The position numbers and the translations under genes are program-made. A stretch of 64,000 nucleotides of DNA. Source: Heterodontus francisci. Taxonomy: Eukaryota. Of the stretch, positions 1 to 64,000 are shown piece by piece. The notes under the pieces are model-generated. The model was given only the letters and a program-made list of their open reading frames with translations. It was not told the origin of the DNA and did no database searches. How positions within the stretch are numbered: position 1 is the stretch's first letter; each line of letters begins with the position of its first letter. The stretch covers positions 27,819,571-27,883,570 of the forward strand of contig NC_090373.1 in assembly GCF_036365525.1 (NCBI RefSeq). The letters are read 5' to 3'.

Positions 1-519
1 ACTTTCATGCCCTCATAATTGCCCTTAAAGTTTAAAATACTAGTCATTGACCTACTCTTCTCTCCCTCAAACTGAGTGTAAAATTCAATCATATTATGAT
101 CGTTGCTGCCTAGGAGCGCCTTCACCATGAGGTCATTAATCAATCCTATCTCGTTGATTCTAATCAAAAACTAGGGGGCAAGTCAGCATTTCTTCATGTC
201 TTCTAAAGAGATGCTTCTGAATTCATTTCCTTCATTGTTACACAAAGAAATGCCTAAACAGTGTTTGCCCCACAGGTAAGGTCAACTGCTCCTTCCAAAG
301 CCAGCCAGGTTCTGCCCTGTCTAGTGACAAAGAATAATTAATGGACTAGTTAACAACCGAGTAAGCGATCTCACTCTCGCTCTTATATGCACATTCCAAA
401 CATCTGTGTGTAAAGATTTTTTGTAACCTCCCCTGTAATTCTTTTGTGCTCCCCTGTAACAGTGTCGCTGGCCGGTGGAAATGATCTATTGCTATTCACC
501 GTTCCTCTGGTTAGGGTCA

Positions 520-1449
<930 letters not shown>

Positions 1450-1453
1450 TCAC

Positions 1454-1465
1454 TGCGCATGTGCA
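1454..1465. promoter_or_regulatory. NRF1-type motif in the TRIM67 CpG-island promoter
   Basis: TGCGCATGTGCA, one mismatch to the NRF1 consensus TGCGCATGCGCA, about 100 bp upstream of the ATG in a CpG-rich block (about 700-1545). Confidence 0.55.
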
Positions 1466-1505
1466 CACCTCCTCCCCCAGCCCGGGTGGGGGAGGGGGGG
1501 CGCGC

Positions 1506-1525
1506 TGCCTGCCGGGACATGTAGT
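1506..1525 (-). promoter_or_regulatory. ZNF143/SBS-type motif in the TRIM67 promoter
   Basis: Minus strand reads ACTACATGTCCCGGCAGGCA, matching the ACTACAnnTCCCAGnAnGC family; a GGAAGT (ETS-like) site lies just beyond it. Confidence 0.55.
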
Positions 1526-2530
1526 CCTACTGGCGAGGAAGTCACTGTACTGGAATAACCACATCCCAATAATGCACTTTTTGACCTAATTCCAGCATTT
1601 TGCAATTCTCATTTACCATGAATAGCCATAGCGGGTTTTTTTAATGCAGCTAAGATCACTTAGCGTCAATATTAAACTTGTGCACCCAAATTAATCAAGT
1701 CTGTCAGGCAAAGATCTGGTATTTACAATCTACAGCCTAGAATTCCTGATATTGCTGCAGCAGGCGAGTCATTGGAAATGAGTTTTCCATTAGCACGCAA
1801 GGCTATTGGCACCAAATTTCCTCTGGTTAACTCATTATCATAATTATGCATACGTCCAATTTTAGGTTTGGATGTGGGCATGGAAGGCTAATGGTGGGAG
1901 CAGACAACTGTATGTAAGTGGAATTTCAAGTGATGGAGATAATTAGAACGGAGTGTTACAACTGCATGACAGAGCCATTGGAAAGGAAAGAGCTCAATCC
2001 ATTAGCAACCTTTGCTCATGCAGAATGGAAGGCAACAAAATGATGCAGGCAAACAAGCTGAAAGTTGTAGATGAGTCTCCAGGCAATAGATGATGCAGCC
2101 CAGCCCCCATGCTCTCTGAAGGTAGTGAAGTGAAGGTAGTGCTGCATGAGGGGGTTGAGAGTAGGGAGGATCTTTGCGCTGCTCCATGGTCAGCATTACA
2201 GCTTCCCTGCGAGGAGATGCAACCTTGTTTCAGGCCACTGTCACTGCATGAGACAGCCCTATGCTGTATGGTAGCTGCACACAATCTTCGAATAACTTAT
2301 CCGTTTTGGGTCTTGCACAGATTGTTGCCCATGTCATTGCCAGGAAGATGTTCCAGATTCTGTAGTTATAGTAGGGGTCAACTTGATAAATCTGGACATT
2401 CAGGGTACACTGACTGTTGATCGCCCTGGCATTCCTTGTTTGATGCAGTGTCACTGAAAATATGACGTCCTGTGATTGGAATGCTTCTGAGGAAGCATCC
2501 AATATTACAGTTAGACAAACATTCACATAT

Positions 2531-2912
2531 TAGATTAGATTAGATTAGAGATACAGCACTGAAACAGGCCCTTCGGCCCACCGAGTCTGTGCCGAACATC
2601 AACCACCCATTTTATACTAATCCTACACTAATCCCATATTCCCAAACATCCCCACCTGTCCCTATATTTCCCTACCACCTACCTATATTAGTGACAATTT
2701 ATAAATGGCCAATTTACCTATCAACCTGCAAGTCTTTTGGCTTGTGGGAGGAAACCGGAGCACCCGGAGAAAACCCACGCAGACACAGGGAGAACTTGCA
2801 AACTCCACACAGGCAGTACCCGGAATCGAACCCGGGTCCCTGGAGCTGTGAGGCTGCGGTGCTAACCACTGCGCCACTGTGCCGCCCTACCACTGCGCCA
2901 CTGTGCCGCCCT
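2531..2912 (-). mobile_element. tRNA-derived HE1/V-SINE-type SINE, full length, with duplicated 5' head
   Basis: Minus strand: GGGCGGCACAGTGGCGCAGTGG (A box), GGGTTCGATTCC (B box), central GCGTGGGTTTTCTCCGGGTGCTCCGGTTTCCTCCCACA domain, CR1-type 3' end GGGCCGAAGGGCCTGTTTCAGTGCTGTATCTC and (TAATC)n tail. Confidence 0.85.
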
Positions 2913-3371
2913 TGGTGGATATCTTGGTGGTGCCATTAGATCTGCTGTTTCAACATGCATTAATCATCTTCCAAAGTGTGATATGTTCACCACTGTTTGT
3001 TGGTGCAGATATGCAGTATAAATGGGTTGGCACAAGAATCTATTGTGCAGCCTAAACTGTTTGACATACTTGGATTGCTCATCGTCTTCTTTCAAACACC
3101 TCAGGTAGGGGATGTCTCATTAGTGAATCCATTGACAAATGACCCTAGAAAGGGGAACTCTGGAAAACAAAATGAGTTAATGCTATGAACCATGGGTAAT
3201 ACCACACATTCAGCAAAAGAACCTTTCCCAGTTAGCAGTTAGTGACTGAAACTACATACATCCAGGCTTGTCAAGAATTAATGAAGTTATGTTGTTTGCT
3301 GACATGACAAAAATGCCTACAGTGATTGTCCTTTATCTTGGTATTTACAACATGACAAAGTAAACAGTTTT

Positions 3372-3920
3372 GTAAAAGCAAAATACTGCAGATGCTGGAA
3401 ATCCGAAATAAAAACAAAGTGCTGGAAATAGCAGGTCAGGCAGCATCTGTGGAGAGAGAAGCAGAGTTAACGTTTCAGATCTGTGACTTTTTATCAAAAC
3501 TGGCAAAGGTTAGAAATGTAAGGCTTTCAGCAAGTGAAAATGAGGAAGAAAGAAGAACAAAAGGGAAGGTGTGTGATAGGGCAGAGGGCAGGAAGGATTA
3601 AATGACAAAGATGTCATGGTACTAAAGACAAAGGGAGTAGTAATAGCCATAGTAAAAGACAAAGCATTTGTCTGGAGAGAATGGCAAGATAATGAACAAG
3701 ATAATGAAAGCAAAAACATAAAAAACAAGTTTGACTTTTTTTTTTAACCATGTGCCAATAAAAATGGCAGTCATGCCCTGAAATTATTGAACTCTCTGTT
3801 GAATCCAGCAGGTTGTAGAGTGCCTAATCGGAAGATGAGGTGCTGTTCCTCCAGCTTGCGTTGATCTTCACTGGAACACTGCATCAGGGTGAGGACAGAA
3901 ATGTGGGTGTGAGAGCAGGG
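3372..3920 (-). mobile_element. Old Penelope-like element 3' fragment (end of GIY-YIG ORF, 3' UTR, tail)
   Basis: Diverged homology to 14683-15350: ORF end ...FNNFRA* near 3770-3790, decayed hammerhead near 3463-3500, tail AAAAGCAAAATACTGCAGATGCTGGAAATC. Confidence 0.8.
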
Positions 3921-4920
3921 TGGTGAATTAATTAATGAAGTGAATTAATGAAAACTTCTGGTGACCAGTTATCATCCTAAGAATGTTTCCAGATCAGAGG
4001 AACAGAACCCTAAGGATGTTCATACTGTTTCCACCAGACCTATCCCTTTGCAAGTAATGGCAGGGGAGGGAGGAATCTGTACTGAAACAAACAATTAGCA
4101 ATGCTAAACAAAAGCAGAATGCAGTGTTGTACTCAGGTCTTGGTTATAAGACCAGGAGTATAATATTTATGACAGAAATTTTATGTCAGAACTATAACAG
4201 AGGTCAGGCCGAATGGAGTATGAATTCAGCTACTAGAGACTGAAGGTTCCAGAGAAACAGCCCACCACAAGACAATTCAGAAGAAGTTCAAAAATACTAG
4301 TCTCCAAAATTATCAAAACCAATAACCAGCCCACTTAGATGGAACACTTCAGAGTTACACAGAGAGATGGAGTAAAGAATGGGAGAGTTAATAAAATAAG
4401 AAACAGGAAAAATTAAAAAGAAATGTTGAAACATTACAATAAATCAAAGTATGAGTAGAGGGGCATTCTCACAACAGACCAGAGCAAAAGCCTGCAACAC
4501 TCCAACTCTAAATGCTAAGGTTCAAAGGGCCTGGCAGGAGAGTGGGATTAGCTGAGTAGCTGTTAGTGATCGCCCAAGGACACAACTGACTGAATGGCCT
4601 CCTTCTGTGCTGTAACCATTCTATGATTTTATAAAAGGCCACCAAGGTGAGAAAAACTCAAGACCTAAACATTAGAGAAGAATGTGACAAAATATAAGAA
4701 ATTGATAAATTTGCAGAATGGGCGTGAGACTGTCAAATTAATTTCAATATAGACAAGTGTGAGGTGGTGCATTTTGGTAGGACAAATAAGGAGACCACAT
4801 ACTGTTTGGAAAATGAGAGTCTAAAAATGAGTAGAGAATAAAGGAATCTAGGGGTACATCAATGGCCTTGCATTGATTATGACAATGTGGGCAGCCTATA
4901 ATTATCAAAAGCATCACTAA

Positions 4921-5335
4921 TTGGCTCAGCCGCGACTCAGTTGGTAACACTCTCGTCTGAGTTAGAAGGCTTGAGTCTCAGTCCAGAGACTTGAGCATAA
5001 AATCCCAGACTGACAATCTGATGCAGTGCCCAGGAAGTGCTGCACTACCTCAGGTGCTGTCTTTTGAATGAGACATTGAAACGAGACCCTGTCTGCCCTC
5101 TCGAGTGGACCTAAAAGATCCCACAGCACTATTTTAAGAACAAGGGAGTTCTCTCTGGTGTCCTGACCAAAATTTATCCCTCAACCAACCTCACTAAAAC
5201 AGATTATCTGGTCACTATCACATTGCAATTTGTGGGAGCTTGTGTGTACAAAAATTGGCTGCAGCATTTCCGATAACACTTCATTGGATGTAAGGCGTTG
5301 TGAAAGGCACTATAGAAATGCAAGTCTTTCTTTTG
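4921..5335 (+). mobile_element. tRNA-headed Deu-domain-type SINE (SacSINE1-like) with L2-type 3' end
   Basis: GGCTCAG...CTCAGTTGGTAACACTCT head; core AAAGATCCCACAGCACTATTT...GGGAGTTCTC...GGTGTCCTG...ATTTATCCCTCAACCAAC; end GTGAAAGGCACTATAGAAATGCAAGTCTTTC. Homologous copies at 47165 and 48637. Confidence 0.7.
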
Positions 5336-5719
5336 TTGCCACCGGCCCCAGTCTATGGCGCGCGTTATTAACACCGTATGCTTCAGGGATAAACATTGGG
5401 GTTAGGGCAAGAACACGCTACTGACAACACTGCAGTCATTAAATATGCCCTTTAAAAAGTGCAGCCGGCCAGCCACGGTTAGGGCTTAAACTAAAGAAAG
5501 AAATTTCGGGTCGGTGAATTAACGGTAACGACCGGAAAATAGCACAGTTGATCCCCGCGCCCTTTGCTTTGAGATCTGAGACTGGGATGAGTGCACTGAG
5601 CCTTAACACTGGCAATCAGGTTAAACCATATTTGGCATCTACAACCAGCACTGATCCGAAGGCAATCATTCTGGGAACTCAAGGACCACTGCCATTCACA
5701 CAGCTGCACAACAACCCCG

Positions 5720-12620
<6,901 letters not shown>

Positions 12621-13112
12621 GGTGCCTGACATCCAGGTTCCCTGTCAGATACTGGGGGAGAGGAGCTGGTAACTGGATGATTTGCCAGGCAACCCTGGAG
12701 GGCACTAATTCCCTGGTGTATGGAGCAGGTGTTCTACCAACCCCCATGTGTTCCAAACTATTGCCCAAGCTGAGCTGTTAGTTGGGTATGTGATCTGAAA
12801 TATACAAATATTTAAGGGAATATGAACATAAATTCATACAGGAAAAGATCATCAGGTCGATCTCGCCTGTTGGATACTATTGTGAATCCTCAGCTGTTAC
12901 ACCCAGGTGCCAGTCTTCTAGTTTCTTGGAAGAGGCAAGATACCAGATTAGAAATTTGAGGCCATTTAGCAAAAAAAATAAAATCTGATGTACCTCTCCT
13001 AGCCCTCTAGGCAATCTAAATTAGTCTTGGATATCACATTAACCATAACATATTATTTAGGGCCCATCTCTTGTATAAAAGTAAAATACTACATATGCTA
13101 GAAATTTAAAAT

Positions 13113-14508
13113 AAGAACATAAGAAATAGGAGCAGGAGTAGGCCATTCAGCCCCTCAAGCCTGCCCCGCCATTCCATAAGATCATGGCTGATCTGTCCTA
13201 GGCCTCAACTCCTCTTTCGGGCCTGCTCCGCCTAACTCTCAACTCCCCGAGATTTCAAAAGTTTATCTACCTCTTCCTTAAATACATTTAGTGACCTCGC
13301 CTCCACAACTCTCTGAGGCAGAGAATTTCAGAGATTCACCATCCTCTGAGAGAAGAAATTCCTTCGCATCTCAGTTTTAAATGTGTGTCCCCTTATTCTG
13401 TAATTATGTCCCCTAGTTCGAGATTCCCCCACTTGTGGAAACATCTTCTCAACATCTACCCTGTCAAGCCCCCTTAAAATCTTATATGTCACCTCTCATT
13501 CTTCTAAACTCCAATGAATAAAGGCCTAACCTGTTTAGCCGTTCTTGATAAGACAACCCCTTCATCCCAGGAATCAGCCTAGTGAGCCTTTTCTGAACTG
13601 CCTCCAATGCTAGTATATCCTTCTTTAAACACGGGAACCAAAACTGGACGCAGTACTCCAGGTGTGGCCTCACCAACACCCTGTACAGTTGTAACAAGAC
13701 TTCCCTATTTTTAAACTCTAAACCCCTAGCAATAAAGGCCAAAATTCCATTTGCCTTCCTAATTACTTTCTGCACCTGCATGCTAACCTTTTGTGTTTCA
13801 TGCACAAGAACACCCGATCCCTCTGTACTGCAATATTTTGTAGTATTTCTCCATCTAAATAATAATCTGCCTTTTTATTCTTCCTACCAAAGTGGATTAC
13901 CTCACACTTTCCCACATTGAACACCATCTGCCAAGTTTTTACCCACTCACTTAACCTATCTATATCCCTTTGCAGATTCTGTGTCCTCATCACAACATGC
14001 CTTCCCAACTATTTCTGTATCGTCAGCAAATTTGGATATACTAAACTCTGTTCCTTCCTCTAAGTCATTAATATAGATAGTAAATAGTTGAGGCCCTAGG
14101 ACCGATCCTTGTGGCATCCCACTAGTTACAGCTATCCAACCTGAAAAAGACCCATTGATCCCGACTGTCTGCCTTCTGTGTGTTAGCCAGTCCTCAATCC
14201 GTGCCAACACATTACCCCCAATACCCTGAGCTCTTATTTTGTGCAATAACCTTTTATGTGGCACCTTATCGAACGCCTTCTGAAAATCCAAATACACTAC
14301 ATCTGCCAGTTCCCCTTTATCCACTCTGCTTGCTATATCCTCAAAGAACTCTAACCAATTTGCCAAACGTGATTTCCCTTTCATAAAACTATGTTGACTC
14401 TGTTTGATTTCATTATGTTTTTCTAAATGTCCTGCTGCTACTTCCTTAATAATGGACTCTAGCATTTTCCCAAGGACTGATGTTCAGCTAACTGATCTGT
14501 AGTTTCCT
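13113..14508 (-). mobile_element. CR1-clade LINE (HER1-like), 5'-truncated, frameshifted
   Basis: Minus-strand ORF pieces carry [33 protein letters not shown] and [13 protein letters not shown]; the 3' tail ends in (TTCTTATG)-type repeats near 13113. Confidence 0.9.
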
Positions 14509-14782
14509 GAATAAAAACAGAAAAGGCTAGAAATACTCAGTAGGCCTGGCAGCATCTGTGGCGAGAGGAACAGCATTACTGTTTCATCCGAATCTTCTCT
14601 TATGATGTTATCTCCAGTCCAGCTATCTTTACAGGGTGAATCAGCACCCACCAAGCTTGGAAAAGAACTGCCAAACATCTAAAATAAAAGCAAAATACTG
14701 CGGATGCTGGAAATCTGAAACAAAAACAAGAAATGCTGGAATCACTCAGCAGGTCTGGCAGCATCTGTGGAAAGAGAAGCAG

Positions 14783-14819
14783 AGTTAACGTTTCGGGTCA
14801 GTGACCCTTCTTCGGAACT
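14783..14819 (-). ncRNA. Minimal type-I hammerhead ribozyme motif (left arm of Penelope insertion)
   Basis: AGTT-CCGAAGA-A-GGGTC ACT GACCC-GAAAC GTT-AACT: stem I AGTT/AACT, core CCGAAGA (U4C variant of CUGANGA), stem II hairpin, GAAA, palindromic stem III AACGTT. Confidence 0.65.
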
Positions 14820-15198
14820 GACAAATATTAGAAAAGTCACAGATTATAAACAAGTGAGGTGGGGGTTGGGCAAGAGATAACAAAGGAGAAGGTGCAGATT
14901 GGACCAGGCCACATAACTGACCAAAAGGTCACGGAGCAAAGGCAAACAATATGTTAATGGTGTGTTGAAAGACAAAGCATTAGTACAGATTAGGTGTGAA
15001 TATACTGAATATTGAACATCAGCAAGTGCAAACCTGAAGAAGAACAACCTGAAAAAAACAGTGGGTAAGCAAACTGAACAAACTAAGATGAAATGAAATA
15101 AATGCAAAAAAAATTGTAAAAAATGTAAAAAGGAATGCAAAAAAAAGGAAGAAAAAATAACTAAAAATGACTAAAAATGAAAGTAAAGTGGGGGGCTG

Positions 15199-16760
15199 TC
15201 ATGCTCTGAAATTATTGAACTCAATGTTCAGTCCGGCAGGCTGTAGTGTGCCTAATCGGTAGATGAGATGCTGTTCCTCGAGCTTGCGTTGATGTTCACT
15301 GGAACACTGCAGCAATCCCAGGACAGAGATGTGAGCATGAGAGCAGGGGGGAGTGTTGAAATGGCAAGCAACCGGAAGCTCAGGGTCCTGCTTGCGGACT
15401 GAGCGGAGATGTTCCGCAAAGCGGTCACCCAGTCTGCGCTTGGTCTCCCCAATGTAGAGGAGACCACACTGTGAGCAGCGAATACAGTATACTACATTGA
15501 AAGAAGTACAAGTAAATCGCTGCTTCACCTGAAAGGAGTGTTTGGGGCCTGGGATAGTGAGGAGAGAGGAGGTAAATGGGCAGGTATTACACCTCCTGCG
15601 ATTGCAAGGGAAGGTGCCCTGGGACGGGGACGAGGTGGTGGGGGTAATGGAGGAGTGGACCAGGGTGTCACGGAGGGAACGATCCCTTCGGAATGCTGAC
15701 AGGGGAAGGGAGGGGAAGATGCGACTGGTAGTGGCATCACGCTGGAGGTGGCGAAAATGGCGGAGGATGATCCTTTGGATATGGAGGCTGGTGGGATGAA
15801 AAGTGAGGACAAGGGGAACCCTGTCACGGTTCTGGGAGGGAGGGGAAGGGGTGAGGGTAGAGGTGCGGGGAATGGGTCGGACACGGTTGAGGGCCCTGTC
15901 AACCACAGTGGGGGGAAATCCTCGGTTGAGGAAAAAGGAGGTCATATCAGAAGCACCGTCATGGAAGGTAGCATCATCAGAGCAGATGCGTCGGAGACGG
16001 AGAAACTGGGAGAATGGAATGGAGTCCTTACAGGAGGTAGGGTGTGAAGAAGTGTAGTCGAGGTAGCTGTGGGAGTCAGTGGGCTTATAATGGATATTGG
16101 TAGACAACCTATCCCCAGAGATGGAGACAGAGAAGTCGAGGAAGGGAAGGGAAGTGTCAGAGATGGACCATGTAAAGGTGAGAGAAGGGTGGAAATTGGA
16201 AGCAAAGTTGATAAAGTTTTCTAGTTCGGGGCGGGAGCAGGAAACGGCACCGATACAGTCATCAATGTACCGGAAAAAGAGTTGGGGGAGGGGGCCTGAG
16301 TAGGACTGGAACAAAGAATGCTCGACATATCCCACAAAAAGACAGGCATAACTAGGACCCATGCGGGTACCCATAGCGACACCTTTTACTTGAAGGAAAT
16401 GCATGGAGTTGAAGGAGAAGTTGTTCAATGTGAGAACAAGTTCAGCCAGGCGGAGGAGGGTGTTGGTGGATGGGAACTGGTTGGGCCTCTGTTCCAGGAA
16501 GAAGCGGAGAGCCCTCAAACCATCCTGGTGGGGGATGGAGGTGTAGAGCGATTGGACGTCCATAGTGAAGAGGAGGCGGTTGGGACCAGGAAACTGGAAA
16601 TTGTCAAAATGACGTAGGGCGTCAGAAGAGTCACGGATGTAGGTGGGAAGAGACTGGACCAGCGGAGAAAAGATAGAGTCTAGATAGGAAGAAATAAGTT
16701 CAGTTGGGCAGGAGCAAGCTGACACAATGGGTCTGCCGGGACAGTCCCGTTTGTGGATTT
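15199..16760 (-). CDS. Penelope-like reverse transcriptase + Cys-rich linker + GIY-YIG endonuclease (5'-truncated, uninterrupted frame)
   Basis: Motifs IHKRDCPGRPIVS, DVQSLYTSIP, GVAMGTRMGPSYA, RYIDD (RT catalytic), FLD, CNRRRCNTC (Neptune-type linker), VVYCIRCSQCGLLYIGET (GIY-YIG), RFAEH, LEEQHLI, GLN. No stops over about 520 codons. Confidence 0.92.
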
Positions 16761-16764
16761 GTGG

Positions 16765-17396
16765 ACCGTGACAGGGTTCCCCTTGTCCTCACTTTTCATC
16801 CCACCAGCCTCCATATCCAAAGGATCATCCTCCGCCATTTTCGCCACCTCCAGCGTGATGCCACTACCAGTCGCATCTTCCCCTCCCTTCCCCTGTCAGC
16901 ATTCCGAAGGGATCGTTCCCTCCGTGACACCCTGGTCCACTCCTCCATTACCCCCACCACCTCGTCCCCGTCCCAGGGCACCTTCCCTTGCAATCGCAGG
17001 AGGTGTAATACCTGCCCATTTACCTCCTCTCTCCTCACTATCCCAGGCCCCAAACACTCCTTTCAGGTGAAGCAGCGATTTACTTGTACTTCTTTCAATG
17101 TAGTATACTGTATTCGCTGCTCACAGTGTGGTCTCCTCTACATTGGGGAGACCAAGCGCAGACTGGGTGACCGCTTTGCGGAACATCTCCGCTCAGTCCG
17201 CAAGCAGGACCCTGAGCTTCCGGTTGCTTGCCATTTCAACACTCCCCCCTGCTCTCATGCTCACATCTCTGTCCTGGGATTGCTGCAGTGTTCCAGTGAA
17301 CATCAACGCAAGCTCGAGGAACAGCATCTCATCTACCGATTAGGCACACTACAGCCTGCCGGACTGAACATTGAGTTCAATAATTTCAGAGCATGA
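16765..17396 (+). mobile_element. Inverted duplicate of the Penelope ORF C-terminus (GIY-YIG part)
   Basis: Translation from RDRVPLVLTFHP to FNNFRA* is identical to the end of the minus-strand ORF. Confidence 0.9.
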
Positions 17397-17776
17397 CAGC
17401 CCCCCACTTTACTTTCATTTTTAGTCATTTTTAGTTATTTTTTCTTCCTTTTTTTTGCATTCCTTTTTACATTTTTTACAATCTTTTTTTGCATTTATTT
17501 CATTTCATCTTAGTTTGTTCAGTTTGCTTACCCACTGTTTTTTTCAGGTTGTTCTTCTTCAGGTTTGCACTTGCTGATGTTCAATATTCAGTATATTCAC
17601 ACCTAATCTGTACTAATGCTTTGTCTTTCAACACACCATTAACATATTGTTTGCCTTTGCTCCGTGACCTTTTGGTCAGTTATGTGGCCTGGTCCAATCT
17701 GCACCTTCTCCTTTGTTATCTCTTGCCCAACCCCCACCTCACTTGTTTATAATCTGTGACTTTTCTAATATTTGTC

Positions 17777-17813
17777 AGTTCCGAAGAAGGGTCACTGACC
17801 CGAAACGTTAACT
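17777..17813 (+). ncRNA. Minimal type-I hammerhead ribozyme motif (right arm of Penelope insertion)
   Basis: Same sequence as 14783-14819, on the FAM89A sense strand. Confidence 0.65.
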
Positions 17814-20784
17814 CTGCTTCTCTTTCCACAGATGCTGCCAGACCTGCTGAGTGATTCCAGCATTTCTTGTTTTTGTGCCAAACATCTAACTTGGTTCTTA
17901 ACCTTGTAATTTATGTACTCAGTAGTGCTAGATTTTTTTTAAAGATTTTACTTTTGTCCATACAATTAATTTTAAGCTAAATTTCAGCCAGTGTTTCCAC
18001 TTTGGGGAGAGTGTAAAAATGTCCAGTTGGCATTGACCAATGCCAAGATGTTTGTATCTGCAGATGCAGACTAAGGTTGTTCCTTGTTTCCCCTTCCCTC
18101 CACCTCCCCAAAAGCGATATTGTCTGATGTCATTGGGCCCTTCTCCACTCATTCCCACTGTCTGAGTGACATAGCAATAAGGATGGAGTGCTGGTCCCTG
18201 CTGCCTTTTCGACTCTTCATCCAGTGCATTTCTCACAGCACAAAGTTGGCTTCCTCAGGCTGTGAGCCAAAGTGTGACGTAACATGTAGAATAATATGGA
18301 GTAGTATGCCCTTGGCAAACAATAGACCTGTTTGCCCAGGAATTTACCTGTGGTAATGACATTGTCACCACATTTATGTTTAGGATTTCCACTGCACGTC
18401 CACCTCACTTCAAAGGATGCTTTAAATGTCAAATTTTTGTCTTGCAAGTTCCTCCACAGCCTCGTCGCACCTTTTCTCTGCGATCTATTCCATTCCTTTT
18501 GATGTCTTTCTCCCGAATCTCTGACTCCAAATTTCATGGCACAGCCTGGAGCTGCTTCAGTCCTACTATCTGGAGCTACCCCCGCCCCCTCCCCCCTCCT
18601 ATATTGCATCTATAGTGTGTAAGTCTTTGGGCTATCTATTCACTGAGATTGGATGCAAGAATGGTGCCATATAAAAAGATAAAAACTTTTTGGAAGCATA
18701 AGGTGTTCTTTATTTTTGTATTACATAAAGAAAAGCTGTATTAATTGTAATTAAATAAGTCTGATCGTTACCAGTGCTCTGTATGTTCGCTTGCTGTGAA
18801 GTAAAACACCAAGTGTTTTCTCGGTCAGCTTTTGAAACAATTGAAAAGGCAAGTGTAGACGTGTGGGAGACATGTGTGAAAGACATGAATATCCAATTCA
18901 GATCACTGGGGGTATTAATGTTAAATCCCTAGGTTAGCCCACCCTGAACATGTGACTGTCTTATGGGAGTGATTAGCACCACTATAACCCAGGAGAATAT
19001 CTAAGATTAAGTTTGTAACCTTTTATTTCTTATTGAACAGAGGTGTTTCCTTGGTTACCCTTCAGTCCTCTGACTGCTTATATATCCAAGGAAGATTGAT
19101 AAATTATGATCAGAGCCTCTTTGAATGACTTCCCTCTCAGCCTAGGGTGCCTGTCGACAGAGCCTCACAATGTGTCCATCTTGAGTTCTACTAACTTATT
19201 TTTAGAACCAGCACTTTCTACAATTGCCTGCACCAATTGTTTCATATCCTCCTTTAGTAGACCTATGTTTCAAGTTGCACCATCGTTTGTAAAATCTGAT
19301 GCTAAGTTTTTAAGACTGTACCATACCTTCATTCTAAAATACCCTTAACTATTTTCACTTGTACACACCTCGTGTCGAAGCTGTTATTATTTCCTTTCGT
19401 ATTCTTTACTCGCCTTTTCTTAGGTATTCCCTTTTAGCCCTTCTAATCTCTCCACCTCCCCTCTAGTTTTTTTTATATTACTCATAATTTTCTTTTTGTA
19501 TTCCTGGTCCTAGTTTTATCATTTTCCCTTAAGTTTTAATTTTAAACTTTCTTTATCCACAGCCTGTAGAAATAAAACTCTTTTCTCCAGCCATCTCTCA
19601 TTTAAAGACTCCCCCATGTTGATTTTGCTGTCTTGTTTAACTTTTCTACTCAGTTAATTTGGCAAGATAAAACTATAAGTTGCATTCATATGGTGCCTTC
19701 AGTTTAGAAAAATGCCCCAAGTTACTTCACAGGCCATGAAAAAACCTGATGCTGAGCAAAGGAGGATAGGTTATGTGGGGTGACCAAAAGCTTGGTTGTG
19801 GACTTCAATTTTAAGGAGGAAAATGAGGTGGAGTCAGTTTGCGAAGGAATTCCAGGGAGTTGGTCCCAGCCAGCAGATGGCCCCTTGGGAAAAGATTGGG
19901 AGATGCACAGGAATCTGGAGTCAAGGGCAGAGTTCTAGTTTGGGGTGATTGTAGGGCTGAAAGAAGTTGGAGAGAAGGAGCGGTATGGTGAAGATCTCTT
20001 ATCTTATTGAACTTTGCCCATTTTCTTGTCCATCCTACATGTCTTTGACTCTTTGATATCCATTTCTATTTTTACATTGAGTCTAACTATATGTTGTTGC
20101 TATTTCTAAATTGGGCTCCATATGCACTAGCCAGTAGGCTGGTATGCCTACTTTGAATGGATGACTGTGGAATCAAACCCTCTTGACTGCAGGAGAATAT
20201 AGAAGCTGAAAAATGAGTGGGATCTTTTGCACTGATATGGCAAATCCCCAGACTGGATCCAGGAAATTCTCCTTGTCCAGCTATGCTCCCTCTGATGGGG
20301 GTAGGGCCATGTTTGGAGTGGATGGAGGTTCCAACCCCAAATAAGGAACTGTAGAAACTGATGAGAAAGCCAAGGATGCAGTCTCATTCTTGGCCCTTCC
20401 TTTATGCTCCTTGGCAAGAGTGTGCTGGAACAGCCATGAATTTTCAGCCTCTGTGTATTTTAGAAAGTGATGATTCTCTTATTTAGATTAGTAATGCTGT
20501 TGACCAATAGTCCAGATCCACCTTAACTATGTTATAGTATAGTTTTCCACCAATGGATGCACCTCTCAGGTTTAGTTTCCCTTCACTTAAAATTGAAACT
20601 ATGCCTCGATTAGATATAAATTTCTTGTGGACAAATCACACGTGCATACATTTACTGTGAATTTTAATTCCCTTTTAGCTTGTGTGGAATTTTAGTGGTC
20701 GTGATACACTAATGGATACAAGTGCAAGTCATTGTGATGCTGGTTTAAAAATTTTGCCTTTTATTTTCTTCCCAAAAACTAAAG

Positions 20785-21069
20785 GTTGGTCTGCGCCAGT
20801 TGGATATGTCATTACTATGTCAGCTGTGGTCTCTCTATGAATCCATTCAGGAATATAAAGGAACATGCCAGGACTTGTCAGCTGCAGCTAATTCTGATTG
20901 CTCCTATGCATTGGAAAACGGATACTTCGATGAAGAGGAGGAATATTTCCAGGAACAAAGCATTGTGGAAAATGGGAAGGCTGACAACTTGGAGACAAAT
21001 CTTGCAGTGCCTAAAACTCTCAATTCCCGAGACCAGTGGATGCAGGATTCCTTTCATATCACTATATAG
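20785..21069 (+). CDS. FAM89A: FAM89A coding exon 2 (94 aa + stop)
   Basis: Acceptor AAAG|GTT at 20784/20785; VGLRQLDMSLLCQLWSLYESIQEYKG...ALENGYFDEEEEYFQEQ...TAG joins exon 1 in frame to give 180 aa. Confidence 0.92.
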   Translation, partial: VGLRQLDMSLLCQLWSLYESIQEYKGTCQDLSAAANSDCSYALENGYFDEEEEYFQEQSIVENGKADNLETNLAVPKTLNSRDQWMQDSFHITI

Positions 21070-23490
21070 CAGATGTTCTACAGCTTTGACCTTCACACTG
21101 TTTCTGACATTGTACTGTTGTAGATTTTGAAACTGATTAGAGTGAGGGTCAATATTGTTTGTTTGGGGAGAAATGTGGTGGGTTGGGTGGAAAGAGAGAC
21201 AGTAAAGTTTTCATATTTCATTAAGCTAATTTACTTATAAGCTGTCATTAGTAGCATAAACACCATACATTGAAGAATCCTTTGACAAGCTTGGTACATA
21301 AAATGCCTTTTTTGGAAAGAGTAAGTTGGGTTTTTTTTTTGAGCCAGGTACACTCTTTTTGCAGACTCCACAGTAGGTATTTGAAATTTCTATAGGACTG
21401 GGTCATGCCCACTCTTTCTAGATGCTGAAAATAGCATTTTGTTGGGTCATGCTACCTGGTATACTGAGCAATCAAAGTGACAAAGGCGGATTGGTCATCA
21501 AGCTGGTGAACAAATGAGAATTCTGTCGGCGTCATCAATGTAAAACACTGTGACTACTGTGTTAAGGGCTGAGGACTTTTTAAAGTAATTTTATAAAATT
21601 GGCTTCAGTAAACTGAATGTAACCAACTTTTTTTTCTCCTATTTACAATTCCAATTGTGGGATGAGCAAAATTGCAGTGAAGGATAAAACTGATTCTTCT
21701 AATAGTCATATTGCACCAGAGTGAAAGACCAACCCCTGCCACGAGAGTGCTTTGTGCTGACTATAAGATGCCATGGGTGAGAGTTTGATGCAAGTCTGCA
21801 TGCCGGACAAGTCCAATGCTCTCTGTTTTGAAGAGCTGTCCAGCAGTCTGGACTAGAATAAACTGGAAAAAGTTTTAAGCCATTGTGAATATATAATTAG
21901 TGTATTTAGCTAGACAAATGAAGTAAAAGCATCTTTGAGTGTTATTAAATTGAGAATTTCATATTAATGACATTGGTAGCTCTGGTCTGTTTTGCTCCAC
22001 ATTAAATCCAGGAAAGTTGATTTTACATTACCTGGTCTAATGATCCAAAATGCAAATGGTGTGCAGGCTAGGAGCTAGTCTGGGTGGTGTACATCTCCTG
22101 TAGAAATGTTCCTGGGAATTGGTAAATATAGTTTGGAGTGCTATATCAGTACCACTCATTACACAAAAAATTAACCAATTGAAAACATTATCTCAGCTAC
22201 CAGCAAATAATTCAAAGATGGTTGGATTGACCCTGAGGTAATTATAAGATAAATATAGGAGTATGATTTGAATTTATTAACATAACAGCAATATTTTACT
22301 GCAGAATAAATTGCATCAATGTTGAGCCTCTTTAGTGTGTTAAGTGGGAGAGAACCAAATCCCATCACCTAAATGTAGCATACTTGAATTGTTAGCAGGA
22401 ACTAATCTCCACAGTCATATGTAGCATTCATTATAAATATTATTTATTTTTATAAACCTCTATTGCTGAGGTACTGTGGGTTTTCAAAGTAAAATGATCC
22501 ACAATTAAAACATAGCAGGCATATCTGAGCTTCATTGAGGAGATCGATAGCTTTTATAATCTCAGAATTAAATTGGTTTTGTTATACATGGAAGATAAAT
22601 CTGCAGCAAGCACTTTCAAAATAGAGTGCATTTTCTTATCTGTATAGAACTCTACAATGAGAGTGCATTTGCTTGAATTCTTCCGTGGTTTGCTAATCGC
22701 TTTGTAATTGCTGATTTTTGTATCTGCAGTTTGCAGTGTTGAACTGTCAATACAGCTGTGTTTTTTGAACATTATTTCTAATTTATAAAAGTTTGGTGTG
22801 GAATTCTAAATGAACACTTGTATTTAAATGTTTTGGTCACTTTTTATAAGGGGATAGAAATACAGTTTAAGATCTTTTTGCACAGGCCTTTTTCTGGTTT
22901 TGGACCTACATTTCAAGCTCTGTAGTTGTCCTGTATGAGGTGTTCAGACTGGGTATTGGTGCAGCACCCCAGCAGGAGTAACTGGGATTTTGGAGCATTG
23001 CAGGGAAGTTTAACATCACTTGATAACAACTGATCATTAGAACGTGTTAAAAGGCTATTATGCTTGTGTACTGCATCTTGGTCTAGCCTCCTGCCCAATC
23101 AGTTGGTTGATTTAGATAGTTCATGGCATAATCTTATAACTTTAAGCTATAAAATAAATTATATTTGTTATCTAATCAAAAGACTGCAAAATCAACAAGT
23201 CTTCCAATTTGCTATACTGAAAAATGTATCCAGAGAAAGCAGTTTCTTTTTTAGCAGCTGGGATGTTCAATATAACAAATATACTTTTTGTCTTTTTGCA
23301 CCTGTATATTCCAAATGTTAGCTCTTAAAACATTAGCTCCCATTGCTGCAGTTATGGGTTACTTGTGAGACACTGATCTGCATGCCGTGTAAGGTGCTCC
23401 ATTTTGTAATGGCTCAAAGATACCTGGGAAGGAGGAACCTTTTATATTACTACATCTGTTATTGAAGAAATAAAGTACTTTTAGATGCCC
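21070..23490 (+). other. FAM89A: Probable FAM89A 3' UTR with AATAAA at 23469-23474
   Basis: AT-rich stretch with no recognisable repeats after the stop, ending in AATAAA followed by T-rich sequence; transposons resume at 23599. Confidence 0.5.
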
Positions 23491-23598
23491 AGCTTGAAAG
23501 TTGTATACACAAACTTTTAAATGCATTTCATTTATTATTTTTTAAAGTTTTGGTGTGAATTTTATTTTCTAAAAATCCTTATTTTTTAGTGTGCAACG

Positions 23599-23891
23599 TA
23601 AAGGCCTGCTTGGGTTTGTAAAGAAAAACCGACCCGAGTCCGACAGAACCACATCCGACCTGGCCCGAGTCCTTCCATTTTTTCCCACGCCCACCCCGAC
23701 CATCAGTTAACTTACCTTTCATTTTTGACTTTGTTGATGATCTGCAGAAGCTTAAAATAACTGTAACGAAACCACCTTTCTAGTACAAAAATTAAATTAA
23801 CATTGGAGCCATTTACCTGTGATAGTGTGTCTGACCCGACCCGACCCAAACCCAACACGTCGTCTGGTTCGGGTCGGGTAGCAGGCCTTTA
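23599..23891. mobile_element. hAT-superfamily non-autonomous DNA transposon (MITE), 293 bp
   Basis: Perfect 12-bp TIR TAAAGGCCTGCT...AGCAGGCCTTTA; 8-bp TSD GTGCAACG/GTGCAGCG (1 mismatch); repeated subterminal CCCGAC/GTCGGG motifs. Confidence 0.85.
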
Positions 23892-24384
23892 GTGCAGCGA
23901 CCAAATGCACAACAATAGTGAAAAATGCATGTTTTCGTAAAGGATAATAAAGCTAAATAACTGCTAATGTATCATTTGCTTCTGTCTCAAAATTTGTGTG
24001 TGCATGTTTGTGTTCCTTATTCCACTTGGACAACTTGCTGAAGGGTATGTGTGTTCTGGTTCTGCAAGTCAGTAAACCCCTATCTCACCAGCACCACCCC
24101 GCCCCCTGCCCACATATGACACTAGTGAGACTAGGCAAGTGTGTGTAAGGTCCAAGATCCTTGCACCTAATTCAGTGCATACTGTATATTTCCATGACAT
24201 AACATTGTATATAGCTCTGTCACCAATAGGTCAAATTGAGCTCATGTGTTGTAACAATTGTGCAGTGTTCACAGAGTCCTTGGCATAAATTGTTTTCTTG
24301 TACTGCGGGTTCCAGAATTCTATAATGGGATGCTCAAAACTGCACACAGTGGCCGAACCAATTTTTTTTTGTTTTTATTACTTT

Positions 24385-25900
24385 TTTATTCGTTTGGAGA
24401 ATGTGGGTGTTGCTGGCTAGGCCAGCATTTGTTGCCCATCCCTAATTGCCCTTAGAAGGTGGTGGTGAGTGCCTTTTTGAACCGCTGCGGTCCTTGGGGT
24501 GATACACCAACAGTACTGTTAGGAAGGGAGTTCCAGGATTTTGACTCAGCGACAGTGAAGGAACAGCGATGTATTTCCAAGTCAAGATGGTGTGTGACTT
24601 GGAGGGGAACTTGCAGGTGGTGCTGTTTCTATTCATCATCTGCCCTTATCCTTCTAGGTGGTAGAGGTCGTGGGTTTGGAAGGTGCCTTGGTGCGTTGCT
24701 GCAGTGCATCTTGTAGATGGTTAACACTGCTATCGCTCTTTATCGGTGGTGGAGGGTGTAAATGTTGAAGGTGGTAGATGGGTGCCAATCAAGCGGGGCT
24801 ACTTTTGTTCTGGACGATATTGAGCTTCCTGAGTGTTGTTGGAGCTGCACTCATCCAGGCAAGTGGAAAGTATTCCATCACACTCCTGACTTGTGTTTTC
24901 TAGATGGTGGACAGGTAATGGGGAGATAGTAGGTGAGTTACTCGCCACAGAATTCCGAGCCTCTGACCTGCTCTTGTAGCCATAGCATTTATGTGGCTAC
25001 TCCAGTTCAGTTTCTGGTAGATGGTGACCCCCCCAAGGATGTTGATAGTGGGGAATTCAGTGATGGTAATGCCATTGAATGTTGAGGGGAGATGGTTGGA
25101 TTCTTTCTTGTTTGAGATGATCATTGCCTGGCACTTGTGTGGCACGAATGTAACTTACCACTTATCAGCCCAGATCTTGCTGCATCTGGACATGGACTGC
25201 TTCAGAATCTGAGGAGTCGCCAGTAGTGCTGAACATTGTGCAAGCACCAGCGAACATCCCCACTTCTGACCTTATGATGGAGGGAAGGTCATTGATGAAG
25301 CAGCTGTAGGTGGTTGGGCTGAGGACCACTACCTTGAGGAGCTCCTGCATTGATGGTCTGGGACTGAGATGATTGACCTCCACAACCACAACCATCTTCC
25401 TTTGTGTATAGGTATGACTGCAACCAATGGAGAGTTTTCCCCTGATACCCATTGACTTCAGTTTTGTTAGGGCTCCTTGATGCCATACTCGGTCAAATGC
25501 TACCTTGATGTCAAGGGCAGTCACTCTCCCCTCTGGAGTTCAGCTCTTTTGTCCATGTTTGTATCAAGGCTGAAATGAGGTCAGAAGCTGAGTGGCCCTG
25601 GCGGAGCCCAAACTGAGCGGCAGTGAGCAGGTTATTGCTCAGACAGTGCTGCTTGAAAGCACTGTTGATGACCCCTTCCATCACTGCTGACGATTGGGAG
25701 AAGACTGATAGGACGGTAGTTGGGTTGGATTTGTCCTGCTTTTTGTGCAGAGGACACACCTGGGAAATTTTCCATATTGCTGGGTAGATGCCAGTGCTGT
25801 AGCTGTACTGGAACAGCTTGGCTAGGGGCGTGGCTAGTTCTGGAGCACAAGTCTTCAGTATTATTGCTGGAATGTTGTCAGGGCCCGTAACCTTTGCAGT
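24385..25900 (-). mobile_element. CR1-like LINE (second family), degraded 3' portion
   Basis: Minus-strand pieces ALDIKVAFDRVWHQGAL, QFGLRQGHSASDLI and FINDLPSIIRSEVGMFA; 3' end AAGGGCAATTAGGGATGGGCAACAAATGCTGGCC shared with 31245-33650. Confidence 0.8.
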
Positions 25901-26259
25901 ATTTCTTCTGTTCTACATCCCTTATCTAAAATCCCCAAACTCTTGCCATTTTTTATGATTTTATCTATCTGCACTTTCAATGAATTGTGTTTAAATCTCT
26001 AGGTCCCAGGTTTATCTGCATCTTTCAGGGTCTTTCTGTTGAGTATGTATTCCCACTCCTCATGCATTAAGTTGCATCTCCTTTTTATTTGCTCATTCTG
26101 CGAACCTGTCTTCCTGAAGTCTTTTACAATCCTACTTGCTACCCCCTACTTATGTGCCATCAGCGACCTTTGAGATGGTGTTCTTTACACCCAAGTTCAA
26201 AACTGCTCTGTGTACCGAGAATCAAAGTCTTTGATGGGGTGAAAATTGAGAGGCAGGAG

Positions 26260-26885
26260 GTACTGCAAAGGCCGGCTATGCTTAAGAGTTGATAAGTCAC
26301 CTGGTCACTGGTTTGCTGCCAAGGTTGCCAAAGGAGGTGGGGGTGGATACAGCGGAAGAGCTTACCATAATCTTCCAGGCTTTCCTAGATCCGGAGGAGA
26401 TGCCAGAGGATTGGAGAAAGTGTGTAAGGACAGTCCTAGCAACTACAGGCCAGTCAGTTTAACATCATTGGTGGGTTGGAGAAGCTGGGGTTGTTCTTCT
26501 TAGAGTAAAGGAGATTGCAGGGAGATTTGATAAAAGTGTACAAGATTATGAAAGGTTTAGATAAGGTAGGCAAAGAAAAACTTCCCCTTACAAGGACTAG
26601 GGAGCACAGATTTAAGGCTTTGGGCAACAGATGCAGGGGGGATATGAAGAAGAGCTTTTTATACAGTGAATGTTAATGAGCTGGAATTCACTGCCTACGA
26701 GGGTGGTGGAAGCAGGAACAATCAACGGTTTCAAAAGGAAATTGAATGGGCATTTGAAGGAAGTAAATTTGCAGGGCTACGGGGATAGAGTGAGGGAATG
26801 AGACTGATTGGATTGCTGTACAGAGAGCCAGCATTGACTCAATGGGCCAAATGGCCTCCTTTTGTGCCATTAATTACTCTATGAA
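26260..26885 (+). mobile_element. CR1 LINE remnant with a large internal deletion
   Basis: VDKSPG...PSNYRPVSLTS is fused directly to the ORF2 C-terminal region (LEKLGLF...) and a CR1 3' tail (GGGCCAAATGGCCTCCTT). Confidence 0.7.
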
Positions 26886-28319
26886 TTGAGTACAGATTCA
26901 TGCAATGCAGTGCAGGCCAGGGGTTTGAATGTGAAAATCATTGGCACTCTCTAATATGCTGCCTGATAAACTTATAAAGCTTGGGCAAAATAACTATGTG
27001 ACTGGGAGTTACTGGTGTATCTGTTTCCTAAATGCTCAAGTTCAATTTCCTGTTTGTTTAAATTCCCCACTGCCTTCCTCAATCTAAACTGCAAAATTGA
27101 CAGCAGATTATCTGAGAGCCGGAACCAGAGGTTGAGGCTGAGAGGCTCATTTCATTTTAAAAAATAAATCGGCCTAATCCCAAGGATCATCTTTTGTTGG
27201 GGAGGAAATGACGAAGAGGGAAGCATAGTAGTTTTGCTATCAGAAATAGAGCAGTAAAGCTCCCTAAATGTACCAAGTACAAAGTCAGTTTAATTGTAGC
27301 AGACAGCAAATGTGTTTCCTGTGGGTCTTGTGTTCCCATGGGATCAGAGTGTTTGGGTATTCCTGTTTATTCTGTGTGGTTTGTAAGTTCTTGTAAGGTT
27401 TGTGTCTAATGGTGTGTTCCTCTTTATTTCAGCATGTTCCTCTTTATTTTAGTGTGTTCCTGTATAGTATGCTCCTGTATGTTTGGCGTATTTCTGGCAA
27501 GCTTCGGATTTAAATCGGCATGGTTGGTTACTCAGTGGTCTCCAGGGTAAAGGGCCACAATCTGCATGTGAAATTTAGCTCTGAAATTTCAGTCAGTATG
27601 GGGAGGCTGAATCTTCCAACTGTCCTCTTGCTACATCTCCAGACAACATTGGGGACTTGTCTGAGAGCTGTCTCAGGTTATCTCAGGAATTCTGCCCATT
27701 CCTACCAAAAAGGTGATTTGGTAGAGGTCTTCTAAATTTTGAAGGGTTAAGAGAGTAGATAAAAGAGCAAAGGTACCAGGTTTAGGCAGAGAGCAAGAGA
27801 AGCTTTGTTCACACAGAGGCAGTGGAATACAGTACCAGAGTTAATGATTGAAGCAGAGACCGTGTCACATTTAAGAATAGGTTAAAGAAAGAACTTGCAT
27901 TTCACCACCTCAGGATGTCCTAAATCCCTTTACAGCCACTGAAGTAATTTTGAAGTGCAGTCACTGTTAATGTCCCCCAAGAATCTATCCTTGGACCTCC
28001 TATTTTTCATCTATACTGCCCCTCTGCCTCTTTTCTGCAGTCTTGTCTGTGGCCAGGTGGCCCTGGAGAAGGAGCAAAGAGTGTTTGTCAGTATGCTTGA
28101 GGCCTTCCAGGACTGATGGGTGTTGTGGGACAACCTTACAAACAGGATCACCTGAAGAGCTGCAAGTGAAGATACTAGAGGAAGTGATGTCGTGTCACAT
28201 ATGACCAGGTAGTTGTGGGTGGAGCTCAGCAGAGTGAGTGGTGTTTAAATCTAGCTCACGCAGTAACTATTGGTATATACGTTCCAGTTCAGTTTGTTTC
28301 TACTGTGACTACCCACTTT

Positions 28320-28650
28320 TTTTTAATGTTTGTGCTTGGAGCCAGTGCTGTTCATTCTACAGTCAATTGACACTGTCTCTGTACTAATGCTTTGTCTTTC
28401 ACCACACCATTAACATACCATTTGCCTTTGCTCCATGACATTCTGGTCAGTTATTCTCTGTGACCTTTTCCTATCAACACCTCTTTTGTTATCTCTTGCC
28501 CCAACCCCGCTTTACTTGCTTAAAACCTTTTACATTTCTCATATTTGTCAGTTCTGATGAAGGGTCACTGACCTGAAACGTTAACTCTGCTTCTCTCTCC
28601 ACAGATGCTGCCAGACCTGCTGAGTATTTCCAGCATTTCTTGTTTTTATT
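28320..28650 (+). mobile_element. Older Penelope 3' UTR fragment, tail-less
   Basis: Homologous to 17600-17875; ends at CCAGCATTTCTTGTTTTT. Confidence 0.8.
28550..28586 (+). ncRNA. Hammerhead ribozyme motif with canonical CUGAUGA core
   Basis: AGTT-CTGATGA-A-GGGTC ACT GACCT-GAAAC GTT-AACT. Confidence 0.7.
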
Positions 28651-28934
28651 TAATAAAACCCACATTTTATTGGGATGTTACTTGTAGTCCTGTCAGTCTT
28701 ACAACAGATCACACACCAAAAAGCCAAGTAATATTAGAATGGGCACCGCAGAGCCCAAAGTGTGTGGTCGACATGGGGGGTGGGGGCAACATTATAATTT
28801 CATTTGTTAAGTTTCCTTTGCTTTTTATTATTTGGGTTTCTATTGTTTATGCACTCTAAAAAGGAACCCCTTTTGTTAGATCTTTGGGTTGGTGACCCTG
28901 GAGCAACCTGGTGTCTCCTCATGGGTTTTAATCA

Positions 28935-30150
28935 AAAGAAGTGGATGTGATGTATTTGGATTTTCAGAAGGCTTTTGATAAGGTTCCACATAAGAGGTTC
29001 GTGTGCAAAATTAAAGCACATGGGATTGGGGGTAATATACTGGCATGGATTGAGAATTGGTTGACAGACAGGAAAGAGAGAGTAGGAATGAACGGGTCTT
29101 TTTCCGGGTGGCAGGCAGTGACAAGTGGGGTACCGCAGGGATCAGAGCTTGGGCCCCAGCTATTCACAATATATATTAATGACTTAGGTGAGAGAACTAA
29201 ATGTAACATTTCCAAGTTTGCCAATGACACAAAGCTGGGGGGGAATGTGAGCTGTGAGAAGGATGCAAAGAGGCTCCAATGTGATTTGGACTAGTTGGGT
29301 GAGTGGGAAAATGCATGGCAGATGCAGTATAACGTGGATAAATGTGAGGTTATCCACTTTGGTTGTAAAAACAGAAAGGCAGAATATTATCAGAATGGTG
29401 ATAGATTGGGAAAGGGGGAGGTGCAACTAGACCTGGGTGTCATTGTACACCAGTTGCTGAAAGCAAGCATTCAGGTGCAACAAGCAGTTAGGAAGGCGCA
29501 TGGTATGTTATCCTTCACTGCAAGACAATTTGAGTACAAGTGCAAGGATGTCTTACTGCAGTTATCCAGGGCCTTGGTGAGACCAGATCTGGCATATTGT
29601 GAGCAGTTTTGGTCTCCTTATCTTAGGAAGGATGTTCTTGCCTTGGAGGGAGTGCAAAAAAGATTTACTAAACTGATTCCTGGGATGGCAGGATTGACGT
29701 ATGAGGAGAGATTGGGTCAACTAGGCCTATATTCACTAGAGTTTAGAAGAATGAGAGGGGATCTCATAGAAACCTATAAAATTCTAACAGGACCGGACAA
29801 GCTTGATGCAGGGACGATGTTCCCGATGGCTGGGGAGTCCAGAACCAGGGGTCACAGTCTCATGATATGGGGTATGCCATTTAGAACTGAGATGAGGAGA
29901 AATTTCTTCACTCAGAGGGTGGTGAACCTGTGGAATTCTCTACCGCAGAAGGCAGTGGAGGCCAAGTCATTAAATATATTCAAGAAGGAGATAGATATAT
30001 TTCTTAATGCCAAAGGGATCAAGGAATATGGGGAAAAAGCAGGAACAGGGTACTGAATTAGACGATCAGCCATGATCTTTTTTTGAATCGTGGAGCAGGC
30101 CTGAAGGGCCGAATGGCCTACACCTGCTCCTATTTTCTATGTTTCTATGT
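28935..30150 (+). mobile_element. CR1-clade LINE, 5'-truncated
   Basis: ORFs 28941-30056: [58 protein letters not shown]; tail TTTCTATGTTTCTATGTT. Confidence 0.9.
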
Positions 30151-31244
30151 TTATTACCTCTCAGCAACATCATCTGAAAACATGACATCAGGTTCCACAC
30201 TTACGCTGATGACAACCAGTTCTGCCTCACCACCACCTCTCTTGACCTCTCCACTACCTCTAATTTGTCACGTTGCTTGTCGAAGATCCAGTATTGGATG
30301 AGCAGAAATTTCCTCCAACTAAATATTGGGAAGACTGAAGCCATTATCTTTGGTCCACATCACAAACTCCATCCCTTTCTCTGGTCACTGTGTGAGGGCT
30401 GAACCAGACCATTCGCAACGTTGGTGTCCTATCTGAGCATGAGATGAGCTTCTGACCTCCTATCTGCTCTATCACCAAGACCGCCAACTTCCATCTCCAT
30501 AACATGGCCCATATCCACCCCTGCCTCAGCTCATTTTCTGCTGAAATCCTCATGTCTTTTTTACCTCTAGACTTGATAATTCCAATACACTCCAGCCAGC
30601 CTCCTATCTTGCACCCTCCGTAAACATGAGCTCATCCAAAACTCTGCTACCCGTATCCTAACTTGCACCAAGCCCCGTTCACCTTTCACCCCTGTACTCA
30701 CTGACCTACATTGACTCCCGGTTAAACAATGCCTTTGCAAGGTTTAGAGTATTTTTTATGGCCTACTTTTATGAATAACTTTGTAATAAGCCCGTTCACC
30801 TTTCACCCCTATGTTCACTGACTCCATTGGCTCCCAGTTAAACAACGCCTTTATTTTAAAATTATCATCTTCATTTTCAAATCTCTCCATTACGTTGCCC
30901 CTCCCTAACTCTGTAATGGCCTCCAGCCCTACAATCCTATGAGATCTCTGCACTCTTCCAATTTTGGCCTATTACACATCCCCAATTTTAATCATCCCAA
31001 CATTGTTGGATGTGCCTTCAGCTGCCTAATCTCTGGAATTCCCTCCCTAAACCTCCTCACCTCTGTTTCTTTCTTCGAGTAAAACCTACCTCTTTGACCA
31101 AGCTCTTGATCATATAATCTAATATCTCCTTATGTGGCTTGATGTCAAAATGGTGCTTTGGGACATTTTACTATGTAAAGGCCCTCGATTAATGCAAGTT
31201 GTTGTTATTGTTCCTATCTTTCCAGGAACTCCAGATTTGATTTT

Positions 31245-33650
31245 TTTTTTATTCATTCATGGGATGTGGGCATCGCTGGCAAAGCCAGCTTTTATTGCCC
31301 ATCCCTAATTGCCCTTGAGAAGGTGGTGGTGAGCTGCCTTCTTGAACCTTTGCAGTCCGTGTGGGGTAGGTACACCCACAGTGCTGTTAGGAAGGGAGTT
31401 CCAGGATTTTGACCCAACATCTGTGAGGGAATGGTGATATAGTTCCAAGTCAGGAGGGTGTGTGGTTTGAAGGGGAACTTTCAGGTGATGGTGTTCCACA
31501 CATGCTGCCCTTGTCCTTCAAGGTGGTAGAGGTCATGGGTTTGGAAGGTGCTGTCGAAGGAGCCTTGGTGCATTGCTGCAGTGCATCTTGTAGATGGTAC
31601 ACACTGCTGCCACTGTGCATCAGTGGTGGAGGGAATGAATGTTGTGAGATGGGGTTCCAATCAAGCGAGCTGCTTTGTCCTGGATGGTGTCGAGCTTCTT
31701 GAGTGTTGTTGGAGCTGCACCCATCCAGGCAAGTGGAGAGTATTCCATCACACTCCTGACGTGCCTTGTAGATGGTGGACAGGCTTTGGGGAGTCAGGAG
31801 GTGAGTTACTCGCGGCAGGATTCCTAGCCTCTGACCTGCTCTTGTAGCCATGGTATTTATATGGCTACTCCAGTTCAGTTTCTGGTCAATGGTAGCCCCT
31901 AGGATGTTAATAGCGGGGGTTTCAGCGATGGTAATGCCATTGAATGTCAAGGGGAGATGGTTAGATTCTCTCTTGTTGGAGATGGTTATTGCCTGGCACT
32001 TGTGTGGCACGAATGTTACTTGCCACTTATCAGCCCAAGCAGGGTTGTTGTCCAGGTCTTGCTGCATTTCTACATGGACTGCTTCAGTATCTGAAGAGTC
32101 ACGAATGGTACTGAACATTGTGCAATCACCAACAAACATCCCCACTTCTGACCTTATGATTGAAGGAAGGTCATTGATGAAGCAGCTGAAGATGATTGGG
32201 CCTAGGACACTACCCTGAGGAATTCCTGCAGTGATGTCCTGGAGCTCAGATGATTGTCCTCCAATGACCACAACCATCTTCCTTCACATTAGGTATGACT
32301 TCAATCAGTGGCGTTTTTTCCCCCTGATTCCCATTGAGTCCAGTTTTGCTAGGGCTCCTTGATACCATACTCGGTCAAATGCTGTTTTGATGTCAAAGGC
32401 AGTCAATTTCACCTCACCTCTGAAATTTTGTTCTTTTGTCAATGTTTGAACCAAGGCTGTAATGAGGTCAGGAGCTGAGTGGCCCTGGCGGAACCCAAAC
32501 TGAGCGTCACTAAGCAGGTTATTGCTAAGCAAGTGCCGCTTGATGGCACTGTCGACAACACCTTCCATCACTTTACTGATGATTGAGAGTAGACTGATGG
32601 GGCGGTAATTGGCCGGGTTGGACTTGTCCTGCTTTTTGTGCACATGACATACCTGGGCAATTTTCCACATTGCAGGGTAGATGCCAGTGTTGTAGCTGCA
32701 CTGGAACAGCTTGGTTAGGGAAAATCCTGGAGTACTATTGCTGGAATATTGTCAGGGCCCACAGCCTTTGCAGTATCAGTGCCTTCAGTCGTTTCTTGAT
32801 ATCATTATTGAGGATGGGGATATTTGTGGAGCCACCTCCTGCTGTTAGTTGTTTAATTGTCCACCACCATTCACGACTGGAGTCGGCAGGTCTGCAGAGC
32901 TTAGATCTGATCCATTGGTTATGGGATTGCTTAGCTCTGTCTATCGCCTGCTTCTGACACTGTTTGGCATGCAGATAGTCCTCTGTTGTAGCTTCACCAG
33001 GTGACACCTCGTTTTGAGGTATGCCTGGTGCTGCTCCTGGCATGCCCTCCTGCACTCTTCATTGAACCAGGGTTGGTCTCCTGGCTTGATGGTAATGGTA
33101 GAGTGGGGGATATGCCAGGCCATGAGGTTACATATTGTGATTGAGTACAATTCTGCTGCTGATGGCCCACAGCGCCTCATAGATGCCCAGTTTTGCATTG
33201 CTAGATCTGTTCGAAATCTATCCCATTTAGCACAGTGGTACTGCCAGACAACATGATGGAGGGTATCCTCAATGTGAAGGCAGGACTTCGTCTCCACAAG
33301 GACGGTGTGGTGGTCACTTCTACCAATACTGTCATGGACAGACGCATCTGCGACAGGCAGATTGGTGAGGATGAGGTCAAGTATGTTTTTCCCTCTTGTT
33401 GGTTCCCTCACCACCTGCCACAGACCCAGTCTAGCAGCTATATCCTTTAGAACTCTGCCAGCTCAGTCAGCAGTGGTGCTACCGAGCCACCCTTGATGAT
33501 GGACATTGAAGTCCCCCATCCAGAGTACATTCTGCACCCTTGCCACCCTCAATGCTTCCTCCAAGTGCTGTTCAACGTGGCGGAGTACTGACTCATCAGC
33601 TGAGGGGGAGGGGGGAGGTGGTAGATGGTAATCAGCAGGAGGTTTCCTTG
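31245..33650 (-). mobile_element. CR1-like LINE (second family) with APE endonuclease and RT remnants
   Basis: WMGDFNVHH and SDHHTV (APE); NYRPISLLSIISKVME, QFGFRQGHSAPDL and [10 protein letters not shown] (RT); poly(A)-ended 3' tail near 31245. Confidence 0.85.
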
Positions 33651-33654
33651 CCCA

Positions 33655-36600
33655 TATACTACACAACAGTGGCCTGCAAGTATACAGAAGCTGTAAGATA
33701 TTCATCACACCCAAAAGCAGGACAAAGAATTTACTTGTATACGTCAATACTGCACACAGGAATGGCCTCAACAATGTCTTTGTGGTAAGATCATGAAAAC
33801 TTGCTACAAATTCAGAAAACACCTCACAATCATCGATGATTTGCTGGTGTATAATGACAGACTAGTCATTCCGAGTTCAGTCACATTGGATATCTTGGAA
33901 CGTCTACATCAGGGTCACATGGCATAACGAACTGCAGAGCACGGGCTCGGTCATCAATGTGGTGGCCAGGAATATCCAAATACATAGAAAACATAGTCCT
34001 GAACTGCCAAGTGGGTTCAATACATAGACTGGAGCAGAGAGAACATCTGATTACAACAAAATTCCCAACCAGACCGTGGGAATGGCTACGGATGGATTTA
34101 TTCATGTACAACGGAAAATCCTAAATAATCGGGATCAATTATTTCTCATGATGGATTGAAGTGAAGTGGTTGTATTCAACAGCAACAGAATCTGTTACCC
34201 TGAACTGTGCAGGAGATCTTTGCGACACATGGTATCCCTGATGAAGTCCTGTCAGACAATGGACCACAGTTGGCAAATTAATACTTCACACAATAAAAGG
34301 AGGAGTGGGGCTGATTCAAGACCAGAAAGGGGATTTACAAATGGAGACAGAGGGCATAGCTGAGATATTAAATGAATACTTTGCACCTGCCTTTACCAAG
34401 AAAGAATATGCAACCCAGGCAATGGTGAAAGAGGAGGGGGTCAGACACTAGAGGGGTTTAAAATTGATAAAGAGAAAGTATTAGATAGGCTGTCTGTACT
34501 TAAAGTGGATAAAGCACCAGCGCTGGATGAGATGTATCCAAGGATACTGAGGGAAGTGAGGGTGAAAATCGCAGAGGCACTGGCCATAATTTTTCAGTCT
34601 TCCTTAGAATTAGGGGTGGTGTCAGAGGGCTGGAGAATTGCAAATGTTACACCCTTAGAGTCGTAGAGTTATGCAGTACAGAAATAGGCCCTTTGGCCCA
34701 TTGTGTCTGTGCCAGCCATCAAAAAAGGGTGTAAAGATAAGCCCAGCAACGACAGGCCAGTCAGTTTAACTTTGGGGGTGGGAAAACGTCTAGAAAAAAT
34801 AATTTGGGACAATACCAATAGTTGCATGGACAAATGCGAGTTGATTAAGGAAAGCCAACATGGATTTCTTAAGGGAAAATCATGTTTAACTAACTTTCTG
34901 GAGTGTTTTGAGGAGGTAACAGATGGTTGATGAGGGAAATGCTGTTGATGTGGTGTACATACACTTTCAAAAGGCGTTTGATACAATGCCACACAACAGA
35001 CTTGTGAGCAAACTTGTAACTCATGGAATAAAAGGGACGATAGCAACATGGATACGAAATTGGCTGAGTGACAGGAAACAAAGAGTAAGTGGTTAATGGA
35101 TGTTTTTCGGGCTGGAGGAATGTTTGTAGTGGAGATCCCCAGGGATTAGTGTTGGGAACCTTGCTTTTCCTGATATATATTAATGACCTAGACTAGGGCA
35201 CAATTTCAAAGTTTGCAGATGATAGGAAACTTGGAAGCATTGTGAACTGTGAGGAGGATAATGTCGAACTTCAAAAGGACATAGACAAGTTAGTTGAATG
35301 GGCAGACAGGTGGCAGATGAAGTTCAATGCAGAGAAATGTGAGGTGATTCATTTTGGTAGGAAGAACATGGAGAGACAATATAGAATAAAGGGCACAATT
35401 CTAAAGGGGTGCAAGAGCAGAGGAATCTAGGTGTATATGTGCATAAGTCATTAAAGGTGGCAGGACAAGTTGACAAAGCAGTTAATAAAGCATACAATAT
35501 TCTGGGCTTTATTAATAGGGGCATAGAGTACAAGAGCAAGGAAGTTAAGTTGAACTTGTATAAGACACTAGTCCGGACTCAGCTGGAGTATTGCATCCTG
35601 TTCTAGGCACCGCACTTGAGGAAAGATGTGAGGGCATTGGAGAGAGTACAGAAAAGATTCACGAGAATGGTTCCAGGGATGAGGAATTTCAGTTATGAAG
35701 ATAGATTGGAGAGGTTAGGACTGTCTTCCTTGGAAAAGAAGAGGCTGAGAGGTGATTTGATAGAGGTATTCAAAATCATGAGGGGTCTGGACAGAGTAGA
35801 TAGAGAGAAACTGTTCCCACTCGTGAAAGGATCGAGAACGAGAGGGCACAGATTTAAAGTATTTGGTAAGAGAAGCAAAAGTGACATGAGGAAAAACTTT
35901 TTCATACAGCGAATGGTTAAGTTCTGGAATGCACTGCCTGAGAATGTGGTGCAGACAGGTTCAATTGAAGCATTCAAAAGGGAATTCGACAGTTATATGA
36001 AAAGGAAGAATGTGCAGGGTTATGGGGAGAAGGCAGGGGAGTGGAACTGAGGGAATTGCTCTTTCAGAGAGACAGTGCTGAGACGATGGGCCGAATGGCC
36101 TCCTTCTGCACTGTAACGATTCTGTGACTTTTCAAGAAGATGGGGATTTGAGCATTTCACGAGTTCACCACGATATCGTCAGTCAAACAGCAAAGCCGAA
36201 AGAGGAGTAGGAACCATAAATGCATTGTTGAAGAAGAACGAAGATCTTGCAACCGCATTGATTAATTATCGATCTACTTTGTTGTTGTGTGGACTATCAC
36301 TTTCTGAGCTGTTAATGGGGAGGAAGATAAAAATCCAACTTCCCATTTTGCCTAGAAAACTACTTCCGGGGCTAAACGTCAAACACTACCGTAAAGTCTG
36401 AGAGAGAGAAGTACAACAGGAACCAACAAACGTACAATTACAACAAAGGATTTCATGCTAGAAACTTACCTCAGCTAAAGAAAGGTGAGAAGGTATGGAT
36501 ACAAGACCTAGAATGGGAAGGTGTTGTCATCCAAAAGGATGACAATTATCAAAGATCGTATCTAGTATGCACGGCAGAGAGTACTATACAATGAAATAGG

Positions 36601-37117
36601 AGAAACATTATCCCTATTCCGTAGAAACAACAATCAATCATTTATCTGGACGAACCCCAGATGATAGTCAAGAAATCCAGAGACAACAGGATACTACAAA
36701 CATTGGTCAAAGCCATCCAAGTCGTCCAAAAAGACTTTGAAGCAAGACTACTGATATTCAGACTCCAATAAGAATATGATCAGGGAGAATTGTGAAGCCT
36801 CCTGATAGGCTGAATCTGTGATGGTCAGAGACTTGGGGGGAGATGGGGTAGTATGTAAAGTTAAAATGAATGAATGTATATATGTCAAAAATAGATAGGG
36901 ACAAAGACTTGGGAGGAGATGTAGTATAAGGGCCTGAAAGGATTAATGTTTGAGGCAGTGAGAGTAAAACCCTCCCACTGTTGTGATGACGAGGTAATAG
37001 GCACTTGGGTATTAGACTTGCTGGCTAGGTCGGCTTGTGGAGAGTGTAAATAGTTATATGCAGCCCTATAAAGACTCCCAAGACTTTCATAGACAACACT
37101 CGATCTGTGCTACAACA
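33655..37117 (+). mobile_element. Gypsy-type LTR retrotransposon remnant (integrase + PPT + 3' LTR), split by a CR1
   Basis: Integrase-like pieces LHQGH.GI...RARARSSMWWPG, RPWE, HGIPDEVLSDNGPQ | WGFEHFTSSPRY.QSN.KAER.V.TI; purine tract GGGAGGAGA followed by TGTAGT (about 36920) running to ...CTACAACA. Confidence 0.75.
34290..36128 (+). mobile_element. CR1 LINE nested in the Gypsy integrase
   Basis: DKPSNDRPVSLT, SQHGFLKGKSCLTNFLE, WADRWQMKFNAEKC, LERVQKRFTRM; 3' tail GGGCCGAATGGCCTCCTTCTGCACTGTAACGATTCTGTGA. Confidence 0.88.
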
Positions 37118-37859
37118 ACATACTTCTCTGCCTCTCTACCTCCTTTAAGGCTCCTTAAAACCTTCCTCTCTGGCCAAGATTTTGGTTATCTGACCTAATA
37201 TCTGGTTTTGTGACTCAGTGTCATACTTAGTTTTATAATGCTCCTGTAAAGCACCTTGGGATGTTTTATTTCGTGAAAGGTGCTATATAAATAAAAGTTG
37301 TTGTTGAAACATGGCAGCCAATTTGTGCACAGCAAAGTCCCACAAACAGCAATGATAAGGCTAGACAGATGGTTTGAAGGAAAGTGGGATTATGGAGACA
37401 GGTCGAGAGAGAATGGAGAGAATCGAATGGCTGGTTTATGTGTTACAAATTTCGATGACATTTCCAGTATATGCTTATCCAGGATTATTCTGCAAACCAT
37501 GGAAAAAAAAGCTCCAAGATAAACAGATTTAAAAAAACAAGGGGAAACTGAAGGTGCTAAAGAGACTCACTGAAAGGAAAGTAAGTGAAATTAGTGTTAA
37601 AACAATCCTCGATGTGGTATTGTAGAGAACAAATTGAATCGCTTGTTGGTGAATTTGTTTGGGATTCTTCACAACAGCTAGTCTTGTTCATTGTTGCTGG
37701 TTTTTATAAAATTTCAGATCCTTTGAGGATTTAAAAAAAATACAGAAATTTGAAAGGAGCTTGAGCCAGATGGGAGGGATCTGAAATGCAAGCAGTGCAT
37801 TGGAGCTGGGCTGCAATGTTTGCACAGTTGCTGCAAACAGCCATATGATGGGGGTAGTC

Positions 37860-37975
37860 ACACTCTCAGCCAACTAACGTCAAAGTCTCATGAGATGTGG
37901 AGCTTGTGGGAAGGAGCTGCTGTGCATTTGTTTTGATCGGATCGGCTGGTTCTGCTTTATCTTCCCCCTTCGGCG
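37860..37975 (+). promoter_or_regulatory. Candidate PSEN2 promoter / non-coding first exon
   Basis: Repeat-free, mildly CpG-enriched segment with TAACGTCA (CRE-like), palindromic TCTCATGAGA and a donor-like GCG|GTATGT at 37975/37976. An upstream non-coding exon is implied because the ATG exon begins with an acceptor. Confidence 0.3.
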
Positions 37976-38554
37976 GTATGTCTGGCTGTCGCTGATAGAT
38001 ACTTCTGAACATCACAAACCTTCGGTTCCCTTTGGACCAGGCAAGTTACAAAAGGGGAGAGGGTTGGAATGAGGCCTCTGTGCCTGTCGCTGACACTTTA
38101 GTCGAGCTTTGATTTTATTGAGCACTCAGTTCCTGGTCTGCGGAGTGAGGCTGAGCAGTGCCCAGGAACTAGAGCAGCTTGTGCGGCAGGGCCAGAGGCT
38201 GCAGCAGGGAAGCCTTGTGTTATATAACCCAGGATTTACCCAGGGAAACTACCAGCTATGGGTCCTCATTCTGCGACACTCTGATACTCTGCTGCTTTCA
38301 TAGAATGAATACAACATATATATTTAACAGGCTGTTATTTTGAGCATTCATCAAATGATTCAGATAACCATACAACGATGCCTCTTTAATAGTAAATGAT
38401 TAGCAGGTTGGAGGTTAGACTTTCAATGAGGGCTGTAATTATCTTTTTAAAAATAACATTATCTGCACAACAGGCCCCTGAGAGTGAGGTGGGGGTGGTG
38501 GAATCAAATATATATTGCAGGGGCGTCGTTACTGTGACAGACTAGTTTTTTTCT

Positions 38555-38810
38555 GGGTGCCAACCCTTCCAGGATTGCCCTGGAGTGTGCAGGAAGTAAA
38601 GATTAATCTCCCGGATACATTCCTGTGAGCAAAACAAACCCAGAAGAAAAATCGTATGGGTGTTCTTAAAAAAAATTCTTTTACATTGGTTGTAAAAATA
38701 TTGGAGATGGGGGAACAAAAGCAGTTTCACTGACTGTCAAACACCAACTCAGGAGTGGAAGGTCATGTGGTGAAACCTCCAGGAATATGTCCAAGCAGAG
38801 TTGCCAACCC
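38555..38810. mobile_element. Old non-autonomous DNA-transposon-like element
   Basis: Degenerate ends GGGTGCCAAC...GTTGCCAACCC; related copies at 58703-59393 (interrupted by a SINE) and 54992-55033. Confidence 0.5.
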
Positions 38811-40323
38811 CTTTAGGCTAGTTTCAGGAATCCGCTGTTCCAAGATCCCTGCCCTGCGAATCAATCTGTGCTTCAGCACAAGCTCACACTGTGTGTTTAA
38901 ACTGGAGAGGAGCAAGCTGAGGTGTCACCTTATCATAATGGGCATAGACTAGATAAACATCAACATGTTTAACAGTCACTGATTTGGATACCTGGAGAGA
39001 CTGGAAAAGCTGGGGTTGTTCTCCTGAGAGCAGAGAAGGTTAAGGGGAGCTTTTAATGCAGGTGTTCAAAATCACAGAGGTTTTGAGAGAGTAAATAAGG
39101 AGAAAATCTTTTCACTGGCTGGAAAGTTGTTAACCAGAGGACACAGGTTTAAGATAATTGGCAAAAGAACCGGGAGCAGGGGAGGGGTGGGGGTGCAGTG
39201 GGGTTTGGGGGAGTCAAGGAGAATGTTTTTATGCAGTGAGTTGTTATGATCTGGAATGCACTGCCTGAAAGGGTGATGGAAGTAAATTCAATAGTAACAT
39301 TCAAGAGAATTCAATAAATACTTGAAAAGGAAAAAAACTTGGAGGACTGTGGGGAAAGAACAGGGGAGTGAGACTAATTGGATAGCTCTTTCAAAGAGCC
39401 GACACAGGCATGATGGGCTGAATGGCCTCCTTCTGTACTGTAAGATGCTATGATTCCACAACAAAAGGGAATAGCCTGAAACTCAGAGGAGCCAGGGTGT
39501 AAAGATGGAACCACTTTACACAGAGCGTGGTGAATGTGCGGACAGGAATGTAAGTGAGTCAGTGCTGGATGATTGCAGCAGCAAATTCAAGAGAGTTGGA
39601 TAAGCACCCAGAGCAACGTTTGGTAGAGGTATCTCTGTGCTGTCAGACTGCTTGTCCCACATCCATTCATGGATAAACAGTAATGTCCCCCCAGATAAAC
39701 GTTGGGAAGATCATCATCTTTGGGCCCCAGTCAGAGACTCTGTATTTAGATCACTCACTTCATTACCCCTTTCTGGGGACTGTTTAAACTCCAACCAGAC
39801 TATTCACAGTATCGGTGTCCTGTTCAACTCCAAACTGAAATTCTGACCACATGACCTCCCAATTAACGAGACTGGCGACTTCCATCTCCTTAACACTGTG
39901 GTTACAATACTGTCAGTGGCCCCTTGCGGTTACGCTGCTGATGCTGGCTCCCCGCGGTTATGTTCCTAATGCTGGCTCCTCCCAGTTACATCACTGACGC
40001 TGGCTGCTCCTGGGCCCCTCACAGTTACAGTACTGGCTCCCTGTGGTCACAGTACCGATTCCGGCTCGCCATTGCTACATTACTAAATCCAAAGCTTTAC
40101 TGGTATATTACTAAAAACAAGTCCTTCAGAATGACTTGGGGTGCAACACGGTCGATGGTGGGAAGGGAGTGTACCATGGTCAATGGGGTGTACCAGCTGC
40201 TGGAGGTAACATTTGACAGCTGCAGTGTTCTCCACCCATTCACAAACATTGCCTCTGTGTTTTTCACAGTTGCCCAGATAGTGTCTGTGAGATTATCCAC
40301 TCGTGCTCATAGAAAGCTCGTTC

Positions 40324-40455
40324 ATGATTTCATCAGACAGTGAAGAAGAACTGTACACTGAGAGGACGGCTCTGATGTCAGCCAATGCCTCTGCCACGTC
40401 CTCTTACCAGGATAGGGATGGGGCGCCTGGCTCCACCAACGTACAGACTAACCGG
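40324..40455 (+). CDS. PSEN2: Presenilin-2 coding exon 1
   Basis: Acceptor CACAG at 40269, upstream in-frame TAG, then MISSDSEEELYTERTALMSA... (PSEN2-type N-terminus SDSEEE..ERT.LMSA); donor CGG|GTAAGC. Confidence 0.85.
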
Positions 40456-40733
40456 GTAAGCACACCAACAGGTCAGGGTGAGCCACCCACTGTGGAGCTG
40501 TTGCAAGTATTTGTGCAAGTTAAGGTCTGAAAGCAGGTGGGTGCGTAACATAGAATGACTTACATCATAGAATTACATACATAACAAAATTATATCCATT
40601 ACATAGAATTACAGACATTACATAGAACTTACAACACAGAAACAGGCCATTCGGCCCAACTGGTCCATGCCCGTGTACATTCTCCACACAAGCCTCCTTC
40701 CACACCCTCTTCATCTCACCCTAACAGCATAAC

Positions 40734-41261
40734 TGTCGAAGATATTTTAATAACTCATACGGAGACTTCGAGATTCGTTACTAGGAGTTTATTTGCGTAA
40801 TATCACGGAGAGCCCGTACAGTCCGCACTGTAAGCAGCACTCTCTCGAACAGTGAAGAGTGCTTACATTTATACACCAAACTAAACAACTTTGCGCTATC
40901 AGTTCACATTCCATGACATTTAGCATCCCAGACCCCATCAATTGTCCTTGAGTCTTCCTTTCATCCTTATCAAGCTTGCATTCCTGAGTGCTTCGTGCAA
41001 TCTGCAGTTACATCAAAGCAGCTGTCGTATACTCTGATAAGAGGGGCCCTACATTCCTTATCAACAGGAATTGACAGCATACATTTCACAAGAGCCCATT
41101 GTTCCAAACCACAAAGTGTTACATGATTATACCACAAAGGAACAGATGTCCTTATAATTACAGGAATCACAGGCGTCAGCTAGTCTACTTTAACTATTTC
41201 ATACCCACTTAGCAAGCATAATGCTTTTGCTTATTTCCCATGATTATTATTTTCTTCCACA
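40734..41261 (-). mobile_element. Solo LTR (528 bp) inserted in a CR1 3' fragment
   Basis: TG...CA ends with short inverted repeats (TGTCGAAGA/TCTTCCACA); 5-bp TSD ATAAC (40729-40733, 41262-41266); TATAAA near 40870 and AATAAA near 40790 on the minus strand. Confidence 0.8.
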
Positions 41262-41761
41262 ATAACCTTCTATTCCTTTCTCTGTCATGTATTTATATAG
41301 CTTTCCCTTAAATGTATTCACCACAACTCCTCCCTGTGGTAGCAAGTTCCACATTCTAACCATTCTCTGGGTGATGAGGTTTCTCCTGAATTTCCTATTG
41401 GATTTAGTAGTGACTATCTTATATTTATGGCCTCTAGTTTTGGATTCCCCACAAGTGAAAATATTTTCTATACATCTACCCTATCGAACCCCTTTGTAAT
41501 TTTAAAGACCTCTATTAGGTCACCCCTCAGCCCTCTCTTTTCTAGAGAAAAGAGTCCCAGTCTGTTTAGTCTTTCTTGATAAGCATAACCTCTCAGTTCT
41601 GGTATTCTCATAAATCTTTTTTGCACCTCCCTCAGTGCCTCTAAAGCCTTTTGTAATATGGAGACTAGAACTGTGCCTGTACTCCAGGTGTGGTCTAAGC
41701 AACATTCTATACAAGTTTTACAAAACTATTACTATCATCCTGTGTTGTTTTGCCTGCACAG

Positions 41762-42000
41762 CGCCGATTGGCAGCCAGTCGTCCCGCAGATCCTTTGGAG
41801 AGGAGTGAAGGTGCAGAGGGCGGGCCTGCGAGCAGAGATGCAGTCGGAGAGGGCGAGGAGGAGGAGGAGGAGGAGGAGCTGATTCTGAAGTATGGGGCGA
41901 AGCATGTCATCATGCTCTTTGTGCCCGTCACGCTGTGTATGGCGGTGGTGGTGGTGACGATCAAGTCAGTCAGCTTCTACACGGAGAAGGACGGGCAGCT
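41762..42000 (+). CDS. PSEN2: Presenilin-2 coding exon 2
   Basis: CAG acceptor; ...[47 protein letters not shown]; phase-2 donor GTAAGT. Confidence 0.93.
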
Positions 42001-42653
42001 GTAAGTGTCCCACAAAGCGCCAACTCGGGATTTGAATATTTAAGGATCTCTCTGGCAAACTTTGCACATGTTCATTGTATTTACAGCCCAGAAACAGGCC
42101 ACTCGGCCCAACTGGTCCATGCTGGTGCTTAGCGCCACACAAGCCTCCTCACACCCTCTTCATTTAACCCTATCAGCATATTCTTCTATTCCTTTCTCCC
42201 TCATGTTTATCTAGGTTCCCTTAACATAACATAGAAAATACAGCACAGAACAGGCCCTTCGGCCCACGATGTTGTGCCGATCCTTTGTCCTCTGTCAAGG
42301 ACAATTTAATCTATACCCCATCATTCTCCTTTATCCATATACCTATCTATTCTATTATACTTCAACCACTCCTTGTGGTAGTGAGTTCCATCTTCTCACC
42401 ACTCTCTCAGTAAGGAAGTTTATCCTGAATTATATATTGGATTTATTAGTGACTAAATTGTATTTCTGGCTCTGAGTTTTAGACTCCCCCCAACAAGTGG
42501 AAACATTTCCTTTACATCTACCCTATCAAACCCCTTCATTATCTTTAAAACCTCTATCAGGTCACCCCTCAGACTTGTCTAGATAAAAGACCCCCAGCCT
42601 ATTCAGTCATTCCTGATAGGTCTAACCTCTTAGTCCTGGTACCCTACTTGTAA

Positions 42654-42891
42654 TAAATTAAAAGCAAAATACTGCGGATGCTGGAAATCTGAAACAAAAA
42701 CAAGAAATGCTGGATTCACTCAGCAGGTCTGGCAGCATCTGTGGAAAGAGAAGCAGAGTTAACGTTTCGGGTCAGTGACCCTTCTTCGGAACAGTTCCGA
42801 AGAAGGGTCACTGACCCGAAACGTTAACTCTGCTTCTCTTTCCACAGATGCTGCCAGACCTGCTGAGTGAATCCAGCATTTCTTGTTTTTG
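42654..42891. mobile_element. 238-bp palindromic non-coding Penelope derivative (two inverted hammerhead-bearing 3' ends)
   Basis: Perfect 98-bp arms 42695-42792 and 42794-42891 around one central A; about 40-nt tail on the left only; TSD TACCCTACTTGTAA at 42640-42653 and 42892-42905. Confidence 0.9.
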
Positions 42892-44275
42892 TACCCTACT
42901 TGTAAATTTGTTTCTGCACCTTTTGCAGTGCATCTGTATTATTTTTATTATATGGAGACCAGAACTGAGCACAGTGCTCAAACTGTGGTCTAACCAGGTT
43001 TAATACAAGTTTAATTTTTTTAATGACACTGTGGCAACCCAGTGTAATCCTTTTGAATTTGTTACAAAAGGCAAACCTATTTCCCTTGTCAATAGTGATT
43101 AAAAGATATTGTGTGAAACACTGTCCGATCATACAGGCTCTATCTGAGGAGAGATTCATGATGAAGTGCAATGATTTTTAAATGTTACCAGCTGCAAGTT
43201 CCCTTGAAGATCCCAGCCTGGGGTGAGCCACTGTAATCCTTATAGATTCGATAGAAATGCCAGAGGTTTGGAGATGTACTATTGTAGTAACTCATTGTGT
43301 TTAGGTGACTGATCTGGGGGGGGGGGGGGGAGCGGGGTGCGGGGTGGCATTTGGAGGGGGCCGATAACAATTACTAACAATTAGTCCCTACCTATGAATC
43401 TAGGTTGGAGTTGGAACCTGATGGGTGGAGAAAGTGGAAGAGTTTCAGGGACCCGAGTGATCCAAGAACAGGTTCTCAAGGCCCCAATAGGACAGATGGA
43501 GTCTTGTGGAACAGAGTCCAGGGCATATACAACTGCTCATTTCAAATGGAATCTTTCCTCAGAGCTGAGAGGGACTGTCAGTCTGAACCCTCTCAGGAAC
43601 AGCTCCAGTTTTAGAGTCTCGCAGTCCTACAAAATTTTGACTGTATAAAAAGATAGTCCCTGCTCCAGAGTCTTTACTGGGAAACTATTCAAGATATTGC
43701 GCTTGATACTTCCGAAAGACTCCCTAAATCTGCCATGTATAAGAAGATTGTTCACCCATTTCTTACACAGGTTAACCCTTTCATTACACTTCATCCAGAG
43801 GAAGTCTTACTCAATGATTAGCTGATTAATCTGCTGGTGTTAGTAGAAGATAGCACAAGTTTTGCCAGTTTAGATCTTTCATTACAACAACTTACATTTA
43901 TGTAGCACTTTTAATATCGTAAAACATCTATGAATCTGTAGATATATCTATCATTCTATCACTGCTAGCGAGGCCCTGAGCTTTGGAATTCTCTCCTTAA
44001 ACCTCTCTACCTCTCTTTCCTTTAAGATGCTCCTGAAAGCCGACCTTTTTACTGTTAAGGTGATATTAGCATAGGTAATAAATAAAACTTGTGTGGCTTG
44101 GTGTCGCATTTTGTTTGCTAACGTTCGTGTGAAGCACCTTGAAACGTTTTATTATGTTAAAGGCGCTGTATAAATGCAAGTTGTTGTTATTGCTGCAGGG
44201 ATACCTGACACCAATTGTAATTACTGTGGATGAATTAAACTCGATTAACTTCTGTTCCCACTTTTTCCTCAACAG

Positions 44276-44417
44276 AATCTACACCCCATTCACCGAAGAT
44301 ACTGACTCAGTTGGACAACGTATCCTGAACTCCATCCTCAACACATTAATAATGATCAGTGTTATTGTCGTAATGACTATAATTCTTGTCCTTCTTTACA
44401 AGTATCGATGTTACAAG
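44276..44417 (+). CDS. PSEN2: Presenilin-2 coding exon 3
   Basis: 142 nt, [51 protein letters not shown] bounded. Confidence 0.95.
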
Positions 44418-44966
44418 GTAGGAATTTTTAATTTAAGTTTATTATACAATTATACATTTGACGAGGAAATAGGTTTATAGCTTTCACTTATATTAAACTT
44501 AATTTTAAGAGGCCAGGTCAAAGCAGCCAGCATAATTGGCACCCCATTTACCACCTCCAACATTCACTCCCTCCACCATCAACGCACAGTGGCAGCAGTT
44601 TGTACCATTTATAAGATGCACTGCAACAACGCACCAAGGCTCCTTCAACAGCACCATCCAAACCTGCGACCTCTACCACCTAGAAGGACAGGGGCAGCAG
44701 GCGCATGGGAACATCACCACCTGCAAATTCCCCTCAAAGTTACACACTATTCTGTCTTGGAAGTATATTGCTATTTCATCATCTCTGGTCAACATCCTGG
44801 AACTCCCTTCTTAACAGCACTATGGGTGTACCTACACCATACAGACTGCAAATTTCCAAGAAGGCAGATCACTATCACCTTCTGAAGGGCAATTAGGGAT
44901 GGGCAGTAGATTCTGGCCTTGCCAGCAATGGCCACATACTATGAAAAAATGAAAAAAAAAATTGTA

Positions 44967-45310
44967 GGGTGGCGCAGTGGTGAGCACCGGAGCCTCACAG
45001 CTCCAGCGACCCGGGTTCAATTCTGGGTACTGCCTGTGTGGAGTTTGCAAGTTCTCCCTGTGACCGCGTGGGTTTCCGCCGGGTGCTCCGGTTTCCTCCC
45101 ACAGCCAAAGACTTGCAGGTTGATAGGTAAATTGGCCATTATAAATTGCGCCTAGTGTAGGTAGGTGGTAGGAGAATGGTGGGGATGTGGTAGGGAATAT
45201 GGGATTAATGTAGGATTAGTATAAATGGGTGGTTGTTGGTCGACACAGACTCGGTGGGCCGAAGGGCCTGTTTCAGTGCTGTATCTCTAAATAAAATAAA
45301 ATAAATAAAA
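44967..45310 (+). mobile_element. HE1/V-SINE-type SINE
   Basis: Same family as 2531-2912; (TAAAA)n tail. Confidence 0.85.
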
Positions 45311-45574
45311 TCCAATGTTCCTGCATTCCCAGAGTGGAGTCTCACTAACTGTGAGCAGGAGTTGGAGATAAGGCTTTACCCCCACAGGGCAGGGGTTCTG
45401 AACCGGGGTCTGTAAGAAGTTTTTTAGGGGATTTGTCAAAGTTTCTAGCAGCTGTACACGAACAAGCCCACAGAGAAGCTCCTTGGCCAGGTGGAACTTC
45501 TCTGCCACTGGGTCATTCTCTTGTCTGGGGATACAACATGTCCACTTCATGGTCTTGTAATTGGAGGACATAAT

Positions 45575-45977
45575 GGAGGCAGTGGCATAGTGATAATGTC
45601 ACTGAACTAGCAATCTAGAGGCCCAGGCTGATGGACATGGGTTCAAATCCCACTATGACAGCTGGTGGAATTTAAATTCAATTAATTAATAAAAATCTGG
45701 AATTGAAAGGCAGACTCAGTAATGGTGCCGCGAAACTACCATCGATTGTGTTAAAAACCCATCTGGTTCACTAATGTCCTTTAGGGAAGGAAATCTGCTG
45801 TCCTTACCTGGTCTGGCCTACATGTGATTCCAGACCCACAGCAATGTGGTTGACTCTTAAAATGCCCTCTGAAATGGTCTAGCAAGTCACTCAGTTCAAG
45901 GGCAATTAGGAATGGGCAACAAATTCTGGCCTTGCCAGCGACACCCACATTCCATGAAAGAATTAACAAAAAAAAAG
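45575..45977 (+). mobile_element. tRNA-derived SINE whose 3' end matches the second CR1-like LINE family
   Basis: A box GTGGCATAGTG, B box GGGTTCAAATCCC; 3' end CAAGGGCAATTAGGAATGGGCAACAAATTCTGGCCTTGCCAGCGACACCCACAT...poly(A) matches the LINE tails at about 24400, 31260 and 44885. Confidence 0.7.
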
Positions 45978-47164
45978 CCTGCACATTCGAGGGCGAGTGA
46001 AGGGAGAGGAGGACCCGGCAGAGACAGAGAGAACGGGTGGGAGGTGCCCAAGTCTGGCGAGAGGTGCAGCTGCAGTGGCAGCAGCGGCTTGGCTCCTGCT
46101 GTCTCTGATACAACATAGCTGCTGCACTGTTAAATACATATGCTCATAACAAATTGCCCAACCATAAATGAAAGGTAGGTGTCAGGAGCTGGCAGCGATT
46201 GAAGCTGAACCGAACTGGACTGGGTGGACTGTGAGAGGGTTCGTAATTACATCAGAAATCAGTCACAGAGCCCCTTTCCTTTCCCTTCCTCTGCTCACCT
46301 GCTTGGAAAGGTGAGCAAAGGAAAGGTGAATGTGTGTGTTCCTGCCTCATGTGCACACCGATCTCAGCCCCCGGCCTCCCATAGTGCCCACATGAAAGGA
46401 AGACCCAGAGCTAGTGGGTAGAAAGCCATGTGGACACGAGGAGCCAGGCTGACTACCGGTGACCTTGTTTAAACATTCAAATGAGCAAAATGTGCAAGCT
46501 GATGAAGAGCTTTCAGTGATTGATACCATTCGACACACACTAAATGAATCAGTGGGGGAGCAGGAATGAGGAAGAGTTAAAATAGCAAATAGCAAAAAAG
46601 ACATAAGGTAGTTGTTTACCTGAATAATACATAAAAAAATGATGCCTACAATCATTTCCTTCTCTCTGTTGCATGAATGAAAATAGTGTTTGGGATTATA
46701 AACTATTCACTCCATAATTCTTAGCCCCCACCACCGCCCCCGTCTCCATCCTCACCTCCAACAGTAAGTGTGATGAGCTCGTGGACTTCATTGCCACTTA
46801 AGATTGAGACCATCCAATCAGCTGCCTCTGCTGCTTCCCTCCCTTTGCCTAGCAATTATAAAAGTACTTGTGTTACAGGGAGCTCATGGAATTTTTATAA
46901 CATGGAGGAGGAGGGCGCCTCAGAAGGAAAAAGATTGAAAATTCCTGCTTTTGGGCAAATTCAACCAGCCCATACGCACGGAGTGGAGTCTCGTTAACTG
47001 GGAGCAGGAGTCAGAGACAAGGCTGTAACACTATTGGAAAAATCCTATCAGCCTACACTCCGAGAGTGGAATATCACTAATTGGGAGTGGGCATTTAAAC
47101 TTCAGTGCTATGGGCTGTGCTTTATCTGTGATAGTTTAAACACAGTCCATAATATCATATTATG

Positions 47165-47610
47165 GGCTGTCATCTATGGCTCAGTGGGTAGCACTCTCGC
47201 CTCTGAGTCATAAAGTTCTCCAGGGACTTGAACCCATGTAGGCCTACACTGTAGTGCAGTACTGAGGGAATGATGCTCTGTTGGGGGTGCAGTCTTTCAG
47301 ATGCAATGTTAAGCTGAGACCCTGTCTTCCCTCTCAGATGGATGTAAAAGTTCCCATGGCACTATTTTGCTGAAGATCAGGGGAGTTCTCCTGTGTGTCC
47401 TGGCACATATTTATCCCTCAGTCAACATTACTAAAAACAGATTATCTGGCCCTTATCACATTGCTGTCTGAGGGAGCTTGCTATACACAAATTGGCTGCC
47501 ACATTTCCTACATTACAACAGTGACTGCACTTCAAAAGTACTTCATTGGCTGCAAAGTGGTTTGGGGTGCTGTGAGGTTGTGAAAGGCACTATAAAAATT
47601 CAAGTTCGTT
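47165..47610 (+). mobile_element. Deu-domain-type SINE
   Basis: Homologous to 4921-5335. Confidence 0.7.
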
Positions 47611-47804
47611 CTAATCTGTTATTGTTCGGTGCTCCATGTACTGGAACCTGTCACAAGACTTAGTGCAGTTGGAAACGGATGTCAAGCTAGTTAGCAAGAA
47701 TTGAAAAATGTGAGGTTTTTCCTCATCAATTCCCTCCGGGTTCAGTAGCAGATCAAACAAGTGCCCTGAGACTGCTGTCTAACCAGAGTGCTTGTGTTTT
47801 CCAG

Positions 47805-47872
47805 TTTATCCATGGATGGCTGATTCTCTCCTCTCTCCTGTTGCTTTTCCTCTTCACGTACATATACCTAGG
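47805..47872 (+). CDS. PSEN2: Presenilin-2 coding exon 4
   Basis: 68 nt, FIHGWLILSSLLLLFLFTYIYLG, CCAG acceptor and GTATGT donor. Confidence 0.95.
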
Positions 47873-47947
47873 GTATGTATTTGAGCTTTTGCTCCCATTC
47901 TTCTCCAGCTTTTGCCGCTTGTGATACTTTTCCGTGATTGCAACTGA

Positions 47948-48205
<258 letters not shown>

Positions 48206-48212
48206 TAAACAG

Positions 48213-48465
48213 AGTGGGTTTCCTCCGGGTGCTCCGGTTTCCTCCCACATGCCAAAGACTTGCAGGTTGATAGGTTAATTGGCCATTATAAATTGCCCCT
48301 AGTATAGGTAGGTGGTAGGGAAATATAGGGACAGGTGGGGATGTGGTAGGAATATGGGATTAGTGTAGGATTAGTATAAATGGGTGGTTGATGGTCGGCA
48401 CAGACTCGGTGGGCCGAAGGGCCTGTTTCAGTGCTGTATCTCTAAACTAAACTAAACTAAACTAA
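48213..48465 (+). mobile_element. 5'-truncated HE1/V-SINE-type SINE
   Basis: Starts at the GTGGGTTTCCTCCGGGTG core; (CTAAA)n tail. Confidence 0.85.
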
Positions 48466-48636
48466 ACACTTTATCGCTCCGATCAAATACAGGGAAGTCT
48501 CAGGGCAGGGTTATTTTACAAACACCAAATGATGGACAGACAGCATGCATAGTAAGGTGCAACATGCATATAAAAATAGTGGAGATTGTGAAGTTATCAC
48601 AGCTGTGATAATGTCATTCTTTTATTGGTGTTCACC

Positions 48637-49055
48637 ATGCCTCAGTGGGTAGCACTCTCATCTCATGAGTCAGAAGTTCTGGATTCAAGTGCCACTCCAA
48701 AGACTTGAGCTGACACTCCCATTCTAGTACTGAGGGAGTGCTGGACTATTGGAGGTGCTGTCTTTCAAATGAGATGTTAAACCGAGGCCCCACCATCTGC
48801 CCTCTCGGGCAGGCGGAAACTGTTTCATGGCACTATTTTAAAGAAGGACAGTGGAATTCTCTCCGGTGTCCTGGCCAATATTTATCCCTCTACTAATAAC
48901 TAAAGAAAAGAACATCACTGTTTCTGTGAGCTTGCTGTGTGCAAATTAACTGCTGCATTTTCTCTATTACAATAGTGACTGCACCTTCAAAATACCTCTG
49001 GCTGTGAACGCTTTGGGATGTCCTGTGGTCACACTATAGAAATTCAAGTCTTTAT
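48637..49055 (+). mobile_element. Deu-domain-type SINE
   Basis: Homologous to 4921-5335 and 47165-47610. Confidence 0.65.
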
Positions 49056-49183
49056 TGTCATTAAATGTCTAGAGAATAGAAATTAAAGCAGGATAGTAGT
49101 TAATACCACCATTAAGTTACCAGACAGAGGAATGTCACGTGGCCATATTTTGTGACTGTCACCTACGGCAGTTTTGATTATAG

Positions 49184-49345
<162 letters not shown>

Positions 49346-49436
49346 TAATTTCATCTTCACACTTCGATGTTTTAAAACTAAACATCACTATTGATTGTAA
49401 AGAATGGAAATATCCCCAAATGCGAGAGAATGTGAC

Positions 49437-51375
49437 AAAGGTTCAGTGTAATAGAGATGGTGTTGGGATGTTGGGGTTCAGTGTAATAGAGATGGTTTTT
49501 GGGGGATTGGGGTTCAGTGTAATAAAGATGGAGTTGGGATGTTGAGGTTCAGTGTAATAGAGATGGTTTTGGGGGATTGGGGTTCAGTGTAATAGAGATG
49601 AAGTTGGGGGATCTTGGGGTTCAGGGTAATAGAGATGGAGTTGGGGGTTGGGGTTCAGGGCAATAGAGATGGCGTTAGGGGTTGGGGTTCAGGGTAATAG
49701 AGATGGAGTTGGGGGATCCTGGGGTTCAGGGTAATAGAGATGGAGTTGGGGTTCAGGGTAATAGAGATGGAGTTGGGGTTGGGGTTCAGTGTAATTGAGA
49801 TGGAGGTGGGGGTTGGGGTTCAGGGTAATAGAGATGGCTTTAGGGGTTGGGGTTCAGTGTAATTGAGATGGTGTTGGGGTTTGGGGTTCAGGGTAATAGA
49901 GATGGCTTTAGGGGTTGGGGTTCAGGGTAATAGAGATGATGTTAGGGGTTGGGGTTCAGGGTAATAGAGATGGTGTTAGGGGTTGGGTTCAGGGTAATAG
50001 CGATGGAGTTGGTGGTTGGGGTTCAGGGTAACAGAGGTGGAGTTGGGGGAGTGGGGTTCAGGGTAATAGAGATGGTGTTAGGGGTTGGGGTTCAGTGTAA
50101 TTGAGATGGAGCTGGGGGTTGGGGTTCAGAGTAACAGAGGTGGAGTTGGGGGTTGGGGTTCAGGGTAATAGAGATGGTTTTAGGGGTTGGGGTTCAGCAT
50201 AATTGAGATGGAGATGGAGGTGGGGGTTGGGGTTCAGGGTAATAGAGATGGTGTTGGGGGATCCTGGGGTTCAGGGTAATAGAGATGGAGTTGGGGGAAT
50301 CTTGGGGTTCAGGGTAATAGAGATGGAGTTGGGGGAATCTTGGGGTTCAGGGTAATAGAGATGGTGTTAGGGGTTGGGTTCAGGGTAATAGCGATGGAGT
50401 TGGTGGTTGGGGTTATAGAGATGGTGTTAGGGGTTGGGGTTCAGGGTAATAGAGATGGTGTTAGGGGTTGGGATTCAGTGTAATAGAGATGGTATTGGGG
50501 GTTGGGGTTCAGTGTAATAGAGATGGTATTGGGGGTTGGGGTTCAGTGTAATAGAGATGGTATTGGGGGTTGGGGTTCAGTGTAATAGAGATGGAGGTGG
50601 GGTTCAGGGTAATAGAGATGGAGTTGGGGTTCAGGGTAATAGAGATGGAGTTGGGGTTCAGGGTAATAGAGATGGTGTTAGGGGTTGGGGTTCAGAGTAA
50701 TAGAGATGGTGTTGGGGTTCAGGGTAATAGAGATGGAGTTGGGGTTCAGGGTAATAGAGGTGGAGTTGGGGGATTAGGGTTCAGGGTAATTGAGATGAAG
50801 GTGGGGGATTGGGGTTCAGGGTAATAGAGATGTTGGGGGATTGGGGTTCAGTGTAATAGAGATGATTTTGGGGTTCAGGGTAATAGAGATGGAGTTGGGG
50901 TTCAGGGTAATAAAGATGGAGTTGAGGTTCAGGGTAATAGAGATGGTGTTGGGGGTTGGGGTTCAGGGTAATAGAGATGGTGTTGGGGGATTAGGGTTCA
51001 GGGTAATAGAGATGGTTTTGGGGTTCAGGGTAATAGAGATGGAGTTGGGGTTCAGGGTAATAAAGATGGAGTTAAGGTTCAGGGTAATAGAGATGGTGTT
51101 GGGGTTCAGGGTAATAGAGAGATGGTGTTAGGGGTTGGGGTTCAGGGTAATAGAGATGGTGTTGGGGTTCAGGGTAATAGAGATGGAGTTGGGGGTTGGG
51201 CTTCAGGGTAATAGCGATGGAGTTGGGGGTTGGGGTTCAGGGTAATAGAGGTGGAGTTGGGGGATTGGGGTTCAGGGCAATAGAGATGGAGTTGGGGGTT
51301 GAGGTTCAGTGAAATAGAGATGGAGTTGGGGTATTGGGGTTCAGGGTAATAGAGATGGTGTTGGAGGTTGGGGTA
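49437..51375 (+). repeat. About 1.9-kb G-rich minisatellite, 27-37-bp unit GGGGTTCAGGGTAATAGAGATGGAGTT(GGGGGTT)
   Basis: Tandem array visible directly in the PSEN2 intron after coding exon 6. Confidence 0.95.
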
Positions 51376-51711
51376 CAGATGAATGAAAATGACAGCTGCA
51401 GAGAAAAGTGACAGAGTGCTCATTAGGAGTTTCAATTACTGATGTCAACACCAGTACTTTGATTTCACCATTTGGCTGGATGTTATACGTCCACTGGCTT
51501 CCTATTTGCTTGTACATCGAAGGCTGGTTCTGTGAAATGGCTCCCCCGAGACGTAACGTGTCCGAGATTTCTGAGATTCTCTGCTTGGGAGCGCCGGATC
51601 ACAGACCCACCCTGTAGAATCTGGAATACTTATGGAAAACGAGCGCAAGTCAAACTTCTCTTGATCGGAATAAGTGAACACTCTGCCCTGACCAGTTCAT
51701 TTTCTCTGCAG

Positions 51712-51789
51712 CTACCATGGTTTGGTTGGTGACGATGGCAAAGCGAGATGTGAGCACTGAGGAGCCACTGAACAACACCTGTAATGCAG
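51712..51789 (+). CDS. PSEN2: Presenilin-2 coding exon 7 (endoproteolysis region)
   Basis: 78 nt, (S)TMVWLVTMAKRDVSTEEPLNNTCNA; polypyrimidine-CAG acceptor and GTTGGT donor, phase 1-1. Confidence 0.88.
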
Positions 51790-53012
51790 GTTGGTGTAAG
51801 ATGGGTATTGGAGGAATCGTAATAAGGCACTTTAACATCTTAGAAACTAGTAGGTGGACTACTTGTTGAGTGCAGCTACCAGACTCTTGTATCAGGTTAT
51901 TTCAATCACCACATTCTAGTCATAGGTTAGCATGGAATCCTAGCAGCACAGAGAGAGGCCATTCAGCCACCCTGCTTGTGCTGGCTCTTTGATTGAGCTA
52001 TCCCTAATTGCCCTTGAGAAGGTAGTGGTGATCCATCTTGAACTACTGCAGTCTGTGTGTTGAAGGTGCTCCCACAGTGCTGGTGTAGGAGGCCATTTAG
52101 TTAGATCATGGCCAAGCTGAACCTTAACTCCATTTACCCGCCTTGGTTCCTTAACCCTTACCGAACAAAAATCTATCAATCTCCGTTTTACATTTTCAGT
52201 TGCCCCCACCTTCCCGCCCCGCCTTAGTCTCATCATCCATTTAAGGGGGAGAGAGCCTGATTTCCTCTACCCCGTGTGTGAAGACGTGCATCCTGACATC
52301 ACCCCTGCACGGCCGAGCTCTAATTTTAAGGTTATGCGCCCTTGTTCTGGTCTCTTCCTCCAGAGGAAATAGCTTTTCTTTATCTACCTTATGAACACCT
52401 TTAATCATCTTAAAACACCTCAATCAGGACACCCCTTAATCTTATCAACATAGGAGAAATACAAATCTTTGTTTTCAACCTTTCCTCATAATTTAACCCT
52501 TTTAGTTATCATGGTGAATCAGTGCTGCACCCCCTCCAAGGCCAGTATACCCTTCTCTGGTGCAGTGCCCAGAACTGAAAGTAGTGCATTAAGTGGAGGT
52601 ATAACCAAAGTCCCTGTACAGCTGTAACATAACTTTCATCCCTTTGTATTCCAGCCCCCTTGAGATGAGTCTCACTTCCTCACTCTTTCTTCATAGCCTT
52701 TCAATTTTTTTTTGTATTTCCATCTTTTCGACTTGGACAAATAACCATTCCTTCATTGTTGCTGTGTCAAAATCCTGGAACTCCCTACCTAACAGCACTG
52801 TAGGAGTACCTGTACCACATGGACTGCAACAAGATGGTTCACCACCACTTTCTCAAGGGGCAACTTAGGGATAGGCAATAAATGCCAGCCTTGCCAGTGA
52901 TGCCCACACCCCGACCATAGGAAGGCGGGGCACTGCGAGGATGGATGTGTCGGGAGGCTAATGGTAGGAGTGTGGGAGCCAGGAGTTTGAGGCAAGTGGA
53001 TCATACAAGACA

Positions 53013-54985
53013 AAAACTAAGGCATAGCATATTGCAAAGGCAGGCTGGAAGATTGGGAAACTTGTAAAGATCAACAAAGGGTTACTAAAAAAGTAATAAA
53101 AAGAGCCAAGGTAAATTATGAAAGAAAACTAGTGCAATATATAAAACCGGATAGCAAAAGCTTCTATAAGTATATATAAGGGAAGAGAGTAGCTAAAGTG
53201 AATGTTGGTCCCTTGGAGGATGAGACTGGGGAGTTAATAGAGGGGAACACAGAAATGGCAGAGACACTAAATCAGTATTTTGCCTCAGTTTTCATGGTGG
53301 AGGACACTAGTACCATCCCAATAGTAACAGGTAATGCAGAGGTTATAGAAAGGGAGGAACTTAGAACAATCATCATCACTAGGAAAAAAGTACTGAGCAA
53401 ACTATTGGGATTGAAGGCAGACAAGTCCCCAGGGCCTGATGGCCTACATCCTAGGGTCTTAAAGGAAGTGGCAGCGGAGATAGTGGATCCATTGGTTATA
53501 ATATTGCAAAATTCCCTGGATGCGGGAAAGGTTCCAGTGGATTGGAAAAAAAGCTAATATAACACCCTTATTCAAAAAGGGAGGGAGGCAGAAAGTAGGA
53601 AACTATAGACCAGTTAGTTTAACATCTGTCGTTGTGAAATTGTTTGAATCCATTATTAAGGAAGTAATAACAGGACATTTAGAAAGTCAAAACGCAATCC
53701 ATCAGAGTCAGCATGGTTTTATGAAGGGTAAATCGTGTTTGACGAATTTGCTAGAGTTCTTCGAAGCTGTAACAAGCAAAGTGGATAATGGGGATCCTGT
53801 AGATGTAGTATATCTGGACTTCCAGAAGGCATTTGATAAGGTGCCGCACAAAAGGTTAATACACAAGGTAAGATCACATGGGGTTAGGGGCAATTTATTA
53901 GCTTGGATAGAGGATTGGCTAACCAACTGAAAACAGAGAGTCGGGATAAATGGATCCTTTTCTGGTTGGCAAGATGTAACTAGTGGGGTGCCACAGGGTT
54001 CGGTCCTCAGGTCCCAACTATTTACAATCTATATTAGTGACTTGGATGCAGGGATAGAAGGTACTATAGCCAAATTTGCAGATGACACTAAAATAGGTGG
54101 GATAGTAAGTTGCAATAAAGAAATAAGAAATTTACAAATGGATAGGTTAGGTGAATGGGCGAAAATTTGGCAGATGGAGTTTAACGTGGATAAGTGTGAG
54201 GCTATCCATTTTGGTTGGAAGAATAGAAAGGCAAATTATCTAAATGGAGAAAAGCTTCAGAGTGCTTCGGTGCGGAGGGATCTGGGTGTCCTCGTGCATG
54301 AATCGGTATGTAGGTACAGCAGGTAATCAGGAAGGCAAATGGAATTTTGGCATTTATTGCTAAAGGAATAGAATATAAAAGTAGGGAAGTGTTGCTGCAA
54401 CTGTACAAGGCATTGGTGAGACCGCACCTGGAGTATTGCGTACAGTTTTGGTCCCCTTGAGGAGTGGTGTAGTTGCATTGGAGGCAGTTCAGAGGAGGTT
54501 CACTAGATTGATTCCAGAGATGAGGGGTTTGTCTTATGAAGAGAGATTGAGCAGTTTAGGCCTTTACTCTCTCTCGAGTTTAGAAGAATGAGAGGAGATC
54601 TAATGGAGGTATATAAGATGATTAAGGGGATTGACAAAGTAGACGTAGAGAGGATGTTTCCTCTTGTGGGGAAATCTAGAATGAGAGGTCATAGTTTTAG
54701 GATAAGGGGTAGCAGATTTAAAACAGAGATGAGGAGAAATTACTTCTCTCTAAGGGTTGAGAGTCTGTGGAATTCACTACCCCAGAGTGTGGTGGATGCT
54801 GGGACATTGAGTAAATTTAAGGAGGAGATAGACAGATTTTTAATTAGTAAAGGGTTGAAGGTTATGGAGAACGGACAGGAAAGTGGAGTTGAGGCCGAGA
54901 TGAGATCAGCCATAATCGTATTGAATGGCGGAGTAGACTCGAGGGGCTGAATTGCCTACTCCTGCTCCTAGTTCTTATGTTCTTT
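53013..54985 (+). mobile_element. CR1-clade LINE, 5'-truncated, frameshifted
   Basis: [57 protein letters not shown]; tail TTCTTATGTTCTT. Confidence 0.9.
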
Positions 54986-55117
54986 TCATATGATGAAACC
55001 TCCAGGGAAATGTACGGCCAAAGTTGGCAATCCGTCTTACTTTTTTTAAATTGGAATTTTTAGCTGACATTCTTTCAATTGGGTTAGGTGCTGACGTCCT
55101 CCTGCTTTTCTGTCTAG

Positions 55118-55252
55118 AGAATTATCCTGATGTGGAGATTGAGGCAAATCACCAACCTGCCCGAGCACCGGATGATGTCGCTGTTTTGCCTCAGACCCAA
55201 ATCGAAGGGGTGCGCCAGTCAGCTGCTGGGGTAGAGGAATTAGAGGAGGAAA
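55118..55252 (+). CDS. PSEN2: Presenilin-2 coding exon 8 (cytosolic loop)
   Basis: 135 nt, phase 1-1, (E)NYPDVEIEANHQ...GVEELEEE; TAG acceptor and GTATGT donor; acidic ELEEE end as in PSEN2. Confidence 0.8.
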
Positions 55253-56749
55253 GTATGTGACCGTGTACTGCTCATTTATCCATTCTCGCCCCCCCGCACC
55301 CACTCCACCGCACTTCACCCCACTATTGGCGGCTATGCTTCCAGCCGTTTGGGCACCACCTTCTGAAATTCCCTCCCCAACACCTCTCCACCTCCCTTCC
55401 CTTCTTTTAAGACCCTCCATAAAATCCATCTTTTTGACCAACCTCTTGGTCATCCCTCCTAATATCACCTCATTTGGTGTCAATTACTATCTGATTAGGC
55501 TCCTGTGAAGCACCTTGGGACAGGTTTTTACATTAAAGGTGCTATAGAAATGCAAGTTCTTGTCTAGCAAAATCACCACTTGACTCATTTGATGGTACTG
55601 TCACCATTGAATCAGAAGGGTGTCTTTTGGGTGAGATGTTAAACCGAAGTTGGACATAACAGATCTTCCTGTTCCCCCCCACCTCTTCCCAACTGGCATT
55701 AGTGGAAAAATGACAGGGGAGTTATCCTGATATCCTAGCCAACATCCCTCCCTTAAACAGCTTGGTATCAATCAGATGTTAAAGCCAGAACTGACTCCAA
55801 AGTATAGCAGATTGGACCCTGATTGCAGACTTGGAGCTACATTTACACCATACCAAGTTCAGCAAAACGACTTCGCATTGATACAGTTGGTGTGTATGTA
55901 GCCCCCCACGCCAGCTGAGATATAATTGCCATGACAGTTCCTCACCTCACTATGTGCTTTTAAAAAGCATTTTTACCCTCTTAAGAATATAAACATTGTC
56001 ATGCTAGGTCCCCACCTGCCAAGAATGAAGCACATTAATTTTGTCATGAACATTGATTTTAAACTGTTAATGGAGCAAGGAAATGACTTGTTAAACAGAT
56101 CAGCGATGGCTGGAAAAGACATTTGCATATTAATAGACAGTGCTTGTGTAGACAAAGGACCATTCCCTGACACATTAAACCCACAATGGATGTTGATCAC
56201 CGGACAGTGAGGGGGTGGGGAAGCGCATTCCAGGGCCTGCTGGGGTGATGCAATCCACAGGAGCTAGGACTGGTTGGACCAGCTGGTCACAAGACTAACT
56301 GGCTGTTCTGGGTCTTTTGAACTAGCCACAGAGTTTGAACTGAGAAAGATTGTTTGCTCCTGGACTGAGAAAATCTCCTGCCTGCTCCCATCTCTTTCTC
56401 ACAAGCCTCTGAATCCACTGCAGACACATGAACCGAGAGAAAAGTCTCTTACAGCAAACAAGGTTTATGAAGAATACTGGGCCCCAACGAAAAGCAAGAT
56501 CTACCTACAGTCAAGGACTCTACAATGAGCTCGAAGAACTGTAACGAGAACTCTTCAGATATTGCCTCAAATTCTTCCACTTTATTTTTCTTCTGCTCTT
56601 TTCTGTCTCTATTTACATGTATATATTGCGCGTCCTGCATCCATAGGCGTCAACCGAATTAGAGTTTAAGTTCAAGTTTAATAAATTTCAACTTTTCTTC
56701 TTTAAACCCAAGAAAACCTGTTTGTACTGGTATCTTTGCCTTATAATTC

Positions 56750-57953
56750 GCCTCATCAGACCCCTTTCCAATCCTGAGTGGTGTGAAACAGGGCTGTGTT
56801 CTCGCACCTACACTGTTTGGGAACTTCTTCTCCCTGCTGCTCTCACATGCGTTCAAGTCTTCAGAAGAAGGAATTTTCCTCCACACAAGATCAAGTGGCA
56901 TGTTGTTCAACCTTGCTCGTCTAAAAGCGAAGATCAAAGTACGGAAAGTCCTCATCAGGGAACTCCTCTTTGCTGACGATGCTGCATTAACATCTCACAC
57001 TGAAGAGTGTCCACAGAGACTCATCGACAGGTTTGCGGCTGCCTGCAATGATTTTGGCCTAACCATCAGCCTCAAGAAAACGAACATCATGGGACAGGAC
57101 GTCAGAAATGCCCCATCCATCAATATCGGCGACCACACTCTGGAAGTGGTTCAAGAGTTCACCTACCTAGGCTCAACTATCAGTAACCTGTCTCTCGATG
57201 CAGAATTAAACAAGCGCATGGGAAAGGCTTCCTCTGCTATGTCCAGACTGGCCGAGAGTGTGGGAAAATGGCGCACTGACACAGAACACAAAAGTCCAAG
57301 TGTATCAAGCCTGTGTCATCAGTACCTTGCTCTACGGCAGCGAGGCCTGGACAACGTACGTCAGCCAAGAGCGACGTCTCAATTCATTCCATCTTCGCTG
57401 CCTTCGGAGAATCCTTGGCATCAGGTGGCAGGACCGTATCTCCAACACAGAAGTCCTCGAGGCGGCCAACATCCCCAGCATATACACCCTACTAAGCCAG
57501 CGGCGCCTGAGATGGCTTGGCCATGTGAGCCGCATGGAAAATGGCAGGATCCCCAAGGACACATTGTACAGCGAGCTCGTCACTGGTACCAGACCCAACA
57601 GCTGTCCATGTCTCCGCTTTAAAGACGTCTGCAAACGCGACATGAAGTCCTGTGACATTGATCACAAGTCGTGGGAGTCAGTTGCCGGTGATCGCCAGAG
57701 CTGGCGGGCAACCATAAAGGAGGGGCTAAAGCGTGGCGAGTCGAAGAGACTTAGAAGTTGGAACGAAAAAAGACAGAAGCGCAAGGAGAGAGCCAACTGT
57801 GTAACAGCCCCGACCACCAATTTTATCTGCAGCACCTGTGGAAGAGTCGGTCACTCTAGAATTGGCCTTTATAGCCACTCCAGGCTCTGCTTCACAAACC
57901 ACTGACCACCTCCAGGCGCTTACCCATTGTCTCTCGAGGCAAGAAGGCCAAAG
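56750..57953 (+). mobile_element. RTE-clade LINE, 5'-truncated, one frameshift near 57255
   Basis: GVKQGCVLAPTLF, LLFADDAAL, FTYLGS, LLYGSEAW, RLRWLGHVSRM, and C-terminal CSTCGR...HSRLC zinc finger. Confidence 0.88.
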
Positions 57954-58472
57954 AATTGGAAGGCGGTGAACAAGGCTTCACCAAGGGGGAGCTAAAAACA
58001 ATGTTTAAAAATAAAACCCTGTTATTGTAAAGCCAGGTGAAGGCCGAGAGGGATCCCTAGACACCTTTCTCACCTGGTCGTAACAACATAAATACCCCAA
58101 TGAAGTTTCATCTCACGTTGTAGTCAGTCTTACATAGGATATACAGCATGGAAATTGGCCGAACTGATCCCTGCCGGAATTTATGCTCCACACGAGCCTC
58201 CTCCCATCCTTCTTCATCTCATCTTATCAGCACATACTTCTATTCCTTTCTCCCTCGTGTTTATCCAGCTTCCCTTCAAATGCATTTATTTATTTGCCTC
58301 AGCTACTCCACGTTTTAGCAGCTTTCACATTCTCCCCACTATCTGGGTAAAGATGCTTCTCCTGAATTTCCGAGTAGATTTATTAGGGACTATCTTTTGT
58401 TTATGGCCCCTAGTTTTAGACTTCCCCCACAAGTGGAAACGTCTACCCTATCAAATCCCTTCATAATTTTAG

Positions 58473-58682
<210 letters not shown>

Positions 58683-59016
58683 TGAAAGGATTGATTCTGA
58701 CATTTGCCAACCCTCCAGGAACTAAGGATTAATTCCCAGGGGAGGCAGCTGTGAGCAAAAAACCTGGGAGTAAAATCAATGGGGCTGTTAAAAAGTCATA
58801 TTTTTAGTTGAACACTTACTGGTTATAAAAACATTGGACTTGGGGGGGGGGGGGGGGGGGGGGTGGAAAAAGTCTGATAACAGTCAAGAATCATTCACTC
58901 GCGTAACAAAGTCTGTTCAGGTTTTGATTGGTGGTGTGTCGCGAGGACGGATGCTGGGTGACCAATGGTGGGCGTGGGGTGGTTGAAGGCTCATGTGATG
59001 ACACCTCCAGGAGTAT

Positions 59017-59368
59017 GGGGCGGCACAGTGGCGCAGTGGTTAGCACCGCAGCCTCACAGCTCCAGGAACCCGGGTTCGATTCTGGGTCCTGCCTGTGTGG
59101 AGTTTGCAAGTTCTCCCTGTGTCTGCGTGGGTTTTCTCCGGGTGCTCTGGTTTCCTCCCACAAGCCAAAAGACTTGCAGGTTGGTAGGTAAATTGGCCAT
59201 TATAAATTGTCACTAGAATAGGTAAGTGGTAGGGAAATACAGGGGCAGGTGGGGATGTTTGGTAGGAATATGGGATTAGTGTAGGATTAGTATAAATGGG
59301 TGGTTGATGGTCGGCACAGACTCGGTGGGCCGAAGGGCCTGTTTCAGTGCTGTATATCTAATCTAATC
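59017..59368 (+). mobile_element. HE1/V-SINE-type SINE, full length
   Basis: tRNA head, V-type core, CR1-type tail with (TCTAA)n. Confidence 0.85.
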
Positions 59369-59460
59369 ATGTCCTAGCGGAGCTGGCAGTCCTGTATTTC
59401 ATCCTTTTAAGTACATCGGCAGCAACAAAGTCATGCCTCTTCTCTCTTTGCTTTCGACAG

Positions 59461-59616
59461 GGATTGTGCCTCACCCTCTTGCTGCTGGCCGTGTTTAAGA
59501 AAGCCTTGCCTGCACTCCCCATCTCCATCACCTTTGGTCTGGTGTTCTACTTCTCTACTGACAACCTGGTGCGGCCTTTCATGGACACCCTTGCTTTTCA
59601 CCAGTTTTATATTTAG
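59461..59616 (+). CDS. PSEN2: Presenilin-2 coding exon 10 (last)
   Basis: [51 protein letters not shown], with the PAL motif. The ten exons total 1389 nt (462 aa + stop). Confidence 0.95.
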
Positions 59617-61493
59617 GAAGCAAGGAGTCCTCGATTAAAAGCCTGCGTTGTTTGGACTGATGCTGGCTTGGGGAAACCCGAGCACTGCTATTACATTGTG
59701 AGCTTCAAAAGAAGAAAAAAATCATTTATATATTCATAATTTAATGATGAAAATGTTAACCATTTTGAGTCTGACAAGCAAATTGTAAGCTTGCATTTTG
59801 CAAAGTGTCTTTCTAGAAATGAAGTATAAAAGTAGGTTTATGAGTAACTTAAAAATCCACATTTAGTTAGAAGCTACCCACCCCACGTGCATCGAGAGTT
59901 TAGTTTTTGGGATGTAAACATGCAGCTGGAAACGTGAAGTAATGGAGGAAGAAAACTAGAGAAGGGTGGATAGAATGAGAAAGGTGGTGTAATGTACAGG
60001 GAGTTTTAGATGAAAAATACAAAAGCTATGTTTCTATTTTGTGTCAATGAGGAATTTCAGGTTTTTGATCCCTTTAAGGTGGAGGAAAGATGTTGGTGGA
60101 ACAAGGAATTTGAGGTGAAGTGAGGAGTTTACTATCCCAGCATTGATTGATCACATTTTGAGAATGAGTATGAAGGTAAAAGATACACTTTCAGTTTATG
60201 TAAACTATATAACGTTGCAGGACTATTGCTGCACAGTTATGTGAAGGAAAAGATGGTCGAGGAGAGCGTTCTGCAAGGATCATTTCATTTGTCTGATTGT
60301 TTTAAAGAACTATAAAACAAATGTTTGTCACTGGAACTGTGATAATGCGATCACCCACTGGACAATTTGCATCAAACCGCAAACACTTTGTACAAGGAAG
60401 TGCTTTGTATCCAACAATCTCACCTAAACTTTACCTCAGGTTTTTGTACAGTTTTAGCAAGTAAAATAGAATTGCACATTTATCTCAGTTAGTACTGTCA
60501 TTTGTCATCTATAAAATATTTTACTAAATACATTGTACAAAGTGTAGCCTTTTTAAAATGCTACTGTATGGGGTAACTTTGCAATATCCTGCTCCTTGTG
60601 TGGAGCCTCAACTAATTGAGGCATGGGTCTGGGGTAGGGCTACGACATTACTCGGCCAATGGTGCAATTCAGACTCCTGTCTGGTGATGCATCACACCAG
60701 GCGTGAAGCATTACAGAATTAACCCTTGATGTCAAAGGTTAAAGAGAGAGAAAAATGATGTTGGTAATTCATGTAAAAGTATCCTGATAACTGGAACATA
60801 CTGGAGTTTGAAAAATCATCTGCACAGCTCAAAGAATAACGAAAAGGGCAGAAGCAGGTTCCAGTGGCAGAAGGATCATTAATCAGTAGACAGATTTAAG
60901 AACATTGGCAAAAGAGCCTTTTTTTGAGTGAGTTGTGATGGAAGCAAATTCAACAGTAACTTTCCAAAGGGAATTTGATAAATACTTGAAGGGCAAATTT
61001 TGCAGGGCTTTGAGGAAAAAGCAAGGGAGTGAGACTAATTGAATAATTTCGCCAAAGAGCTGGCACAGGCACGATGGGCCAAGTGACCACATTCTGTGCT
61101 ATATCATTCTAAATATTCATAATATAACATTTACAGAAACCTGGTCAACAGCTAAAATCTATTATTCAGTAACCTTCTGAAATTGCACTTGTTCCCTGTT
61201 ACTCCAACATGATTCAGCACTCGAGTCTGCAGGCTTGAGAGCATCTACCTGATCTGTCCTGTGTGTGCAATAGTTGTATCTGACCACTCATTTCTACTGT
61301 GTACAGAATTTGACTCGTTATTGATTGCCAGTGTTTTGGACCTGTAGATGCAGAAACAAACTCTGATCAAGTTTTTAAACAGGAGGCTGATTTTGCCCTG
61401 CCTCAGGTTAGGATGCAGCAGGGTAAATTATAAATAACCTTAGGTGAAGCAAAATGACCCAGTGTTTTAGGGAAAAGTAGCATATTTATTATT

Positions 61494-61573
61494 AATAAAT
61501 GAACAAGTTGAACTTTCTGAATTAAGTGAGTCCACTGTTGCTGTACAGGCTCATCTGCTGCCTGAGAAATAAA
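61494..61573 (+). terminator. Candidate PSEN2 polyadenylation signals
   Basis: AATAAA at 61494-61499 and 61568-61573, about 1.9 kb after the stop codon. Confidence 0.3.
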
Positions 61574-63044
61574 GTTGTCTTCTGGCCTCATCTCACCAAA
61601 TGTAAACAGTTCTCTTACTTAAAGATCGGAGGAGCACACGCAAAGTGATGTATGAAGGACATGATATCCAGTTTGTACGTCAAGAGCATTGCAGTGATAC
61701 ATCCTGTTGGATATGCTATTTGAGATTGGGCAGTGAGTCAACTCCAGAACATATGGGACCTGGGATCCACTAATAGGAGATGCTGAAGGTATTGATGGCA
61801 GACCATAAACTTTTAACACTTGTCTACCAAGTGCTTCTGATACAGTTCTCGCTGTTTCCCCAAACCCCTTACTTTTGTATCAGATAATTTCAACATTTGT
61901 TCCCAATGGCCAATTCCAAATGTATCTAAACAGCCATTAATACTGTCGGGTACACCACTTCCAACTGTTCTCCAAACTGAGAAACAATCAACTCTAACCT
62001 TTGTTTACTGGCAACCAACTTTCCATCCATGTGATTACACATCACATTGTATGTTGACCTTTTTAAACAAACTTCTTCTGACACCTTGCCTATTCAATAC
62101 CTTTTGAAAATCTATAAATACTATGTCTGCTGCATTCCTTCGATCTATCCAATTTTTCATTTGTCAAACACAATTTGCTTTTCTTTTTAATAAAAGATGT
62201 TGGCTGACCATGATTCTGCCATGCATTTTTAAATGCTCACTAATTTCATCTCTTAAGTTTGCCCACAACAGAAGTTTGTATAACTGGTCTATAGTTAACC
62301 AGTTTATCCTCTTTTCCCTTCTTGACCAGAAGTGTTGCATTAGCTACCTACCAGTCGCAGGCACAATTTTGCCTATCAAGAGCTTTGAAAAATTGTACTC
62401 GGAGCCTCTAGGTCCACTGGCTTTATTCAAGACGAATGGATGCAATCCATCAAGGCCCGGTGACATCCATTTTGAATACTGCTCATTTTTTTCATAACTA
62501 ATTCTTTTTCTGTTATCACTGACATTTATTCTGTCATCTACCTGTAGACCTAAATGGTTACTTCATCAATGTATCCAAGAACTGATAAAATTATACATCT
62601 CTGCCATATCTACATCCTCCATGACTTGATTTTCCTTCAATGAGAGTAGTCTTAGCTGCTAATTATTTTATTAATATCCTTAACTAGTTTACTTTTATAT
62701 GACCTGCCGTCTTTTAATCTCCCTTTTAAGCTTTGCTTTAATCTTTCTTCATCCACAGAATTCTATCGTTCCTCATTTTGTAAGAATTTGAAAATTTGTC
62801 ACTGCTAGTCCATCATTCTGTTTGGTTTCCTGCCCAGTGCAGATAATTTGGACCAGATAGCAATTTATGCCCACCCCTCTGCCATATTAGCTTAACCATA
62901 AATCTTTTAACCACTCAAATACTTCTGCCACACACATTTCCAAATCCTCCTGGGTATTCCCTGTTCTGCAAAAGAAAAATGACCAGCAAAGCAGTGTTTT
63001 CTGAAGTCAGATACAGAATGGAGCAAAGAAGTGTACATTATTGA

Positions 63045-64000
63045 ACCAATGTTAAAAACAGTGGTTTATTTAACATCACAATGTTTACATAAATAACAGA
63101 AAATGGTGAAGAACTGTGCAGTTACCATACTTTATATAGATAATTGCCACTTCATGCATATTCAATTTTTCCTTTTAATTGTTTTTACAAACCGTGATAT
63201 TCTAAGAGTCACCTCCCCTTCTCAACTGCATGGGACTGAAGAAGTTTCCATTTCCGTGTAGTTCTATGCAAGCTAGTTTCTCTCTTCAAACTGTGACTTG
63301 TTCTTAAGAAGGTATGCAGCCAAAAATTCGATAGGATTGGGAGGTCTGGAAAACACAGAATTTACTGAATAAACAAACAAACAAACATACATGTTTTATG
63401 GTAAACATAGTTTAACTATTTTTCAAAATTGCCAACTTGATCGAGAAACATCCAAAGTGTGATCTTAACTCGTGCAGAAGCACTTGTACATTTTCACAAG
63501 ATGTTTCATTCATGGGTTGTTAGGCATTGCATCAAATTGGATTAATCTCAAACTACAACCTGCTGATAGCAGCAAATTTGACCAGGAAGTAAAAAAAGAC
63601 TACCTGTGGTGAAAGGCAACTTAAGGTGAATAAAAGGCTCCTTTATAATCTGGACATTCAGAACTCTTTAAAACAAGTAACTAAACCCTGATGGGTGTAC
63701 AGGAGTTGGGAGTACCCACAATGATTCTGCACAAAGCTCAATTTGGACTTCAAGCTAGACAACTTGTGGGAACTGAGGATTTCCCTACTAATCCTGACAT
63801 TTATTTCACTCTGAAAATTAAACCGAAGAATTGGGGAAAATCTCAAGTCAGAGAATCTTTGGGTACCTGCTCCCAGCTGTCGCCATGTTCACGCCATTAG
63901 CCTGTTTGTACAACTTTTTCAGTTGCTGATATGTATTCCCTTACTGGCTAAGCACAAACCACAAAAAGGATCAGATGATGGGATAAAAAGAATTGCAAGA
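63045..64000 (-). other. Probable 3' UTR end of an unidentified convergent gene
   Basis: TTTATT at 63065-63070 (AATAAA on minus) closes an AT-rich, repeat-free tract with 3'-UTR-like composition; no coding exon within the window. Confidence 0.4.

What the first reader, a model, noticed from the sequence alone, without database searches (positions are those of the whole stretch)
14683..42891. Two independent insertions share identical asymmetric termini, and each has arm-coupled variants
Seen: both insertions have the tail (...AAAAGCAAAATACTGCGGATGCTGGAAATCTGAAA) on one end and stop at the same nucleotide (...CATTTCTTGTTTTTG) on the other; the older copy ending near 28650 stops at essentially the same place. 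One variant separates the insertions but is shared by both arms of each: GGAATCAC/GTGATTCC in the large one, GGATTCAC/GTGAATCC in the small one. Inference: both arms derive from one template lineage in a single event, with two defined priming or processing sites about 38 nt apart. The motif TTCCAGCAT occurs once before each end and could mark those sites.
Basis: partly seen in the sequence, partly recalled or inferred. Interest (0 to 1): 0.7.

Follow-up and report, generated by a model that had tools for sequence, protein, structure and literature searches.

The report
Twin-primed Penelope retroelement, one-sided tail
These are two dead, head-to-head insertions of a very abundant Penelope-like jumping gene whose one-sided 36-38-base tail is already described; genome counts show almost every two-armed copy has one tailed and one untailed end, which likely means both cut DNA ends start copying the same RNA at two fixed sites.

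Summary
Both insertions are head-to-head 5'-truncated arms of a Neptune-type PLE (over 56,000 young arms in this 6-Gb genome), each inside a 14-bp target duplication. In genome samples the 3' ends fall into two windows about 36 nt apart, with none between. 59 of 60 two-armed insertions have one long and one short end, while single arms split 52:44. Arms share the diagnostic variant in 31 of 36 pairs (0.34 expected) but not private mutations (6 shared, 79 not), so gene conversion is not the cause. The untailed arm is often the longer one, so it is not a fold-back copy. Both nicks fit one symmetric target preference. Best model (inferred): twin priming, in which a probably dimeric protein nicks both strands and primes both ends at the two internal start sites of one RNA. 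A third fixed site, with an extra G, suggests a capped RNA start. Known architecture; modest, testable mechanistic gain.

The parts
14669..14682 (.). Target-site duplication, left copy, large insertion (TGCCAAACATCTAA)
14683..14720 (-). 38-nt tail (unit 3248-3285) of the large insertion; the next 4 nt fit both template and TSD
14683..16760 (-). Tailed arm: 5'-truncated PLE copy, unit positions about 1206-3285
14783..14819 (-). Minimal type I hammerhead motif in the pLTR (core CCGAAGA variant)
   Evidence: read from sequence against the min-HHR description in PMC4209133; no Rfam hit
15199..16760 (-). 5'-truncated RT + CX4CX2C linker + GIY-YIG reading frame, open to its stop, without a start
16761..16764 (.). 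4-nt filler GTGG at the head-to-head junction, also present just inside the left arm
16765..17875 (+). Untailed arm: unit 2136-3247, matching the other arm at 1111 of 1112 bases
17777..17813 (+). Minimal hammerhead motif; its first base is the family's 5' pile-up position (unit 3149)
17876..17889 (.). Target-site duplication, right copy, large insertion
28346..28650 (+). Older single-arm copy ending in the short-end window; canonical CTGATGA hammerhead core at 28550-28586
42640..42653 (.). Target-site duplication, left copy, small insertion (TACCCTACTTGTAA; a preceding G is shared too)
42654..42658 (-). 5 untemplated or slipped bases at the tailed end
42659..42792 (-). Tailed arm of the small insertion, unit 3150-3283 (tail 42659-42694, 36 nt)
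42793..42891 (+). Untailed arm of the small insertion, unit 3149-3247
42892..42905 (.). Target-site duplication, right copy, small insertion

Best explanation
Both insertions are head-to-head copies of a Penelope-like retrotransposon, likely made by twin priming, in which the element's protein, predicted to be a dimer, would nick both DNA strands 14 bases apart and extend both 3' ends on usually one RNA, one from each of two internal start sites about 36 bases apart. Shown from sequence: element identity; two end windows; one of each end per two-armed insertion; 14-bp TSD; symmetric target preference; shared source variants; untailed arm often the longer. Inferred: the nicks leave 3' overhangs; 1-4 nt of primer-template pairing picks the exact base; the short-site RT runs ahead and the tail-site RT trails; both cDNAs stop at the RNA's 5' end or earlier and are joined by end-joining. 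If only one end primes productively, a single arm with either end results. The roughly 100-140-nt arms likely copy an RNA whose capped start lies at the hammerhead's 5' edge.
For: One tail plus one short end in 61 of 62 pairs; 59 of 60 after dropping 2 segmental duplicates, p about 5e-17 against 0.5. Single arms: 52 tailed, 44 short, 1 unclear of 97. Second set: 21 of 24 pairs one of each, 2 with an eroded short end, 1 short/short, 0 tail/tail. TSD 14 bp in 22 of 53 pairs and 13-16 bp in 41. A half-site matrix learned only on single arms fits both sides of 22 two-armed 14-bp sites (2.05 and 1.79 vs background -1.68; p 4e-10 and 2e-10); the unprimed side of single arms fits less well (0.22, n=14, p=0.02). 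Types agree in 31 of 36 pairs. Common variants: 102 shared, 20 not; private variants: 6 shared, 79 not. Arm lengths are coupled: both short 35, both long 14, mixed 6 of 55 (p 7e-8). The short arm reaches further in 18 pairs, the tailed arm in 7. Three tailed arms stop at 3243-3263, at the short site. L300, L306 and L294 show two cDNA passes stopping at the same 5' base. Primer-template microhomology in 29 of 42 short ends and 22 of 42 long ends. PMC11167929: an anole PLE nicks and extends both strands and starts RT at two internal sites bounding the tail. N-terminal homodimer model: score 0.48, best control 0.21, contact agreement at least 44%, pLDDT at least 61; the mark was reached by 17 of 29 eukaryotic paired proteins (animals 7 of 16; only 1 of 7 without an older solved relative) and 0 of 30 single chains.
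Against: 5 of 36 pairs are discordant at the diagnostic site, and 10 of 57 differ at one or more common sites. In L173 and L230 linked sites differ, which points to two templates or two different pLTRs of one tandem source. Two RNAs from one source locus would also share variants; genomic copies cannot exclude this. Trimming of a hairpin intermediate could couple arm lengths. PMC11167929 saw no difference in start site between strands, so one-of-each use per event has not been shown biochemically. Only 3 of 30 upstream pLTRs of read-through copies begin at the 5' pile-up, so a single capped RNA class does not explain long and tandem copies. The samples come mostly from the first 33 Mb of one contig and from young, exactly matching copies. 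The dimer score may be from memory and shows likeness only.
Confidence: 0.65

Rival explanations
1. Twin priming on two RNA molecules held asymmetrically by one complex and usually coming from one source locus.
For: Explains the discordant pairs L173, L230, L070/L072 and L071. min-HHRs are thought to act as dimers or in tandem (PMC4209133). Shared source variants fit equally well.
Against: Needs a separate rule to give one of each end in 59 of 60 pairs. Does not explain random 5' stops that coincide within 60 nt in 6 of 14 long pairs (1.4 expected, p 0.001), or tailed arms stopping at the short site.
Confidence: 0.17
2. Both cDNAs start at the long site, and the endonuclease later trims one by cutting the element's own DNA ('EN-mediated resolution', proposed in PMC8557442).
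For: The element has CCAGC 14 nt before the short end, resembling the target half-site followed by 14 nt. The D. virilis EN recognises the tail region (as reported in PMC11167929).
Against: Short ends show microhomology with the target in 29 of 42 cases, as expected of priming. 44 of 97 single arms also have the short end. RT starts at both sites in vitro.
Confidence: 0.1
3. One cDNA folds back and copies itself (self-priming, as argued in PMC3846280), giving the second arm.
For: Explains identical arms. Palindromic junctions at hammerhead stem II occur (8 pair arms start at 3161).
Against: The untailed arm would have to lie inside the tailed arm, yet it extends more than 20 nt further in 18 of 55 pairs, up to about 1.9 kb. 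An untailed cDNA cannot template a tail.
Confidence: 0.05
4. The arms are independent or were homogenised after insertion by gene conversion.
For: Palindromes can convert arm to arm (recalled); 6 private variants are shared.
Against: 79 of 85 private variants are arm-specific. A single TSD frames the whole unit in 53 of 58 pairs.
Confidence: 0.03

Closest known systems
Endonuclease-positive Penelope-like elements: pLTR, adjacent inverted 5'-truncated copy, 30-40-bp tail at one end (PMC8557442 Fig. 2 legend; PMC3846280)
   Same: RT plus C-terminal GIY-YIG ORF, partial tandems, inverted truncated copy, tail at only one end, TSD, hammerhead motif in the pLTR.
   Different: Nothing in architecture. 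Added here: counts showing a near-strict one-of-each rule, a 14-bp TSD mode and a symmetric target preference.
PAc, Poseidon element of Anolis carolinensis (PMC11167929)
   Same: Two internal RT start sites bounding the tail; both strands nicked and extended; predicted N-terminal helix dimer; hammerhead-cleaved RNA is not the main template (1 of 107 arms starts at the cut site).
   Different: PAc starts RT in an AC-rich stem loop inside the ORF and cuts at ATT. Here the ends lie in U-rich degenerate repeats about 40-80 nt upstream of the long ORF's ATG, the protein has the CX4CX2C linker that Poseidon lacks, and the target preference is CCMRRS-like outside each nick.
Neptune clade PLEs (as defined in PMC8557442)
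   Same: [quoted passage not shown]
   Different: Placement by tree was not tested; Nematis shares the linker. No microsatellite targeting was evident in the listed target sites.
L1 twin priming (Ostertag and Kazazian; recalled, not read)
   Same: Both target 3' ends prime on one RNA and give an inversion inside one TSD.
   Different: L1's second primer lands at a variable upstream site and the pieces barely overlap. Here both sites are fixed, about 36 nt apart, and the arms overlap fully as a palindrome.

Membership tests
EN+ Penelope-like element | Single ORF, RT followed by C-terminal GIY-YIG endonuclease | tested here: met
   Open 911-aa ORF in L125; Pfam RVT_1 E 1e-5 and GIY-YIG E 0.002, both below gathering cut-offs; truncated in the window
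EN+ Penelope-like element | DKG motif; two cysteines between GIY and YIG with downstream His; R, E, N catalytic residues | tested here: met
   PADKGG, VVYCIRCSQCGLLYIG, EH, CH, EEQH, GLN read; criteria from PMC8557442
EN+ Penelope-like element | Partial tandems (pLTR), inverted truncated copy, optional 30-40-bp tail, TSD | tested here: met
   1,633 exact read-through junctions genome-wide
EN+ Penelope-like element | Minimal hammerhead motif in the pLTR (bulge between 9 and 10.1, G10.1-C11.1, palindromic 15.2-16.2) | tested here: met
   All three features read from sequence against PMC4209133; young copies carry U4C, the older copy is canonical; Rfam gave no hit
EN+ Penelope-like element | Hammerhead self-cleavage activity | not testable with these tools
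   needs an RNA assay
EN+ Penelope-like element | RT groups with PLE/TERT in a phylogeny | not tested
   No labelled reference set was available; homologs are full-length RT/GIY-YIG proteins, nearly all unnamed
Neptune clade | CX2-5CxxC linker between RT and EN | tested here: met
   CNRRRCNTC
Neptune clade | Separation from Nematis by RT tree | not tested
   Inferred only from a vertebrate host and aquatic-animal homologs
Penelope/Poseidon clade | Absence of the linker Zn-finger motif | tested here: not met
   motif present
DNA transposon or MITE with terminal inverted repeats | Fixed, symmetric TIR ends around a constant internal sequence or transposase | tested here: not met
   Ends are asymmetric, inner junctions vary, and the arms are 3' parts of an RT/EN ORF

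The most novel reading that the evidence does not exclude
The inverted repeats and one-sided tail of Penelope-like elements are both the footprint of programmed twin priming. A dimer reads a two-fold symmetric target, nicks 14 nt apart and loads its two RT sites on one RNA at a fixed 36-nt offset; the quality of the second half-site decides between one and two arms; and the short palindromes are full copies of a capped leader RNA that starts on the first base of the hammerhead.
Probability: 0.45. Interest if true: 0.6.

Novelty: new member of a known kind. Interest (0 to 1): 0.38.

Why it matters
The structure itself is textbook for PLEs. How their inverted and tandem insertions form is still called undefined (PMC8557442), and the only in vitro study read here (PMC11167929) leaves the later steps unvalidated. 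Tens of thousands of young copies give a natural experiment. It excludes fold-back and gene conversion as main routes and makes twin priming testable in the existing assay. If true, these telomerase-related RTs would make both junctions themselves from one RNA, unlike R2 or L1, which would matter for RT evolution and for RNA-templated insertion tools. My searches for 'Penelope' + 'twin priming' and related terms listed no paper stating this model. The library lacks most subscription papers, including the 2005-2006 PLE reviews.

Tried and rejected
Rfam scan of 14600-18000: only two chance CRISPR-repeat matches. MFE folding of the pLTR-tail region was no better than shuffles (z -0.56), so no stable stem marks the sites. 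Public runs were contigs only and not shown to be RNA, so they cannot show an RNA start; no usable splice joint was listed. Splicing at the acceptor-like CAG beside the 5' pile-up: rejected, because no constant upstream exon precedes those starts. Hammerhead-cut RNA as template: 1 of 107 arms starts near the cut. TTCCAGCAT as marker: rejected. A subfamily-specific tail end as the cause of extra A/TA at long ends: 7 of the 10 junction rows read TTTTATTTTAG before the ORF-side sequence (one a duplicate-type or host-joined row), so slippage is likelier; the by-type tally in that call returned nothing. An exact 42-mer from the RT region matched only this copy. A fixed four-position target motif failed on the unprimed side of single arms (2 of 44). 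A genome-wide count of paired arms could not be made; the pair counts come from place lists and fetched loci. Pairs L084 and L195 were parsed with extra pieces, and L084 adds 11 false differences. The supplements of PMC11167929 gave no text hits; its supplementary figures were not visible and may bear on the novelty claim.
Full report
WHAT IS THERE. The window is vertebrate DNA: a RING/B-box exon, LINE relics and minisatellites. It lies in a 6.0-Gb assembly. The best named homolog of the element's protein is from a bamboo shark (71% identity). The large insertion (14683-17875) is a 2.08-kb minus-strand arm and a 1.11-kb plus-strand arm, joined head to head by a 4-nt filler, inside a 14-bp TSD. 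The small one (42654-42891) is a 134-nt and a 99-nt arm inside its own 14-bp TSD. The arms are 3' parts of an RT + GIY-YIG frame. A full-length natural copy has an open 911-aa ORF with the DKG, CX4CX2C and GIY-CxxC-YIG motifs and a 3,289-bp unit. I use that unit's coordinates below. By the criteria in PMC8557442 (passages) this is an EN+ Penelope-like element of Neptune type; no tree was built. The pLTR holds a minimal hammerhead motif at 3149-3185, matched by eye to PMC4209133 (passages).

OBSERVATION. The tail, the shared short end and the arm-coupled variant are as described. Three details fail: the ends are not single bases, the two tailed ends differ, and TTCCAGCAT is absent before the short-end position in the small insertion. 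What the two ends do share is a degenerate repeat, CAGY-ATTT-pyrimidines-R-TTTYAG, read directly from the unit.

FAMILY-WIDE TESTS. One 40-mer has 41,157 exact matches. The three variants count 17,363, 17,109 and 21,762. 29,969 arms of these types run past the short end. Of the first 100 listed arms, 51 end at 3245-3260, 48 at 3281-3296, none between, and 1 is an artefact. Of 178 parsed insertions, 97 are single arms (52 tailed, 44 short, 1 unclear), 62 are head-to-head pairs and 19 are complex or cut by the locus edge. Regions beyond 20 Mb were fetched because they were clustered hits, so the pair-to-single ratio is not a genome estimate. 61 of the 62 pairs have one end of each kind, or 59 of 60 without two segmental duplicates. 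A second set of 92 loci gave 24 pairs: 21 one of each, 2 with an eroded short end, 1 short/short and 0 tail/tail; part of that set was picked for carrying a tail. Spacing between the ends is 28-43 nt, mode 36 (42 pairs). A TSD was found in 53 of 58 pairs: 14 bp in 22 and 13-16 bp in 41.

ARM COUPLING. On 20 Mb of one contig, 31 of 36 pairs share the variant, against 0.34 expected. One discordant pair is a nested separate insertion (L058). Across 8,544 overlap columns, common variants are shared 102 times and unshared 20 times, rare ones 6 and 42, private ones 6 and 79; arms differ at 1.6% against 3.3% for shuffled partners. Arms therefore inherit source variants together and then mutate apart, which excludes ongoing conversion. 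Against strict coupling, 10 of 57 pairs differ at one or more common sites, and L173 and L230 look like two templates. L070 and L072 are both discordant and share an unusual junction, which suggests one composite source.

MECHANISM. Fold-back of the tailed cDNA requires the untailed arm to be the shorter one. It is the longer by more than 20 nt in 18 of 55 pairs and the shorter in 7, so both arms are most likely templated from RNA. Arm lengths are coupled (35 both short, 14 both long, 6 mixed; 6 of 14 long pairs stop within 60 nt of each other, 1.4 expected). Three tailed arms stop at the short site. Some cDNAs pass the same 5' base twice after jumping to sequence 61-446 nt beyond the tail. 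These points favour one RNA, primed internally. A half-site matrix (about CCMRRS) learned only from single arms fits both sides of two-armed targets and fits the unprimed side of single arms less well; a cruder fixed motif failed on that side. An N-terminal homodimer model passed its mark: 0.48, best control 0.21, contact agreement at least 44%, pLDDT at least 61. For calibration, 17 of 29 eukaryotic pairs passed (only 1 of 7 without an older solved relative) and 0 of 30 single chains. The interface is residues 62-106, and the pass may be from memory. The best model is twin priming on usually one RNA (0.65). Rivals: two RNAs (0.17), EN trimming (0.10), fold-back (0.05), conversion (0.03).

A THIRD SITE. 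Of 107 arms picked by an anchor downstream of the hammerhead, 47 begin at 3146-3156, 5 in the preceding 46 nt and 1 at the ribozyme cut. The site reads TCAGTTC, a match to the initiator consensus (recalled). Genome-wide, the base before G3150 is G 2,570 times and C or T 2,334 times, where G would be about a third of non-A bases. An extra G is the mark expected from copying a cap (recalled from L1 work). Some of these G's come from the other arm or the TSD. Against a single RNA class, only 3 of 30 upstream pLTRs of read-through copies begin there. I put a capped start at about 0.55. Both arms of the small insertion stop at this site. D. virilis Penelope also has an internal, initiator-type promoter, but its start lies 46 nt before an intron (PMC2377424, passages) whose end meets the hammerhead (PMC4209133).

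COMPARISON AND NOVELTY. The one-sided 30-40-bp tail and the inverted truncated copy are described in PMC3846280 and PMC8557442 (passages) and in PMC8969392 (passages). PMC11167929 (main text parts 1-2 of 4; supplement text searched without hits) shows that the tail equals the distance between two internal RT start sites and that both strands are nicked and extended. In the text I read it does not derive the inverted structure from this. What this follow-up adds is the one-of-each rule, the exclusion of fold-back and conversion, the symmetric target and the 5' pile-up. Searches listed no paper stating twin priming for PLEs, but the older reviews are not in the library. Earlier notes of this scan describe the same architecture in other genomes; they are unchecked and not evidence.

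VERDICT. A new member of a known kind; interest 0.38. The most novel reading, programmed twin priming by a dimer on one RNA, has probability 0.45 and would deserve 0.6.

Noticed in passing
L306, L300, L287, L298, L294: Direct double copies in which the cDNA reaches the RNA's 5' end, continues from a point 61-149 nt beyond the tail, and sometimes stops at the same 5' base again; fits a jump to the 3' end of the same short RNA, or a circular RNA.
   Followed up: partly
L282-L311: Upstream pLTRs of read-through copies start at scattered positions (3 of 30 at the 5' pile-up). Unit-length tandem arrays occur (L244; C1 about 104.04 Mb), suggesting a multimeric or circular template.
   Followed up: partly
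L070:6515-6771 and L072:4521-5425: Two insertions 30 kb apart with different TSDs share the same odd junction and the same arm discordance.
   Followed up: partly
L061, L090, L239: Both arms start at unit 3161 and overlap by 13 nt, joined through the palindromic hammerhead stem II.
   Followed up: no
long ends, 10 of 42 pairs: Extra A, AT, ATA or ATTTA after the last templated base, suggesting slippage on the U-rich template.
   Followed up: partly
window 17781-17787 vs 28554-28560: Young subfamilies carry a CCGAAGA or CCGATGA hammerhead core, while the older copy has canonical CTGATGA; activity unknown.
   Followed up: no
window 3373-3519, 3766-3923, 14510-14586: Older fragments of the same family: one tailed end, one EN fragment, and one short end about 80 bp from the large insertion.
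   Followed up: partly
window 517-1449 (-): RING / B-box coding exon, TRIM9/TRIM67-like (name recalled; domains).
   Followed up: no
window 6277-12497 and 49440-51378: G-skewed minisatellites, periods about 37 and 34.
   Followed up: no
L184, L185, L186; L191: Locally duplicated host segments carrying the same insertion three times.
   Followed up: no
L156:4821: A near full-length copy that begins exactly at the base after the tail, an acceptor-like TTTTAG junction; single case.
   Followed up: no

What the first reader, a model, noticed from the sequence alone, without database searches (positions are those of the whole stretch)
42640..42905. A 238-bp perfect-hairpin insertion made only of two back-to-back hammerhead-bearing Penelope 3' ends
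Seen: in a PSEN2 intron, 42695-42792 is the exact reverse complement of 42794-42891 with a 1-nt centre, flanked by a clean 14-bp TSD. Each arm is the last 98 nt of the Penelope family at 14683-17875. The fold-back point falls at the 5' edge of the hammerhead motif, so each strand carries a core (CCGAAGA, stem II, GAAACGTT) and no coding sequence is left. Established: Penelope-like elements carry minimal hammerheads with palindromic stem III that are proposed to work as dimers. Inference: this is either an extreme truncation product of the element's integration pathway or a non-autonomous, MITE-looking but RNA-mobilised mini-element. It would form dsRNA in PSEN2 pre-mRNA and could extrude a cruciform in DNA.
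Basis: partly seen in the sequence, partly recalled or inferred. Interest (0 to 1): 0.85.

Follow-up and report, generated by a model that had tools for sequence, protein, structure and literature searches.

The report
Penelope stubs mark its RNA start
This 238-base hairpin is one of thousands of tiny, independently made insertions of a Penelope jumping gene whose two halves stop at the same base, likely the capped start of the element's RNA, so these scraps would map where its RNA begins and how it gets copied into DNA.

Summary
The hairpin is real (99-bp inverted repeat, 14-15-bp duplication, presenilin intron) but lopsided: 139-nt arm with the known Penelope 'tail', 99-nt arm. It is neither a singleton nor a MITE-like family. 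The genome holds 1,772 such head-to-head joints at the hammerhead's 5' edge against 22 just upstream; 39 of 100 consecutive arms end within -4..+7; raw reads of two other samples show the same step. Junctions, haplotypes, tail side and flanks all vary, so copies arose independently. The arms are the first 98/139 nt of a 3,290-bp tandem unit. The stop is not the predicted ribozyme cut (+33). It sits on an initiator-like A, 29 nt after a TATA-like box, with excess non-template G (34 of 49 versus 6 of 24). Best reading (0.6): a reverse-transcriptase dimer primes both target strands at its two internal start sites on the 5' leader of an uncut, capped RNA, runs off the end, and the cDNAs are joined. 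The start site is inferred; no RNA 5' ends were seen. The architecture is published; I found no paper on this boundary. The scan noted similar stubs and this edge in other genomes.

The parts
42640..42653 (+). Target-site duplication, left copy (14 nt; 15 with G42639)
   Evidence: the two flanks continue one older repeat across the site
42654..42694 (-). One-sided Penelope 'tail' (about +99 to +139), between the two inferred reverse-transcription start sites
   Evidence: long arm ends +130..+140, short arm at most +105 in nearly all of 49 sibling loci; loose read ends at +98 and +134..+137
42654..42792 (-). Long arm: positions +2 to about +139 of the element's leader
   Evidence: 98.6% to 14680-14818
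42757..42792 (-). Minimal hammerhead-like motif of the long arm (lacks A+1, so 3-bp stem I)
   Evidence: sequence; pattern of PMC4209133; activity untested
42793..42793 (+). Centre base = A(+1) of the short arm, the inferred RNA start; equals 17777 in the sibling element
42793..42891 (+). Short arm: positions +1 to +99 of the leader
   Evidence: 99% to 17777-17875
42793..42829 (+). Minimal hammerhead-like motif: stem I 42793-96/42826-29, core 42797-803 (U4C), extra A 42804, stem II 42805-17, GAAA 42818-21, palindromic ACGT; predicted cut after 42825
   Evidence: sequence; stems paired in most of 62 arms
42892..42905 (+). Target-site duplication, right copy
14683..17875 (.). Sibling insertion with the same long-plus-short head-to-head plan but arms of about 2.07 kb and 1.1 kb; 14-nt duplication 14669-14682 / 17876-17889
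17748..17781 (+). TATA-like box (17748-17752, -29) and initiator-like TCAGTTC (17775-17781) around +1 in the sibling; absent from the hairpin itself
   Evidence: sequence; column counts in 40 read-through arms; consensus motifs recalled; function inferred
42001..44275 (+). Presenilin (PSEN2-type) intron hosting the insertion
   Evidence: PF01080 exons at 41888 and 44276 onward with GT/AG ends

Best explanation
The hairpin is a dead, independently made Penelope insertion in which two reverse transcriptases likely primed on the two nicked target strands, copied the same short 5' leader of the element's RNA from two start points (+98 and +139), likely ran off its capped 5' end at +1, and had their products joined head to head. 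Shown: asymmetry, 14-17-nt duplications, a sharp shared stop at +1..+3, independent origin, and that +1..+139 leads the 3,290-bp unit. Taken from published work: two internal start sites bracketing the tail, both strands cut and extended, a predicted protein dimer, uncleaved RNA as substrate (PMC11167929); a promoter in the pLTR (PMC2377424, PMC3846280). Inferred: +1 is the transcription start; a transcript from there holds the priming site twice (5' leader and 3' repeat), so priming on the first copy gives 100/140-nt stubs and on the second gives long copies; the extra G comes from copying the cap; the hammerhead is uncut in the template.
For: 1,772 head-to-head joints within 30 nt at +1 vs 22 at -60..-75. 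Of 100 consecutive arms: 14 end at +8..+38, 39 at -4..+7, 7 at -34..-5, 9 at -535..-35, 31 run further; end rate per nt 0.041 vs 0.005 and 0.0004 (P<1e-22). Raw DNA reads of two other samples: depth falls 18,700 to 6,900 across +1 in X21, loose ends at +2, +1, -1, +98, +134..137. Base before the stop is G in 22 of 28 ends at +2 and 12 of 21 at +1, vs 6 of 24 upstream truncations (pooled P 4.5e-4); G58:T29:C13 in the first 100 listed of 4,904; none of 22 G cases is a read-through mutant. Full-length L1 insertions carry an extra G from the cap (PMC11702581). 18 of 49 junction gaps re-copy +4..+20 (shuffles 5.6, max 13), as expected of a polymerase slipping at a template end. Pyrimidines at -2/-1 in 39 and 40 of 40 and TATAA/TAAAA at -29 across subfamilies. 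Stubs 53: read-through 47 of 100. Single-arm stubs end at either +98 or +135-140, so both are real start points. Arms of one insertion share haplotype (0.72 vs 2.22 differences) yet L043 has two different templates. Older CUGAUGA subfamily shows the same class, 217 sites.
Against: No RNA 5' end was observed; the two RNA-like runs are contigs and cannot show a start. The G excess is not significant in every subset: +1 ends alone P 0.21, head-to-head set 17 of 33 vs 6 of 24 P 0.058, and only 3 usable cases in the unbiased set; the control is small. G before +2 is as common as G before +1, and a start on G after A is a poor Pol II start. Ends spread over +1 (7), +2 (7), +3 (10), +4..+7 (7). The same bases also read as branch point, T-rich tract and YAG acceptor. 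The model does not itself explain why stem I begins exactly at +1. 30 of 49 single-arm stubs show no duplication. The 100-arm sample is one 7.4-Mb end of contig C1.
Confidence: 0.6

Rival explanations
1. The RNA does end at +1, but by processing: a 5'-to-3' nuclease trims a longer transcript back to the edge of the protein-bound hammerhead fold; twin priming and joining are as in the main model.
For: Explains directly why the stop equals the 5' edge of stem I; protein-assisted folding of a PLE hammerhead is reported (PMC11167929); extra G could be untemplated C added by the enzyme.
Against: Stem I is only 4 A/U-rich pairs; conserved TATA-like and initiator-like motifs at the right spacing and G excess fit a cap without further assumptions.
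Confidence: 0.15
2. The template is long and the polymerase stalls at a folded or dimeric hammerhead, or long cDNAs are trimmed to the near-palindromes at +3..+9 and +13..+25 when they anneal.
For: 17 of 39 peak ends lie at +3..+7; joints centred on the +3..+9 and stem II palindromes occur.
Against: About two thirds of peak ends are single arms against host DNA, where no partner cDNA exists; many ends include A+1 and a non-template G; a polymerase moving 3' to 5' has already opened stem I in cis.
Confidence: 0.1
3. A+1/G+2 is a 3' splice acceptor; the templates are spliced RNAs and the boundary is the exon edge.
For: In D. virilis the PLE intron ends at the 5' end of helix I (PMC4209133); TNAC at -20..-17, T-rich tract and YAG are conserved; +3 is the commonest single end.
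Against: No upstream exon is carried along: 14 of 49 single-arm stubs have the duplication within 12 nt of the stop, 5 had a distant match (mostly other repeats), 30 none within 0.6-1.4 kb; no shared upstream sequence among 81 ends; no matching splice joint among the 15 of 137 joints shown.
Confidence: 0.07
4. One cDNA folds back and primes on itself (self-priming, proposed on an antisense template in PMC3846280), making the second arm.
For: Arms usually share haplotype; some joints are asymmetric as fold-back predicts (L151, L167, L174).
Against: Joints where both arms reach +1/+2 with a 1-nt centre leave no loop; the short arm stops at +98, itself an independent start point; L043 has arms from two subfamilies. 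It may account for a minority of asymmetric joints and does not explain the +1 stop.
Confidence: 0.05
5. A dedicated non-autonomous, MITE-looking hairpin family that copies itself as a unit.
For: 151 copies share this exact junction; uniform size about 230-245 nt.
Against: 37 junction types in 49 loci; tail on either arm 17:13, several haplotypes, 0 of 435 flank pairs shared; same junction recurs in an older subfamily (9 of 50 listed); hairpins lack the upstream promoter-like motifs and the sequence downstream of the start sites that the Anolis enzyme needs.
Confidence: 0.03

Closest known systems
Insertion units of endonuclease-bearing Penelope-like elements: pLTR, adjacent inverted 5'-truncated copy, one-sided 30-40-bp tail (PMC3846280, PMC8557442; passages read)
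   Same: Head-to-head inverted arms, tail on one side only, target duplication, partial-tandem parent, hammerhead in the pLTR, TATA- and initiator-like motifs noted in a pLTR.
   Different: Here no ORF is left and about 40% of all arms stop within 11 nt at one site; the passages read describe truncation as variable, and explain inverted joints by self-priming on antisense RNA.
Poseidon of Anolis carolinensis in vitro (PMC11167929; abstract, main text and part of methods read; 3 supplement files searched, no hits)
   Same: Two internal start sites bracketing the tail, both target strands extended, predicted dimer, hammerhead cleavage not needed, no reads ending at the cut.
   Different: That paper does not address 5' ends of genomic copies or hairpin stubs; there the start sites lie inside the ORF, here in a leader ahead of an ATG near +173.
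Minimal type I hammerheads of PLEs (PMC4209133; results and discussion read)
   Same: Short helix I, extra base after position 9, G10.1-C11.1, palindromic 15.2-16.2; dual motifs on opposite strands 100-700 bp apart are mentioned for Schistosoma.
   Different: U4C core in the young subfamily, 5-bp helix II; the proposed role (cleavage makes the template ends) is not what the genomic stops show.
L1 twin priming and cap-derived extra G (PMC11702581; passages read)
   Same: Two primers on the two target strands, discrete duplications, internal end-joining, extra G at full-length 5' joints.
   Different: In L1 the two cDNAs copy different, adjoining parts of the RNA; here both copy the same 100 nt, giving a perfect palindrome.
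Non-LTR retrozymes (10.64898/2026.07.22.740005; parts 1-2 of 5 read)
   Same: Short, non-coding, hammerhead-bearing, PLE pLTR-derived.
   Different: Retrozymes are head-to-tail tandems with two or more same-strand hammerheads; this is a head-to-head single insertion.

Membership tests
EN+ Penelope-like element insertion | Parent with one ORF, RT followed by GIY-YIG endonuclease | tested here: inconclusive
   916-aa open frame in tandem unit; RVT_1 E 6e-6, below curated cut-off, no GIY-YIG model hit; no PDB relative; GIY-YIG-type motif read by eye at the C-terminus (recalled motif)
EN+ Penelope-like element insertion | Partial-tandem arrangement forming pLTRs | tested here: met
   Three +1 sites 3,290 bp apart in L110, upstream copy 5'-truncated
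EN+ Penelope-like element insertion | Inverted 5'-truncated copy with a 30-40-bp tail on one side only | tested here: met
   41-nt tail here; long+short plan in about 46 of 49 siblings
EN+ Penelope-like element insertion | Target-site duplication | tested here: met
   14-15 nt here; 14-17 nt in 27 of 30 same-junction copies
Minimal PLE hammerhead | Helix I, helix II with G10.1-C11.1, extra base after A9, GAAA, palindromic 15.2-16.2 | tested here: met
   pairs kept in 55-60 of 62 arms
Minimal PLE hammerhead | CUGANGA core | tested here: not met
   U4 is C in this copy and in 44 of 62 arms; U in 16; no Rfam hit at gathering score
Minimal PLE hammerhead | Self-cleavage as a dimer | not testable with these tools
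   Needs in vitro transcription; the paper on dimer cleavage of variants (PMC5785218) is not held
MITE or dedicated non-autonomous family | Copies descend from one master, sharing a fixed internal joint and polarity | tested here: not met
MITE or dedicated non-autonomous family | Inverted repeats reach both termini; short fixed duplication | tested here: not met
   41 unpaired terminal nt; duplications 14-17 nt of any sequence
Non-LTR retrozyme | Two or more same-strand hammerhead units in tandem | tested here: not met
   One motif per strand, head to head
RNA polymerase II start site | Capped RNA 5' ends at the position | not testable with these tools
   No raw RNA run listed; only indirect signs

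The most novel reading that the evidence does not exclude
Penelope's hammerhead is the first 37 nt of its capped mRNA, and every integration starts with a reverse-transcriptase dimer on that 5' leader, making a retrovirus-like 'strong-stop' cDNA; long copies arise when this cDNA jumps to the 3' repeat, and the roughly 30,000 stubs and several thousand hairpins in this genome are failed jumps. That would explain pLTRs, tails and inverted repeats with one mechanism. One copy (L191) shows such a jump from +2 to an internal GGG on the same strand.
Probability: 0.2. Interest if true: 0.75.

Novelty: new variant of a known kind. Interest (0 to 1): 0.5.

Why it matters
How Penelope-like elements make their inverted repeats and what their hammerheads do are open questions. 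This genome holds tens of thousands of natural end-points that say the template usually ends at the ribozyme's 5' edge, not at its cut, and that two cDNAs start from one site pair. That gives exact, cheap tests (5' RACE at one base; a 140-nt template in the existing in vitro assay). It also means a large vertebrate genome has been seeded with thousands of perfect 100-bp hairpins, many in introns. The single PSEN2 copy is of no special importance on present evidence.

Tried and rejected
Rfam at gathering score: no hit in the window. Hammerhead cut as the breakpoint: rejected, only 2 of 100 arm ends at +30..+38; the anchor began at +39, so shorter arms were not sampled. A second, apparently fixed junction (about 22 of the first 50 of 2,358 hits) looked like a true hairpin family; 20 fetched copies share more than 1 kb of flanks, so it is an old hairpin riding in another repeat. 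A-to-G point mutation as source of the G excess: rejected, 0 of 22 G cases read through. G-T wobble joining as source of G at +1: not supported (3 of 9 at template-A control sites) but sample small. No RNA holder listed for the locus; depth of RNA-like contigs was not used as evidence, as no DNA-contig control was laid. PDB search with the ORF: nothing. Paper searches found no description of a start-site peak, cap G or hairpin stubs in PLEs; the library lacks most subscription papers, Repbase reports and PMC5785218, and bioRxiv supplements are closed, so absence from print is not established. Sequence look-up in earlier scan findings: nothing. Rows dropped: 11 of 50 arm pairs with short or gapped arms; 7 read-through and 2 duplicate loci of 30 and 2 read-through of 30 before the G counts; 3 of 27 control ends with template G.

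Full report
Observation. The inverted repeat is exact: arms 42694-42792 and 42794-42892, 99 nt, one base between them, inside a 14-15-nt duplication. The insertion (42654-42891) is asymmetric: the left arm has 41 more bases that match the start of the sibling element at 14680-14818. That sibling is built the same way with kilobase arms and its own 14-nt duplication. The two flanks continue one older repeat across the site. Presenilin exons with GT/AG ends bracket it on the + strand; the PSEN2 call is from recalled residues. I number positions from the centre base A42793 = +1 (17777 in the sibling).

The parent. A natural array on contig C1 has three +1 sites 3,290 bp apart and an open frame of 916 aa starting near +173, with a weak RVT_1 match (E 6e-6, under the cut-off) and a GIY-YIG-type end read by eye. 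So +1..+139 is both what ends an insertion and what leads the next unit. A minimal hammerhead-like motif fills +1..+37 on the sense strand, with the predicted cut after +33; its stems are kept in most of 62 arms, but position 4 of the core is C in 44 and U in 16. Rfam does not score it.

Not a singleton. The 6.0-Gb genome has 83,860 exact matches to an anchor at +39..+71, 1,772 head-to-head joints with both arms reaching +3 or further within 30 nt, and 22 for the same design 60-75 nt upstream. An older subfamily with the canonical core adds 217. For the first 100 anchored arms on C1, 5' ends were: 14 at +8..+38, 39 at -4..+7, 7 at -34..-5, 9 at -535..-35, 31 beyond. The rate per base is 0.041 in the peak against 0.005 and 0.0004 upstream (P<1e-22 against the higher). 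Raw DNA reads from two other samples, laid on the tandem unit, show the same: in X21 depth falls from about 18,700 to 6,900 across +1, and the listed loose ends include +2 (X21), +1 and -1 (X22), +98 and +134..+137. Scaling 39% and 7 stub pairs per 7.4 Mb gives roughly 30,000 stubs and 5,000-6,000 hairpins; this is a rough extrapolation from one region.

Not a family. In the 49 fetched joints (first 50 rows, two overlapping) the long arm ends near +137 in about 46 and the short arm never passes +105, but there are 37 different junction sequences. The window's exact junction occurs 151 times; in the 30 fetched, the tail is on the +2 arm in 17 and on the +1 arm in 13, several parent haplotypes occur, 27 have their own 14-17-nt duplication, and 0 of 435 pairs share flanks. 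For contrast, a junction that really was propagated proved to be an old hairpin inside a larger repeat, with shared flanks.

What sets the boundary. It is not the predicted ribozyme cut: one end at +33 and one at +36 of 100. This agrees with the Anolis data, where cleavage was not needed and no reads ended at the cut (PMC11167929). Three signs point to a physical, probably capped, RNA end. First, context: pyrimidines at -2/-1, A at +1 in 36 of 40, and TATAA or TAAAA at -29 across subfamilies; PLE promoters lie in the pLTR (PMC2377424; PMC3846280). Second, a non-template G before the stop in 22 of 28 ends at +2 and 12 of 21 at +1, against 6 of 24 upstream truncations (pooled P 4.5e-4), though subsets are weaker (P 0.21 for +1 alone; 17 of 33, P 0.058, for head-to-head joints). 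L1 shows such a G at full-length joints (PMC11702581). Third, 18 of 49 junction gaps re-copy +4..+20 (shuffled mean 5.6, maximum 13), as from slippage at a template end. Against: no RNA 5' end could be seen, a start at G+2 is unusual, and the same bases read as a splice acceptor, which is what sits at helix I in D. virilis (PMC4209133). No upstream exon is carried in the stubs, which weighs against splicing.

Mechanism. The Anolis enzyme cuts and extends both target strands, starts at two internal sites that bracket the tail, and is a predicted dimer. Here single-arm stubs end at +98 or at +135-140, so both are start points. A transcript from +1 through the ORF into the next repeat has this site pair twice; priming on the first pair yields 98- and 139-nt cDNAs that run off at +1, priming on the second yields long copies. 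Stubs and read-through arms are 53:47, and paired arms are mostly concordant (7 stub-stub, 3 near-stub, 1 mixed, 3 long-long; hand count), as if both enzymes work at one site pair. Arms of one insertion differ by 0.72 bases on average against 2.22 between insertions (39 of 50 pairs usable), so usually one source; L043 has two subfamily templates, which self-priming cannot give. The cDNA ends are then joined bluntly or through the leader's small palindromes. Joining enzymes are not identified.

Consequences at this locus. The pre-mRNA would hold a 98-bp duplex that buries its single sense hammerhead, so in-cis dimer cleavage is not expected. Editing, small RNAs and cruciform formation are untested.

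Novelty. The architecture is published (PMC3846280, PMC8557442) and the two start sites are published. Ten searches of the held library found no account of a base-sharp 5' boundary, cap-like G or leader-primed stubs in PLEs; coverage is incomplete. After forming this reading I found scan notes on other genomes describing similar stubs as ordinary and one describing the same stem I edge; they are unchecked and not independent support. Verdict: a real, common product of a known kind, with a boundary that offers a direct handle on the Penelope life cycle. Interest 0.5.

Noticed in passing
L214-L233 (for example G000:C1:31231081): An old Penelope hairpin lacking the CUGAUGA core sits inside a larger repeat of more than 1 kb (about 85-92% identical copies) and was amplified with it; about 22 of the first 50 of 2,358 hits. 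The host repeat was not identified.
   Followed up: partly
L019, L036, L044, L048, L253, L266: In several hairpins the short arm stops at +36..+41, the 3' edge of hammerhead stem I, instead of +98: a possible third start point or use of a ribozyme-related RNA end.
   Followed up: no
L068, L052, L003, L039: Short direct re-copies of the first 8-15 nt (GTTCCGAA-type stutters) at the 5' joint, reminiscent of repeat addition by template realignment in telomerase, the sister group of these enzymes.
   Followed up: partly
L191: A copy jumps from +2 to a GGG about 800 nt upstream on the same strand, consistent with a cDNA ending in extra C switching template.
   Followed up: partly
L110-L111, G000:C1:23.22-23.23 Mb: Natural tandem array with two identical, open 916-aa units and a truncated upstream unit; likely a recent or active source.
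   Followed up: partly
window 42833-42847 (+) and the leader to +172: The leader holds several acceptor-like pyrimidine tracts ending in AG; one lies in sense orientation in the presenilin intron, though inside the predicted duplex.
   Followed up: no
L088/L089, L182, L001, L018: A shoulder of 5' ends at -10..-34 (7 of 100 arms), often in both arms of one insertion; may be minor upstream starts.
   Followed up: no
window 3373-3923, 14510-14585, 28346-28651: Older, 76-93% identical Penelope fragments of related subfamilies.
   Followed up: no
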